A DNA stretch of 64,000 nt from Mobula hypostoma (Eukaryota): assembly GCF_963921235.1 (NCBI RefSeq), contig NC_086115.1, positions 39,370,001 through 39,434,000 on the forward strand. The letters are read 5' to 3'. Under the pieces are notes generated by a model. It did not search any database. It was given only the letters and a program-made list of their open reading frames with translations, and was not told where the DNA came from. Position numbers and translations under genes: made by a program. Each line of letters begins with the position of its first letter. Position 1 is the first letter of the stretch. Positions 1-64,000 of the stretch are shown here, in pieces.

Positions 1-204
1 ATAATTCATAGTGATGTCTTTTTTTAAAAATAGAAAGCTGAACTGCCAAGATTCATCCTCTTTCTTTTACAGGCTTACATGATTTGGAAGCTTAATAACA
101 GATTGAATTGTATTAATTTCTCAGGTAAACTCTCAGGATGGACTAGTTAAATATCACTGAAAAGAGCCAATTAAGTTCCCAGAACTATCATTGCTTTGAA
201 TTAA

Positions 205-430
205 GTAATTTAAAATCCTTCCCACATCCCCAGTGATATGCTCGTAGGCTAATTTGCTTCAGTAAATTACCCCTAGTGCTGGTGCATGGTTGAAGGATCG
301 GGGGCAGTTCACTGGTTATGAGAGAGAGAATGGGCTAGAGAGAAATAAATGAGGGAACGGAATTGAAATGATTGGTTGGAGAACCAGCACCAGCTTGATG
401 GGCTGAATGGCTTTCTTCTATGTCATAATA
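205..430 (+). mobile_element. HE1-like SINE, 3' part
   Basis: cccacatcccc...taaattacccctagtg...gatgggctgaatggc pattern; similar to the copy at 49460-49795. Confidence 0.5.
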
Positions 431-904
431 AAGATAGGCACATGAAACATACTTGTTGAACTTAATTTGCTGAAGCACTTTTGTTTTTATGATTGTACAT
501 CTTCATAATCATAAATTGATAATTTTTTGTGTGATAATGCCAAACAGCAAGATGCTTCCTGACAATTAAGAGATTTAGTAAGATGAACAACTGTACTTAC
601 ATAGTTCATTTCATAACCTTATAAAGCTCGAGAGCTTTATAATCTAAAATACAAAGCACTTGAGATGATGACAATGCCTATATTTTCATCTTCTCATCTT
701 TTCAAACTCTCAAATAATGTTAGGAACTATCTTGTCTGTTGGCTGAAGCCACAGCAAGGGTGTCTCCTGTTCCAATGCTGTAATGAAGCTACAGACAAGG
801 GCTTCTTTGGATTATCTTTCCAAGTAATCACATGTAGGGCAATATAGAAGAATATAACTTGGCTAATTACTATCCCTTAAAGAGAGATCTGTTCAATGTT
901 CAAT

Positions 905-1425
905 GTTCTACGTTCCTCCTTAGAACACCTGGAGAACAAAGATACATACTTAAGGCTCCTTTTCATTGACTACAGCTCTGTCTTTAATACCATCATTCCA
1001 AATAAACTGATCCCTAAGCTCCGGAACCTGGGCCTTAGCACTCAGATCTGCAGCTGGATCTTCGACTTGCTCACAGACAGGACCTAGGCTGTAAAAGTAG
1101 AGGACAAGCTCTCCTGTACCATCACTCTGAGCACCAGTGCCCCACAAGGCTGTGTACTCAGCCCCCTGCTGTACTCACTGTACACCCATGATTGTGTAGC
1201 CAAGTTTCCATCAAACTCAATATACAAGTTTGCTGATGACACAACAATTGTAGGCCGTATCTCGGGTAATAAAGAGTTTGAGTACAGAGAGGAAATTAAC
1301 ACCCCTCAACGTCAGCAAGACAAAGGAATTGGTTGTTGACTTCAGAAGGAGTAGCGGACCGCACAACCCAATTTACATCGGTGGTGCGCAAGTGGAACAG
1401 GTCAAAAGCATTAAGTTCCTCGGGG
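905..1425 (+). mobile_element. Rex1/Babar-type LINE RT fragment
   Basis: [39 protein letters not shown]; GAPQGCVLSPLLYSLYTHDC; KFADD. Confidence 0.85.
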
Positions 1426-1599
1426 TCAATTTTTGTCAGTGTTCACAAATACCCTAATCCAAATATTCGTTAACTCTGGCTCTAATATTCCCAGAAGTCC
1501 AGCTCAGTCCCCCAAATCTCACAACAACGTTCCAGGCATGAGGTGTTGCACTTTGGAATCAAATAAAAAGAGAAAATATATAGTTAATGTTTGGCCTTG

Positions 1600-2110
1600 A
1601 ATAGTATTGAGGTACAGAGAGATCTTGGGAGACAGGACCACACTTCCCTGAAAGTGGCTGAATAAGATTTAGGGTGGTAAGGAAGGCGTGTGGAATACTT
1701 GCCTTCATTGGTAGGGGTGTTGTGTCATGCTATTATATAAAAATTAAGTCAGACTGCTCCTGGAGAAAAGCTCCTGCATGCTTTTCTCTTCTCTCCATCA
1801 TAGGAAAAGGTGCAGAAAAGGTTTACCAGGATGCTGACTGGTTTAGAAGAGATGAGCTACAAGGAAAGACTGGACAAACTTGGGTTGTTCTCTGTATAGT
1901 GTTTGAGGCTGATGGGAGGCATGAAAGAGACTTTTAAAATTATGAGGGGCATAGATAGGGTAGACAGTCAGAATCTTTCCCACAAAGTAGAAATGCCAAA
2001 TTCTCGAGGACATTGTGCTGGGTTTGGGTTACCAGCAGTAGTAGAGGAAGCAGGCTCCTTGGTGGACTTCAAGAGGCTTTTAGATGGACAAAACTATATG
2101 GAGAACATCT
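1600..2110 (+). mobile_element. CR1 LINE 3' fragment (degenerate)
   Basis: DLG...VVRKACGILAFIGRG...KIMRGIDRVDSQNL; typical CR1 ORF2 C-terminus. Confidence 0.8.
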
Positions 2111-2469
2111 AGTATAAATTGATATCAAGATTGTCAAGACGTCATTGGCCAAATGGTCTGTCCAGTGCAACACTGTTCTATGTATCTTGGGACGGACATT
2201 AGTGTTGAGCCAAGCTCTGCCAGATTCCAGATTCCATGCCAATGCTGCTTTATTTTGTGGCCACTCCTAAGATGAAAAGCCCACATAATATAACCTGACA
2301 AAAGCAATCCTGATCTTAGGGGATCTCTGCCTGGTTCTATACAGTGTGACATCTGTTAGGGGGAAAGGCTAAAAGGAAACAAAAACTTGTTTTAAAAAAT
2401 GCAAGTTCTGTTCTTCAGTTGTGATTTATCTGTTATCTCAAAGTTTACCAGCATGGTCCACAGCAATGC

Positions 2470-2790
2470 CTGCCTTTTCACTGGCTGCATATAACTCTCC
2501 CCAACTCTTCCTCAGCTGCATTGATGACTGCATTGGTGCTGCTGCTTCATGCACCCATGCTGAGCCTGTCAATTTTCATCAATCTTGTCTCCAACTCCTG
2601 CCCTTAAATTCACTTGGTCCATTTTTGACACCCCTCTCCCTTTATTGATCTCTTTGCCTCCATCTCTGGAGACAAACTTTTGACCAACATCTTTTATAAA
2701 CTTGCTGATTCCCGCGACTATCTTGTCTATAATGCTTCCCACCCTGTCTCCTGTAAAAATACTATTCCCTTCTCTCAGTTCTTTCATTCT
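2470..2790 (+). mobile_element. Penelope-like element RT fragment
   Basis: PQLFLSCIDDCIG (YIDD-like) followed by IFYKLADSRDYLVYNASHPVSCKNTIPFSQF, as in the other Penelope copies. Confidence 0.75.
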
Positions 2791-3041
2791 ACTTTGTTAG
2801 CATCATATTTTTTTTTATATTACAGAGGATCTTTAATTCTTGAACAATGTTGCAAGCAACATGCGGATTTCATAGCTTTCATTTGCTGAGTTAATGAATT
2901 CATTAACCTAGCTAATGACTACTGTGAAGCCTGCAATTACTTGTTGCCAACATCATACAATTCATAATTCAATGGGTCCAGTGAGAAACTGAAAACCATT
3001 ATTTAATTCTGCATTTAATTTTGTTGCATTTCTTCTCTTAG

Positions 3042-3158
3042 GAGCAGAAGACCTGCCTGCTTCAGTCAGATCTATCACCAGCTTCACCGGTGACAACTGT
3101 CTCTCAGTTTGCGTGTCAGAGGAAATCAACACTTGACAATAAAAACAAGATATTCACG
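3042..3158 (+). CDS. DNTT: TdT exon 3 (BRCT-to-8-kDa-domain linker), 117 nt: EQKTCLLQSDLSPASPVTTVSQFACQRKSTLDNKNKIFT
   Basis: Acceptor tttcttctcttAG (3040-3041), donor ACG|GTaaag; the SQ(F/Y)ACQR..TL.N...IFT motif is characteristic of TdT. Confidence 0.93.
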
Positions 3159-4008
3159 GTAAAGCTCATCAAGAAGTGTTTTGCTTTATTTTTAGCATTA
3201 TAGCTTTATAATTAACATTATTTGTTTCCTACCTGGCAGACAAGTGGTAAATAAGTTCAATGGGTAAGATTTCTCTGGGACTAGAGTGACTACTGACTTC
3301 CCAACACATCTCAAAAGGATTATACTAGTTAATACGCAAACATTCCAAAGATTTACCACCGTCTGGTCCCAGTCTTCCAGAAAGGTAACTCACATGCGAA
3401 GTGTGAATTCTGGACAAAACTAGAATCACTGAAAGGATACTGGACAGCTATGTCCAGTATCGCCTCCTACAAAGTGAAACTAAGCAGCATACAGTAGGTG
3501 ACAACAAGACTTCACTCTCAGATGAGCTCAATGCCTTTTATTCTCATGTTGACCATCAAAACATAGAGGCACCTTCACAAATTTCAACACCCCTAGATGA
3601 TTTCAATCTCGGAGGCTGACAGAAGAGCACCTTTAGAAGGGGGAAACCACGGAAAGCATCCAGCCCATGGGATACCTGGCCAATTACTCAACACTGTGCT
3701 GATCATGTGGCTGGAATGTTCTCTGATACCTTTAACCGCTCACTACCACAGTCTGAAGTTCCACCTGCTTCAGACAGGCTTCAATTATACTAGTATCTAG
3801 GAAGAAAGTGGCAACCTGACTCAATGACTATTGTCTAGTAGCACTTACATCCACCGTGATGAAGTGGTTTGAGAGGTTGGTGATGAAACATACATCTCCT
3901 GACTGAGAAGCAGCTTGCATCCAGTTTGCCTACCGGAGTAACAGGTCAACAGATGATACCATCTGCTGGCTCTTCACTCAGCTCTGGAACATTTGGATAG
4001 AGAAGATA

Positions 4009-4526
4009 CAGTGGCATGCAAAAGTTTGGGCACCCCTGGTCAAAATTTCTGTTACTGTGAATAGCTAAGTGAGTAGAAGATGAACTGATTTCCAAAAGGC
4101 ATAAAATTAAAGATGGCACATTTCTTTAATATTTTAAGCAAGAAAGCTTTTTTATTTCCATCTTTTACATGGCAGTACTTAGTAACACCCCCTTTAGCAA
4201 GTATCACAGCGAAAGTCCCCCAAACAAGTATTGAAAGACTCTTAGCTGGCTACAAAAAGCATTTACAAGCTGTGATACTTGCCAAACGGGGCGTTGCTAA
4301 ATACTGCCATGCAGGGTGCCCAAACTTTTGCTTCGGGCCCTTTTCCTTTTCTTGTTATTTTGAAACTGTAAAAGATGGAAATAAAAATGTTTTCTTGCTT
4401 AAAATATTAAAGAAATGTGTTATCTTTAACTTTATGCCTTTTGGAAATCAGTTCATCTTTTACTCGCTTAGCTGTTCACAGTAACAGAAATTTTGACCGG
4501 GGCGCCCAAACTTTTGCATGCCACTG
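4009..4526. mobile_element. 518-bp non-autonomous Tc1 derivative, same family as 51094-52668
   Basis: TA TSD at 4007-4008 and 4527-4528; TIRs CAGTGGCATGCAAAAGTTTGGGC / GCCCAAACTTTTGCATGCCACTG. Confidence 0.95.
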
Positions 4527-4920
4527 TACATATATCAGTATGCTCTTCATTGACTACAGATCAGTATTCGATACTATAATCTCCTCAAAGCTAATCAATA
4601 AGCTCAAAGACCTAGGCCTCGGTATCTCTTTATGCAGCTGGATCCTTTATTTCCTTTATTTACAGCCCCCAGTCAGTTTGGATTGGCAACAACATCTCTT
4701 TCGCAACATTTCCTCAGAACAGGTGCACCACAGGGCTGTGTACATACCCTCTGCATTACTTGTTTTATACTTATGACTGTGAGACTAAGCACAACTCCAA
4801 TGCCATATTTAACTTTGCTGATGACACCGCTATCATTGGCCAAATCAGAGGCGGTGACGAATCAGCATTTGGGAAGGAGATTGAAAATATGGCTGAATGG
4901 TGCCACAGCAACAATCTTTC

Positions 4921-5998
4921 TTTCTTTTTCAATCTTTTTATTAGTTTCATAAAATATAAACATAACATAAAAATAGTACAAAGTTATTGGGAATACATTG
5001 TTATACTTAACATGAGTAATTATGGAACCAAATAGGAGTTGATTGACAAAACTCCCAATCATATAGGATACCAATGAATAATACATAACAAAAAAAAATA
5101 TCTGGACAAAAATCATGAAAAAAGAAAAAAAAAGAAAAAAAATAACCCCCTCAAAAAATGCTAATCTGAACAGAATTAATCAACTAAACTGAAAAAAAGA
5201 CCTGGGCTGTTTTAACATTGTAAAAAATGGGAGAAAAGAAAACCTTAGTGTCGATAACTCCGTTCCTCTCAACCAACACTACAGAGATGTAAAATAAGTT
5301 TGGAAATGGCCAAATTACATAATATGAAAATGCTGAATAAATAGCCTCCAAGTTTTTTCAAATTTAATGGAAGGGTCGTAAATCACACTTCTAATTTTTT
5401 TCCAAAATTAAACACAACATAGTCTGTGAAAACCAGTGAAATATAGTAGGGGGGTTAACCTCTTTCCAATTCAGCAAAATGGATCTTCTAGCCATTAAAG
5501 TAAGAAATGCAATTATCTGACGAGCTGAAGAGGTTAAATGATTTGATTCTTTCATTAGTAACCCAAAAATAGCAGTAATTGGGTGAGGTTTTAAGTCTAT
5601 ATTCAAAACCATTGAAATAATATCAAAAATATCTTGCCAATATTTTTCCAACAACGGACATGACCAAAACATGTGAGTCAAAGAAGCCATCTCGGAGTGA
5701 CATCTATCACATATAGGATTTATATAAGAGTAATAACGGGATAGTTTATCTTTGGACATATGAGCCCGGTGCACTACTTTAAACTATATCAACGCATGTT
5801 TAGCACATATAGAAGATGAATTAACTAAATGAAGAATCTTTTCCCATTTTTCAATTGGTATAATAATCTTAAGTTCTCTTTCCCAATCAGTTTTAATTTT
5901 ATTAGATACATCAGGACATAAATTCATAATTATATTATAAATAATTGCTACAACACATTTCTGAGAGAGATTTAAATCTAAATTTTTTTCCAAAATAA
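4921..5998 (-). mobile_element. 5'-truncated L1-clade LINE (ORF2 C-terminal CCHC region plus 3' UTR)
   Basis: CDRCHSEMASLTHMFWSC zinc knuckle; 12-bp TSD caacaatctttc (4909-4920, 5999-6010); AATAAA and A-rich tail on the minus strand. Confidence 0.9.
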
Positions 5999-6689
5999 CA
6001 ACAATCTTTCATTTAATGTCAGCAAGACCATGGAGTTAATTATTGGATACAGAAGGAGGAAACCAAAGGTCCTTGAGCCAGTCCTCATATCAGAGGTGAA
6101 AAGAGTCAGTAATTTTTAATTCCTTAGTGTAATCATTTCAGAGGATCTCTCCTAGGTATGGCACATAAATGCCATTACAAAGAACAATTTTCTCAGAAGT
6201 TTGTGAAGATTCTGCACGTCATCTCAAACTTTGACAAACTTCTGTAGCTGTGTGGTGGAGAGTTTACTGGCTGGTTGCATCATGGCCTGATATGGAAACA
6301 CGGATGCCCTTGATAGAAAGGCCTACAAGAAGTAGTGGATACAGACCAGCCCATCATGGATAATACTGACCCTACCACTGAGCGCATCTATGGCGGGGGG
6401 CGGCGGGGGGGAGGTGGTACTGTTGCAAGTAAGCAGCATTCATCATTAAGGACTTTCACCATCCACACCATGCTCTCTTCTCACTGCTGCCATTAGGAAG
6501 GAGGTACAGGAGCCTCAGGACCCTCACCGCCAGGTTCAGTATCAGTTAATGTTCCTCAACCATCTGGCTCTTGGACTGGGGGATAATCTCATTCAGCTTC
6601 ACTTACCTCAACGCTGAACTGTTCCCTCAACCGATGGACTCACTTTCAAGGAGTCTTCATCTCATGTTCACATTGTATATTACTTATTT

Positions 6690-9130
6690 ATTATTATTCT
6701 AGGTGTATTTTTATTGTTTCTTAGCTCAAGCTGGTTAAAGCTGAGGTTTCGGCATTCCTCAATTGCTAGGAACTTTTGGACTGTTCTGGTGGTGTTTAGT
6801 AATGTGGCTTTCTGGAGATTTACATACATATTGCTGTGTAGGCCTAATTATTTAATGCTCTTGTGTAGTGACTTTGGGAAGGTACCAGTTTTAAATATTA
6901 CTATTGGGATAAAGTTCATGTTCCATAGTCTTTCAAATTCTTCTTTTAATTCAGCATATCTCTATGTTTGTCACTTAATGATTTCTGTAAGTTGTGCGCG
7001 TTTGAAATGACTTTATCTATTATGTAAGTTGTTCTTGCTTTTTTATCCTATAATATTATATCTGGATGGCTATTATGAATTGTCCTATCTGTAATAATGG
7101 ATTGGTCATAACATTATTTGTAGGACCCTGACTAAAACTGGATCAGGCTTGTATTTATAGTGAGGTATGGTAACTTTTATGAGTTCGTATTTTAAAGCAA
7201 GATTTTGGTGAATGATATTTGCCACTTGATTGATCCTGTGTAAGTAATCAGATTGAGTTAAACTGCTGCAGGATCCTGTAATGTGTTGGATTGTTTTTGC
7301 TTTCTCTTGGCATCTTCTGCATCTATCATCTTAAATTTGTTGGTCTCTTATTATGTATTTTCGATATTTTTGTGTTAACCACCTGGTCCTGTATTGCCAC
7401 AGGGAACCCCTCTGTTTCTGAGAAGATGTCTCCAATTCTGAGCGAGGCTTTGGACACTTCCTTGTCAACACCTTGTCTGCTCAGATCAAGGTTTGTCTTC
7501 CATGGAGGGTTCTGATCTTCCATTGGTTGACTTTTTCTTTTATCGTGAAATTTCGTCATTTTTCTGGGTTAAGTTTACTTTTTATCAGAATTGTGTGTGC
7601 TCACATGGAGTGCTGAATCCTGTTTTTGTTGATGAAAATATATGCTTCAAAGTTTTATCTGACTTCTGTGTAATTTTTGGTAATGTCTGTTATTCCTCTT
7701 TCTTCTGTCCTAGGTACTATTAATCTAAGTGTATTTGAATGTGTACATTGTGTTTTCTAAAATTTGACATTTCAGTTCTTAATTTTATTTGCAAGCTTTC
7801 CAAATTGGTTTCAGACCAAGAAAATATGCCAAAAGAATGTGTTAATATGGGTATAGCAAAAGTGTTTATGCCCTTGTTATATTTTTACTGTAGAGCTCTG
7901 TTTGGCAGATTTTCTTAAGCCTTGAAGTAAATTCTGTTGGAAATTTTCCCTTTATCACACCAATGGTCTATTTTCTTTACTTGTTGATATTCCAGATACT
8001 TATATAAGACCATAAGATATAGGAGCAGAAGTAGGCCATTTGGCCAATCAAGTCTGCTGCGCCATTCAATTCTGGGCTGATCAAATTCTTCCAGTCATTC
8101 CCACTTCTCTGCCTTCACCCCATACCCTTTGATGCCCTGGCTAATCAAGAAACTATCTATATCTGCCTTAAATGCACCCAATGACCTGGCCTCTACAGCC
8201 ACTCGTGGCAACAAATTCCACAGATTTACCACCCTCTGACTAAAGTAATTTCTCCACACCTCAATTCTAAAAGGACACTCTTCAATCCTGAAGTCATGCC
8301 CTCTTATCCTAGAATCCCCTACCATGGGAAATAACTTTGCCAATATCTAATCTGTTCAGGCCTTTTAACATTTGGATTGTTTCTATGAGATCCCCCCTCA
8401 TTCTCCTAACTCCAGGGAATACACCTCATACGGTAACCCTTTCATTCCTGGAATCGTTCTTGTGAATCTTCTCTGAACCCTCTCCAATGTCAGTATATCT
8501 TTTCTAAAATAAGGAGTCCAAAACTGCACACAATACTCCAAGTGTGATCTCACGAGTGCCTTATAGAGCTTCAACATCACATCCCTGCTCTTATACTTAT
8601 ATACCTCTAGAAATGAACGCCAGCATTATATTTACCTTCTTCACAACTGACTCAACCTGGAGGTTAACCTTTAGCGTATCTTGCACAAGGACTCCCAAGT
8701 CCCTTTGCATCTCTGCATTTTGAATTCTCTCCCCATCTAAATAATAGTCTCCCTGTTTATTTCTTCCACCAAAGTGCATGACCATACATTTTCCAACATT
8801 GTACCTCATTTGCCACTTCTTTGCCCATTCCCCTAAACTAACTAAGTCTCTCTGCAGGCTCTCTGTTTCCTCGACACTACCTGCTCCTCCCCCTACCTTT
8901 GAATCATTGGCAAATTTAGCCACAAATCCATTAATACTGTAGTCCAAATCATTGACATGTTTGATATTCATCCATCGGTTATATTGTGTCCTGTTGCTCT
9001 GCCTTATATTCTACTAGCTCTATTGCAGCTTTCTTAATGTTTAATGTTCTGTACTTTGCTACTCCAAAGTTCATATTTATATCTTTAGGAAGTAGTTCTA
9101 CTACTTGAATTAATTGAATTAAGGCGATTA
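6690..9130 (-). mobile_element. R4-clade (Dong/Rex6-like) non-LTR retrotransposon with restriction-like endonuclease, interrupted by CR1
   Basis: ETEGFPVAIQDQVV, NTFAIPILTHSFG, PDII..DKK..TYIID (REL PD..D motif); DINMNFG...MDEY|KYL restored across 8006-8963; 3' end at a TAA-rich tract. Confidence 0.8.
8006..8963 (-). mobile_element. CR1 LINE 3' part nested in the R4-clade element
   Basis: FVAKFANDSK..LQRDL..WAKKWQMRYN, LYKALVRSHLEYCVQFW; (gaccataa)n tail; 4-bp TSD atat (8002-8005, 8964-8967). Confidence 0.9.
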
Positions 9131-9134
9131 CTCA

Positions 9135-10075
9135 TAGATAGATAAAGGGGATGCAGTGGATGTTGTATATTTGGACTTACAGAAGGCCTTTGATAAGGTG
9201 ACACAAGAGGCTGCTTACCAAGTTAAGAGCCCATGGCATTACAGGAAAGTTACTGGCATAGTTTGAGGTTTGGCTGATTGGACTTAGACAGATTAGCAGA
9301 ATCGGCAAGAGTGGCAAATGGAATATAATGTCAGAAAACAAATGTTCGTGCCCTTTAGTAATAGAAATAAATGTGCAGACTATTTTCTAAACGGTGAGAA
9401 AATCTAAAAATCTGAGATGCAGTCAGACTTGGCAGTCCTTCTGCAGAACACCCTAAAGGTTAGCTTACAGGTAGAGTCAGTGGTGAGGACGGCAAATGTA
9501 ATGTTAGCATTCATTTCAAGAGGTCTAGAATACAAGAGTGGGGATGTGATGCTTGAATATTGTGCTTCTCATCTGAGAAGGAATGTGCTGGCCTTGAAGA
9601 GGGTAGAGAGAAGGTTCACAAGGATGATTTTTGGAATGAAAGGGTTATCATACGAGGGAAAATGGATGGCTCTGGGTCTGTACTCACTGGAATTTAGAAG
9701 GATGAGCAGGGATCTCATAGAAACCTTTTGAATATTGAAAGGCCTTGACAGAGTAGATGTGAAAAGGATGTTTCCCATGGTGGGGCAGTCTAGGCACAGC
9801 CTCAGGATAGAGGGGCATCCATATAAAACAGAGAGGAGGAGATATTTCTTAAGCTTGAGGGTGGTGAATTTGTGGAATTTATTACCACAGGCAGCTGTGG
9901 AGGCCAGGTCGTTGGATATATTTAAGGCAGAGCTTGATTGGTTCTTGATTGGACATGGCATCAAAGTTTACAGTGAGAAGGCTGGGGAGTGGGGCTGCGG
10001 AGGGGAAAATAGGATCAGCCATGATTGAATGGCAGAGAAGGGCCAAATGGCCTAATTCTGTTCCTATGTCCTGTG
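9135..10075 (+). mobile_element. CR1 LINE RT and 3' fragment with internal deletions
   Basis: VDVVYLDLQKAFDKV; AFISRGLEYKS; GLYSLEFRRM; CR1 3' tail. Confidence 0.88.
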
Positions 10076-11744
10076 GTCTTATGGAATCTCAGGTTTCATG
10101 GTGACATATGTATACTTTGATAATAAATTTAAGTTAATATTTGAATTGTGATCTCTGCAGCCACCAAAATTACGTGTCATTTGTTTTGATAGGGTCTATC
10201 CGTTTGGCATCATTATAGTGCCACACTGCAGGTTGGAGTGAGTTGTTGCTATAAACAAGGGACATAGCCTACAAAAAAGTGCAGTAATCACTTCTACCAT
10301 ACTTTCAGTGGGGAGTGTGTGAAATGGTTTGCCTAGTGCGGGTTAGTTAGATTGTGACATTAATCACTTAATCACACTGATTTGAAGCAAGCACAGTCAT
10401 TTGGATCTTCCTGGTCTTTTATCACTTAGAGGTGAATGTGCTTTCAAAAGCACAAAGAAACCCTTCCAATTCTGACTGGAGACAACATAAATTATTTATT
10501 GCCTATTTTCTGCTTTATTTCTTTTGGTTTGTGATTCTACACATTTTGAGTGCTATTCCATCTGCTCTACTTCTGATGTATTCGGGGAGTGTTTTGGCTG
10601 CTGCAGGTGGTTTTTTTTTGTCACCTAAAGCTTGAAGAAAGTTTTATGAAAGGAAAGAAGGGTTAGGCATGCTGCGAGACTCATCATCAATGATTTCAAC
10701 CCTGCTGCTGGCTCAGCAATGGCTCTTTTAGCAATGATCAAGACAGTCTCCTCGGTCAGGGCCTGAGTTTGTGCTGTTTCTCTCTATATCTCTATGACTC
10801 CATCACATGCACTTGGACAATTATATTTAATCTGATGATAAGCTAAAGTATGTGTTTTAACACAATGCACATTGAAACTCTTTGGCTCACCAACCAAATA
10901 TGATAACTGCCGCAGTTTGGCCTATCCTGTTATTGTTAATGGATGTGGCACAGGCCTTGGGCAACCAACAGGTTCTCAGGAGACAAGTTGGTTATTAAGA
11001 TGTTTCAATAAGGTTGCATACTTAGGGCTTTTTCACTCCCCAGCTTTCCTATTGGTACAGCCGGGAGCTAAAGGGAGGCAAGGACACATATATAGTAGAT
11101 GGAAAAGGTACTCGTGGGCCTGCAGAAGAAGTGTACCCCTGACCATTCCCAGGCAAACCCATTTTTTATGTTGTCACTGCAACTGAAACTTTGCCAAAAT
11201 CATGGTCCTCTTACACATACTAACCCTCATCCTCTTGTAATTATTGACCCTTTCCCTCTGATCATTGCCTTGTATTGATCAGAGATGTGCTATAACTCAC
11301 CAGTTGCCCATCCCTTCTGTGCCCCAGTGATCACTGGCACTCCTAAATGGGTCATCCCTACAGTCACAGAAATCTCTCTGTCCACAGACAACTTGCACGA
11401 TCACTGGGTCACTGTAACTCATCCATAACCAATGTCCTTTATAGCGATTGACCTCCCGATTGACTACTCAGTCAATGGTCACTGTCATCATTAAATCTTG
11501 TGATCATTGTCCCTTAAACGACAATGGCAGATACTCTTTCCTGACCCCCTTCTCATCACCAGCATGATCTCCCATCTCAGTGGATTCCCAGCCAACTCTT
11601 GTCCAACCGTCATCACCCTTTATCCTTACCACCCTCAGTGCCCCTCCCCTCCAATCTCATCGCAAGCAGCAGAGAGTCTGTCTGACCCCCAGCTGCAGGC
11701 TGTTCTGGGGCAATCTTCCTCCTTAACAAGAGCCTCAGCCTTCT

Positions 11745-12410
11745 TAACATCCTGCTATCTAGTTGGAAAAACATCTAAGATAAGTGAGGGGAGATCTTAC
11801 AGAGGTAACAAATTTGTGTGGAGTATAGGTAGGGTGAACGCATGCAGACTTTCCTTCCTCAGGTTGAGTGAGACTAGAACTAAAGGTCATGGGCTGAGGA
11901 TGAAATGAGAAATATTTAGTAGTAGTAGTAGTAGTAGTAGTAGTCATACTTTATTGATCCCGGGGGAAATTGGTTTTCGTTACAGTTGCACCATAAGTAA
12001 TAAATAGTAATAGAACCATAAATAGTTAAATAGTAATATGTAAATTATGCCAGTAAATTATGAAATAAGTCCAGGACCAGCCTATTGGTTCAGGGTGTCT
12101 GACACTCCAAGGGAGGAGTTGTAAAGTTTGATGGCCACAGGCAGGAATGACTTCCTATGATGCTCTTCTGATTTAAGGGAAATTTGAGGAGGAACAACTT
12201 CACTCAGATGGTGGTGCCACTGGGGAGTGAGCTGCCAGCAAAAGTGATAGATGTGAGTTCAATTGTAACATTTAAGAGAAGTTCGGATAGGTATATGGAT
12301 GAGAGGGTGATGGAGGGCTATGGTCATTGTGCCGGTAGATGGGACAGGTAGAAGATGAGGCTGACACCAAATAGATGGGCCGAAGAACCTGTTTCTGTGC
12401 TGTAGTGCTC
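11745..12410 (+). mobile_element. CR1 3' fragment split by a younger insertion
   Basis: LSETRTKGHGLRMK...aaatattta|agggaaatttgagg is restored across 11919-12170. Confidence 0.8.
11919..12170 (-). mobile_element. 252-bp LINE 3'-end insertion (Rex1-like) with an (ACT)n tail
   Basis: 5-bp TSD attta (11914-11918, 12171-12175); (AGT)n run on the top strand; gggatcaataaagta terminus. Confidence 0.7.
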
Positions 12411-12574
12411 TACGACTGTATAAAATACAGATTATAAACCCCTCCCCCATTAATTTCCGTGAAATAAGTTGAAACTGAAGATGTAATGCAAAGCACTAAA
12501 TAACAGATATTCCCACATTTGTTTTGTTATGCTACAATATATCTTATTCTTCACTATAATTCAAAGACTGATTA

Positions 12575-13710
12575 AAAACTTTTTCAATCTTTTTATTAAG
12601 TTTCAAAATTAATAAACATAACAATAATAATAGTGATATACAGAGATTGGGATTATATTAATAACAGTCAACATGTACAAGCACAGATTCCAAGTGACAA
12701 ATGTAGTTTCGCCTCTCAACCTCTTAGTAACTAACCATGAAAAAGTGAAAAAAGAGGAAAAAAAACCCTAAACTAAAAAAAACAAACAAAGATTGGGCTG
12801 TCATATTACATCGGCTAAAGTTATTATTTGTCGTTAACTCTGCTCCTCTATACATGAACAAAAAATTACTGCAAAGGATTCAGAAAGGGTCAACTTATAT
12901 CATATGAAAATATTGAATAAATGGCCTCCAAGTTTCTTCAAATTTAACTGAAGGATCCATAATACTGCTCCTAATTTTTTCCAAGTTTAGGCATGCTATT
13001 GTTTGGGAAAACCATTGAAATATAGTAGGGGGATTGGATTCTTTCCATTTAAGTAAAATGGATCTTCTGGCTATTAATGTAACAAATGCAATTAGACGAC
13101 AAGCTGATGAGGATAAATGACTAGAGTCTATCACTGATAGTCCAAAAATAGCAGTAATAGGATGAGGTTGTAAATCAATACGCAGAACTACTGAAATAAT
13201 ATAAAAATATCTTTCCAATATTTTTCTGGAAGAGGATAAGACCAGAACATATGTGTCAGGGAAGCTACCTCAGAATTACATCTATCACAAGCAGGATTTA
13301 TATGGCAGTAAAAGCGAGCTAACTTATCCTTGGATATATGAGCCCTATTAACCACCTTAAATTGTATCAAAGCGTGTCTGGCACACATTGAAGAAGTATT
13401 AACTAGTTGAAGAATTTTCTCCAAATTTCTCTGTAGGTAAAGGTATCTGAAGTCCTCTTTCCCACTCATTAATAATTTCATCGGAAGTACCTAAGCGTAT
13501 TTTCATAATGAAATTCATAAATAAATGATATTAAACTCTCCTGATAGGGTTTTAAACTTAAATTTTTTTCTGTAACTTCAATTTGATGTGATATCAGAAA
13601 GGTAGATAAAATAACGTTCAGAAAGTTTCTAATCTGTAAATATCTGAAAATGTGTGATCTAGGCAAATTATATTTATTAGACAACTGTTCAAAAGACAAA
13701 AACAGTCAAT
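12575..13710 (-). mobile_element. 5'-truncated L1-clade LINE, same family as 4921-5998
   Basis: CDRCNSEVASLTHMFWS; LQPHPITAIFGL; same 3' end ctttttcaatctttttatt. Confidence 0.9.
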
Positions 13711-14409
13711 AGATACGGGGTATGTACATAAATGTAAATGTCTAGCTTTTCTTACCTCCCATTCCTCCCCTCTAGCCACCTCATCCCCAACCCCACCCAG
13801 GGCTCTCCAGCCAACCACACCCTGAGCTTCTAATTGAAAGAACTAAAAGAAAATTGCAGAACCAACATTAGTGTCAGCAACTACTCACAGAATGGTGGTT
13901 GTCATTTCTGCAGCTTAAAGTAATCCCTTAGTCCTTCAGCAGGGTGCTTTCATTATTTGCATAGTTGGGTTTGAGTTCAGGGAGGATGACACACTCAGAC
14001 AAAGTTGGAAGGATAATCAGCTGTTATGTATGCCAAATTACATCTAGTCCATTTTGCTCCTGGTTTTCTGCACATTATGCTCTGAACTTGGATGTTAAAG
14101 AGTTAAAGCTAAATATTATATAGTATTCAAGGGAAATTATTTCAGCAAGGGCATGGTTAAAATGTGGAACTCATTACAAAAGAAAATAACCTAGAAGTAC
14201 AGATGCTTTTAAGTGGAAGCTGGATAAACAAGTAAGAGAGAAAAGATTTGTTGATGTGGCAAGATGTGACTAGGCAGAAGAATAGGCTGTCTTGGACTAG
14301 ATAGGCCAAAGGGCTGTTTCTGCTGTGTAGTACTCTTTGACTTTATGATCATTAAAACATTCTCATTATACTGCATTGGTGAAAATACATTTTATTCTTG
14401 TCTTAATTG

Positions 14410-14530
14410 GGTGTAAAAGATTCCAGAGCATTATTTTGAAAACAAAAGGGTTGTTCTCAGTGTCTTGGCCACTAAATATCATTCATTAAAAATAGCTCAT
14501 CAGTTGTTCGTTATTGTTTTCTTGTTAGGA
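14410..14530 (+). mobile_element. Degenerate Deu-domain SINE relic (SacSINE1-like)
   Basis: gtgtaaaagattccagagcattattttgaa...gttctcagtgtcttggcca resembles the Deu-SINE core as I recall it. Confidence 0.45.
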
Positions 14531-15784
14531 CTCAGTATAGGGGTGTTTTCATCCTCCCTGGCCCGAAGGATTTCACAGTATATTTGTCTTAATCTTACTT
14601 TGACCTCTGCTGTCCATTGATACCTTCCTCTGATGTAGCACTGATTTCAACTCTGGACAGCAGTTATGGAATTGACAGCATATCCTTGATCGCCTGCTAT
14701 TGGATAAAGTTAGGCACCGTGACTGAATCTCTCAATACTGAATAAGATTCCTTCATTATCAGAAACAAAGTCGTATCATTTTCTAATGGTGTAGACTATT
14801 TTAGTACATATAGGCTGAGAACAAACGTAAGAAGTTAAAGCCCCATGAAGTAGAAATGTCCAGACCAAAGCATTATATAAAAAATATTTATAAGAGTTAT
14901 TAGAAATTTCATTGGTTAAAATCAAGGCATTGGTAGTTGTTCGCCAAGATGAAAGATGGAAGCTTAAGGTGGCCTATTGCCACTGAGAATTGATTCATAA
15001 TATACTCTCAAGGTGTAGCCTCTGACCTGATAGAGACCATAGACGTTATTCATTTTTGCCTATTTAATATGCACAGCTATTTTAATATGTACAGTGTATG
15101 TTTTGTGGTAGGAAAACACCACTATGAGGAATGAATAGGTACTGTGAATTGCAATCATGAGACAAGGAAATCTACCCCCGAGATTTTACTCTTCAAAACT
15201 ACCTTTGAGTAAGTGATTTCATTTGGAGTTGTGGCCTCTAAAATTCAGAGCCCCAGCTGGGTGGATTTTATGGCAATAGGGCTGGATTGAAAAATAAATG
15301 TCTTCTTAATAGTCTGCACCTGCTGTTAGGTCAGAATATTCTTACTGTCTTTAATCTAATCTTGCTCTCCATGTCAGGTGTTAATAATAGTGGAAAAGTT
15401 ATTGTAGAAATAAGCAGAATGCCAGAGTGTTCACATTATGCTTAGAAATGTAGCATGCCTCTGGGAGGACTAGAATTTGCTATGGTTTGCCTGTAACACG
15501 TTCTATCAGCAATGCTCCACAAAAATTGCATGTACTTTTGTAAAAAAAAAAAATCCCTTTTAGTTTTACCTGAAGAAATAAAGAAGCAATGTAAGCTTTT
15601 ACAACTGCAGCGAGAAAATAATTTTCAATTTGGCTGAAGGAAGGGAATGCAGTTATTTATTTTAACCCGGTCAGGCTCAGTTTCTAAGATTATGTCATAC
15701 AGTGATTGACATACGAACTTCACCATTATATCTTTCTTTGCACATTAACCTTTTAAAATACAAAAATTCAGTCAGGACCAATGA

Positions 15785-16045
15785 GACCCAATTTATTTAA
15801 GCCGATCACCGCTATGGGGCATAGGCTGCTGACAGCAGCTCACCAGAACCCTCTGTCCTGGGCCAGTGTTCCAAGTTGGCCCCAGGTGTAGCCCATCTTC
15901 GAAGATCCTTCCTCTCACAGGGATGAGGTCTTTGGAGCTTTTGCTGGTGTTTCTGTAGCTCTGGGTTTTTATGGGATAGGATTGCTGGTCCCGTATCCAA
16001 CCCTGGTCTTTTTCACAGCTGGGCTAGGGACTGTCCATGGTGGAG
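15785..16045 (-). mobile_element. RTE-clade LINE 3'-end derivative
   Basis: Minus-strand LRRWATPGANLEHWPRTEGSG, and in another frame KMGYTWGQLGTLAQDRGFW; typical RTE C-terminus. Confidence 0.6.
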
Positions 16046-16639
16046 TTATTTGGACCAGCCCACATCCATTACTTATGGATTTATTAAAAACTTATTTTTT
16101 TCACAGGGAATAACCTGAAGAAAACATTTCTAGAGTGATGGAATTATATTTTAAATATAAAGAATATAACATATTGGCATTTGAGCATCTTTGCCCGAAG
16201 AGCTAGGGATACATGTCACAAGATCATTACGCAGAACCAGAGAGAGATGTAAAGCAGTGATGCTGATTAAATCAGGAACAAATACGGAACTTTTGATGCA
16301 AATTTTACTGCAGCAGAAATGTTTTTGAATTCATATGCTTGGCTGAAATTCAGATTTCAGTCACAATGACGACTCACTGGAGAGCTGCAAAAACAGCCCC
16401 AGGAATCATGATGCACAATTAATCCATGTGCATTGATTGCAGTGTGGAAACATGCCAAGTTTGCTTCCTGCTCACTTGTAGTTACTGCATGTAGCCAGCA
16501 CTGGTTATGCTATTCATCAGGTATTGATTCACTAAGGCACCCAGGCTTTAAATTGACAAGCACCACTTAAAATTTAAGAGAATAATGGATTGTGACTATG
16601 CTAATTGCCGTTAGGTGTACTGAAATTCATTTTGACATA

Positions 16640-18010
16640 CAGGTTTCCCCCGCTATCCGAAGGTAGACTGTTTCAATGAAATGGTTCTTAAGCCGGAATG
16701 TCGTAAAGTGAATAAGCAATTACCATTTATTAATATGGGAAAATTTTTGTACGTTCCCGGCAGCATCTGTAGGAAGAGGTGCAGTCGACGTTTCAGGCCG
16801 AGACCCTTCGTCAGGACTCACTGTACATGCATTATTTCTACTTTATATAGGCTGTGTATTTTTATATGTTATTTGGTGTGATTTGGCAGCTTCATAGCTT
16901 AAAGGTTACCAGAGAGAGTGTTTCTGCTGAGAGCACTTCCGCCAAGAGTGCTGCCGTGAGATTTTCGCTGCTCTAGACAGTGCTGCAGAAAAATATTTCT
17001 ACTTTATATAGGCTGTGTATTTGTCATATCATTCCTGCTTTTACTATATGTAACTATTATTTTAGTTTTTATGTATTATTTGGCATGATTTTGTAGGATA
17101 TTTTTTGGGTCTTTGGCCTGCTGCGTTCACCAGCAACTTTGATGTGTGTTGCATGTACAGTGTAGTTTCACTTATCGGAATCGGGAAGACTCCAATAAGT
17201 TGCAGTTTTGTCACAGTTAAACACTTGCGTATACGAATAACCACCTTCTGTAATTATTTTCTTCAGTTCTGCTGGGAACTTTTTGACAGCTTCAGTATCA
17301 GCTGAAGCACTGTCTCCGGTAAACGTTAAACTATGAAGCTGTCCTCGCCTCAGAAACCGATCAAACCACCCATGACTACCTTTAAATTCCACTTTTGCAA
17401 CACTTTCGTCACCATCATCCAGTGCTTTCTGTTTCAGCTTATAAAAAAGACTGACTGATTTCTCCTTAAGTAGAAGAAAACTTAACGGAACACCATGCTT
17501 TGTACACCCATCAATCTACTTAAGCAATAGACTTTCCATTTTATCCATTACTGGATGCTGACTAAGAGAGACCCCTTTGCTACGAGCAAAACCAATAGTA
17601 ACATCGGCAGCTTTCAAAATTCTTTCTCTCTGCGTATAAATAGTGCGAATGGTGGACGCAGACAAGTTCAACGCACGGACAACGTCCTTACTTCGTTCAC
17701 CATGATCGAAACGCTTAATTATGTCTAATTTTATGCTAAATGTAACACCCTTACAAGCTCTTTTAGGCTTTTCATATACCTTAGAACTCACCTTGCTAAC
17801 GGATGCACAAAATAAATCGAGATAAAGCACGTGTTTAAGCAGTGGTGGCTAGAATGCAGTTCTGGGAGAGGAGCTTGGCTGTTCGGGCGTGCGCTGCCTT
17901 TTTTCATAACAGTGAAAGCACCTTCTGTTAGCCAAAACAGGTAACTAATGTAGGTCTTTCGTAACAGCGAGGTGTCGTAAAGCGAACGTTCGGAAAACGG
18001 GGGCCACCTG
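16640..18010 (-). mobile_element. Internally deleted Tigger/pogo-like DNA transposon
   Basis: TA TSD (16638-16639, 18011-18012); ~22-bp TIRs CAGGTTTCCCCCGCTATCCGAA / TTCGGAAAACGGGGGCCACCTG; HTH KLDIIKRFDHGE and CENP-B-like FKGSHGWFDRF...QVFNCDKT. Confidence 0.93.
16783..16818 (-). ncRNA. Minimal type I hammerhead ribozyme motif, near-intact
   Basis: Minus strand AGUC-CUGACGA-A-GGGU-CUCG-GCCU-GAAAC-GUC-GACU: full catalytic core, stem I, stem II with a G.U at 10.1/11.1, palindromic ACGU stem III. Confidence 0.75.
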
Positions 18011-19982
18011 TATTCAAGAATGGAACAAAATGGGAGAGATGAAACTCGGAGGTTTTCTGACATTGTTTCGTATGCCTTGGTGGAGGAAACAGAGAATAGG
18101 GGAGATGTCAACCTTCAAACACATCTGGAAAAACATTGTCAAAGCTCCATGCATGAGGAACTCCACAGAGATTCACACTTTAAAATGTGTTTGCATGTCT
18201 CATTATCATCATTGTAATATCCTGTTTGTTTAGTAAATGAACATCTGCTCATGGGACTTTCAAGATTTACTAGAAATGGCTGAACTGGAATGGTACTGTG
18301 CAGCTGTGCCTCTGAATGGGAAGTGCCTATTGTGTCCAACACTTCAGGAAATCATTCCACAGCTTTACAAGCTTAGCGTTAAGCCATATTACAGCAGGGA
18401 TCAGAGGGGCCAGGTTTTCTGATGCCAGGTTCTAAGTGAAGCACTGGGAGGAAATGATTAAGGAGGGTAATGGAAGGAGCAAAGCACTCAGGGCCTGAAT
18501 TGCAGAGCTGGGAGTATAAAATAAGATCCTGACATGTGGTCAAGGTCAGTGAATACATTAGAAAATCCAGAACAAATACACCAGAGTGCTCACACTCAGC
18601 ACTGTGATATACATCTCTATCAGCCACTTAACAATGATCTCTATCAATCAGGATTCCCACTTAACATCATACAGCCTGCAGAAGATGGCATCTCCAACAC
18701 ACATTGCTCCAACATCTCACAGTTTACACTCATCCCTTGCTTTTTCAGGCATCGCACATGTCACACAAACAAACTCATTTACACCCTTCCCTTCCCCTGG
18801 AGGAAATGGTGTCACAAAATCCGTGCCAGCAACAGCATACTGGCAGCAGATGAAACTGTGTCCATAAGCCCAGCAGCCAGGAGGAGAGTGGGCTGGTTGT
18901 TGTTGGAGCAGCCATGACGGAACCAGTGGTTCGAATTGGTGATGACAAGCTGACATCTAATGCTTCTCACATCCCGCTTCCATCTCCTTACACAATTGTT
19001 CTGAGTGATAAAATGCAAATGATGGATGTATGCTCTGTTGTGTTGGATGGTGAGGGATAGCGCAGAGACACCTGGATACCAGCCCTGCAGGATATTCAAC
19101 TGAACCTTATTGATAACCACGCTAGTTCATTGTGTGAACTCCTCCTATGTGGGAGTGGCTAAATGAATGACATTGAAATAACCTCTTAGTTACCACAGCA
19201 CTCTCCATCTCCCTTCATGATTATCATACCTTTCTATCCTTTTTTTCCCCCCGATACCCAACAATTTCCAACTGGCTAGGAAACAAGAAAGCAGCTCCTT
19301 TCTCAATCTATTGGTCACACCCACCAGCACAGAGACAGACACTTTGTGTAGTGGAGATTCATGGAGTCACTCAGCACACGGACAGCTCCTTCTCACCGTG
19401 CCCATGGTGATCATCAAATACGATTTCACCAGCATACGGTCTGTAGCCCTCCACACTTGGGTGATTCAGATGCTCAAAAGGAGTACCTGTTGCAAAGGTC
19501 TTTAGCTTCAGCCTAATAAGGCATGAAAAAATTCATTGTCCATGTCACCTTAACAACCACCAGCAATGTTCTCTTCTCTGCATTGAGGCTGCACCTTTGA
19601 TGTTGGTCTCAGTGGTAGGGGAAGATGTGGGCGCATGTGGGCACGAGTGGGGGTGATAATGAGCACTTGCTCCACTGTGAAAATCTGGGAAGTGCCGATG
19701 GTAGAGCTTCCCCCCCAGTTCAGGTTCAATCCTGACTTCAGGTACTTGGCTGTTGTCTGTGAGGAGTTTGCCCATCGTCTCTGATGTTCTCCTATGTAAC
19801 CCAGTACATTCTCGGGGGTTGCCCCCAGCACCTCCATTGGTGTGTTGGTTGTTTCGATATACATGTGATAAATATATCTGAGTTTGTCAGAGAAGCTTTT
19901 GTGATGCTCTCAGTCCAGCACAACAAACTGAGCTGACTTTTCGTTGTATTACAGACATTGACACTATCTCCATCAGCTATCA

Positions 19983-20226
19983 ACCTGTCTGCCTCTTAGG
20001 GTGGGATTGATATATAACACACTTCATGACAGTCAGCTAAAGACTTGAGGAGTTCTTTCCAGTCACTTGGCCAATGTTTCTTCTCAATCGACATCCCATG
20101 GCTGTTACTATATTACTGTTTCCTGTGATTAGACTAGCTGTGGTGTGTCCAATGTAGACTACATTTTCAAAGTGTAAGAAGCCTTGGGACATTTAGAAAT
20201 GTGCATAAAAATGCAGGTCTTTATTT
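19983..20226 (+). mobile_element. Degenerate Deu-domain SINE (SacSINE1-like) with 3' tail
   Basis: cctgtctgcctc..ggtgg..gaggagttctttccagtcacttggccaat...gtaagaagccttgggac..aaatgcaggtcttt. Confidence 0.55.
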
Positions 20227-21084
20227 TGTTAACTGGAGCTTGAGTTCCTTGGCATGATCTTTTTATGTATTTTTGGCAGCCGCTAGCTGTGCTCAAGCTA
20301 ATGTGCTGAGCAATATAGCAGCTGCGAGATTTATGCCATGCTCATCAGTCACCATATTGGAACTAAACTGGCACCTGGAATGCTACAAAAACATGTGAAT
20401 CGTGCCAAATTTTGCAGATAGCATAATAATAAGTTCTGATTTATATTGCAAAATCCCTTACATTTTGAATTTAATGATGAATGCTTTGTTGTCATTTAAT
20501 GAAGGCTGGTAAAAATAAAACTTCACTGCACTTGATCCACAACTATCCAAATGTTGGCAGCTTGACATGGCATAATTGGACTTTGGCACAGGGGATGATT
20601 AGTTAACCCCTTGCATGTCCTCCATTGTTCAGTGAAGAGGACGATGTTGCTTGACTTTACATTAATGTTTTTATCCATGGTAAGAGCTTCTAGTGTCATA
20701 GAATATCAAATGTGCCAATAACATGGACATAGAACATGGGACTGTGCAGCATAAGAAAGGCCCTTTGCTCTGCAATGTTGTACTGAACTAAGTAAACTGA
20801 TAAATTCCTAGCCAAACTAAATTCTCATGCCTACACAATGTCCATATCCTTCCATTCGCTGCCATTCTTTTCTTTCTTGATTTTGTTGCTCTCTGGAGGA
20901 GAAGAATTTCAGAGTTGTATACTTTGATAATAAATGAACCTTTGAATCTTCCTTGCCTCTCTCAGTAACTTAAGCTATATCCCATTGGGCCCTGAGGACT
21001 TATCCACCTTAATATTCTTTTAGAGACCCAACTACTTCATACCTCTTTCTTTATCTCAAAATGCCCAAACACATTAGCACAATC

Positions 21085-21345
21085 CACACAAAATGCTGGA
21101 GGAACACAGTGGGCCAGGCTGCATTCATGGAAAAGAATAAACAGTCGATATTTCAGGCTGAGATCCTTCATCAGAGCTGGAAAGGAAGAGGTGAAGTCAG
21201 ATTTTGATGCTTAGGTACCAGCTGTGAGTTTACTTCAGCCATGACTCATGCTTCCCACGACCTCCCTCGCATCCTCCACCTCCAAGCACATGTTTCTTCC
21301 TTTATCCTTTAGGGCTCCTTTATTCTTGAGTGGTGCAACCCACTC
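21085..21345. mobile_element. Penelope pseudo-LTR fragment (minus strand, degenerate hammerhead) plus internal fragment
   Basis: aatgctggaggaacac..cagtcgatatttcaggctgagatccttcatcag. Confidence 0.6.
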
Positions 21346-21481
21346 CCTAGTTATCCTTTTGTTCTTGATGTATGTATAGAATGCCTTGGGATTGTCTTTA
21401 ATCCTATGTAGTAAGGACTTTTCATTGCCCCTCCCAGCTCTACAAATTCCTTCTTGAGTTCTGTTCTAGTTTCTTTATAAT

Positions 21482-21935
21482 AACCATATAACCATATAAC
21501 AATTACAGCATGGAAGCTGGCCATCTCGGCCATTCTAGTCCATGCCGAACTCCTACTCTCACCTAGTCCCACCGACCTGCACTCGGTCCATAACCCTCCA
21601 TTCCCTTCCTGTCCATATGTCTATCCAATTTAACTTTAAACGACAACATCGAACCTGCCTCAACAACTTCTGCTGGAAGCTCGTTCCACACAGCCACCAC
21701 TCTCTGAGTAAAGACTTTCCCCCTCATGTTACCCCTAAACTTTTGCTCTTTAACTCTCAACTCGTGTCCTCTTGTTTGAATCTCCCCCCCCAATGGAAAA
21801 AGCCTATCCACATCAACTCTATCAATCCTCCTCATAATTTTAAACACCTCTATCAAGTCCCCCCCTCAACCTTCTACGCTCCAAAGAATAAAGACCTAAC
21901 TTGTTCAACCTTTCTCTGTAAATTAGGAGATCTGC
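21482..21935 (-). mobile_element. CR1 3' end, same subfamily as 29635-32150
   Basis: IEVFKIMRRIDRVDVDRLFPL; (ttatatgg)n tail. Confidence 0.9.
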
Positions 21936-23098
21936 CCCATTTGATTTTAGCTTCCTAAACCTTATATTGTATATGCTTCATTTTACTTCTAGACTAAATT
22001 CATCACCCCTCCCAGCATATAAGGTTCTCTTAACTTGCCATCCTTGTCTTTCCTACTGACTGGAACATACTTGTTCTGTACTCTGTGCAGTTGGTCTTTA
22101 AGTATCCTTCGCATGTCAGATGAGGACTTGCCCAAAAATAGCTGTTACCAATTAACTCTTCTAGTAATTGCCTAATACTCTTGTAATTTGTCTTGCTTTA
22201 ATTATATACTCTCCTACAAAATAATTCTTACCTATTGTCTTAAAACTTAATGCGTGCATGTATGTTCTTGCCGTAGACCTAAATGCTATAAACACCAACT
22301 GGCTGTCAAATGGCTTTGGCAGTTTAACAGCCAAATTGGTCAGGCACGCATTGCCAACAAAGTACAGGGAGGCCACGAGATGCCTGTGGTTGGAAGGGTA
22401 ATGCTCAATGAGGGCTCTGAACAAAGTGCTTTCCTTCCTCATTGCACCTTCAATCCCTTTTGCCACTTCCAACATTCCCACCAACCCAAGTGGGTTTTAT
22501 TCCCCCCATACCTAATGGCTGCTGTTTTCATTGCCTTTCACTGGCTCCATACTGGAGAAAACGTTGAGCAAGGATGTCCCAGGTGCCAGGCTGCATTGTT
22601 TTGCCTACCTATAGTGAGGGCAAAGCACCAAAGACATTAGGTAATTCAGGAAGTCTTTGCCTCACCCAATTACATGCAAGGTGGATATTTGTCTCTGTTT
22701 ATGGCATTCTGAAGTTTGTTGATCGGTATTCTGGACAAGAATGTTTGCTACGGCCCAAGTGCTGAGACAGAAAGAGAGAGAGATGCTGAAGTTGATCAAC
22801 AGTTCACTGACTTTTAACAGGAACTGTGAAGAAAAAGAGGAAAAAACAATTAACACTAGGCCAACAGGGCCATTAATCACAACTTTCAAACTAAAGCCAA
22901 AACTGATACTGCAACTTGGCAGTAGTAGCTTAATACTAAACAACTACTGCTCCTTAACATCGTCAGTTTGAACTCTAGTCTTCTTCTGCCAGAACCAGGA
23001 CAACAGTAAGCAGGGAGTGTTGATATTGCTGTGCCTTTGGTCAAGTCTTAACAAGACTGGAACAAGAGGGAGTTAAAAACCACCATGGTGAAACACTA

Positions 23099-23311
23099 GC
23101 AACACACATCAAAGTTGCTGGTGAACGCAGCAGGTCTGGCAGCATCTCTAGGAAGAGGTACAGTCGATGTTTCGGGCCGAGACCCTTCGTCAGGTCTCAT
23201 CCCGAAACGTCGACTGTACCTCTTCCTAGGGATGCTGCCTGGCCTGCTGTGTTCACCAGCAACTTTGATGTGTGTTGCTTGAATTTCCAGCATCTGCAGA
23301 ATTCCTCGTGT
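23099..23311. mobile_element. 213-bp head-to-head Penelope pseudo-LTR dimer (palindromic insertion)
   Basis: 14-bp TSD atggtgaaacacta (23085-23098, 23312-23325); ~80-95 bp self-complementary arms meeting inside the hammerhead. Confidence 0.9.
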
Positions 23312-23325
23312 ATGGTGAAACACTA

Positions 23326-26300
23326 ATTGGCTGGAACGTGTATACTCATGAGTGTGATTGCCAAAGCCATTCTACAGCCAGCCGGTGAGCGCACGCAATC
23401 TGCGGCAGATTCCGTGGTTGTGACAAGACCAACCTCCTTAGGCGCAGCTCCCGAGGCACAGACGTCCTGGATGGGAGACTTTTCCAGGATATCATGGGCT
23501 AAATCTGAAGGCCATTCCCATCCCATTCCATGAGATTCTGGACCCTGCCCCACAGCAAGGAGGCGCTGCACAGAATAAGTTAGCGACCCATCCACCAAGC
23601 GGTGAGGAGGGGAAGGCGGGTATGCCTGGAGCCAGCGGGGAGGTAGTCACCAGCTGAAGCTGGGAAACATGGAACAATGGAATCTTCATTGACGATGGTA
23701 GGCACAATCTATATGAAACCTTGTTGATAACCTTCTCCACCACAAATAGTCCCATGTTGCATAAGGCCAACTAACTTAGGAAGTGAGAAATGAAGTGGGC
23801 AGCCTTGAAGAATTCGTCCATAACCACCAGAATGGTAGTGTTTCCATTGGGGGGGGGGGGGCGGTGTAGACCAGAGATAAGATCTACTGAGAGCTGGGAT
23901 TAAGGGCAGGAGGCACATGCTGCAGTTGGAACAGACCTGTAAGGCGCTGATGTGACATCTTGTTCTGAGCACAAATGGGACATGCAGAGATGACATTGTG
24001 GACATCCTGGGACATCGATAGTCACCAATATTGCCTCTTGATACATTCCAGGGCCTGTAGAATTCCTGGATGTACAGATGACAAAGTTCAAAGTGCATTC
24101 ATTATCGATATATACCTATAAACAACTTTGAAATCTGCCCCCTTGCAGGCAGCACAAAACAAAGAAGCCCAAAATAACCCATTTTAAAAAAGAAGTCTCT
24201 CAAACACCAAATGTGCAGAAAAAAGAACAAATCCTGCAAAGAATAAAAGTAACCAAATAACATTCAGAACTGAAGTTCACGAAAGCGAGCCCACAATCAC
24301 GAAGCCAGTCATCATTGCAGCTGATCTAGGAGTCTGTTAGTTGCAGACCACAGCCTTAGTTCAGTGCAGAGATGACTAAACCTCGTGAGCAGTGAGCTGT
24401 TCACTGGCCCATCCTTGTCTCTCGCCCCAACACCCAAATATTTTCAATCTGGTCCAGCACTTAAATTGGCCAAACAGTGGGTCCTTACTTCAATGTGTTT
24501 TTGGGACCAGGCTCCACTGCTTCAAATTGGCTCATACGTGCCATGCGCTTTCGAGACGTCTGTTCTCATCACAAAAATGCCAGGTCCTACAGGCGGTTCA
24601 AAAGTTCAACTTGGAAAGGGAAGTACAGGCTATTGATTTCAGTGATTGTGTTTGAGAAAAAATGTGTTTAATAATGTAGTTAGTAGTTTTGTTTGCTGTC
24701 GGCAAGTCGTCGCTGTGTTTCACCAGCACCATCTTAAAGTGGAAGATCTAAAATCTGAATGTCCAATCAGATGGGAGGAGTCAACCTATTACCACTCTGA
24801 GCTGCAGGGACAAACAGCCAGTTGGGAGGTTCCCCACCTGGGCCTGATCCTAGAGGCCCTTATGTCTGCCTCTATTCCCCAAATCATCGGAGCAGCTATG
24901 CAAGAGCATGGAAGGGTTGGGCTCTGTATGTGCATTGTCCTCAGACATGTGGAACTGCTGGGAGAGAGAGCATTGGCCTTGGTATTCTTGTTGCTGCGAT
25001 GGCAGGTGAAGGTGAAATTAAACTGGGTGAACAAGAGATCTTAACAGGTTGACAGGAGTTGAGTCACTTGGTGCCCTAAACTTAGGAGAGGTTCTTGTGA
25101 TCTATCCAAACCAAAACGGGGTGCTCTGCCCCCTCCAGCCAGAGCTTCCATGGCCTCCTTGACGACCAGAAGTATTTTTGATCTCAGTATTGTGGTTACA
25201 CTCAGCAGCAGTCAAGTGAGAGGAGGGAAAGGCACAGAGGTGCAGCCAGTTATCTGCAGAAGAGCACCGGCAGAACACAGCTCCAATGCCATGCCTGATG
25301 CATCCACCTTGATGGAGAATGGATGGGATGGGTCTGGGTGATGCAGCATCGGAGCATTGGTGAAACGTCACTTTGGTTCCGAGAAGGCTTGATCTGCTTC
25401 ATTTGTCCTGCAGAGGTCTTCTTCATGAGGGCATTTATGGGGGCTGTGATGGAACTGAAGTTTCCGATGAAGTGGAGATAAATTTTGGAAACCCCAAGAA
25501 GCACCTCATCTCTTTGACTATAGGTGGTTTGGGCCACTCTGTGACTGCCTGAACTTTCACTGGTCTATTTGAACACTGAAAGGTGTGAGGACATAACTCT
25601 CAAAACAACACCTGTTCCTTGTGGAGCTCACACTCCTCTGGCTTGGCATAAATATTATTCTCAAGTGGCCATCTAGGAACCTTCTGGACATGTGAAATGT
25701 GTTCCTGGTGAGAATGGGAATAGATCAGAATGTCATCCCAGTGCAAGAAAGCGAACTGATTCAATATGTCCCTGAGCACATCATTGACCAGGGCATGACA
25801 AACAGTGGGTTTGTTGACCAGATCAAAAAAGCATTATGAGATACTCATTGTCACCAGTGGAGGTGTTGAAGGCTGTCTTCCACATGCCCCCCACCTGGAT
25901 ACGAATCAGGTTATAAGCATTGCACAGATCCATCTTGGAAAATATGGTCAACACACACAAAATGCTGGAAAGTATGGTTGCTCGCTGGAGATGTTTGAAC
26001 ACAGAAGCAAGCAGGGGAAGAGGGCAGCAGTTCTTCAGACTGATGTTGTTGAGGAGCCAATAATCATTGCAAAAACAAACCTTGTCATCCCTCCTGCTCA
26101 CAGAAAATAAGCCCACCCTTGCTGATGATGTGGATGGATATATAAACCCTAAGGCCAATGTCCCCTTAATGTACTCTTCCATGGCTATGACATCAGGACA
26201 AGAGAGGGAAAAGTGTCAGCCCGGGGAGGACTAGTATCTGGTAAGAAGTCAATGGCACAGTCATAAGGCTGGTGTGGAGGCAGTGAGATGACCTTTTTAC

Positions 26301-27340
26301 TGAAGACCTCAAGAAGATTTGCATATTCAGCCAGAATGCCAGACAGGTCCATCCTAGCAGTTGACACAGAAGGGGATTTGCGGATAAGGGCTTGAGCTGG
26401 ACCCAGATGGGTAGACAGGCGTCTAGTTCCCACTCTTGCAATGCATTTAGGGACCAGTCAGTCAATGTGTTGTGTTGAGATAACTAGAGAAGGTCAAGCA
26501 TCTGCAGCAGTTCAGGCAAATCAACCAGATAGAAGGAGACAACGAAGGGTCTCGGCCTGAAACATCGACTATACCTCTTCTTAGAGATGCTGCCTGGCCT
26601 GCTTCGTTCACCAGCAACTTTGATGTGTGTTGCAGATAGAAGGAGAGATGTACTCTATGGTTGCCTTATAGCAAAGTTGAGTATATTCTGTGGAAAGTTG
26701 GTTCTGAGAGGCTGACCATCCAGGGCCTCAATTGCTGAGTTGGAACTTTCTATTTCTGAGTTCGAGAGATATCCATGAGGTTCCCAGCTGCCCTGGAGTC
26801 AATAAATGCCTGAAGCTCATGGGTCTAAGATCCCCATGACAAGAAAAATTCTGTCAGAACTCCCCTTCCTGCAGACAGGCATCCTCTTTTACTGGATGTA
26901 TGGGACATGAAGACCAGAGGTGTCATGGATCACCACAACAGAGGCAGGAATCTGTTCTCCTGTTCCGATCTGAGATAAGTACATGTACCCTACCTGTATC
27001 GACTGTGTGATGCGGGAGAGGATACAGAAAAATGGTAATCTAAGGAGTAGGTAGCTCAGGGCATCCTTTCTCGGCGCCTCTCAGTTGTCTGGTTATCAAT
27101 TCAAGTGGCCAAATTAATCAGGTCATACAGGCTGTCCTACTCTTCTTGTACCGCAATCTCAAACCGAATCTCTGCGCTCAGTGTCCGCTGGAAAACAATG
27201 ATGAGGCATCTTTCATTCCACCTCATCTCCACTGTGAGCTTGCGGATTTAACTGCATAGTCCCTCACTGTCCCTCTTCCTTGGTGCAGGTCGAGGAATCA
27301 ATGAGCAATGAGACAATGATCCCTCATCATTGTCTTCCTG
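23326..27340 (-). mobile_element. Decayed Ty3/Gypsy chromovirus (sushi-like): gag, protease, RT, RNase H, partial integrase, chromodomain
   Basis: MEEYIKGTLALGFIYPSTSS..FSKMDLCNAYNLIRI..WKTAFNT (RT); FTQFNFTF..NTKANALS (RNase H end); EKVINKVSYRL..FHVSQL (GPY/F region); YSVQRLL (chromodomain-like). Confidence 0.88.
26540..26632 (+). mobile_element. 93-bp Penelope pseudo-LTR/hammerhead mini-insertion inside the Gypsy
   Basis: 14-bp TSD cagatagaaggaga (26526-26539, 26633-26646); acgaagggtctcggcctgaaacatcgact...gtgtgttg. Confidence 0.88.
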
Positions 27341-27419
27341 ACCCCATAATGGAAGATTAAACACTCTCTTGAACTTGACAACAAGTTGCCAAAAAAATGA
27401 CTTAGTTGCAGGGACTCAC

Positions 27420-28340
27420 CCACTAGGAAACATCCTCTCTACATCCATTCTAGGTAGGCCTTCCAATGTCTAATAGGTTTCAATGAGATCCCTTCCCATT
27501 CTTCTAAACTCTAGCGAATACAGGCCCAGAGCCACAAACACAACTCATACATTAAACCTGGAATCATTCTCATGAATTACCTCTGGATCCTCTCCAATGA
27601 CAGCACATCTTTTCTTGGATAAGGGGCTCAAAACTGCTCACAATATTCCAAGTGTAGTCTGACCTAAGCCTTATAAAGTCTCAGCATTACGTTCTTACTT
27701 TTGTATTCTAGTCCTCTTGAAATGGATACTAACATTACATTTGATTTTTCTTACCATTGACTCAACCTGCGCGTTAGCTTTCAAGGAATCCTGCACAATG
27801 ACTCTTAAGTCTCTTTGCACCTCTGATTTTTGAATTTTTTCCCCCATTAGAAAATAGACTATGTCTTTACTCCTTTTACTAAAGTCCATGACCATACACT
27901 TCCCGACACAATATTCCATCTGTCACTTTTTTGCTCATTTTTCCAGTTTGTCTATGTCCTTCTGCAGACTCCAACTCCCTCAACACCACCTGCCTTTCCA
28001 GCTACCTTGGTATCATCTGCAAACCTGTCCACAAAGCCATCACTTCCGTCATCCAAATAATTGACATATAATGTGAATAGAAGTAGTCCCCACACTGACC
28101 CCTGCAGAACAGCTCTGGCCACCAGCAGCCAACCAGAAAAGGCCCCCTCTATTCCCACTCTTTGCCTCCTGCCAGTCAGCCAATTCATGCTAGTGTCTTT
28201 CCTATAAGACCATGGGCTCTTAATCATGTTAAGCAGCCTCCTGTGTGAAACCTTGTCAAAGGCCTTCTGAGTAATCCAAGAGAAGAACTTCTCCTTTGTG
28301 TATCCTGCTTGTTATTTCCTCAAAGAATTCCAAAAGATTT
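27420..28340 (-). mobile_element. CR1 LINE RT fragments with deletions
   Basis: LQGSVWGLLLFTLYVNYLDDG..FADDTK; EYCVGKCMVM..VQRDL. Confidence 0.85.
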
Positions 28341-28874
28341 CAGTGGGAGCTTGAAAACAAGAGAGCTGAGATCAAGTCTTCATTGAATGTCAAAGCCCAT
28401 CTTTTTGCAGCAGCTGGCCATCAATGCTGGGTATAGCTGTGCTCTGTATCTGAATGCACCATGTTGAAGTGTTGGGAGCTCGTCTTCCAGTGGGATATTG
28501 GCTCCTGGACCACGTTGGGAAAAACGGCACAGTCCAGGGTAAGGTACGCTTACACTTGGTGCACTGGGAGATCATCTTCGTATTACCTGCACAGTATTTT
28601 ACTCTGAACTCTTTTCTACAATTCACTTTTTGGACATGGGTATTGTTGCTAAGGTTACTTTGCCACTCATCATTCCTGATCTAAATGCTGTTCAGTCATT
28701 GCCGAATGTAGGCATAGATTCAGAAGCTAGAATGGAACTGCTCATCGGGCAATCATCAGCAGGCAGCCCTCTTTCAACATGTTGATATTGGAATGGCGAA
28801 GCAGCTAACGATTGACTGATGCAAGGCACCATCCCTATTAACTCCTACAGCCCTCTGCTGAGATTAAACTACTG

Positions 28875-29215
28875 AATATTGAAAGGCCTAGACAGAGTGG
28901 AAATGAAATGGATGATCCCTATAGTGGGAGAGTCGAGGACCAGAAGACACAACCTCAGAGTAGAAGGTTGTCCATTTTGAACAGAGATGAACAGGAATTT
29001 TTTCACCCAGAGGATGGTGAATCTGTGGAATTCATTGCCACAGACAGCTGTGGAGGCCAAGTCATTCTGATATTTAAACTGGAGTTCCATAGTTATTTAA
29101 TTAAGAATGGCATTAACGGTTATGGAGAGAAGGAAGGAGAATAGGGTTGAGAGGGGAAAATAAATCAGCTATGTTTGAATAACAGAGCAGACTCGATGCA
29201 TTGAATGGCCTAATT
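28875..29215 (+). mobile_element. CR1 3' end
   Basis: ggcctagacagagtgg..ctgtggaattcattgcc..gaatggcctaattct tail. Confidence 0.8.
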
Positions 29216-29634
29216 CTTATTTATGTTTTATTGTGTTAATAACCCTTACTAGCTCTTTTTGTTTTTCCTTTTTAAAACTTGGTTTAAAGTTGACTTTTAT
29301 GATTAACTGTTTAAATACCCTCTTACATGACTTCATTAGATAAAGCTCCATTTAAGTTCCTCAAGATCTTTTAATTAAAGGCACAAAAGAAGCAAATTAT
29401 ATTTGCTGTTGTTAATAATACATGCTGAATGTGTTTAAGACATTTCAATGGAAGACTGGATTTGGAAAACTTTTTGATTGGTTCGCCATATAACTTACAA
29501 ATTATTTAATAAGTGATTTTAAATGGATATGTAAGTTCAACTACAGCTAATTGACATAAATGTTTATTGCAATGTAATGACCAAAAATCTTATTGTCTGG
29601 AAAATTGGACTAATAAGAATGGAGATTTAAGACT

Positions 29635-32150
29635 TAGCAGATATTTGATATTTGTAGTAGCAGATAACAGGTATTTGTAGTAAGCACAAGGTTGTGATTG
29701 TGGGAGATTTTAACTTTCCACACATAGACTGGGAAGCCCATACTGTAAAAGGGCTGGATGGTCTGGAGTTTGTAAAATGTGTGCAGGATAGCTTTTTTGC
29801 AGCAATACATAGAGGTACCAACTAGAGAAGGGGCAGTGTTGGATTTGCTGTTAGGGAATGAGATTGGTCAGGTGACGGAGGTATGTGTTGGGGACGACTT
29901 CGGGTCCAGTGATCACATTGCCATTAGTTTCAATATAATTATGGAGAAGGATAGGTCTGGACCCAGGGTTGAGATTTTTGATTGGAGAAAGGCTAACCTT
30001 GAGGAGATGCGAAAGGATTTAGAGGGAGTGGGTTGGGATAAATTGTTTAATGGGAAGGATGTAATAAAGAAATGGAGGTAATTTAAAGGTGAAATTTTGA
30101 GGGTACAGAATCTTTATGTTCCTGTTAGATTGAAGGGAAAGGTTAAAAGTTTGAGAGAGCCATGGTTTTCAAGGGATATTGGAAACTTGGTTCGGAAAAA
30201 GAGAGATATCTACAATTAATATAGGCAGTATAGAGTAACTGAGGTGCTCGAGGAATATAAAGAATGTAAAAAGAATCTTAAGAAAGAAATTAGAAAAGCT
30301 AAAAGAAGATACGAGGTTGCTTTGGCAAGTAAGGTGAAAATAAACCCAAAGGGTTTCTACAGTTATATTAATAGCAAAAGAATAGTGAGGGATAAAATTG
30401 GTCCCTTAGAGAATCAGAGTGGACAGCTATGTGTGGAACCAAAAGAGATGGGGGAGATTTTGAACAATTTCTTTTCTTTGCTATTCATTAAGGAGAAGGA
30501 AATTGAATTGTGTAAGGTAACGGAAACAGGTAGGGAAGTTAAGGAAACTATGATGATTAAAGAAATTGAAGTACTGGTGCTTTTAAGGAATATAAAAGTG
30601 GATAAGTCTCTGGGTCCTGACAGGATATTCCCTAGGACCTTGAGGGTAATTAGTGTAGAAATAGCAGAGGCTCTGACAGAAATATTTCAAATGTCATTAG
30701 AAACGGGGATGGTGCTGGAGGATTGGCGTATTGCTCATGTTGTTTTATTGTTTAAAAAGGGTTCTAAGAGTAAACCTAGCAATTATCGACCTTTGAGTTT
30801 GACATCAGTTGTGGGGAAATTGATGGAAAGTATTCTTAGAGATGATATATATAATCATCTGGATAGACAGGGTCTGATTAGGAACAGTCAACATGGATTT
30901 GTGCGTGAAAGGTCATGTTTGACAAATCTGAGGTTACTAGGAAAGTTGACGAGGGTAAAGCGGTGGATGTTGTCTATATGGACTTCAGTAAGGCCTTTGA
31001 CAAGGTTCCACATGGAAGGTTAGTTAGGAAAGTTCATTCGTTAGGTATTAATATTGAAGTAGTAAAATGGATTCAGCAGTGGCTGGATGGGAGACGCCAG
31101 AGAGTAGTGGTGGATAACTGTTTGTCAGATTGGAGGCCGGTGACTAGTGGTGTGCCTCAGGGATCTGTACTGGGTCCAGTGTTGTTTGTCATATATATTA
31201 ATGATCTGGATGATGGGGTGGTAAATTAGATTAGTAAGTATGCAGATGCTACTAAGATAGGTGGTGTTGTGGATAATGAAGTAGGTTTTCAAAGCTTGCA
31301 GAGAGATTTAGGTCAGTCAGAAGAGTGGGGGGAAAGATGGCAGATGGAGTTTAATGCTGATAAATGTGAGGTGCTGCATTTTGGTAGGACAAATCAAAAT
31401 AGGACATACATGGTAAATGGTAGGGCATTGAAGAATGCAGTAGAACAGAGGGATCTAGGAATCATGGTGCATAGTTCCCTGAAGGTGGAATCTCATGTGG
31501 ATAGGGTGGTGAAGAAAGCTCTTGGTATGCTGGCCTTTATAAATCAGAGCATTGAGTACAGGAGTTGGGATGTAATGTTAAAATTGTACAAGGCATTGGT
31601 AAGGCCAAGTTTGCAGTATTGTGTACAGTTCAGGTCACTGAATTATGGGAAAGATGTCAACAAAATAGAGACAGTACAGAGAAGATTTACTGGAATGTTA
31701 CCTGGATTTCACACCTAATTACAGAGAAAGGTTGAATAAGTTGGGTCTTTATTCTTTGGAGCGTAGGAGGTTGAGGGGGGACTTAATAGAGGTATTTAAA
31801 ATTATGAGGGGGATAGATAGAGTTGATGTGGATAGGCTTTTTCCATTGAGAGTAGGGGAGATTCAAACAAGAGGACATGAGTTGAGAATTAGGGGGCAAA
31901 AGTTTAGTGGTAACATGAGGGGGAACTTCTTTACTCAGAGTGGTAGCTGTGTGGAACGAGCTTCCAGCAGAAGTGGTTGAGGCAGGTTTGATATTGTCAT
32001 TTAAAGTAAAATTGGATAGATATATGGACAGGAAAGGAATGGAGGGTTATGGGCTGAGTGCTGGTTGGTGGGACTAGGTGAGAGTAAGCGTTCGGCATGA
32101 ACTAGAAGAGCCGAGATGGCCTGTTTCCGTGCTGTAATTGTTATATAGTT
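29635..32150 (+). mobile_element. 2.5-kb 5'-truncated CR1 LINE (endonuclease end, RT, 3' tail), relatively young, frameshifted
   Basis: VGDFNFP..LDLLLGNE..SDH; NYRPLSLTSVVGKLME; [11 protein letters not shown]; [10 protein letters not shown]; YAD; ORFs 30244-31980. Confidence 0.95.
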
Positions 32151-32520
32151 ACTTAAGATATTATTGGTGATAAAGTATCGTGACAAAATTTATTAGGTTA
32201 GAAATTCATATAGAAAAGCCGTTCTAACTATATATTTTAAATGTTTATTAAAAATATGAATACACTAACATTTTCATTTTGTATCTTTACCTGTGATTGG
32301 ATTCTTGAAAAGCATTAAAACTTTTAATTCTTCTTCTGACACATGCACACTTATTATTGGAACAAAATTTATTCAACAGATTTTATTGGATCATTACAGA
32401 AATTAAAAATCAGCTAATTTCAAAATGATGGTATTGGTCAAAGTGAGTTACTTCATATCGTGTCTGAAGATGTTACAATATTGTGTGGCTAGTTTTCAAG
32501 TGTTATTATTTGTTTTGCAG

Positions 32521-32691
32521 GATGTATTGGATATTTTGGCAGAAAACTGTGAGTTCAATGAAAGTTATGGCTCCTATGTGACATATTCAAGAGCAACATC
32601 ACTACTAAAATCACTTCCTTATCCAATAAGTGGAATGAATGACCTGGAGCATCTGCCCTGTTTTGGAGAACAGACAAGAACCATAATTGAG
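32521..32691 (+). CDS. DNTT: TdT exon 4 (8-kDa domain), 171 nt: DVLDILAENCEFNESYGSYVTYSRATSLLKSLPYPISGMNDLEHLPCFGEQTRTIIE
   Basis: Acceptor tttgttttgcAG, donor GAG|GTac; lies inside ORF 32425-32772; same length as I recall for mammalian exon 4. Confidence 0.96.
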
Positions 32692-33861
32692 GTACAAAAT
32701 GTTGTAAAGAGTATTACAAGTCATAATATTCATCAAGTTGTATTATACATGCATACTTTGATAATAAAATGAACCTTTGAACCTATAATCCTTTGAACCT
32801 TTGAGCCCTATGCAATAACAGTGATTGAATATTATATATTTCTTCAACACAACCACATAAATTGGAAAGGATTGCATCTTAATTTTTTTCATTTATTAAA
32901 TATATATTTTCCCCTACAAATCTGAGTAAAATGCTGAGCATAAATAATTAAATTAGTATTTCCACAGACCTTTAGTTTGCTGAGAACCTCAACCTTGTTG
33001 TGGTTTGGAGGCTTGCGTGCCTTAATGACTCAGAGAGCTATGTTGGCTGGATTCAGGGCTTTATCTGAATCAGAATCAGAATCACGTGTAATATCACTGG
33101 CATATGTTGTAAAATTTGTCATGCTTTGGCCCATGGCAAACAGGTCAAAGAGTAGAGGCCAGACTAAGAGTGATCCACTGGTTCTCCAGGTTCATGGCTA
33201 ACAACCCTGACTAGTTAAATTAAATTGTTACGGAAACAGCAAAGAAGAATCCTTCTAAGTGTGATAATATTCCTGAGTCTCCACCCAGGACCTACACGGC
33301 TGACAGAAGTGTAAACCAAGAGGAAGCTACTGGCACGATGAAAGAAGCCAGAGATGGGGGAACTTCATTGCTGCCCTAAATGCCAGCAGCATAACGGGCA
33401 GTTTATGTAAGTTAGCTTGAATAACACTCATGTTCAGCCCAGCCTGAACACTAACATATTACTTAACTTTGTAATATACCACATTTATACTCGCCCTTTA
33501 CACAGTACTCTGCAAAAAAAAAAGAAAAGCAGCTGTCAAACTCTTCCCCTATGAGTCCACGTGGCTCTCCTGACATGAATTACCTCAAATCCCCATCCTT
33601 CAGACTGGAGATACGCTGCCAGAGGCAGAGACTCTCACAACGTTTAAGTAGCTAGATGATCACTTGAATTTCCAAGGCACAAAAGGCTACAGATCAAGTG
33701 CAGATTTAATAGGATTAGGAAAGGCGGGTACAGGATAAACTGTGTCGACAGGGTGTGTCAAAGAGCCTATTTCTCTGCTATATGGCTCTCGTTCTATTTG
33801 GAATTACCAGCACAATTTTATGGCTTTCTGTTATTAACATTTATTTCGTGCTTTCACGCAG

Positions 33862-33933
33862 GAAATTCTGGAAGAGGGCTCTTCCTCTAAAGTCCAGAAT
33901 TTGTTGCAGGATGAGAAATACAAAGCAAGAAAG
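33862..33933 (+). CDS. DNTT: TdT exon 5, 72 nt: EILEEGSSSKVQNLLQDEKYKARK
   Basis: Acceptor ctttcacgcAG, donor AAG|GTaaat; aligns to human [24 protein letters not shown]. Confidence 0.93.
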
Positions 33934-34329
33934 GTAAATAACATGCAGTGGATGACAAGAATCTAATTTGTTTATTGTGATTATCGAGATGGCGCAGGGA
34001 CAAATTTTGCGGGACAGTAGCCTTTTAGAGATATCAATAGAATGGAATATCAGCTTAAATGTGTAACACAGGAAATGCTTCCCTGGGTGTCGAATATGTA
34101 AAGGGTGTTGGTGTGCAATCAGGGAAAGTACATCATGAATGGGTGTGGTGTGTAACAGATCGGAAGTGTCACAAATGAGTGGTGCTATCTAAAGGGGGTT
34201 GTAGGCAATGGAGTGTCAAGTTGTTGCCACTGTTTCCAACCACTCTTCCTCCCCTTCCCAACTCCACGTGCCAGCCCCATCCTTTGGTGGAAAAATACCT
34301 TCAATGTTTCCAGTTTCAGTTCACTGCAC

Positions 34330-35740
34330 ATCTAGAATCAGAATCAGATTTATAATCACCACCCTATATGACATTTTTTTGTTATATGCCAACAGGACAA
34401 TGCAAAGACTTAAAATTGCTATGACTAACAAAGTAAATAAATCAATGATTAATAAGGTAGTGTTCATGGATTTTTCAGAAAACTGAAGCTGTTGCTGAAC
34501 CATTGAGTGTGGGTCTTCTGGTTGCTATGCCTCCTACCCAATGGTGGTAATGAGAAGAGTGTATGTTGCAGGAGTTGGGGGTCCATAGCGATGGGTGCCT
34601 CTTGAAGATCTCCTTGAGGATTGTGTCCATGATGATGCTGGCTGAGTTTACAACCTCTTTCGATCTTGTACTTAGTAGCTTTCATACCGGGCTGTGATAT
34701 AAACAGTCAGAATGCCTCCACTGTGCCTCTATAGAAATTTGCTGAAGTCTTTACTGACAAACCAAATCTTAATCTCCTAATAAAGTAGAGCCACTCATGT
34801 GCCTTTTTCATGATTGTATCAATGTGTTGGGTCCAGGATAGACCTTTGGAGATGTTGACACCCAGGGACTTAAATCTGTTCACCCTTTTCACCTCTAACC
34901 CTCTCAATGAGACTGGTGTGTGTACTCCCAACTTCCCCTTCCTGAAGTCCACAATCAATTCTTTGGTGTTGCTAATGTAGAGGGCGAGGTTGTTGTTATG
35001 ATACTGCTCTGCCAGCCATTCTGTCACACCCCTGCACACCTGCTGTTACCTTCTGAGATCTTACTGACAGTGGTTTCAATGCAAATTTATAAATAGCACT
35101 TGAGCTGTCTGTGGCCACATAGACATAAGTATAGAGAGGATAGAGCAGTGGGCTAAGTGTGCATCCTTGAGATGTGCCTGTGTTGTCTGTCGATGCGGAG
35201 GAGATATTATCGCTGACTGTGGTCTCCTAATGGGGAAGCTGAGGATCCTGTTGCAGTGGGAAGTAAAGGGACTTAGATTTAGAAGCTTGGTGATTAGTAT
35301 TGGAAGGATGATGGTGTTGAACGCTGAGTTGTAATTGATAAACAGCAGCTTGACATAGGGTTGCTGTTGCCTAAGTACTCCAAAGTAGAGTGGAGAGCCA
35401 CTGAGCTTGCGAATCCTGTACATCTGTTATCATGGTAGCAAATTGCAACAGGTCTAGATGCTTGCTAAGGCCGGAGTTAATTCTAGCCATCAGCAACCTT
35501 TTGAAGCTCTTCATCATGATAAATGTGAGGGCTGCCGGGCAATTGTCACTGAGGAAGCTCACCCTGCACTCCTTGAGCACAGTTATGATTGATGTCCTTT
35601 TGGAGCAGCTGGGAGCTGCAGACCGCGGCAGTGAGAGGTAGAAGATGTTTTTCAACACTCCAGCCAGTTGGCCAGCACAGATTATTTTTGCCATGTACTC
35701 TGCCGGAAAGCTGCCTGGATTATTAATTTTGGATGATTGC
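34330..35740 (-). mobile_element. Rex1/Babar LINE RT plus 3' UTR
   Basis: YVKLLFINYNSAFNTII; NNLALYISNTKELIVDFRK; (GATTCT)n tail at ~34335. Confidence 0.85.
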
Positions 35741-35761
35741 TTGGTGAGCAAAATTGTAGAG

Positions 35762-36017
35762 CAGTGGTCCCCCACCTCCGGGCTGCAGACCAATACCGGG
35801 CCGCGAAGCATGCAGGGGTGCAGTGGTAGCCAGGTCGCACCCAGCACATCTTTAAGAAAAAAGCCGAAATAAACAAGCTAATTAATTAGGTGGCGTGTTA
35901 GCTTGTTTATTTCGGCTTTTTTCTTAAAGGTGTGCTGGGTGCGTCCCGGCTACCACTGCATCACTGCGTGCTTCGTGGCCCGGTATAGGTCCACGGCTCA
36001 GAGTTTGGGGACCACTG
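35762..36017. mobile_element. 256-bp hAT (Charlie-like) MITE, palindromic along its whole length
   Basis: TIRs CAGTGGTCCCC / GGGGACCACTG; arms pair to a short central loop; left flank ttgtagag fits Charlie NTNTAGAN, right TSD not preserved. Confidence 0.85.
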
Positions 36018-36829
36018 TAGGAAACCACAGTTGCTGCATTGCTGCATTTGTGGAATTGTGAGGGAAGGCGTGAAAACTTGGGTGGAGCTTTGATTCTCAA
36101 TCCCGAGGGATTCCAAGCCTGATCTAAGTAAGATTCCCTTTCTCCCCCAATCTGGGATATGGTGACTATTAGGGTGGGCAATGGCAGAGTGAGAGGATTG
36201 GGTCAGCCTTTAGACAGGTAGAACATAGTCTTGTTGACTTGATGGTAACATGCTGGCTCTCCCTTTCTCACACACCATGCTCCTGGGACACTTAAGTTAA
36301 CAAGGTTTTCAAGGCCTGGGAATCCAGCAGCCACATCAAGTCTGTAAAATGAGCTCAATGGAAACTTACTGACCTCACTGCAAGAGACCAACCCAACTCA
36401 TATGAGTGGACTAACTGCCTGTCCTTTGCCGGAAGTGGGATTGTGATTTGAAGGAAATATTATATCTCTCTTTACATCACTTACCAATCATGGGAGTTAT
36501 GAAGCCCCAGTTTGTGATAATCTTGACCAGTTTGTGATGTGGGCACCTAAATTATATTGAGGTTATCAATTAATATTTATTGTCATTCTAATTAATTGTA
36601 GCTGATTACAAATTAAGGTAATTGATTAATATATAAACTATAGAATTTTTGAAATTAAATTTTGTATAATACCAGGAACTATGCTAACATGAGGATAATA
36701 ATAATTTTTCAGTTCATATAAGCCTGCTGAGAAAGTTTGTGCATTTATTCTTCGGACTTCAATTCTCTGTGATATTTTTATGCATTCATTAATATAACAT
36801 AAGAGTGATGACAATATACTGTTATGTGA

Positions 36830-37057
<228 letters not shown>

Positions 37058-37779
37058 TAACTTATTGGCCAAAGCCGTGCATTATCAATGATTATTTTAA
37101 TTCTCTCTTTGTTTCTTCCTTGCTCCCCTATGGAGACCCTTTTATATATAATGAAGCCATGGTAAGTTGAGCTCAAATAGATTGGAGTATGCATTTGTGA
37201 ACTGAGATTTGTTGGATGTGAGTTGCAGGGCGGCTTTGACTATTCTTCGTGATCTTGCTAAAATCTGGCTTCCTCTTTGTCCCTAGCTGAGAACATCATT
37301 AGTCACTCTTCCCTATGATTGCTGATGGGACCTCAGCCAATATCTTATTTCTTTCCCATCCACCCATTGCAAAGTAGAAATTGACATGAATGGGGATAAT
37401 GGCAAGAATCATAATATATTTTCTGCTTTTCATCTCCAAAGACTTTCACATAGACTTTGGCATCAATAGATATATAACAATTAACATGAAGGTGTACAAA
37501 AAGCAGCCCTGTTATGACTATATTTCACTAAGGGTGGGGTTATCTTGGCGTTCGGAATCCTGCTTGTTGGCACTTATGCTCCTGAGTTGTCTTGTCCTGT
37601 CGATCGAATTTCAAACTTCACTTTGCAAGCTCCAGCAGTTTCCGTAACACCATCAATACAAGAAGAACAAGCAGAAGCTGTAGAGAAAGTGAAATAATTG
37701 AAGATACACTATCTGGAAGATATTACCTGAGGAATCGCTGTTCGTTGGTGCCATCCTGACTGAAGTCTGAGAATAGCAT

Positions 37780-38285
37780 TGAGGGGTTTGAAGTTGCTGA
37801 TCCTCTCCACCTGCGATTCCCCAATGAGGACTGGCACATGGACCTCCGGTTTCCTCTTCCTGAAGTCAATAATCATTTCCATGGTCTTGCTGATATTGAG
37901 TGATATGATGTTATTGTGGCACCATTCAGCCTGATTTTCAGTCTTACCCCAGTAAGCTGATTGTCACCATCTTTGATTCGGCCAACGACAGAGGTGTCAT
38001 CAGCAAACTTAAGTATAGCATTGGAGCTGTGCTTAGCCTCACAGTCATAAGTATAAGGCAAGTAGACCAGGGTCTAAGCACTCAGACTTGTGGTGCACCT
38101 GTGCTGATGGAGATTGTGGAGAAGTTGTTGTTGCCAATCCAAAATGACTAGGGTCTGCAAGTGAGGAAATTGAGGATTCAATTGCACAATGGGTACTGAG
38201 GTCAAGGCCTTGAAGCTTATTGATTAGTTTTGAGAGGATGATAGTATTGAATGCCAAGTTGTAGTCAATAAGGAGTATCCCAATG
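37780..38285 (-). mobile_element. Rex1/Babar LINE RT fragment
   Basis: ILLIDYNLAFNTIILSKLINKL; YTYDCEAKHSSNAILKFADD. Confidence 0.85.
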
Positions 38286-38716
38286 AGCATTCATAGAAAG
38301 ATCTCCAAAATTCCCCAAAAAACTATAACATAATAGTAATCCTCAAATTAGCAATGTACTTTAATTGTCAGACACTGACCAAATAAAAACTGAAGGGTTA
38401 AAATATCAATAGTTGTTATCTTTCAATAGATAGTCTGTTAGTGCATCATTATAACAAGGAGTAATATTAAAGAAATAGCTATTACCAGCACCTTCAAAGA
38501 TGTTACCTTTCAAGGATCCAAGTCAGAGTATGTGATGGGTTACATTTTTTCTCATCAAAATTCATGATGCACTGATTCTTCTAAACAAAGTGTGACAGGT
38601 AATGGGATTTGAAGAGATTAAGTGATTTTGGTCATAGCAGAGAGGCAGAGAACAACCAATAGAAAATTGAAGACATTAACTAAGGGAAGGAAATCAACCG
38701 ATGTCTTGGTTTAGAG

Positions 38717-38758
38717 CAGGGTATTGGTCCATGACATAAAAAAGATTGGGAGCCTCTG
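38717..38758. mobile_element. 42-bp hAT/Charlie remnant
   Basis: Perfect 8-bp TSD gtttagag (38709-38716, 38759-38766); ends CAGGG...GGGAGCCTCTG. Confidence 0.65.
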
Positions 38759-38804
38759 GTTTAGAGCATTAAAACAGCAAAAATGGCTGACAACTCAAGC
38801 ATTC

Positions 38805-39935
38805 TGTCAGGGTCATCAGTGAACTCAAGTGCAGGAATCACAGAGACTTCAGCAATTCAAACAAAACAATGATTTATTACAGAAATTAACTACAGAACTA
38901 ACAAGAAATCAGGCAAGCCGTACAGAATCTTGATGAACTGGAATCACTCACAATGGACAGAAGAACTCTGTCAGAGTTTCATCAGGCAAGGATCCACAAT
39001 GACTGAACAAAGAGGGCTTGGCTTGCTCCCCTGAAATTCACACTGGGGCATGTAGAAATTCAAGACCAATCAGACAGCCCTGGTGTCCAGACGAAGCAAT
39101 AACCCCCAAAGACAACAACTAGAATGCAAGTCATTGAAAATCCCCATGCTAATTAATAACCCCACATTGAACAACAGTTAAAAATACAAAAAAAATCCCC
39201 ATGATACCAAATGAGTCACCTGCAACACAAAAAGATAAATAATTAGACATAAAAGGTAAACAAACGAAGGAACACTACATACCAACAAGGTTACACCAAG
39301 AAAAAACAATCCTCATACTAACTGAAAAAAATTATTATTTCAAAAAAGTGACCCCTGGTTGTGAATTTGAAAACGCAAACACGAGGAAATCTACAGATGC
39401 TGGAATTTCAAGCAACACACACAAAAAATGCTGGTGAACGCAGCAGGCCAGGCAGCATCTATAGGAAGAGGTACAGTCAATGTTTTGGGCCGAGACCTGA
39501 AATGGGTACGAGGCTGGAGAAGGGAGAGGATCATGGGACGGAAGGCCTAGGGAGAAAGAAAGGGATTTTTTTTTCTCTCTCTCCTTTTTCTCCCTCTGTC
39601 CCTCTCACTATACTCCTTGCCCATCCTCTGGGCTTCCCCCCTCCCCCTTTCTTTCTCCCTAGGCCTCCTGTCCCATGATCCTCTCCCTTCTCCAGCCTCG
39701 TATCCCTTTTGCCAATCAACTTTCCAGCTCTTAGCTCCATCCCTCCCCCTCCTGTCTTCTCCTATCATTTTGGATCTCCCCCTCCCCCTCCCACTTTCAA
39801 ATCTCTTACTATCTCTTCTTTCAGTTAGTCCTGACGAAGGGTCCCGGCCCGAAACATTGACTGTACCTCTTCTTATACATGCTGCCCGGCCTGCTGCGTT
39901 CACCAGCATTTTTTGTGTGTTCCCTGGTAGTGACA
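38805..39935 (-). mobile_element. Putative Gypsy-type solo LTR interrupted by a Penelope insertion
   Basis: TGTCA...TGACA termini; AATAAA on the minus strand near the end; flanks cattc / tgttc. Confidence 0.55.
39365..39921. mobile_element. Penelope pseudo-LTR insertion with inverted arms
   Basis: 12-bp TSD ccctggt(t/a)gtga (39353-39364, 39922-39933); plus-strand hammerhead at 39826-39863 with broken stem III (GAAACAUU). Confidence 0.8.
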
Positions 39936-41587
39936 TGTTCTGAGTAGCATCTTGCAATCAGGCTTCCATCCCCTTTTCATCTTTGTCCTGACCCATGAAA
40001 AACATTCTTTTTTTTTCTTTGTTATCCATGGTCTTGCTGTCTGGCTCTGTTATGTATTAGGCTGGAGAAGAACCCACCTGGCATTCTGCCCAAACTAAAC
40101 AGCCTTTCCCATTCTGACAAAGAGTCCTCAAAGTTAATTTTAAACTGTTTTGTTTTTCTCTCTTACTACAGATACTGCTTGGCCTGCTGAGTATTTCTAG
40201 CATTTTTCTTTATGTCATATTTCCAGCCACAGCAGTATTTTGTATCTCACCATTACGGCATTTTTTCTTCTTGTCTCTCCTCTATCTCATTGATCTTCTA
40301 TTTACACCTCCTGAAGACAGCTCAGTGGTGCTTTATATGCACCCACCCACATCTCTCAGCTGCCACCAACATTCCCTCTAATTTTTTTTTAAACAGCTGC
40401 GTGGACCAACAATTGCTCTGAGTTGGAAAATTTTACATGACCTGAAAACTGTGTGGCACTTTAAATAAAACATTATACAGTATAAAAGAAAATTCCAGCT
40501 GAGTAGCAGCAAGGCTATGTGCACAGGAGCATTTCAGTTACTGCGCAGCCATACACCTTCGCAGGTCAGAGGGAGCAGTGGCTGGCACCACCACCATCTG
40601 TGTTCTTCAGTATCCCCTGTTCCCCAGCCTTCGCCCAGATCCCCTTTGTTCTTTCCATTTGCAGACCCTTCTCTGTACCAATAACCATGTCTGATTTCTA
40701 ATTTTACCCACTTCTGATGAAAAGTCATTCACCTGCAACAAAGGTCACTGACTCTGTTTCACTTTCCATAAATTTTAGTGAAATTTCTGAGTATTTTGTA
40801 GATTTTTTTTTACTTCCAGAAGCTGCAGCACTTTGAGATTTACATTCTAACTCATATGATACCTTTTAGTATCTTGCACATTGCGCAAGTGTAGGCACCT
40901 CGAGAAATCCCGGAACAATGATATCAATACAGGAGGTGCAGAGAAATGGCTCACTTCCGTATACTTTGGAATTGACCTTGGCTTTGTACCCAAGTTACCA
41001 CAACTTGAAGTATTAGGTTGACCCAGTGTATGAGTGGCAGAGTTGTGTGTGGTTGGATGTAGCCTAGTTCTCAAGTGACTGTTGGAGTGTTAGAACACAT
41101 AGAGATCAAAGCCTGAACCATGCCCCAGATTGTGTTCTCTTATATTTATTTGAGTTGATTTGAGGGGGCATCTACAGATTCTTTTGAGAGGTCTTATGAT
41201 CTTACACTCCATTTCAGTTACCTCAATGTGATTAGGGGATTTGAGCACCAATTTTTTGAATCAAGAGCATTTGCAGGAATTTAGATCTTGAAATGACACT
41301 TCAATCAGAAACATGCTATAGAAATCTGCACACATTTTTCAAATATTTCACCTCAACACAGAATGAAGCAATTCAGCCCATCAAGTATGTGCTAGCTCTC
41401 AGAGCAACTCCATCAATCCCATTCACTTTATCTTTTTCCTTCACTCTCATACCGATTGTAGTGACTAGTTGAAAAGAAACGAAGTCACAGAGATTGTGAG
41501 GAAGTATGACATGCTTCCAACTAACTGAGTTCCAAGTCGAAAAAGTATGTTTAATCCTTTATTAAAAACCAATAATAAAATCATTCA

Positions 41588-43504
41588 TGTAAACACGAGG
41601 AATTCTGCAGATGCTGGAAATTCAAGCAACACACATCAAAGTTGCTGGTGAACGCAGCAGGCCTGGCATCATCTCTAGGAAGAGGTACAGTCAACGTTTC
41701 GGGCCGAGACCCTTCGTCAGGACTAACTGAAGGAAGAGCTAGTAAGAGATTTGAAGGTGGGAGGGGGAGGGGGAGATCCAAAATGATAGAAGAAGACAGG
41801 CGGGGGAGGGATGGAACCAAGAGCTGCACAGTTGATTGGCAAAAGGGATATGAGAGGATCATGGGACAGGAGACCCAGGGAGAAGGAAAAGGGGGAGGAG
41901 GGGAAAAAACCCAAGGGTGGGCAAGGGGTATAGTCAGAGGGACAGAGGGAGAAAAAGGAGAGAGAGAGAAAGAATGTGTGTATATAAATAAATAACGGAT
42001 GGGGTACGAGGGGGAGGTGGGGCATTAGCGGAAGTTAGAGAAGTCAATGTTCATGCCATCAGGTTGGAGGCTACCCAGATAGAGTACAAGGTGTTGTTCC
42101 TCCAACCTGAGTGTGGCTTCATCTTTACAGTAGAGGAGGCCGTGGATAGACGTATCAGAATGGGAATGGGATGTGGAATTAAAATGTATGGCCACTGGGA
42201 GATCCTGCTTTCTCTGGCGGACAGAGCATAGGTGTTCAGCAAACTGATCTCCCAGTCTGCGTCGGGTCTCGCCAATATATAGAAGGCCACATCGGGAGCA
42301 CCGGATGCAGTATATCACCCCAGCCAACTCACAGGTGAAGTGTCGCCTCACCTGGAAGGACTGTCTGGGGCCCTGAATGGTGGTAAGGGAGGAAGTGTAA
42401 GGGCATGTGTAGCACTTGTTCCACTTACAAGGATAAGTGCCAGGAGGGAGATCAGTGGGGAGGGATGGGGGGGAGGAATGGACAAGGGAGTCACGTAGGG
42501 AGCGATCCCTGCGGAAAGCAGAGGGGGGGGAGGGAAAGATGTGCTTAGTGGTGGGATCCTGTTGGAGGTGGCGGAAGTTACGGAGAATAATACGTTGGAC
42601 CCGGAGGCAGGTGGGGTGGTAGGTGAGGACCAGGGGAACCCTATTCCTAGTGGGGTGGCGGGAGGATGGAGTGAGAGCAGATGTGTGTGAAATAGGGGTG
42701 ATGCATTTTTTAGAGCAGAGTTGATGGAGGAAGGGAAGCCCCTTTCTTTAAAAAAGGAGGACATCTCCCTCGTCCTGGAATGAAAAGTCTCATCCTGAGA
42801 GCAGATGCGGCGGAGATGGAGGAATTGCGAGAAGGGGATGGCATTCTCACCCTGTCTCTTGCAAAAATGCCAGAGACTGGGAGATTGTTTTGCTGAACAC
42901 CTATGCTCTGTCCACCCGAGAAAGCAGGATCTCCCAGCGGCCACACATTTTAATTCCACATCCCATTCACATTCAGATATGTCTATCCACGGCCTCCTCT
43001 ACTGTAAAGATGAAGCCGCACTCAGGTTGGAGGAACAACACCTTATATTCCGTCTGGGTAGCCTCCAACCTGATGGCATGAACATTGACTTCTCTAACTT
43101 CCGCTAATGCCCCACCTCCCCCTCGTACTCCATCCGTTATTTATTTATATACACACATTCTTTCTCTCTCTCTCCTTTTTCTCCCTCTGTCCCTCTGACT
43201 ATACCCCTTGCCCATCCTCTGGATTTTCCCCCCTCCCCCTTTTCCTTCTCCCTGGGCCTCCTGTCCCAAGATCCTCTCATATCCCTTTTGCCAATCACCT
43301 GTGCAGCTCTTGGCTCCATCCCTCCCCCTCCTGTCTTCTTCTATCATTTTGGATCTCCCCCTCCCCCTCCCACTTTCAAATCTCTTACTAGCTCTTCCTT
43401 CAGTTAGTCCCGATGAAGAGTCTCGGCCTGAAACGTCGATTGTACCTCTTCCTACAGATGCTGCCTGGCCTGCTGCGTTCACCAGCAACTTTGACGTGTG
43501 TTGC
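41588..43504 (-). mobile_element. 1.9-kb 5'-truncated Penelope-like retroelement (RT C-terminus, GIY-YIG endonuclease, pseudo-LTR) with an inverted duplication
   Basis: GVIYCIRCSRCGLLYIGET (ORF 42025-42351); IPFSQFLHLRRICS; 14-bp TSD aataaaatcattca (41574-41587, 43505-43518); arms ~41588-42262 and ~42875-43504. Confidence 0.93.
41688..41725 (-). ncRNA. Minimal type I hammerhead ribozyme motif, intact
   Basis: Minus strand UAGUC-CUGACGA-A-GGGU-CUCG-GCCC-GAAAC-GUU-GACUG; all core nucleotides, stems I and II, palindromic ACGU stem III. Confidence 0.82.
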
Positions 43505-44089
43505 AATAAAATCATTCAACTCTTCCGTAATTCATGTGAAACAAAAACGAGCAAGATGAATGTAATTGGATCAAATTCAAACAAAAACAAGCAGTCAACA
43601 AAAAATATGAACTCCTTACTCTATAAATATAGGTGACTATATTCATTTATTTCTACTGCCACCCAAACCCATGTGTCAAACCCTCTTGACCAATTACCCA
43701 GAGCAAGAATAGGCAACACAAATACAATACAATGAATAGATACATGGCTCCGACATCCATCAACAACACCCTTCCTCACTTACCACTCTCCTATAGGAGG
43801 AGTAATTTATAGTAACAGATTGATCTACTAATCAACACATGCTGGAGGAACTCAATGGGTTAGGCAGGATAAGTGAAGGGAAATGGACAGTCGACTTTTT
43901 AAGTCAGGAGCCTTCATCCAGACAAATGTCTTTGCCTGACTTGCTGAGTTCTGCCATTATTTATTTTGTCGCTGCACATTCTGTTATCTGCTGTCTCTTG
44001 TGTCTCCAAACTACCAATCAAAATGACTTTAGGAAGTGGGAAGTCACTGGACCTGGTGGGGATCTACATGACCAGAGAGAGAGCATCTA

Positions 44090-44182
44090 AACTCTGCACA
44101 GACAGCACCGGAAATCAGGGTCGAACCCAGGTCGCAGGAGTTGTGAGGCCACTGAATTTTCTGCTGCCCCAGTGAGCTGCCC
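44090..44182 (-). mobile_element. HE1-like SINE tRNA-derived head
   Basis: Minus strand gggcagctcactggggcagc...ctgggttcgaccctg (B box) ...gctgtctgtgcagag. Confidence 0.55.
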
Positions 44183-44644
44183 TTAATATGCTTTAGTAGT
44201 CATGAGAAGATGTGGGTGGCAGCAGTGTGGACTCATACTGCTTCCAGCTTCAAGAATGTTGCAGACTGGAAATTAAGCAGGAAACTCTCATGCAACCTCA
44301 ATACCAGGTGGAATCTGATTAAGCCATGATTAACACAGTCCATGACTTAAGGATTTCTAGGGTCTTTGATTGTAAGGGGTGTTAAAACAATTATTGCAAA
44401 TTTATATGTGCCCGGAGACTGGATCAATAACATTCTTTAGTTTAAACCTTGTGGCTGAGGTACAATGTTACTTGGCCATAAATAATATTGGAAGCCTTTT
44501 GGCCTTGACACCATTACCTGATGCATGAAAAAACACTATCATTTTCCTGCAGGCCAGATTATATTGCCTGCACACAATGCTGCTCTAAAGCTTGAAAACA
44601 GGCTGGAGAAACTATGATTTACTGAAATGGGTCTATCTCAGATT

Positions 44645-47600
44645 AGCACACACAAAATACTGGATGGATTCAACAGGTCAGGCAGCATCTATGGAGGAGA
44701 ATAAACAGGTTCAGGAAGAGACCCTTCATCAGGACTGGAAAGGAAGGGGAAAGAAGCCAACAAAAGAAGGTGGGGGTAGGGGAAGGAGTGCCAGCTAGAA
44801 GGTAATAGGTGAAGCCAGGTGGGTGGGAAAGGAGGATGAAGTAAAATGCTGGGAAATGATAGGAGGAAAAGGTAAAGGGCTGCAGAAGAAGGCATCTGTT
44901 AGGAGGGGAGAGTAGGCCATGGGCAAGAGGGAAGGAGGAGAGCAACATGGGTAGGTGATAGGCAGGTGAGGAGAATGGGTAAGAAACTAGAGTGGAGAAA
45001 TGAAAAGGAGGGAAGGGGAATTAATTACTGTAAATTGGAGAAATTGAAGTTCATACCATCAGATTGGAGGCTACCCAGATGGAATATGAGGTGTTGCTCC
45101 TCCCACCTCATCAAAGTTGTAGAGGAGGCTGCGGAACAACGTGTCAGCATTGGAATGGGAATTGGAAATAAAAATGGTTGTCCACTGGGATCTCCTGCTT
45201 TTTGCAGATGGAGCGACGGTGCTGGACAAAGTGGTCCCCCAATCTACAAACCCCATTTCCAGAAAAGTTGGGATATTTTCCAAAATGCAATAAAAACAAA
45301 AATCTGTGATATGTTAATTCACGTGAACCTTTATTTAACTGACAAAAGTACAAAGAAAAGGTTTTCAATAGTTTTACTGATCAACTTAATTGTATTTTGT
45401 AAATATACACAAATTTGGAATTTGATGGCTGCAACACACTCAACAAAAGTTGGGACAGAAGCATGTTTACCATTGTTTTACATCACCTTTCCTTTTAATA
45501 ACACTTTTTAATCGTTTTGGGACTGAGGATACTAATTGTAATAGATTTGCAATTGGAAATTTTGTCCATTCTTGCTTGATATAAGACTTCAGCTGCTCAA
45601 CAGTCCGTGGTCTCCGTTGTCTGGTTCTGCTCTTCATGATTCTCCTCTACATTTTCAATAGGAGATAGATCTGGACTGGCAGCAGGCCAGTCAAGCACAC
45701 GTACTCTGTGTCTACAAAGCCACGCTGTTGTAGCCCGTGCAGAATGTGGTCTGGCATTGTCCTGCTGAAATAAGCATGGACATCCTGGGAAGAGACGTCA
45801 CCTTGATGGCAACATATGTCTCTCTAAAATCCTAATATACGCCTCAGAGTCAATTGTATCTTCACATACATGCTACTCACCCATGCCGTGGGCACTGATG
45901 CACCCCCATACCATCACAGATGCTGGCTTTTGCACCTTTCGCTGATGACAATCTGGATGGTCGTTTTCATCTTTGGCACGGAGAACTTGACGCCCGTTTT
46001 TTTCCAAAAACTAGCTGAAATGTGGACTCATCTGACCACAGCACACGGTTCCACAGTCTTTCAGTCCATCTGAGATGAGCTCAGGCCCAGATAACTCCCC
46101 GGCATTTCTGCATTGAATTGATGTATGGCTTCTTCCTTCCGTAATACAGTTTCAAGTTGCATTTCTGGATGCACCGACAGAGTGTGTTGAGTGACAGTGG
46201 TTTTCCGAAGTACTCCCGAACCCAGGTGGCTATAATTGTCACAGTAGCATGACGGTTTTTTAGGCACTGCCGACTGAGGGCTCGAAGATCACGCACATTC
46301 AACAGTGGTTTCCGACCTTGCCCTTTACGCACTGAGACGTCTCTGAATTCTCTGAATCTTTTCACAATATTATGTACTGTAGATGTTGAAAGACCTAAAT
46401 TCTCTGCAATCTTGCATTGAGAAATGTTCCTTTTGAACCAACTAACAATTCTCTCACAAATTTTGGCACAAAGGGGTGAGACACGACCCATCCTTGCTTG
46501 CAAAGACTGAGCCTTTGATGGACTTTTATACCCAGTCATGATACCTCACCTGCTACCAATTAGCCTGCTTAATGTGGAGTCTTCCAAACCGGTGTTACTT
46601 GAATATTCTGTGCACTTTTCAATCTTATTTTAACTCTGTCCCAACTTTTGTTGAGTGTGTTGCAGCCATCAAATTCTAAATTTGTGTATATTTACAAAAT
46701 ACAGTTAAGTTGGTCAGTAAAACTATTGAAAAACTTTTCTTTGTACTTTTGTCAGTTAAATAAAGGTTCACGTGAATTAACATATCACAGATTTTTGTTT
46801 TTATTGCATTTTTCAAAATATCCCAACTTTTCTGGAAATGGGGTTTGTATATTGGGTCTCACCAAATTAGAGGAAGTCCCATCGGGAGCACCGGATACAA
46901 TAGACAACCCAATAAGTTCACAGGTGAAGTGTCGCCTCACAAGGAAGAACTGTTTGGTACCTTGTTTGGAGGTGAGGAGGTGAGTGGGCAGATGTAACTC
47001 TTTTTCCACTCGCAGGGTTATGTGCTAGGAGGAAGATTAGTGGGGAGGGATAAATTGACAAAGGAATCCCTACGGAAAGTAGAGAGTGCAAGGGAGGTAA
47101 AGATGTGTTTGGTGGTAGGGTCCTGTTAAAGATGGCGGAAGTTGCGGCGAATGACGTGCTGGATGTGGAGGCTCATGGGGTGATAGGTGAGGAAAATGAA
47201 ATTCTATCCCTGTTAAGGCGGTGAGAAGATGGGTTGAGGGCAGTTGTTTGTGAAATAGCGGAGATGTGAGTGATAGTAGCATCAATGGTGGAGGAAGGAA
47301 AACCCCAGTCTTTGAAGAAGGAGGACATCTCTGATGCCCTAGAAAGGAAAGCCTCATCCTGGGACCAGATGCGGCAGAGACAAAGGAACTGAGAAAAGTG
47401 AGTGGCATTTTTACAGAAGACAGGATGGAAAGAGGTATAGTCAAGATAGCCATGAGAGTCATTAGGGTTAGAAAAGATGTTAGTCTCCACAGATGGAGAG
47501 AAAAGGTTGAGAAAGGGAAGAGAGGTATCTGCAGTGAACCAAATGATCTTATGGACAGGGCAGAAGTTGTTGATAAAATTGACAAGCTGAGCATGGGTTC

Positions 47601-47703
47601 ACGATGCAGCACCAATACAGTCGTCAATGTAGTGCAGAAATAGTCAGGCAGGATATCCGGGGTAGGCTTGAAACATAGACTTTTCCACGTGGCTAAGAGA
47701 AAA
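44645..47703 (-). mobile_element. Second Penelope subfamily copy (RT from LHYIDD, GIY-YIG, pseudo-LTR) interrupted by a Tc1
   Basis: HYIDDCIG, DSHGYLDYTSFHP, VRRHFTCE; sequence restored across the Tc1 TA site; possible 10-bp TSD atctcagatt (44635-44644, 47704-47713). Confidence 0.85.
45247..46847 (-). mobile_element. Full-length (1601 bp) Tc1/mariner DD34E transposon, IR/DR type, defective
   Basis: TA TSD (45245-45246, 46848-46849); ~210-bp TIRs with AAAAGTTGGGA direct repeats; LGLSTSTVHNIVKRF HTH; WSDES, QQDNARPH and SPDLSPIEN motifs with internal stops. Confidence 0.96.
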
Positions 47704-48002
47704 ATCTCAGATTCTCTCTTCCTCTTGGACTACTTTACTATGCTGATCTTACTAGTGATTGGGCTAAGAATTTCTAAATTTGCAGGAGTAATGAAAAGTT
47801 TCTGGGTTCCTTCCTGAATCCTAACTCCGTACTATACTATTCTTTCTGCCTTTTACTTCAAGTAGGTCTCTTTCTCGAATGATAAGCTAGTTTGGATGTA
47901 AAACAAAAAGATTGGTATCTTCAGCTTTCTGTCTTAAACGTGGTTTAACTGCCAAGATATAGCAATGTATCAAAGCGCTTAACCAAGCTATTTACTTCTT
48001 AG

Positions 48003-48135
48003 GGTTCTTGTACTATGAAGATATCAACCAGGCTGTAAATAAGACAGAGGCAGAAGCTGTGGGCCAAATGATTCAAGACATTACTCGTGAATGCACTTCT
48101 GATGCCCAGGTGACTTTGACAGGGGGATTTAGAAG
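48003..48135 (+). CDS. DNTT: TdT exon 7 (palm N-terminal part), 133 nt: (G)FLYYEDINQAVNKTEAEAVGQMIQDITRECTSDAQVTLTGGFR(R)
   Basis: Acceptor tttacttcttAG, donor AAG|GTGAGT; TGGFRR dNTP-binding motif; phase matches exon 6. Confidence 0.96.
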
Positions 48136-49459
48136 GTGAGTAAATTAGAGAAATTCTAACCTGCTCCAAAATATAATTTCAGCATGTTCTGTTCTAAATG
48201 TTATTTCCTGTTGTAGACAGTCATTTGAGCAAAGAAGGAACACAAAGCTGAATGTCTGTCTAATTTGAAAGGTTGGCGTTGCTCATGTACTTGCTGGTAT
48301 ATCAGTGTTAGCTCGAAATTTTGACAGGTTTTCTCACTTCTCTGTTTTTTTATAATTCAAATTTTTATTATTATTTATTCTTATTTTACAAAGCAGCATA
48401 GCATATCACAAAGCAGATACAGTACAGCATATTTACACAGCCATCCCATGACGGGAAAACAAATAAAACTCAGAGACAGAAAGAAGTTCTAATTTAAGTT
48501 TAAATTAACATACAACCAAAGTTGATCCAACATGTGTTACATGTGTTTTAACTATTTTATTAATTTTGATTCATTCATATTTTTGAAATGTATTATTATG
48601 TGCCTTGCTGGGTTTTTACTTCACTAGATTGCTGCTTTTCACCTTTAGTGTTAGTTGGTAACCTCATTGGCTCTGGGGCATGCAGTTCATGAGCACAGCT
48701 GAACTAGGCATAGGGGAACAGGCGCACAAGTCTCGGGCTGTTCCAGGTGGTGAGCTGTTCCGCCTTTAGTGACCTGGAGCTTGCTCTGAAGTTCCCTGAG
48801 CCCTGGTAATATCCATTAATTACCTGTGATTTTGGGTCAAATCCAAAAGTTTTCCCTGCACTTCCTTTGGATGTAAGATCTTTTGAAGTAAGGTGTGATG
48901 CCTTTCAGTCTTTTATATATGGGCAAGTATGCCAGTTCATATCATTTAAAAAATACTAGTCATATACACAACTAGATTATTTCCAACCTTGGTTTAAAAT
49001 GTAATTATTATTGTACAATTTACAGTGTAAAAGAATTTTACACTTTATACTGTGTAACTGGAAACTATATTCAGATTTTAATAGCATAAACCTCTTGCTG
49101 ATTAAAATCAATATTTAAGTTTATAAAGCTTCAAACATTAAATTATTCTCTTTACTTTTGAACATATGTGGATGTTTTAGGGGTTCACATATTTTTAGTG
49201 TGCCAAGTTTGTCAAGATTGCAGATATAAGCAGACTGCTTCAACGTAAATAATACAACACTTGGATATTGGATCATATTTCTACTTTATAATGCAATAAA
49301 TTATTTAGCAGATTTATGTCAACACTACCATTTGTCCAACATCCAACAGTGATATCGCACATACTGACCAACATTGTTATTAGTATGGTTTATTGAATAT
49401 TTCACTATTAATCATCGATAATACACCATTTCACCTTAATTTACATCTAACAATGAAAG

Positions 49460-49795
49460 GAGGGCACAGCAGTTGGTATTCCTGTTTCATAGCTTCAGAG
49501 AGCTATGTTTGATCATGACTGCATTGAACTTTCCTATTCTCCCCGTGATTGTGTTTGGCTTATCCTGGATGCTCCAGTTTCCCCCCACATCCCTAAGATG
49601 TACTGGTAGGTTAATTTGCTACTATAGATTACCTCTTCGTGCAGGTCAGTAACAAAGGAGAGTTGTTGGAGGTGTGAGACAGAATACATTGCAGGGCTAG
49701 AGGGAAATACAGTAGTGAGGAGGAATGGAGCTGATTTAATTTTTCTGCTGGAAGTGAGCATGGACCCAGTGGGCAGTACAGCTTCATTCATGTCG
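49460..49795 (+). mobile_element. HE1-like SINE, near full length, degenerate
   Basis: tRNA-like head, ttctccccgtg..tcctggatgctccagtttccccccacatcc core, CR1-derived tail. Confidence 0.6.
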
Positions 49796-51093
49796 TAGTA
49801 AGTAAATTGAAACAGATAAAATAATAGCTGGTTTCATTGCTCATTCTGCCCAGAACAGCACTTTAGTGAAAGCAGTTGTGAACAAGCAGCATCAAGTTAA
49901 ATAGCTTCCTCCTTTTGGGAAGTGAGTAAATCAGCACCACCTAACTATTCATCAGAACAATCACAAGACATTTGACATTATTAATATTACAAAAAACAGT
50001 AAAGCTGGTGGAATATATGGTATTGCTTTAAATTCCAAATTCATCTTCCTTCTCATGGCTTACAGACTTCCCTCCTCCTCCCTCCCTACCCCAAATCTTT
50101 TCTCTCCAAAGCTCAAACTAAAAGGACTTAAACGTGAAGGAATTACGGAAGTGCATTCCAGAAAGAATCCAATCTTACCTAGTAAAAACAATTAAGGAAC
50201 AATAGTTTGTTTTTAGTTCAGTCAGTATTTTAGGAATTATAGTTCTGTTACTTTACTGCCATCACTATTTTGGTAAGATAAAATGAGATACAGGTTTGCA
50301 TGGTGCACTTGGAGAGCAGATTTGTGGATGTATATTTACATCACCATTCCCATCACAGATTCTTTAAGACATACAACTGATGGTGAAGTAGCTATTTTCT
50401 GAACGGGTTTAAAAAAGTTGTGCAATTTCACCGATCCACGGCAATTTATCGTTCTGCTTCTGCAAAGTTTTCAGTTCCAGCTGCTTTAGGAGCTGAGCAT
50501 ATGGCAAGAGAAGTCTCCCCAGACTGAATGAAAATATCCTTAAAAAATTCATGAGAATAATTCCCTTTGACAATAAGAGGTTGTTGATTCTGCTTTCAAA
50601 ATGTATGTGGGCAGTTTTGCTGTTGACAATTTAATGCAGAGATCTCCAATAGTAGGATCCATATAAAGTGGGCAATGCTGGATAATGAGGCCCAGTAGAA
50701 GCTGCAGGCAGAAAAAGGCAGCAGGTATAAAAAGGACAATGGAATTAGCAGGATCATTATTGTTCATGCCAGTGGCATTTTGGAGCAGTTCCTTCAATGT
50801 CTGAGCTCATCAGGAGCACCTTAGGGAATATCCTTACAGGATTCTCATTATTGTGCTTCCTGCTATCCAAAGACCTAAAATCAAGGCCAGATCAGGGTGG
50901 AGACACTGACTCGGAAGGTGCAGCAGCAGAGATACTTGTGAAGCCAGGATGTACCTGGCACTCAACCTGATGCATTTAGCCTGAGCTCCCCTTGAAGCAA
51001 TAGTGAGTAACTCAGAAAGAAGAGGCTAAAAAATGTAATTCCCTTGATCTATCCCCCTTTTTTTTCTCTAATGCATCGAAGCACACATGCATA

Positions 51094-52668
51094 CAGTGGC
51101 ATGCAAAAGTTTGGGCACCCCTGGTCAAAATTTCTGTTACTGTGAATAGTTAAGTGAGTAGAAGATGAACTGATCTCCAAAAGTCATAAAGTTAAAGATG
51201 AAACATTCTTTTCAACATTTTAAGCCAGATTATTATATTATTTTTGTTTTGTACGATCTTAGAGTGAAAAAAAGGGAAGGATAACTATGCAAAAGTTTGG
51301 GCACCCCAAGAGATTTGAGCTCTCAGATAACTTTTACCAAGGTCTCAGACCTTAATTAACTTGTTAGGGCTATGCCTTGTTCACAGTCATTGTTAGGAAA
51401 GGCCAGGTGATGCAAATTTCAAAGCTTTTTAAATACCCTGACTCCTCAAACCTTGTCCCAATAATCAGCAGCCATGGGCTCCTCTAAGCAGCTGCCCAGC
51501 ACTCTGAAAATTAAAATAATTAATGCTCACAAAGCAGGAGAAGGCTATAAGAAGATAGAAAAGCGTTTTCAGGTTGCCATTTCCTCAGTTCATAATGTCA
51601 TTAAGAAATGGCAGTTAACAGGAATGGTGGAGGACAAGTGGAGATCTGGAAGACCAAGAAAACTTTCCAAGAGAACTGCTTGTAGGATTGCTAGAAAGGC
51701 AAATCAAAGCCCCCGTTTGACTGCAAAAGACCTTCAGGAAGATTTAGCAGACTCTGGAGTGGTGGTGCACTGTTCTACTGTGTAGCGACACCTGCACAAA
51801 TATGACCTTCATGGAAGAGTCATCAGAAGAAAACCGTTCCTGCGTCCTCACCTCAAAATTCAGCGTCAGAGGTTTGCAAAGGAATATCTAAAGAAGCCTG
51901 ATGCATTTTGGAAACAAGTCCTGTGGACTGATGAAGTTAAAATAGAACTTTTTGGCCGCAGTGAGCAAAAGTATGTTTAGAGAAAAAAGGGTGCAGAATT
52001 TCATGAAAAGAACACCTCTCCAACTGTTAAGCACAGGGGTGGATCGATCATGCTTTGGGCCTGTGTTGCAGCCAGTGGCACGGGGAATATTTCACTGGTA
52101 GAGGGAAGAATGAATTCAATTAAATACTAGCAAATTCTGGAAACAAACATCACACCTTCTGTAAAAAAGCTGAAGATGAAAAGAGGATGGCTTCTACAAC
52201 AGAATGATGATCCTAAACACACCTTGAAATCCACAATGGACTACCTCAAGAGGCGCAAGCATCATCGACGTAAACATCATTGAAAATCTGTGGATAGACC
52301 TCAAAAGAGCAGTGCATGCAAGACGGCCCAAGAATCTCACAGAACTAGAAGCCTTTTGCAAGGAAGAATGGGCGAAAATCCCCCAAACAAGAATTGAAAG
52401 CGTTTACAAGCTGTGATACTTGCCAAAGGGGGTGTTACTAAGTACTGACCATGCAGGGTGCCCAAACATTTGCTTTGGGCTCTTTTCCTTTTTTGTTATT
52501 TTGAAACTGTAAAAGATGGAAATAAAAAAGTAATCTCGCTTAAAATATTAAAGAAATGTGAAATCTTTAACTTTATGCCTTTTGGAAATCTGGTCATCTT
52601 TTACTCACTTAGCTATTCATAGTAACAGAAATTTTGACCAGGGGTGCCCAAACTTTTGTATGCCACTG
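51094..52668 (+). mobile_element. Near full-length (1575 bp) Tc1/mariner transposon, defective
   Basis: TA TSD (51092-51093, 52669-52670); TIR CAGTGGCATGCAAAAGTTTGGGCACCCC; ORF from 51474 with GRPRK, WTDE, QQNDDPKH, IENLW; nonsense codons and a deletion between D2 and E. Confidence 0.96.
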
Positions 52669-54239
52669 TATATTCTCAACAGTGCTTCCTCCTCAGTATT
52701 TTGTAACGTGCAATCCCCAGTCCATGGGCAGCCAGTGGAAAGAGTAAGTGTGCTGTCACGCTTCAAGGTTTAAGCGAGAAATGGTTGTAATTCAAGAGGG
52801 AAATTAAGTACCGAAACTGCTGGAACCGAACAAAGGAGAGAACTCGTATGGGAATTCTTGAAACTTGCAGGAAGAACAGACTGTGTGAAGCAAAGGCAGC
52901 TTCGGAGAGCAGGAATCAACAGCAGAGTTTCCTGTGGCACCCGGCTTACTACTGGATCTGAGAACAGCAAGACCCATTGGAAGCTGGTTCAGAAATTATA
53001 GAGATGTGTTGCCTTGGCAACCACTACAAATTTTAGCACTTCAAAGAGCGCCGCAGAAGTTTAATGAGGTCACAATGTTGTGTATAGTAAATGGAGACTG
53101 TTTTGCATTCACAGCCTGTGTGAATGATCAGGTCATGATCTGCTCACTTGCATGTCTGGACCAATAATTGACTTATTCATTTTGTATTGTGTGCAATTAG
53201 TATCAGTTCACATCATACACATTCACCTCTTGCCCAGATACAAGCATTAGTGCAATGCATAGTAAATACCATTCCATTCTATTTTTTTTATGGTTTACTC
53301 TAGAAGGAAAGAAAATTGAGAAGTAATTATTTGTTCGGAGAGTTACCATTTTTTTGTTTGTTAATGTGGTCCTGAAGTGATTGAACCTCTGGAGGGTGTA
53401 GTTCTAGAAGAGAGGATTGGAAAGTGTAGTTCTGCTGATGCATCTCTCGTATGAAAACACACGCACGTGCACACACGCATGCAAAATGATTTGAATGTGT
53501 CAACCGTCGTAGAAGTTCCCATAATCAGAGACAAGGAAACATTCTTTAAGTCATGACTGATGCTTCAGACAGAAGTTCAAACTGTCCAGGAAGCTGTCAG
53601 CAGATATTTCTTATGCCATTTAACTGATATTATGGGTAGCTTGACTCATATTTCAGAACTATATAGAAAACATGTTACACACAGCAACTTCCTGGCTTTA
53701 TTATATTGATGCTGCAAAGGAAGAGTCAGATACCAAGAAATCCATCATAACTGGCTGCGCATACATGCAAAATAATTGTATTACTCTCCAGATTTAATTC
53801 CATTCAGATGAGGTGCTCCTGACTAGGGGTGAGTTTCACAGGCAGTTTATAGCAAATCTGGCATGGAAATTTGATTTGGGGGTTGGTGCTGTAATGGCAC
53901 CACGTTATCAATTATTAATCAGGCTGCTCCATTGTACTCCCGTAATCAGGAGCAGACGATAGGTGTGGCTTCTGTGAGTAGGACTTGATAGGTCTTGTTA
54001 AGGGGAGTGTTGTCAGTTAGTATCAGCAATAAACATATGCTTAGTATTATTGTACACTGGTGCTCAACAATAGTAGACATTCCCAAAAGTACCATACCTC
54101 AATATCATACATTAATAGACCTGTGGACACCTACACAGCATCCCAACGTTACATAGTTACAGACCTCTGCTGATCTATTCTGTACCCCATGTAATTTAGT
54201 GACAGTTCTGTACTGTACTCCTGTGATATGCGGTGATTG

Positions 54240-54430
54240 TCTTGGAACAGTTTCTCCCCTCTGCCATCAGATTTATGAAGGGTCCATGAACAATATCTCT
54301 TTTGCACTATATATTTATTTATTATTGTAACTTTGAGTAACTTTCATATGTTTTGCACTGTACTGTTGCCACAGAATAATAAATTTCATGACAAATGTCA
54401 GTGATTATAAACCCGATTCTGTTCTGACCC
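54240..54430 (+). mobile_element. LINE (Rex1/L2-like) 3' UTR tail
   Basis: aacagtttctcccctctgccatcag...gtcagtgattataaacccgattctg, related to the tails at ~33060 and ~34335. Confidence 0.55.
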
Positions 54431-54960
54431 TGTGTGACGCAATGGCAGAGCCGTGGCAGTCAGTGGATTCTGGGGACGGAGGCAGACATTGAACAGGTCC
54501 CAGATTTGGCCGGCTCCATTAACTCAAGCATGGCACTGTGTGGGGCCAAGGGACCCAATCCCAATATAGGCTAGCCCCAGGGGACCTAGCGCTGGCTTTA
54601 GGTGGGGACTGATAGTCACACACTTCCAGCATTAGTGGAAACACAGTGCCAGTATTAGTTGGGGTTCAGAGACCCTGACCCAACATTGAGTTGGCTTCAG
54701 GGACCAGGTCCTGGCACGGGGTGCGCCCCAGGTAGCAGATCCCAAGATTAGGTGGGCCACGAGAGTGCAATCTTGTAATCTCAGCAGCCACAGAGACCAG
54801 GACTCAAGAAAGTTGTGGTTCAAAGAGAGGCAGGTACAGGATCTAGGCTGGCATTGCAGCAGTGAATAAGCTTCAAAAATACATAACTTCTTCCAAGGTA
54901 GTTTTGAATGTTCTAATACAATGAATGACACCATCTAGCCTTCCTTTATTTAATATTTGT

Positions 54961-55255
54961 GTCACATGGCCAAGTGGTTAAGGCATTGGACTAGTGACCT
55001 GAAGGTCGTGAGTTCGAGCCCCAGCTGAGGCAACGTGCTGGGTCCTTGAGCAAGGCATTTAATCACACATTGCTCTGCGACGACACTGGTGCCAAGCTGT
55101 ATGGGTCCTAATGCCCTTCCCTTGGACAACATTGGTGTCGTAGAGAGGGGAGACTTGCAGCATGGGCAATTGCTGGTCTTCCATACAACCTTGCCCTGGA
55201 GAGTGAAGACTTTCCAGGCACAGATCCACGGTCTCACAAGACTAACGAATGCCTT
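54961..55255 (+). mobile_element. tRNA-derived SINE with CORE-like segment
   Basis: A box TGGCCAAGTGG, B box GAGTTCGAGCC, tccttgagcaaggcatttaa core-like motif. Confidence 0.75.
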
Positions 55256-55319
55256 TATTTTTATGTTTTTATGTGTCTGATAAGCAGCAATTCACAAGAA
55301 AAACAAATTAAACTTAAAT

Positions 55320-55795
55320 TATAATATACACTTTTTACAAGAAAGAACATAATTAGAACAAAACAAAACAAAGACCACTTTAATGCAAAGTTGTTGCGGT
55401 GTTGCTATACTGAGGTAGTGATCAGGGTTGTGCCAGACTGTATGGTTGAATGGAAGTAGCTGTTCTTGAATCTGGTGGTGTGGTACTTCAGGCTTCTGCA
55501 CCTTCTGTCCAATGGAAGCTGTGAGAAGATGGCATGGGCCATCTTTGATAACGGATGTTGCCTTCTTAAGGCAATGCCTCTTGTAGATACTAGCAATGGT
55601 GGGTAGGGATATGCCCTGATGTACTGTGGCTGAGTCCATGACCCACTGTAGCTTCTTACTTTCCTGAACGTTTGATGATACAACCAGTCAGAATAGTTTC
55701 AAAAGTACACCTATAGAAGCTTGTTAGAGTCTCCGGTGTCAATTCAAACCTCCCTAACCTCCTAAGAAAGTAAAGATGTAGGCCTGCCTTCCTTG
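55320..55795 (-). mobile_element. Rex1/Babar LINE 3' fragment
   Basis: LYFLRRLGRFELTPETLTSFYRCTFETILTGCI; RSLKYHTTRFKNSY. Confidence 0.85.
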
Positions 55796-56904
55796 CGATA
55801 GTAAAATAAATAAAAATAAAGTGACTTGGGAACATTTGGTTGTGCTGGTGGAATTTTTTCAATGTCTGCTCCCAGGCAGGTCAGAATGCTGATCAAAATG
55901 CCTGAAAAATATTCAGCAATTTGTGAAGGAAAGACAAGATTTCAAGCAGTGCATTTTGTCAGAATCCAAGTAACTTGAAGAGGAACATATGGATGATGGT
56001 TTTTCCTAATCGTTAGAAAGAAATCTAATTAATTAGCATAATTAAACCCAGCAGTAAAATGAGAAGTAATTGTTGTTCCTTTTTTCTGGTATACACGTGA
56101 TTTTATTTTTCAGAAGATAACAAATACTGGAGATACTGATCTACCTGTCTGGCTCCTTTTTATTGTCAAATGAGTCAGTTAGCTGAATGATATTCTTAAT
56201 AGACATTAAACATTACAATTCTACACCCCTGTATTATTCATGTTAAGTACCCCAGATGTATGGAAATTGAAAAATAATTTTCCAAGTATTGTGTTACCAA
56301 CAGTAATGAACTTGGAATAAAAGGGGTGTATTAATTCATTGTTATTCCAAAGCAATTTTAGTTTCAAGTCTGTTGGATAAAATGTCTCTATAGGTCATCA
56401 TGGAAACAATAATTACTTCTTGGATTGTCAAGTGTGGTTAACTACTTTCTATTAGAATGCAAAGGGATCCTTTCAGTGGGTGATCGAAAATCCATCATAT
56501 CTGAGCAAGAGATTGTCATGAGGTTGTTTTGCCAATTAGGTTTTTCTGAAATTGCTTGGCTTCAGTCATAACTGACAAATGATCACAACTGTTTCTACAT
56601 TTGTGAAAGTAGATGAACTATCACAATGTGCATCCTTAAGAAGAGAGAAGCTTCAAAAATGAGCAATTTACATTCTTCTTTTGAACAAAGTGTCAACAAA
56701 GTTCTTTAATCAAAAATATAAAGTTTTGGAAAAGATTTAGAAGGAAGCAATGTTTCAGGTTCATCACATTTCATTAGAACGAGAAGCTGTGCTGCTGAGT
56801 ATTTCCAACCGCCCCCCCCCAGTTACTGATTTCTTTTCATATTTCTATGATCAGTAATAATTTATGTTTGAATTGAAGCTTACAGTAATAGTCACAAAAT
56901 ATTC

Positions 56905-58220
56905 CTTCTCCTTCAGCCCTTTAACCTCTGACCTCTCAGCTTCTCACTTTCCCCCTCCCCATCCACCCACCTTCCCCCTCCCCCATCCACCCACCCACTT
57001 TCCCCCTCCCCATCCACCCACCTTCCCCTCCCCATCCACCTACTTTCCCCCTCCCCCATCCACTCACCTTCCCCCTCCCCCACCCACCCACCTTCCCCTC
57101 CCCATCCACCCACCTTCCCCCTCCCCCATCCACCCACTCTCCCCCTCTGCCATCCACCCACCTTCCCCTCCCCATCCACCCACCTTCCCCCTCCCCATCC
57201 ACCCACCCACCTTCCCCCTCCCCCATCCACCCACCTTCCCCCTCCCCATCCACCCACCTTCCCCCTCCCCATCCACTCACCTTCCCCCTCCTCCCATCCA
57301 CCCACCTTCCCCCTCCTCCCATCCACCCACCTTCCCCTCCCCATCCACTGACCTTCCCCCTCCCCATCCACCCACCTTCCCACCTTCCCCACCCCCATCC
57401 GCCCACCCACTTTCCCCCACCCCCATCCACCCACCTTTGCCCTCCCCACCCACCTACCTTTTCCCTCCCCATCCACCTACCTTCCCCCTCCTCCATCCAC
57501 CCACCTTCCCCCCATCGACCCACCTCCCCCCTCCCCCATCGACTCACCTCCCCCTCCCCCATCCACCCACTTTCCCCCTCCCCCATTCACCCACTTTCCC
57601 CCTCCCCATCCACCCACTTTCCCCCTCCCCATCCACCGACCTTCCCCCTCCCCCATCCACTCAATCTCTGCCTCTCCAATCCACCCACCTTCTCCTTCCC
57701 ATCCACTGACCTTCCCCCTCCCCCATCCACCCACCCACTTTCCCCCTCTCCCATCCACCCACTTTCCCCTCCCCCATCCACCTACTTTCCCCCTCCCCCA
57801 TCCACTCACCTTCCCCCTCCCCCATCCACCCACCTTCCCCACTCCCATCCACCCACCTTCCCCCTCCATCCACCCACCTTCCCCCCTCCATCCACCCACC
57901 TTCCTCCTCTCCATCCACCCACCTTCCCCCTCCCCCACCCACCCACCTTGCCCCTCCCCCATCCACCCACCTTCCCCCACCTCCCATCCACCCACTTTCC
58001 CCTCCCCCCATCCATCCAACTTCCCTCTCCCCATCCACCTACTTTCCCCCTCTCCTGGCTTCACCTATCACCTGCCAGCTTGTATTTCTTCCTATCGCCC
58101 CACCTTCTTATTCTGGCCTCTTCCCCATTCCTTTCCGGTCCGATGAAGGGTCTTTACCTGAAATGTTGATTGTTTATCCCTCTCCACAAATGCTGCCTGA
58201 CCTGTCCAGCATTTTGTGTT
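56905..58220 (+). mobile_element. Penelope pseudo-LTR hosting the minisatellite; degenerate hammerhead at ~58135-58172
   Basis: Flanks cagcccttta... and cctggcttcacctatcacc...cctttccggtccgatgaagggtc match the reverse complement of 44720-44890. Confidence 0.7.
56948..58050. repeat. ~1.1-kb C-rich minisatellite, unit ~CCATCCACCCACCTTCCCCCTCC (22-28 nt)
   Basis: Direct inspection; top strand almost without G; it produces the Pro-rich and Gly/Trp-rich pseudo-ORFs in the track. Confidence 0.97.
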
Positions 58221-61148
58221 TGATATATTAAAAATATTTTTACTAAATTTTGAATACAAGGATGTACAACAGGAAAATGGTACGTTAGTATACAAAGATG
58301 AAATCTTGAAAATGCTGGCAAGCCTGCATTCCAAATACCTTAGCTATTGTCCGGCACATTTATGCCCACAAATCTCCGAGCAGTTTGGGTAGATTTTACG
58401 TAGGCTTTAATAGATCACTGGATGTTAGAAATGCTTTAATCAGCAAATTTTTACAGGATACTAAAATGAATTTCACCCATCTACCAAAAGTGAATAATTA
58501 CAGAGGGAAACTTTTGGCACCATTAAATGTAACCCAGATATTTTGTGGCAAGATTGACCAACGGAATCCAAGATAAAATATCATATGTTAAAATTGTTCA
58601 TCTGCTGACATTTAATGTATAAGGATATCAATCTTAAACTAAGTCAGAGATTTCTGTTCTTCCATTTAAAAAAAAGTCAACTTTTATTCAAGAGATGTAT
58701 GACAGCAAAAATCGAATTAAAGAAGGTAACTTGTTATCAGAGTATACAAAAAGGCATGAGCCACATCACACAGCATAGCATCACGGACATTGGCATCAAA
58801 TAAAATCTCCGAGAAATTGGTATCTTTCTGTTTCTGTGTAGGAGACAATGGGGAATATGTTATTCTTTGCTGACACATATGTAAGCAGGGGTGTAAACTA
58901 CATTTCCACTTTTGCTATAAAAATGTGCCTGCTGCAGGGGAAAAATTCCTGAATTGCATATTGTGAAAGGACTTAACGAGGTCTTAAAATACCTCATGGC
59001 AGTGTGATGTTATAGTAGGAAAGTCAGTGGAATTTAAGTTTGAAGTTACAAATCTCTCATATGCAGCAGTTGTGATCTTAATGTTACTGCAAGGAAAGTG
59101 GTTAAAACCCAAAGCCAGGCTATTGGTCCATAAGAGCAGAGAGAAGATCAGTCCAGTTTGAGAGCCATCATACAGAGATTTGACAGTGTATAATCCTGCT
59201 AGACTCTGAGCTGAAAGAAGATTTCTAGTTAATAAGGGGAGGAAAAAAGCCTTAAGAATGGATGCTTAAATATTGTTAATGGGATATAAAAATCTTGATA
59301 GTGTTGTTCCATACTACAAATGAAAAAGAAATGTTTAGCCTAACAAATGATGAAATTAGTAGGCAAGCTAAATGCTTACTGTAGGAATTTGGAAAGTAAA
59401 TGCAGGGCAATTATGCAAACTATTTAAATGTTGATAGAACCTTGCATTTTAATTAATGTTGAGAGCAAATTCACCTATTCAATTGGAAATTAGTTGGGTT
59501 TATGAAAATTAAATGACTTACTGACCAGAAATGAAACCATTTGACCTTTAGTAAATCAAAATGAACTTCCGCAGATTGGAATAAAAAATTGATATGAAAA
59601 GATTCTATTAAGATGCAAGTGCCTTTTTGAAGAACATATTATGCTGAAAGAATTTTTAATATGTTGAAGGGAAGTTGTTGATAAAATATTTACTGAAACT
59701 GTACTTTGGAACTGTTGGAGAAAAGAATGTCTTAAACAAGGAAGTAACTTAATAATTTTACAGGCTTGGAAATGATAAAGGTGATACATAATATATTTCT
59801 GCAAAGCAAGGACTAACTTGGAACCCTACCTCCAGTCTAGTTAGAGGTTTATTTTTTTCTGTTTTTTTTCCCTCTCATACCACACGGTTGCAGCTGCTCA
59901 TAGTTTGACCCCACATGGAATTTTCTAAGCTGGCTCTAATTAATTGTTTATAAACGTTAAACGATTTCCAATAGATGCTCCTTATTGGTAAGCCAACACT
60001 GGGGAAAACAACTGAAATTGTGATAAGCAATTATATCTAAAGCAATGTGGGTGTCTTCAATATATAAGACTGGTGGTCAGTCGTAGAGTCTTACAGGCCT
60101 TAACATATCTTTGTATGCTTATCAATTCTGTTCCAGTTTGGTAGCACTTTCTTCATACCCTGCTAGCCTTGCCAATTCATTGCTCATCCAGGTGCTATTA
60201 AGTGTTTTAATAGTACCAACCTGCCTTTACTACCCATCAAAGGTAGCGCATCCCTGATTGCAAGCACCCTCTGGATGTAAAAAAAAATCCTTCCGATTCC
60301 CTCAAAATCTCCAGCTCCTCATTTTAAAGTTATTTCTTCTGGTTTTAGACAGAACAGCTGTGGAGAAAAACATTCTCAGTCTTATTTTTAGGCCACCGAG
60401 CCCTAACCTAATCAAAGAGATAATCCGTGCCAGCTAGGGCTGATTAAGTAGCACTCCAATGCAAAAACACATGAAACTGCATAATATTCTCTATCTTCCC
60501 TTTCAAATATTTCTTCAGTCACTGGTCAAGGATGCATAAAGAAACTCAGAACAAGTGTATTAAGTGTATTGATTTGGGGTGGGGGGGTGGAAATAAGAGA
60601 CTACAGATGCTGGAATGTGGAGCAGCAAACAATCTGCTGGAAGAACTCAACAGGTTGAGCAGTATCTGTGGGAGGAATGGAATTGCCCTTTCAGGCTGAA
60701 ATTCTGTTGCCTGTTTCCCAAATTTATGCTTGTTGACAAGGTTTCCATTTGATTTTAAGGGAAGTAAGTTAGTTTCCTTCTAATCATCTAATCAGGGTGA
60801 AATTGACACAATCACCTGTCAGAAAACTTCTGCCTCATGTCTCTAGGAGTCCAGTCAAACAACAGTGGTTGCAATCTATTGCCATCAGCAAAACACCAGG
60901 AATAAATGGGAAAATAAGATTAAGCCCCAATTTTCAGCGCTGAGTTGTGACACAGTTGTCAGGGAACAATTGGAAAGCATGCTACAATTAGAAGTCAGTA
61001 TCCTGAACTTTAATTTTTTTTATCTCTGCCTGATAGGCGGAGTATATTTTATATTTTCTGTGATTGTTTGATACAGATTGTTTGCATGTAATGCTTCAGA
61101 GCAAAGGTAGGATATGCCAAATGACTCACAGCAAAGTGATGGCGTGTC

Positions 61149-61714
61149 TGTTAAACGCTGCTGGTTTCCTTGGCTGCGTAGGTCAAAGGAATACGCACTC
61201 CGGCCCCGCCAAACCCATGAGATTGTGATGGCTCTCCCAGCCCAAACCTTGGTTTGTGTGGATGCTGTGTAATTTGCTACCCTGTTACAATTCAGTGCCA
61301 AGGAACAACAGACAGCATATTGCATATGATTAAAGGAATTATATTTATGAATCTTAACTTAACTAAAGGGCTTGTAAAGAAAAGAAAGAAAAAAAGAAAA
61401 AGGGCCCATTATAACTCTTCCCAAAGTTCATATTCACTGATCCTCAGTCGATCTTGGCTCCTGAGTCCATCGAATCATGGTCCTCCACCAGGTCAAATTG
61501 TACGACTGGTTCTCTCTAACCTCTTCTTTCTTCATCTCTGCCGAACAAAAAAACCCCAAGACTAACCTTCCTAATTGGATGACACACATTCCTCAGCATC
61601 CCTCATCTTCAACGATAACCCAAACAGGCATAAAGCATAACAGACTACCCTTACAGAACTGCTAAAATGAAATACCTACAGCAAAGCAGTAAAAATGTGA
61701 GCCAGGGTGCTACA
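61149..61714. mobile_element. Putative solo LTR
   Basis: TG...CA termini and LTR-like composition; no TSD found. Confidence 0.3.
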
Positions 61715-62384
61715 TCTGCAAGAAGAGAGTAGCGAGATGGTTTCTAAATATAAATGTGCTGTCAATAGAGAAGAGCTGTGTGCTGGTGAATGTTGGGAGT
61801 TTGCTCAATGACGATCATGATAGTCAAACAATGGATGAAATCTTGCTTTAGCAGGGAACCTTGTGCTGTAAACATCATTTTTTCCCTGTAATTCTCAACT
61901 CACATGTAATTTGTCTCATGACTTGGAAGTACGTACTGATGGTGCTACCATGAATCCAGTTAGGGCTATGGGAACTCTGAGATAAAAAAATCCTGCAAAC
62001 TGCTTCTGTAACAGTTGTGAATTAAGGATTCACGGACAGAGGAAAAGTAATGATGAACTGTAGTGAAGTCAGGTGAATTAGAGAAAAATACTGGAAAAGT
62101 ACAAAAAAATTGCAGCTGAAAGCACATAATGTAAAAGCAGAAATGTTTGAGTTTCTTAAAATATAAAATTTACCAATAATTTCCACATTCAGCAATGTTG
62201 TTTCCCAGTTTTGATGATACACTTCCTAGAAGAGAAGTTGATTGGTTTCTGTGGTGAATTTAATTACCAATCAGGATGTTCTTAAGAATAAAGTGCATGT
62301 TAAGGTTGAGAAGTTCTGGAAATTCACTACCCATGTCACCCCTCTTCTTTGCTGAGGATGCCGACTGATTTAAACAGCATAGTC

Positions 62385-62820
62385 AAAATACAGGAGGAAC
62401 TCAACAGGTCAGACAACATCTTTGGAAGGAAATGAACAGTTGTTGTAGGCCAAGGCCATTCATCTGGTCTGGAGAGATCTGGTCTACTGTCCTTTCCTAT
62501 CAGATTCCTTCTTCTTTAGCCATCGCCTCTTCTACCTATCACATCCCAGGTTCTCACTTCATCCCTTTCCCCACTCCCCCACATTTCTTCCTTCTCCCCC
62601 TCACCTGGATGCATCTATTATCTACCAATTCCTGCTAGTGCCATACCCCAACCATTTTATTCTGGCTTCTACCTTTTTTTCTTTCAGTACTACTTAAGAG
62701 TCTTGTCTCGCAATATTGACTGTTCATTTCTTTCCACAGATGCTGCCTGACTTGTTGAGTTCCTCTAGTGTTTTGTGCATGTTGCTCCAGATTTCCAGTA
62801 TCTTCAGAATCTCTTCTGTC
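62385..62820. mobile_element. Old inverted Penelope pseudo-LTR pair
   Basis: ggaggaactcaacaggtcag (minus arm) and agatgctgcctgacttgttgagttcctctag..ccagatttccag (plus arm). Confidence 0.6.
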
Positions 62821-63184
62821 TTTATTAGGCTGATTCAAACATTATTTATGACCCGTGATAATGACCATGTATCTTATTTAGACCGATGCTAGCTCATGAA
62901 CTGTTGTCAATGTTGTCTTCCCAGCAACTTTGGGGATCTAGGCTATCTGCCAATCCTATTGTCCTTCCTCACTATTCTCACCCTCCTCTTAAAAGAAACA
63001 TTAAGTAAATTTTCTAATGGATTCATCCTTCTTTCTTGAGGGTCTGAGATGGCTTTCTAGAGGGATTTCACCCGAGTTAGTCTTAGCTGTAGAATTTCAA
63101 CAAGAATGTTAGAGAAAATAAACCTTGCATTATATAATGCCTTCAGGACCACATGAAGACCCAAGGGAGTATTGTTGTAATGTT

Positions 63185-64000
63185 GGAAACTGGCAACTAA
63201 CTAGAGCAAGAGGATAAGATGTGAAATGAAGAGCAAGAGGATAAGATGTGAAATGAAGAGCAAGAGGACAAGACGTGAAAGAATAGGACCTATCAAGTGG
63301 TGACAGTGGGAAAGTGTGTATGGAACCGGAGGAAATAGCAGAGGTACTTAATGAATACTTTACTTCAGTATTCACTATGGAAAAGGATCTTGGTGATTGT
63401 AGTGCTGACTTGCAGCAGACTGAAAAGCTTGAGCATGTAGATATTAAGAAAGAGAATGTGCTGGAGCTTTTGAAAAGCATCAAGTTGGATAAGTCACCGG
63501 GACCGGATGAGATGTACCCCAGGCAACTGTGGGAGGCAAGGAAGGAGATTGCTGCGCCTCTAGCAATGACCTTTGCATCATCAATGGGGACAGGAGAGGT
63601 TCCGGAGGATTGTAGGGTTGTGGATGTTGTTCCCTTATTCAAAAAAGGGAGTAGAGATAGCCCAGGAAATTATAGACCAGTGAGTCTTACTTCAGTGGTT
63701 GGTAAGTTGATGGAGAAGATCCTGAGAGGCAGGATTTATGAACATTTGGAGAGGTATAATATGATTAAATATAGTCAGCATGGCTTTGTCAAGGGCAGGT
63801 TGTGCCTTACGAGCCTGATTGAGTTTTTTGAGGATGTGACTAAACACATTGATGAAGGAAGAGCAGTAGATATAGTGTATATGGATTGCAGCAAGCCATT
63901 TGATAAGGTACACCATGCAAGGCTTACTGAGAAAGTAAGGAGGCATGGGATCCAAGGGAACATTGCTTTGTGGCTCCAGAATTGGCTTGCCCACGGAAGG
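63185..64000 (+). mobile_element. CR1 LINE ORF2 fragment running off the window end
   Basis: gtacttaatgaatactttacttcagtattcact; NYRPVSLTSVVGKLMEKIL; QHGFVKGRLCLTSLIEFFE; 27-bp triplication at 63203-63283. Confidence 0.93.

What the first reader, a model, noticed from the sequence alone, without database searches (positions are those of the whole stretch)
16783..58172. Hammerhead ribozymes throughout TdT introns, with intact copies only on the antisense strand
About ten copies of a minimal type I hammerhead occur. They have an extra A after A9 (a variant known from a viroid hammerhead) and a palindromic ACGU stem III, which in Penelope elements implies dimeric cleavage. Only 16783-16818 and 41688-41725 keep the full core and stems, and both are on the minus strand. 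Every plus-strand copy is damaged: ~23200 and 26540 lack CUGA, 39826-39863 has stem III ACAU, 43405-43442 has U4C plus a broken stem II, ~58135 has an altered core, and ~62690 is decayed. Inference: selection against cleavage of the pre-mRNA. The sample is small, several minus-strand copies are also broken, and some lesions are ordinary CpG decay.
Basis: partly seen in the sequence, partly recalled or inferred. Interest (0 to 1): 0.75.

Follow-up and report, generated by a model that had tools for sequence, protein, structure and literature searches.

The report
Penelope retrotransposon hammerheads in TdT introns
The small hammerhead ribozyme motifs in these TdT introns are real, but they are the ordinary end pieces of a Penelope-like jumping gene, and finding the two intact ones only on the antisense strand is what chance and the way these elements insert would give.

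Summary
The motifs are real. Exact CUGANGA…GAAACGU hammerheads occur only at 16783-16818(-) and 41689-41724(-), with 0.03 expected by chance.

The family is larger than reported: about 16 hammerhead-bearing copies, 7 on plus and 9 on minus, not about ten. All are 3'-terminal pieces of a Penelope-like element (PLE). One copy still has a GIY-YIG endonuclease ORF upstream. Copies show variable 5' truncation, 12-14 bp target-site duplications, an optional ~30-nt tail and head-to-head fold-back insertions. These are all published PLE hallmarks.

The selection inference is not supported:
- Intact copies are 2/9 antisense versus 0/7 sense, Fisher p = 0.30 one-sided.
- Several plus/minus copies are the two arms of one insertion.
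- Two sense copies (and one antisense arm) lacked CUGA from the time of insertion.
- The ACAU variant at 39827 is shared with its antisense partner arm, so it was inherited.
- The intact 16783 copy was inserted in sense and flipped later.
- Only 43406-43441 carries a clearly post-insertion core lesion.

Published work reports that such minimal hammerheads are inactive as monomers or need the element's protein.

The scan has already described this family on other DNA of the same genome.

The parts
16783..16818 (-). Intact minimal hammerhead (AGUC CUGACGA A GGGUCUCGGCCU GAAACGU C GACU). It is the 5' end of a short PLE tail copy at 16756-16823.
16756..17114 (.). 359-bp segment inverted after insertion. 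It carries the hammerhead half of a copy whose other half (17115-17155, +) stayed in sense. The 13-bp target-site duplication TGCATGTACAGTG now forms an inverted pair at 16819-16831 / 17150-17162.
21079..21186 (-). Older-subfamily PLE tail copy. Its hammerhead at about 21143-21179 has a complete core (CUGAUGA, GAAA, AUAU palindrome, C17) but weakened stems I and II.
23090..23312 (.). One fold-back PLE insertion flanked by the 14-bp duplication ATGGTGAAACACTA. The minus arm (23090-23197) has a complete core but stem III ACAU. The plus arm (23193-23312) starts inside stem II, so it lacks CUGA, but it keeps GAAACGUC/GACUG and the ~30-nt tail extension.
26542..26633 (+). 5'-truncated PLE tail copy that starts inside the CUGAcGA box. 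It is flanked by the 13-14 bp duplication (C)AGATAGAAGGAGA, so it lacked the CUGA box from the time of insertion.
39377..39921 (.). One fold-back PLE insertion. The minus arm is 39377-39564 and lacks about 130 nt, including the hammerhead 5' half. The centre is 39565-39644. The plus arm is 39645-39921, with a core-complete hammerhead at 39827-39862. Both arms share ACAUU, so that variant predates insertion. Probable 12-bp duplication CCCTGGT(T/A)GTGA.
40112..40206 (+). Old, decayed PLE tail copy (hammerhead remnant at about 40114-40137).
41591..43504 (.). One fold-back PLE insertion flanked by the 14-bp duplication AATAAAATCATTCA. The minus copy (41591-42873) carries the linker and GIY-YIG endonuclease ORFs and the intact hammerhead at 41689-41724. 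The plus arm (42874-43504) is 94% identical over 633 bp, and its hammerhead at 43406-43441 carries U4C and a stem II G>A change.
42025..42351 (-). GIY-YIG endonuclease remnant of the PLE (VIYCIRCSRCGLLYIGET…R…H…E…N), about 300 nt upstream of the hammerhead.
   Evidence: ORF; Pfam GIY-YIG, E = 7e-4, 20.3 bits against a cut-off of 22.6; Atlas eukaryotic GIY-YIG clusters, score 0.95
43835..43963 (.). Old fold-back remnant. The minus arm (43835-43923) has a decayed hammerhead. The plus part (43922-43963) is a tail fragment.
44642..47650 (-). Older, longer 5'-truncated PLE copy. Its hammerhead at about 44706-44736 keeps CUGAUGA but has lost GAAACGUC. A Tc1/mariner remnant interrupts the copy at about 45467-46539.
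58126..58226 (+). Old PLE tail copy. The hammerhead at 58137-58172 has lost U4, and stem III reads AUGU.
60627..60705 (-). Old, decayed and truncated PLE tail copy.
62376..62810 (.). Two old decayed copies head to head (minus 62376-62474, plus 62679-62810). This may be another fold-back insertion.
36830..37057 (+). ORF containing a TdT exon (fingers domain). It defines the sense strand.
   Evidence: DNA_pol_lambd_f, E = 7e-14; mouse TdT E = 4e-14 against Pol mu 1e-8
47963..48136 (+). ORF containing the next TdT exon (FLYYED…TLTGGFRR).
   Evidence: TdT E = 7e-9; matched residues follow on from those of the previous exon

Best explanation
The hammerheads are passengers in dead, mostly 5'-truncated copies of the 3' end of a Penelope-like retrotransposon that inserted repeatedly into the introns of the TdT gene.

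The motif lies about 100-130 nt from the element's 3' end and about 300 nt downstream of the GIY-YIG endonuclease ORF. Because the element's copying machinery often stops early and often makes head-to-head fold-back insertions, many events place one copy on each strand, and the truncation point decides which arm keeps a whole hammerhead.

After insertion the copies decay neutrally. Decay is fast at the five CpGs inside the motif. The two intact copies are simply the survivors among five young copies that were full-length at insertion, and both being antisense is a chance outcome. One of them was originally a sense insertion.

Shown here: the anatomy, the insertion structure, the target-site duplications and the statistics. 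Inferred: that the copies are neutral and catalytically inert in the host pre-mRNA.
For: - Motif and family.
- Collinearity with a PLE 3' end that carries a GIY-YIG ORF.
- Fold-back pairs with a single target-site duplication.
- Two alternative 3' ends about 30 nt apart (…GTGTGTTGC versus …CCTCGTGT), with only one arm of each pair extended. This is the published PLE 'tail' (PMC8557442; PMC11167929).
- Insertion-time truncation of 23193(+) and 26542(+).
- ACAUU shared by both arms at 39377-39921.
- 16783 was inserted in sense and then inverted.
- Strand test: 2/9 versus 0/7, p = 0.30 one-sided. Core-complete copies are 4/9 versus 1/7 (counted, not tested).
- The two arms of 41591-43504 have equal numbers of derived changes, 9 versus 9.
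- Literature: a single minimal hammerhead showed no detectable self-cleavage and dimers cleaved only weakly (PMC4209133). The Anolis PLE hammerhead cleaves only with the element's protein, and no RNA-seq read ends were found at the cleavage site (PMC11167929).
Against: - Private substitutions in the hammerhead segment of young copies number 8/128 sites on sense against 2/135 on antisense (Fisher p = 0.055). The tails show no difference (6/244 versus 3/212).
- Copy 43406-43441 carries 5-6 derived changes within about 30 nt, while the rest of its arm has 3-4 in about 325 nt.
- This trend comes from that one copy. Without it p = 0.22. It was chosen after seeing the data, and it sits in the CpG-richest part of the element.
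Confidence: 0.85

Rival explanations
1. One reading: intact sense-strand hammerheads cut the TdT pre-mRNA and are removed or disabled by selection, so intact copies persist only on the antisense strand.
For: - 0 of 7 sense copies are intact against 2 of 9 antisense.
- Private changes in sense hammerhead segments are in excess (8/128 versus 2/135, p = 0.055).
- Changes cluster in 43406-43441, including the inactivating U4C.
- The hammerhead-bearing half of the 16783 copy is now on the antisense strand after an inversion.
Against: - The difference is not significant (p = 0.30 one-sided, 0.475 two-sided).
- Two sense 'lesions' are truncations made at insertion, and one (ACAU at 39827) was inherited from the source copy.
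- The antisense arm at 23162 lost its palindrome while its sense partner kept it.
- Under the dimer model, sense copies 23193 and 43406 keep cleavable substrate halves, and 39827 keeps a full enzyme half, so the pre-mRNA is not 'protected' (inference).
- Monomeric minimal hammerheads are inactive in vitro, and a vertebrate PLE hammerhead needs the PLE protein.
- Unchecked first-reader notes from other windows of this genome list intact sense intronic copies in at least eight genes.
Confidence: 0.07
2. The short 93-125-nt copies flanked by target-site duplications form an autonomous-looking 'retrozyme-like' family of hammerhead-headed mini-elements, rather than by-products of PLE copying.
For: Several copies are only the hammerhead plus about 70-100 nt and have clean 13-14 bp duplications (16756-17155, 26542-26633). 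A 2026 preprint links animal retrozymes to PLE pLTRs.
Against: - The short copies are collinear with, and 87-94% identical to, the 3' end of the endonuclease-encoding copy at 41591-42873.
- Their 5' ends vary: the first retained base lies at positions 12, 12, 19, 25 and 25 of the tail as numbered, where stem I starts at 12 and the cleavage site is at 43.
- There are no tandem hammerhead dimers or multimers in the window.
- No copy starts at the cleavage site.
Confidence: 0.05
3. The motifs are chance matches to a loose hammerhead descriptor.
For: No Rfam hammerhead model matches, even at E <= 10 in a 101-nt search.
Against: Two exact hits against 0.03 expected. The 32-nt motif recurs with 3 or fewer mismatches against 0 expected. 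It sits at a fixed position in a repeat family and has every feature published for PLE minimal hammerheads.
Confidence: 0.01

Closest known systems
Minimal hammerheads (min-HHR) of metazoan Penelope-like elements (Cervera & De la Peña 2014, PMC4209133)
   Same: - Type I motif with CUGANGA / GAAA / UH core.
- Unpaired nucleotide between A9 and 10.1.
- G10.1-C11.1 pair.
- No real helix III, only a palindromic 15.2-16.2 (ACGU).
- Short helix I of 4-5 bp.
- Located in the PLE terminal repeat or 3' end.
- Thousands of mostly solitary truncated copies.
- Pairs 100-700 bp apart on opposite strands.
   Different: Host lineage: a cartilaginous fish according to earlier scan notes, which was not verified here. 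The family has its own sequence, and its helix II is only 4 bp with a CUCG loop. Self-cleavage is untested.
Poseidon/Neptune-type EN+ PLEs of vertebrates, e.g. PAc of Anolis carolinensis (Frangieh et al. 2024, PMC11167929; Craig et al. 2021, PMC8557442)
   Same: [quoted passage not shown]
   Different: No reverse-transcriptase portion survives in this window, so clade assignment was not attempted.
Conserved intronic hammerheads of amniotes (de la Peña & García-Robles 2010, listed in the references of PMC6765202; details from my own knowledge)
   Same: Type I hammerheads lying inside introns of protein-coding genes.
   Different: Those are single-copy, sense-oriented, conserved across species and efficient as monomers, with a stable helix III and tertiary loop contacts. 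The copies here are repeat-borne, on both strands, decaying and without a helix III.
Non-LTR retrozymes of animals (PMC7229834; bioRxiv 10.64898/2026.07.22.740005)
   Same: Type I hammerheads with a palindromic helix III; proposed derivation from PLE pLTRs; relative depletion from introns reported in Xenopus.
   Different: Retrozymes are tandem repeats that give circular RNAs. The copies here are dispersed single or fold-back tails. That preprint did not analyse orientation within introns.
Antisense orientation bias of intronic L1 and ERV elements in mammals (PMC5717806, PMC1794541, PMC3088655; abstracts seen)
   Same: A strand bias of intronic retroelements attributed to interference with host transcripts.
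   Different: Those biases rest on thousands of copies and involve polyadenylation or splice signals, or the insertion mechanism, not ribozyme cleavage. In this window copy number is unbiased (7 plus, 9 minus).

Membership tests
Hammerhead ribozyme, PLE minimal type I variant (Cervera & De la Peña 2014) | Conserved core: C3 U4 G5 A6 N7 G8 A9 … G12 A13 A14 … U16.1 H17 | tested here: met
   Complete in 16783-16818(-), 41689-41724(-), 23162-23197(-), about 21143-21179(-) and 39827-39862(+).
Hammerhead ribozyme, PLE minimal type I variant (Cervera & De la Peña 2014) | [quoted passage not shown] | tested here: met
   CUGACGA-A-GGGUCUCGGCCC-GAAA. The bulged A is in all copies that keep this part. 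G-C in 41689, G·U in 16783. The feature is described in PMC4209133.
Hammerhead ribozyme, PLE minimal type I variant (Cervera & De la Peña 2014) | No stable helix III; palindromic 15.1-16.1 segment that allows a dimeric helix III | tested here: met
   ACGU in 16783, 41689, 23193(+) and 43406(+). It has decayed to ACAU, AUGU or AUAU in other copies.
Hammerhead ribozyme, PLE minimal type I variant (Cervera & De la Peña 2014) | Located in the terminal repeat or 3' region of a PLE | tested here: met
   About 300 nt downstream of a GIY-YIG ORF and 100-130 nt from the element's 3' end in copy 41591-42873.
Hammerhead ribozyme, PLE minimal type I variant (Cervera & De la Peña 2014) | Self-cleavage at H17 (as a dimer or with protein) | not testable with these tools
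   No assay was possible and the read-level test was unavailable. MFE folding gives a rod-like alternative fold, not the hammerhead fold, which is uninformative.
Rfam hammerhead families (Hammerhead_1 and relatives) | Match to the covariance model at the gathering score | tested here: not met
   No hammerhead hit at the gathering score, at E <= 10 on the whole window, or at E <= 10 on the 101 nt around the intact copy. My reading is that this is because the motif has no helix III hairpin.
Penelope-like element (EN+ PLE) | GIY-YIG endonuclease with Cys residues inside the GIY-YIG core, C-terminal to the RT | tested here: inconclusive
   The ORF at 42025-42351(-) reads VIYCIRCSRCGLLYIGET…, followed by R, H, E and N. 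Pfam GIY-YIG gives E = 7e-4 at 20.3 bits, below the 22.6-bit cut-off. Atlas feature search gives eukaryotic GIY-YIG clusters at 0.95. There is no PDB match.
Penelope-like element (EN+ PLE) | Telomerase-like reverse transcriptase domain | not tested
   All copies in the window are 5'-truncated downstream of the RT. The window was not searched for RT domains.
Penelope-like element (EN+ PLE) | Insertion signature: 5' truncation, adjacent inverted truncated copy, optional 30-40 nt tail at one end, target-site duplication | tested here: met
   Three clear fold-back insertions, each with a single duplication and a tail extension on one arm only. The signature is described in PMC8557442 and PMC11167929.
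Non-LTR retrozyme | Tandem repeats with a hammerhead in each unit | tested here: not met
   No tandem arrays of the unit. TRF finds only an unrelated-looking C-rich minisatellite and a 27-bp repeat. The copies are dispersed or inverted.

The most novel reading that the evidence does not exclude
Across the whole genome, catalytically competent Penelope hammerheads are depleted, or decay faster, on the sense strand of introns than on the antisense strand at equal copy age, because occasional dimeric or protein-assisted cleavage of pre-mRNAs is costly. The cluster of changes in the sense copy at 43406-43441 and the inversion of the 16783 copy would then be local traces of that pressure.
Probability: 0.07. 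Interest if true: 0.6.

Novelty: new member of a known kind. Interest (0 to 1): 0.2.

Why it matters
As it stands, this is one more lineage and family carrying the published minimal hammerheads of Penelope-like elements. It matters little beyond documenting their density in a ray immune-gene locus.

If the strand-selection idea held genome-wide, it would be the first in vivo evidence that these very weak ribozymes cut RNA in cells and impose a cost on host genes. Whether they do is an open question for PLE hammerheads. This window gives no significant support for it.

Tried and rejected
- **Rfam:** scans at the gathering score, at E <= 10 on the window, and at E <= 10 on the 101 nt around an intact copy gave no hammerhead hit. 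They gave only spurious plant-miRNA hits on a fold-back hairpin.
- **Folding:** MFE and co-folding of monomers and dimers predict a rod-like alternative pairing, not the catalytic fold. This says nothing about activity.
- **PDB:** a sequence search with the endonuclease ORF found nothing.
- **TdT motifs:** a first regex pass for palm and C-terminal TdT motifs found nothing in the window. A second pass found four exon-bearing ORFs.
- **Exons:** they were searched one by one by reference.
- **Retrozyme-like reading:** I considered that the short copies are an independent retrozyme-like family. I rejected it because they are collinear with the endonuclease-encoding copy and have variable 5' ends.
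- **Template cleavage:** I considered that copy 5' ends mark hammerhead-cleaved templates. No copy starts at the cleavage site.

Full report
**Observation**

On the minus strand, 16783-16818 reads AGUC-CUGACGA-A-GGGUCUCGGCCU-GAAACGU-C-GACU. On the minus strand, 41689-41724 reads the same except for C11.1 in stem II and U at position 17. The pattern CTGANGA-N8-22-GAAACGT occurs twice in the window against 0.03 expected from shuffles. The 32-nt motif recurs three times with up to 3 mismatches against 0 expected.
- 23193(+) and 26542(+) lack the CUGA box.
- 39827-39862(+) has ACAU.
- 43406-43441(+) has U4C and a G>A change in stem II.
- 58137-58172(+) has lost U4 and reads AUGU.
- 62685-62722(+) is decayed.

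The inventory was incomplete. A profile built from the copies and run with nhmmer finds about 16 hammerhead-bearing copies plus two tail fragments.
- Plus strand, 7 copies: 23193, 26541, 39818, 40112, 43397, 58126, 62679.
- Minus strand, 9 copies: 16826, 21186, 23199, 39497, 41733, 43923, 44744, 60705, 62474.

One is 23162-23197, where only stem III has become ACAU and one stem I pair is lost. The other is about 21143-21179, from an older subfamily, where stem III is AUAU and still palindromic.

**Host gene**

Four plus-strand ORFs carry TdT-like peptides. The ORF at 36830-37057 matches the Pfam DNA polymerase lambda fingers domain at E = 7e-14. Its best PDB match is mouse TdT at E = 4e-14, against 1e-8 for Pol mu. 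The ORF at 47963-48136 matches TdT residues that follow directly on those of the previous exon, at E = 7e-9. I searched the exons one at a time by reference and joined no spliced model. No exon downstream of 48136 was found in the window. That 48137-64000 is intron is therefore an inference.

**What the repeats are**

The copies extend well beyond the hammerhead. All share about 70-100 nt downstream of it, and three share at least 350 nt upstream. The longest copy, 41591-42873 on the minus strand, carries an ORF about 300 nt upstream of the hammerhead that reads …VIYCIRCSRCGLLYIGETRRRLGD.FAEH…EEQHL…GMN. This is a GIY-YIG endonuclease with cysteines inside the core. The Pfam match is weak (E = 7e-4, 20.3 bits against a 22.6-bit cut-off). 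Its nearest Atlas clusters are eukaryotic GIY-YIG proteins of about 105-110 aa, with a score of 0.95.

The insertion anatomy matches what is published for Penelope-like elements: strong 5' truncation, an adjacent inverted 5'-truncated copy, and an optional 30-40 nt tail at one end only (PMC8557442). That tail arises from two reverse-transcription start sites (PMC11167929).

Three loci are single fold-back insertions, each bounded by one target-site duplication:
- 23090-23312, with ATGGTGAAACACTA.
- 41591-43504, with AATAAAATCATTCA and arms of 633 bp at 94% identity.
- 39377-39921, with a probable 12-bp duplication carrying one mismatch.

In each, one arm ends at …GTGTGTTGC and the other runs about 30 nt further to …CCTCGTGT. 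43835-43963 and perhaps 62376-62810 have the same head-to-head geometry.

The hammerhead itself has every feature listed for metazoan PLE minimal hammerheads. [quoted passage not shown] That paper also notes pairs of motifs 100-700 bp apart on opposite strands (PMC4209133). No Rfam hammerhead model matches, even at E <= 10 on 101 nt. I attribute this to the missing helix III hairpin.

**The strand claim**

1. *Raw contrast.* Intact copies are 2 of 9 antisense and 0 of 7 sense. Fisher's test gives p = 0.30 one-sided and 0.475 two-sided. Core-complete copies are 4 of 9 against 1 of 7.
2. *Independence.* The copies are not independent, because fold-back events put one copy on each strand. Total copy number is unbiased.
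3. *Origin of each sense lesion.*
   - 23193(+) starts inside stem II at the fold-back junction.
   - 26542(+) starts inside the CUGA box and is flanked by a 13-14 bp duplication. Neither copy ever had a complete ribozyme.
   - The ACAUU of 39827(+) is shared with its antisense partner arm at 39474-39497, so it came with the template.
   - The three old sense copies (40114, 58137, 62685) are matched by equally decayed old antisense copies (43888, 44706, 60680, 62440).
   - Only 43406-43441 carries a clearly post-insertion inactivating change.
4. *A counter-example.* In the pair at 23090-23312 the antisense arm lost the ACGU palindrome and the sense arm kept it.
5. *History of the 16783 copy.* This copy did not insert antisense.
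   - Its 13-bp duplication TGCATGTACAGTG lies next to the hammerhead at 16819-16831. It appears again, reverse-complemented relative to that, after the tail at 17150-17162.
   - The tail half (17115-17155) is still in sense.
- The simplest history is a sense insertion followed by inversion of 16756-17114.
In a dimeric hammerhead, one copy supplies the enzyme half and the other supplies the substrate half.
   - Sense copies 23193 and 43406 keep GAAACGUC plus the stem I 3' strand.
   - Sense copy 39827 keeps a full enzyme half.
   - This point is an inference from the published dimer scheme.

Among the eight young copies, private substitutions in the hammerhead segment number 8 in 128 sites on the sense strand against 2 in 135 on the antisense strand (p = 0.055). 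The tails do not differ (6/244 against 3/212). With 39567-39921 as outgroup, the two arms of 41591-43504 have equal derived changes overall (9 and 9). However, 5-6 of the sense arm's nine fall within about 30 nt of the hammerhead, and none of the antisense arm's do.

This is suggestive but weak:
- It rests on one copy. Without it p = 0.22.
- It was noticed before being tested.
- The hammerhead holds five CpGs in 37 nt. Two of the changes are CpG transitions, and a third (position 17) cannot be polarised safely.

**Mechanistic plausibility from the literature**

- A single PLE minimal hammerhead showed no detectable self-cleavage in vitro. Dimers and trimers cleaved weakly, mostly at unphysiological Mg2+ concentrations (PMC4209133; review PMC6765202).
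- For a vertebrate PLE from Anolis, the hammerhead cleaved only when the element's protein was added. No public RNA-seq reads began or ended at the cleavage site (PMC11167929).
- A 2026 preprint reports relative depletion of PLE-derived retrozymes from Xenopus introns but did not analyse orientation.

The strand-specific idea therefore looks unpublished and testable. The prior that solitary intronic copies cut a pre-mRNA is low.

First-stage notes from other windows of this genome list intact sense-oriented intronic copies in HDAC5, ASNSD1, CNOT10, TUSC2, MRTO4, rbfox1l, TMOD1 and KIAA1191. They are unchecked and I could not test them. If they are right, they argue against strong exclusion.

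**Limits**

- No genome-wide count can be made from one window.
- The organism label (a devil ray) comes from earlier notes, not from my own tests.
Copies were only compared with one another.

**Verdict**

The motifs are real and correctly recognised. They belong to a known kind, and the scan has already described the same family on other DNA of this genome. The antisense-only pattern of intact copies is explained by small numbers, insertion-time truncation, fold-back pairing, an inherited variant and a later inversion. Selection against pre-mRNA cleavage is not supported here and remains a low-probability hypothesis that a genome-wide, age-controlled count would settle.

Noticed in passing
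window 56945-58052: A 1.1-kb C-rich minisatellite (24-bp unit CACCTTCCCCCTCCCCCATCCACC, about 46 copies) sits directly upstream of the old sense hammerhead copy at 58137. The unit resembles the C/T-rich PLE 3'UTR stretch that precedes the hammerhead, so it is probably an expansion of it. It also explains the strong negative GC skew in 56-60 kb.
   Followed up: partly
window 39498-39714: The centre of a fold-back PLE insertion forms a long hairpin (arms 39500-39564 / 39645-39709, 94% complementary). It produces spurious sub-threshold Rfam hits to plant miRNA families (MIR1858 at 77 bits against a gathering score of 137).
   Followed up: yes
window 35825-35954: Another ~130-nt near-perfect hairpin gives a sub-threshold match to MIR9563 (63 bits against a gathering score of 90). 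It is probably an inverted-repeat transposon remnant and lies about 900 bp upstream of a TdT exon.
   Followed up: no
window 45467-46539 (-): A Tc1/mariner-type transposase remnant (HTH_23, HTH_Tnp_Tc3_2) is nested inside the older 5'-truncated PLE copy at 44642-47650.
   Followed up: partly
window 16756-17114: A 359-bp inversion has one breakpoint inside a PLE tail copy. The inverted block also holds local direct duplications (29 nt at 100% identity, 16833-16861 / 16994-17022), so the rearrangement was complex.
   Followed up: partly
window 44642-47650 vs exon ORF 47963-48136: An old antisense PLE copy ends roughly 300-350 bp upstream of the ORF that holds the TdT palm-domain exon. No effect on splicing can be judged from sequence alone.
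   Followed up: no
window: 5' ends of PLE copies: Five young copies begin within or at the edge of the hammerhead. Their first retained bases lie at positions 12, 12, 19, 25 and 25 of the tail as numbered (stem I starts at 12, cleavage site at 43). None begins at the cleavage site. This suggests reverse transcription or template switching tends to stop in the structured motif, rather than use of ribozyme-cleaved templates.
   Followed up: partly
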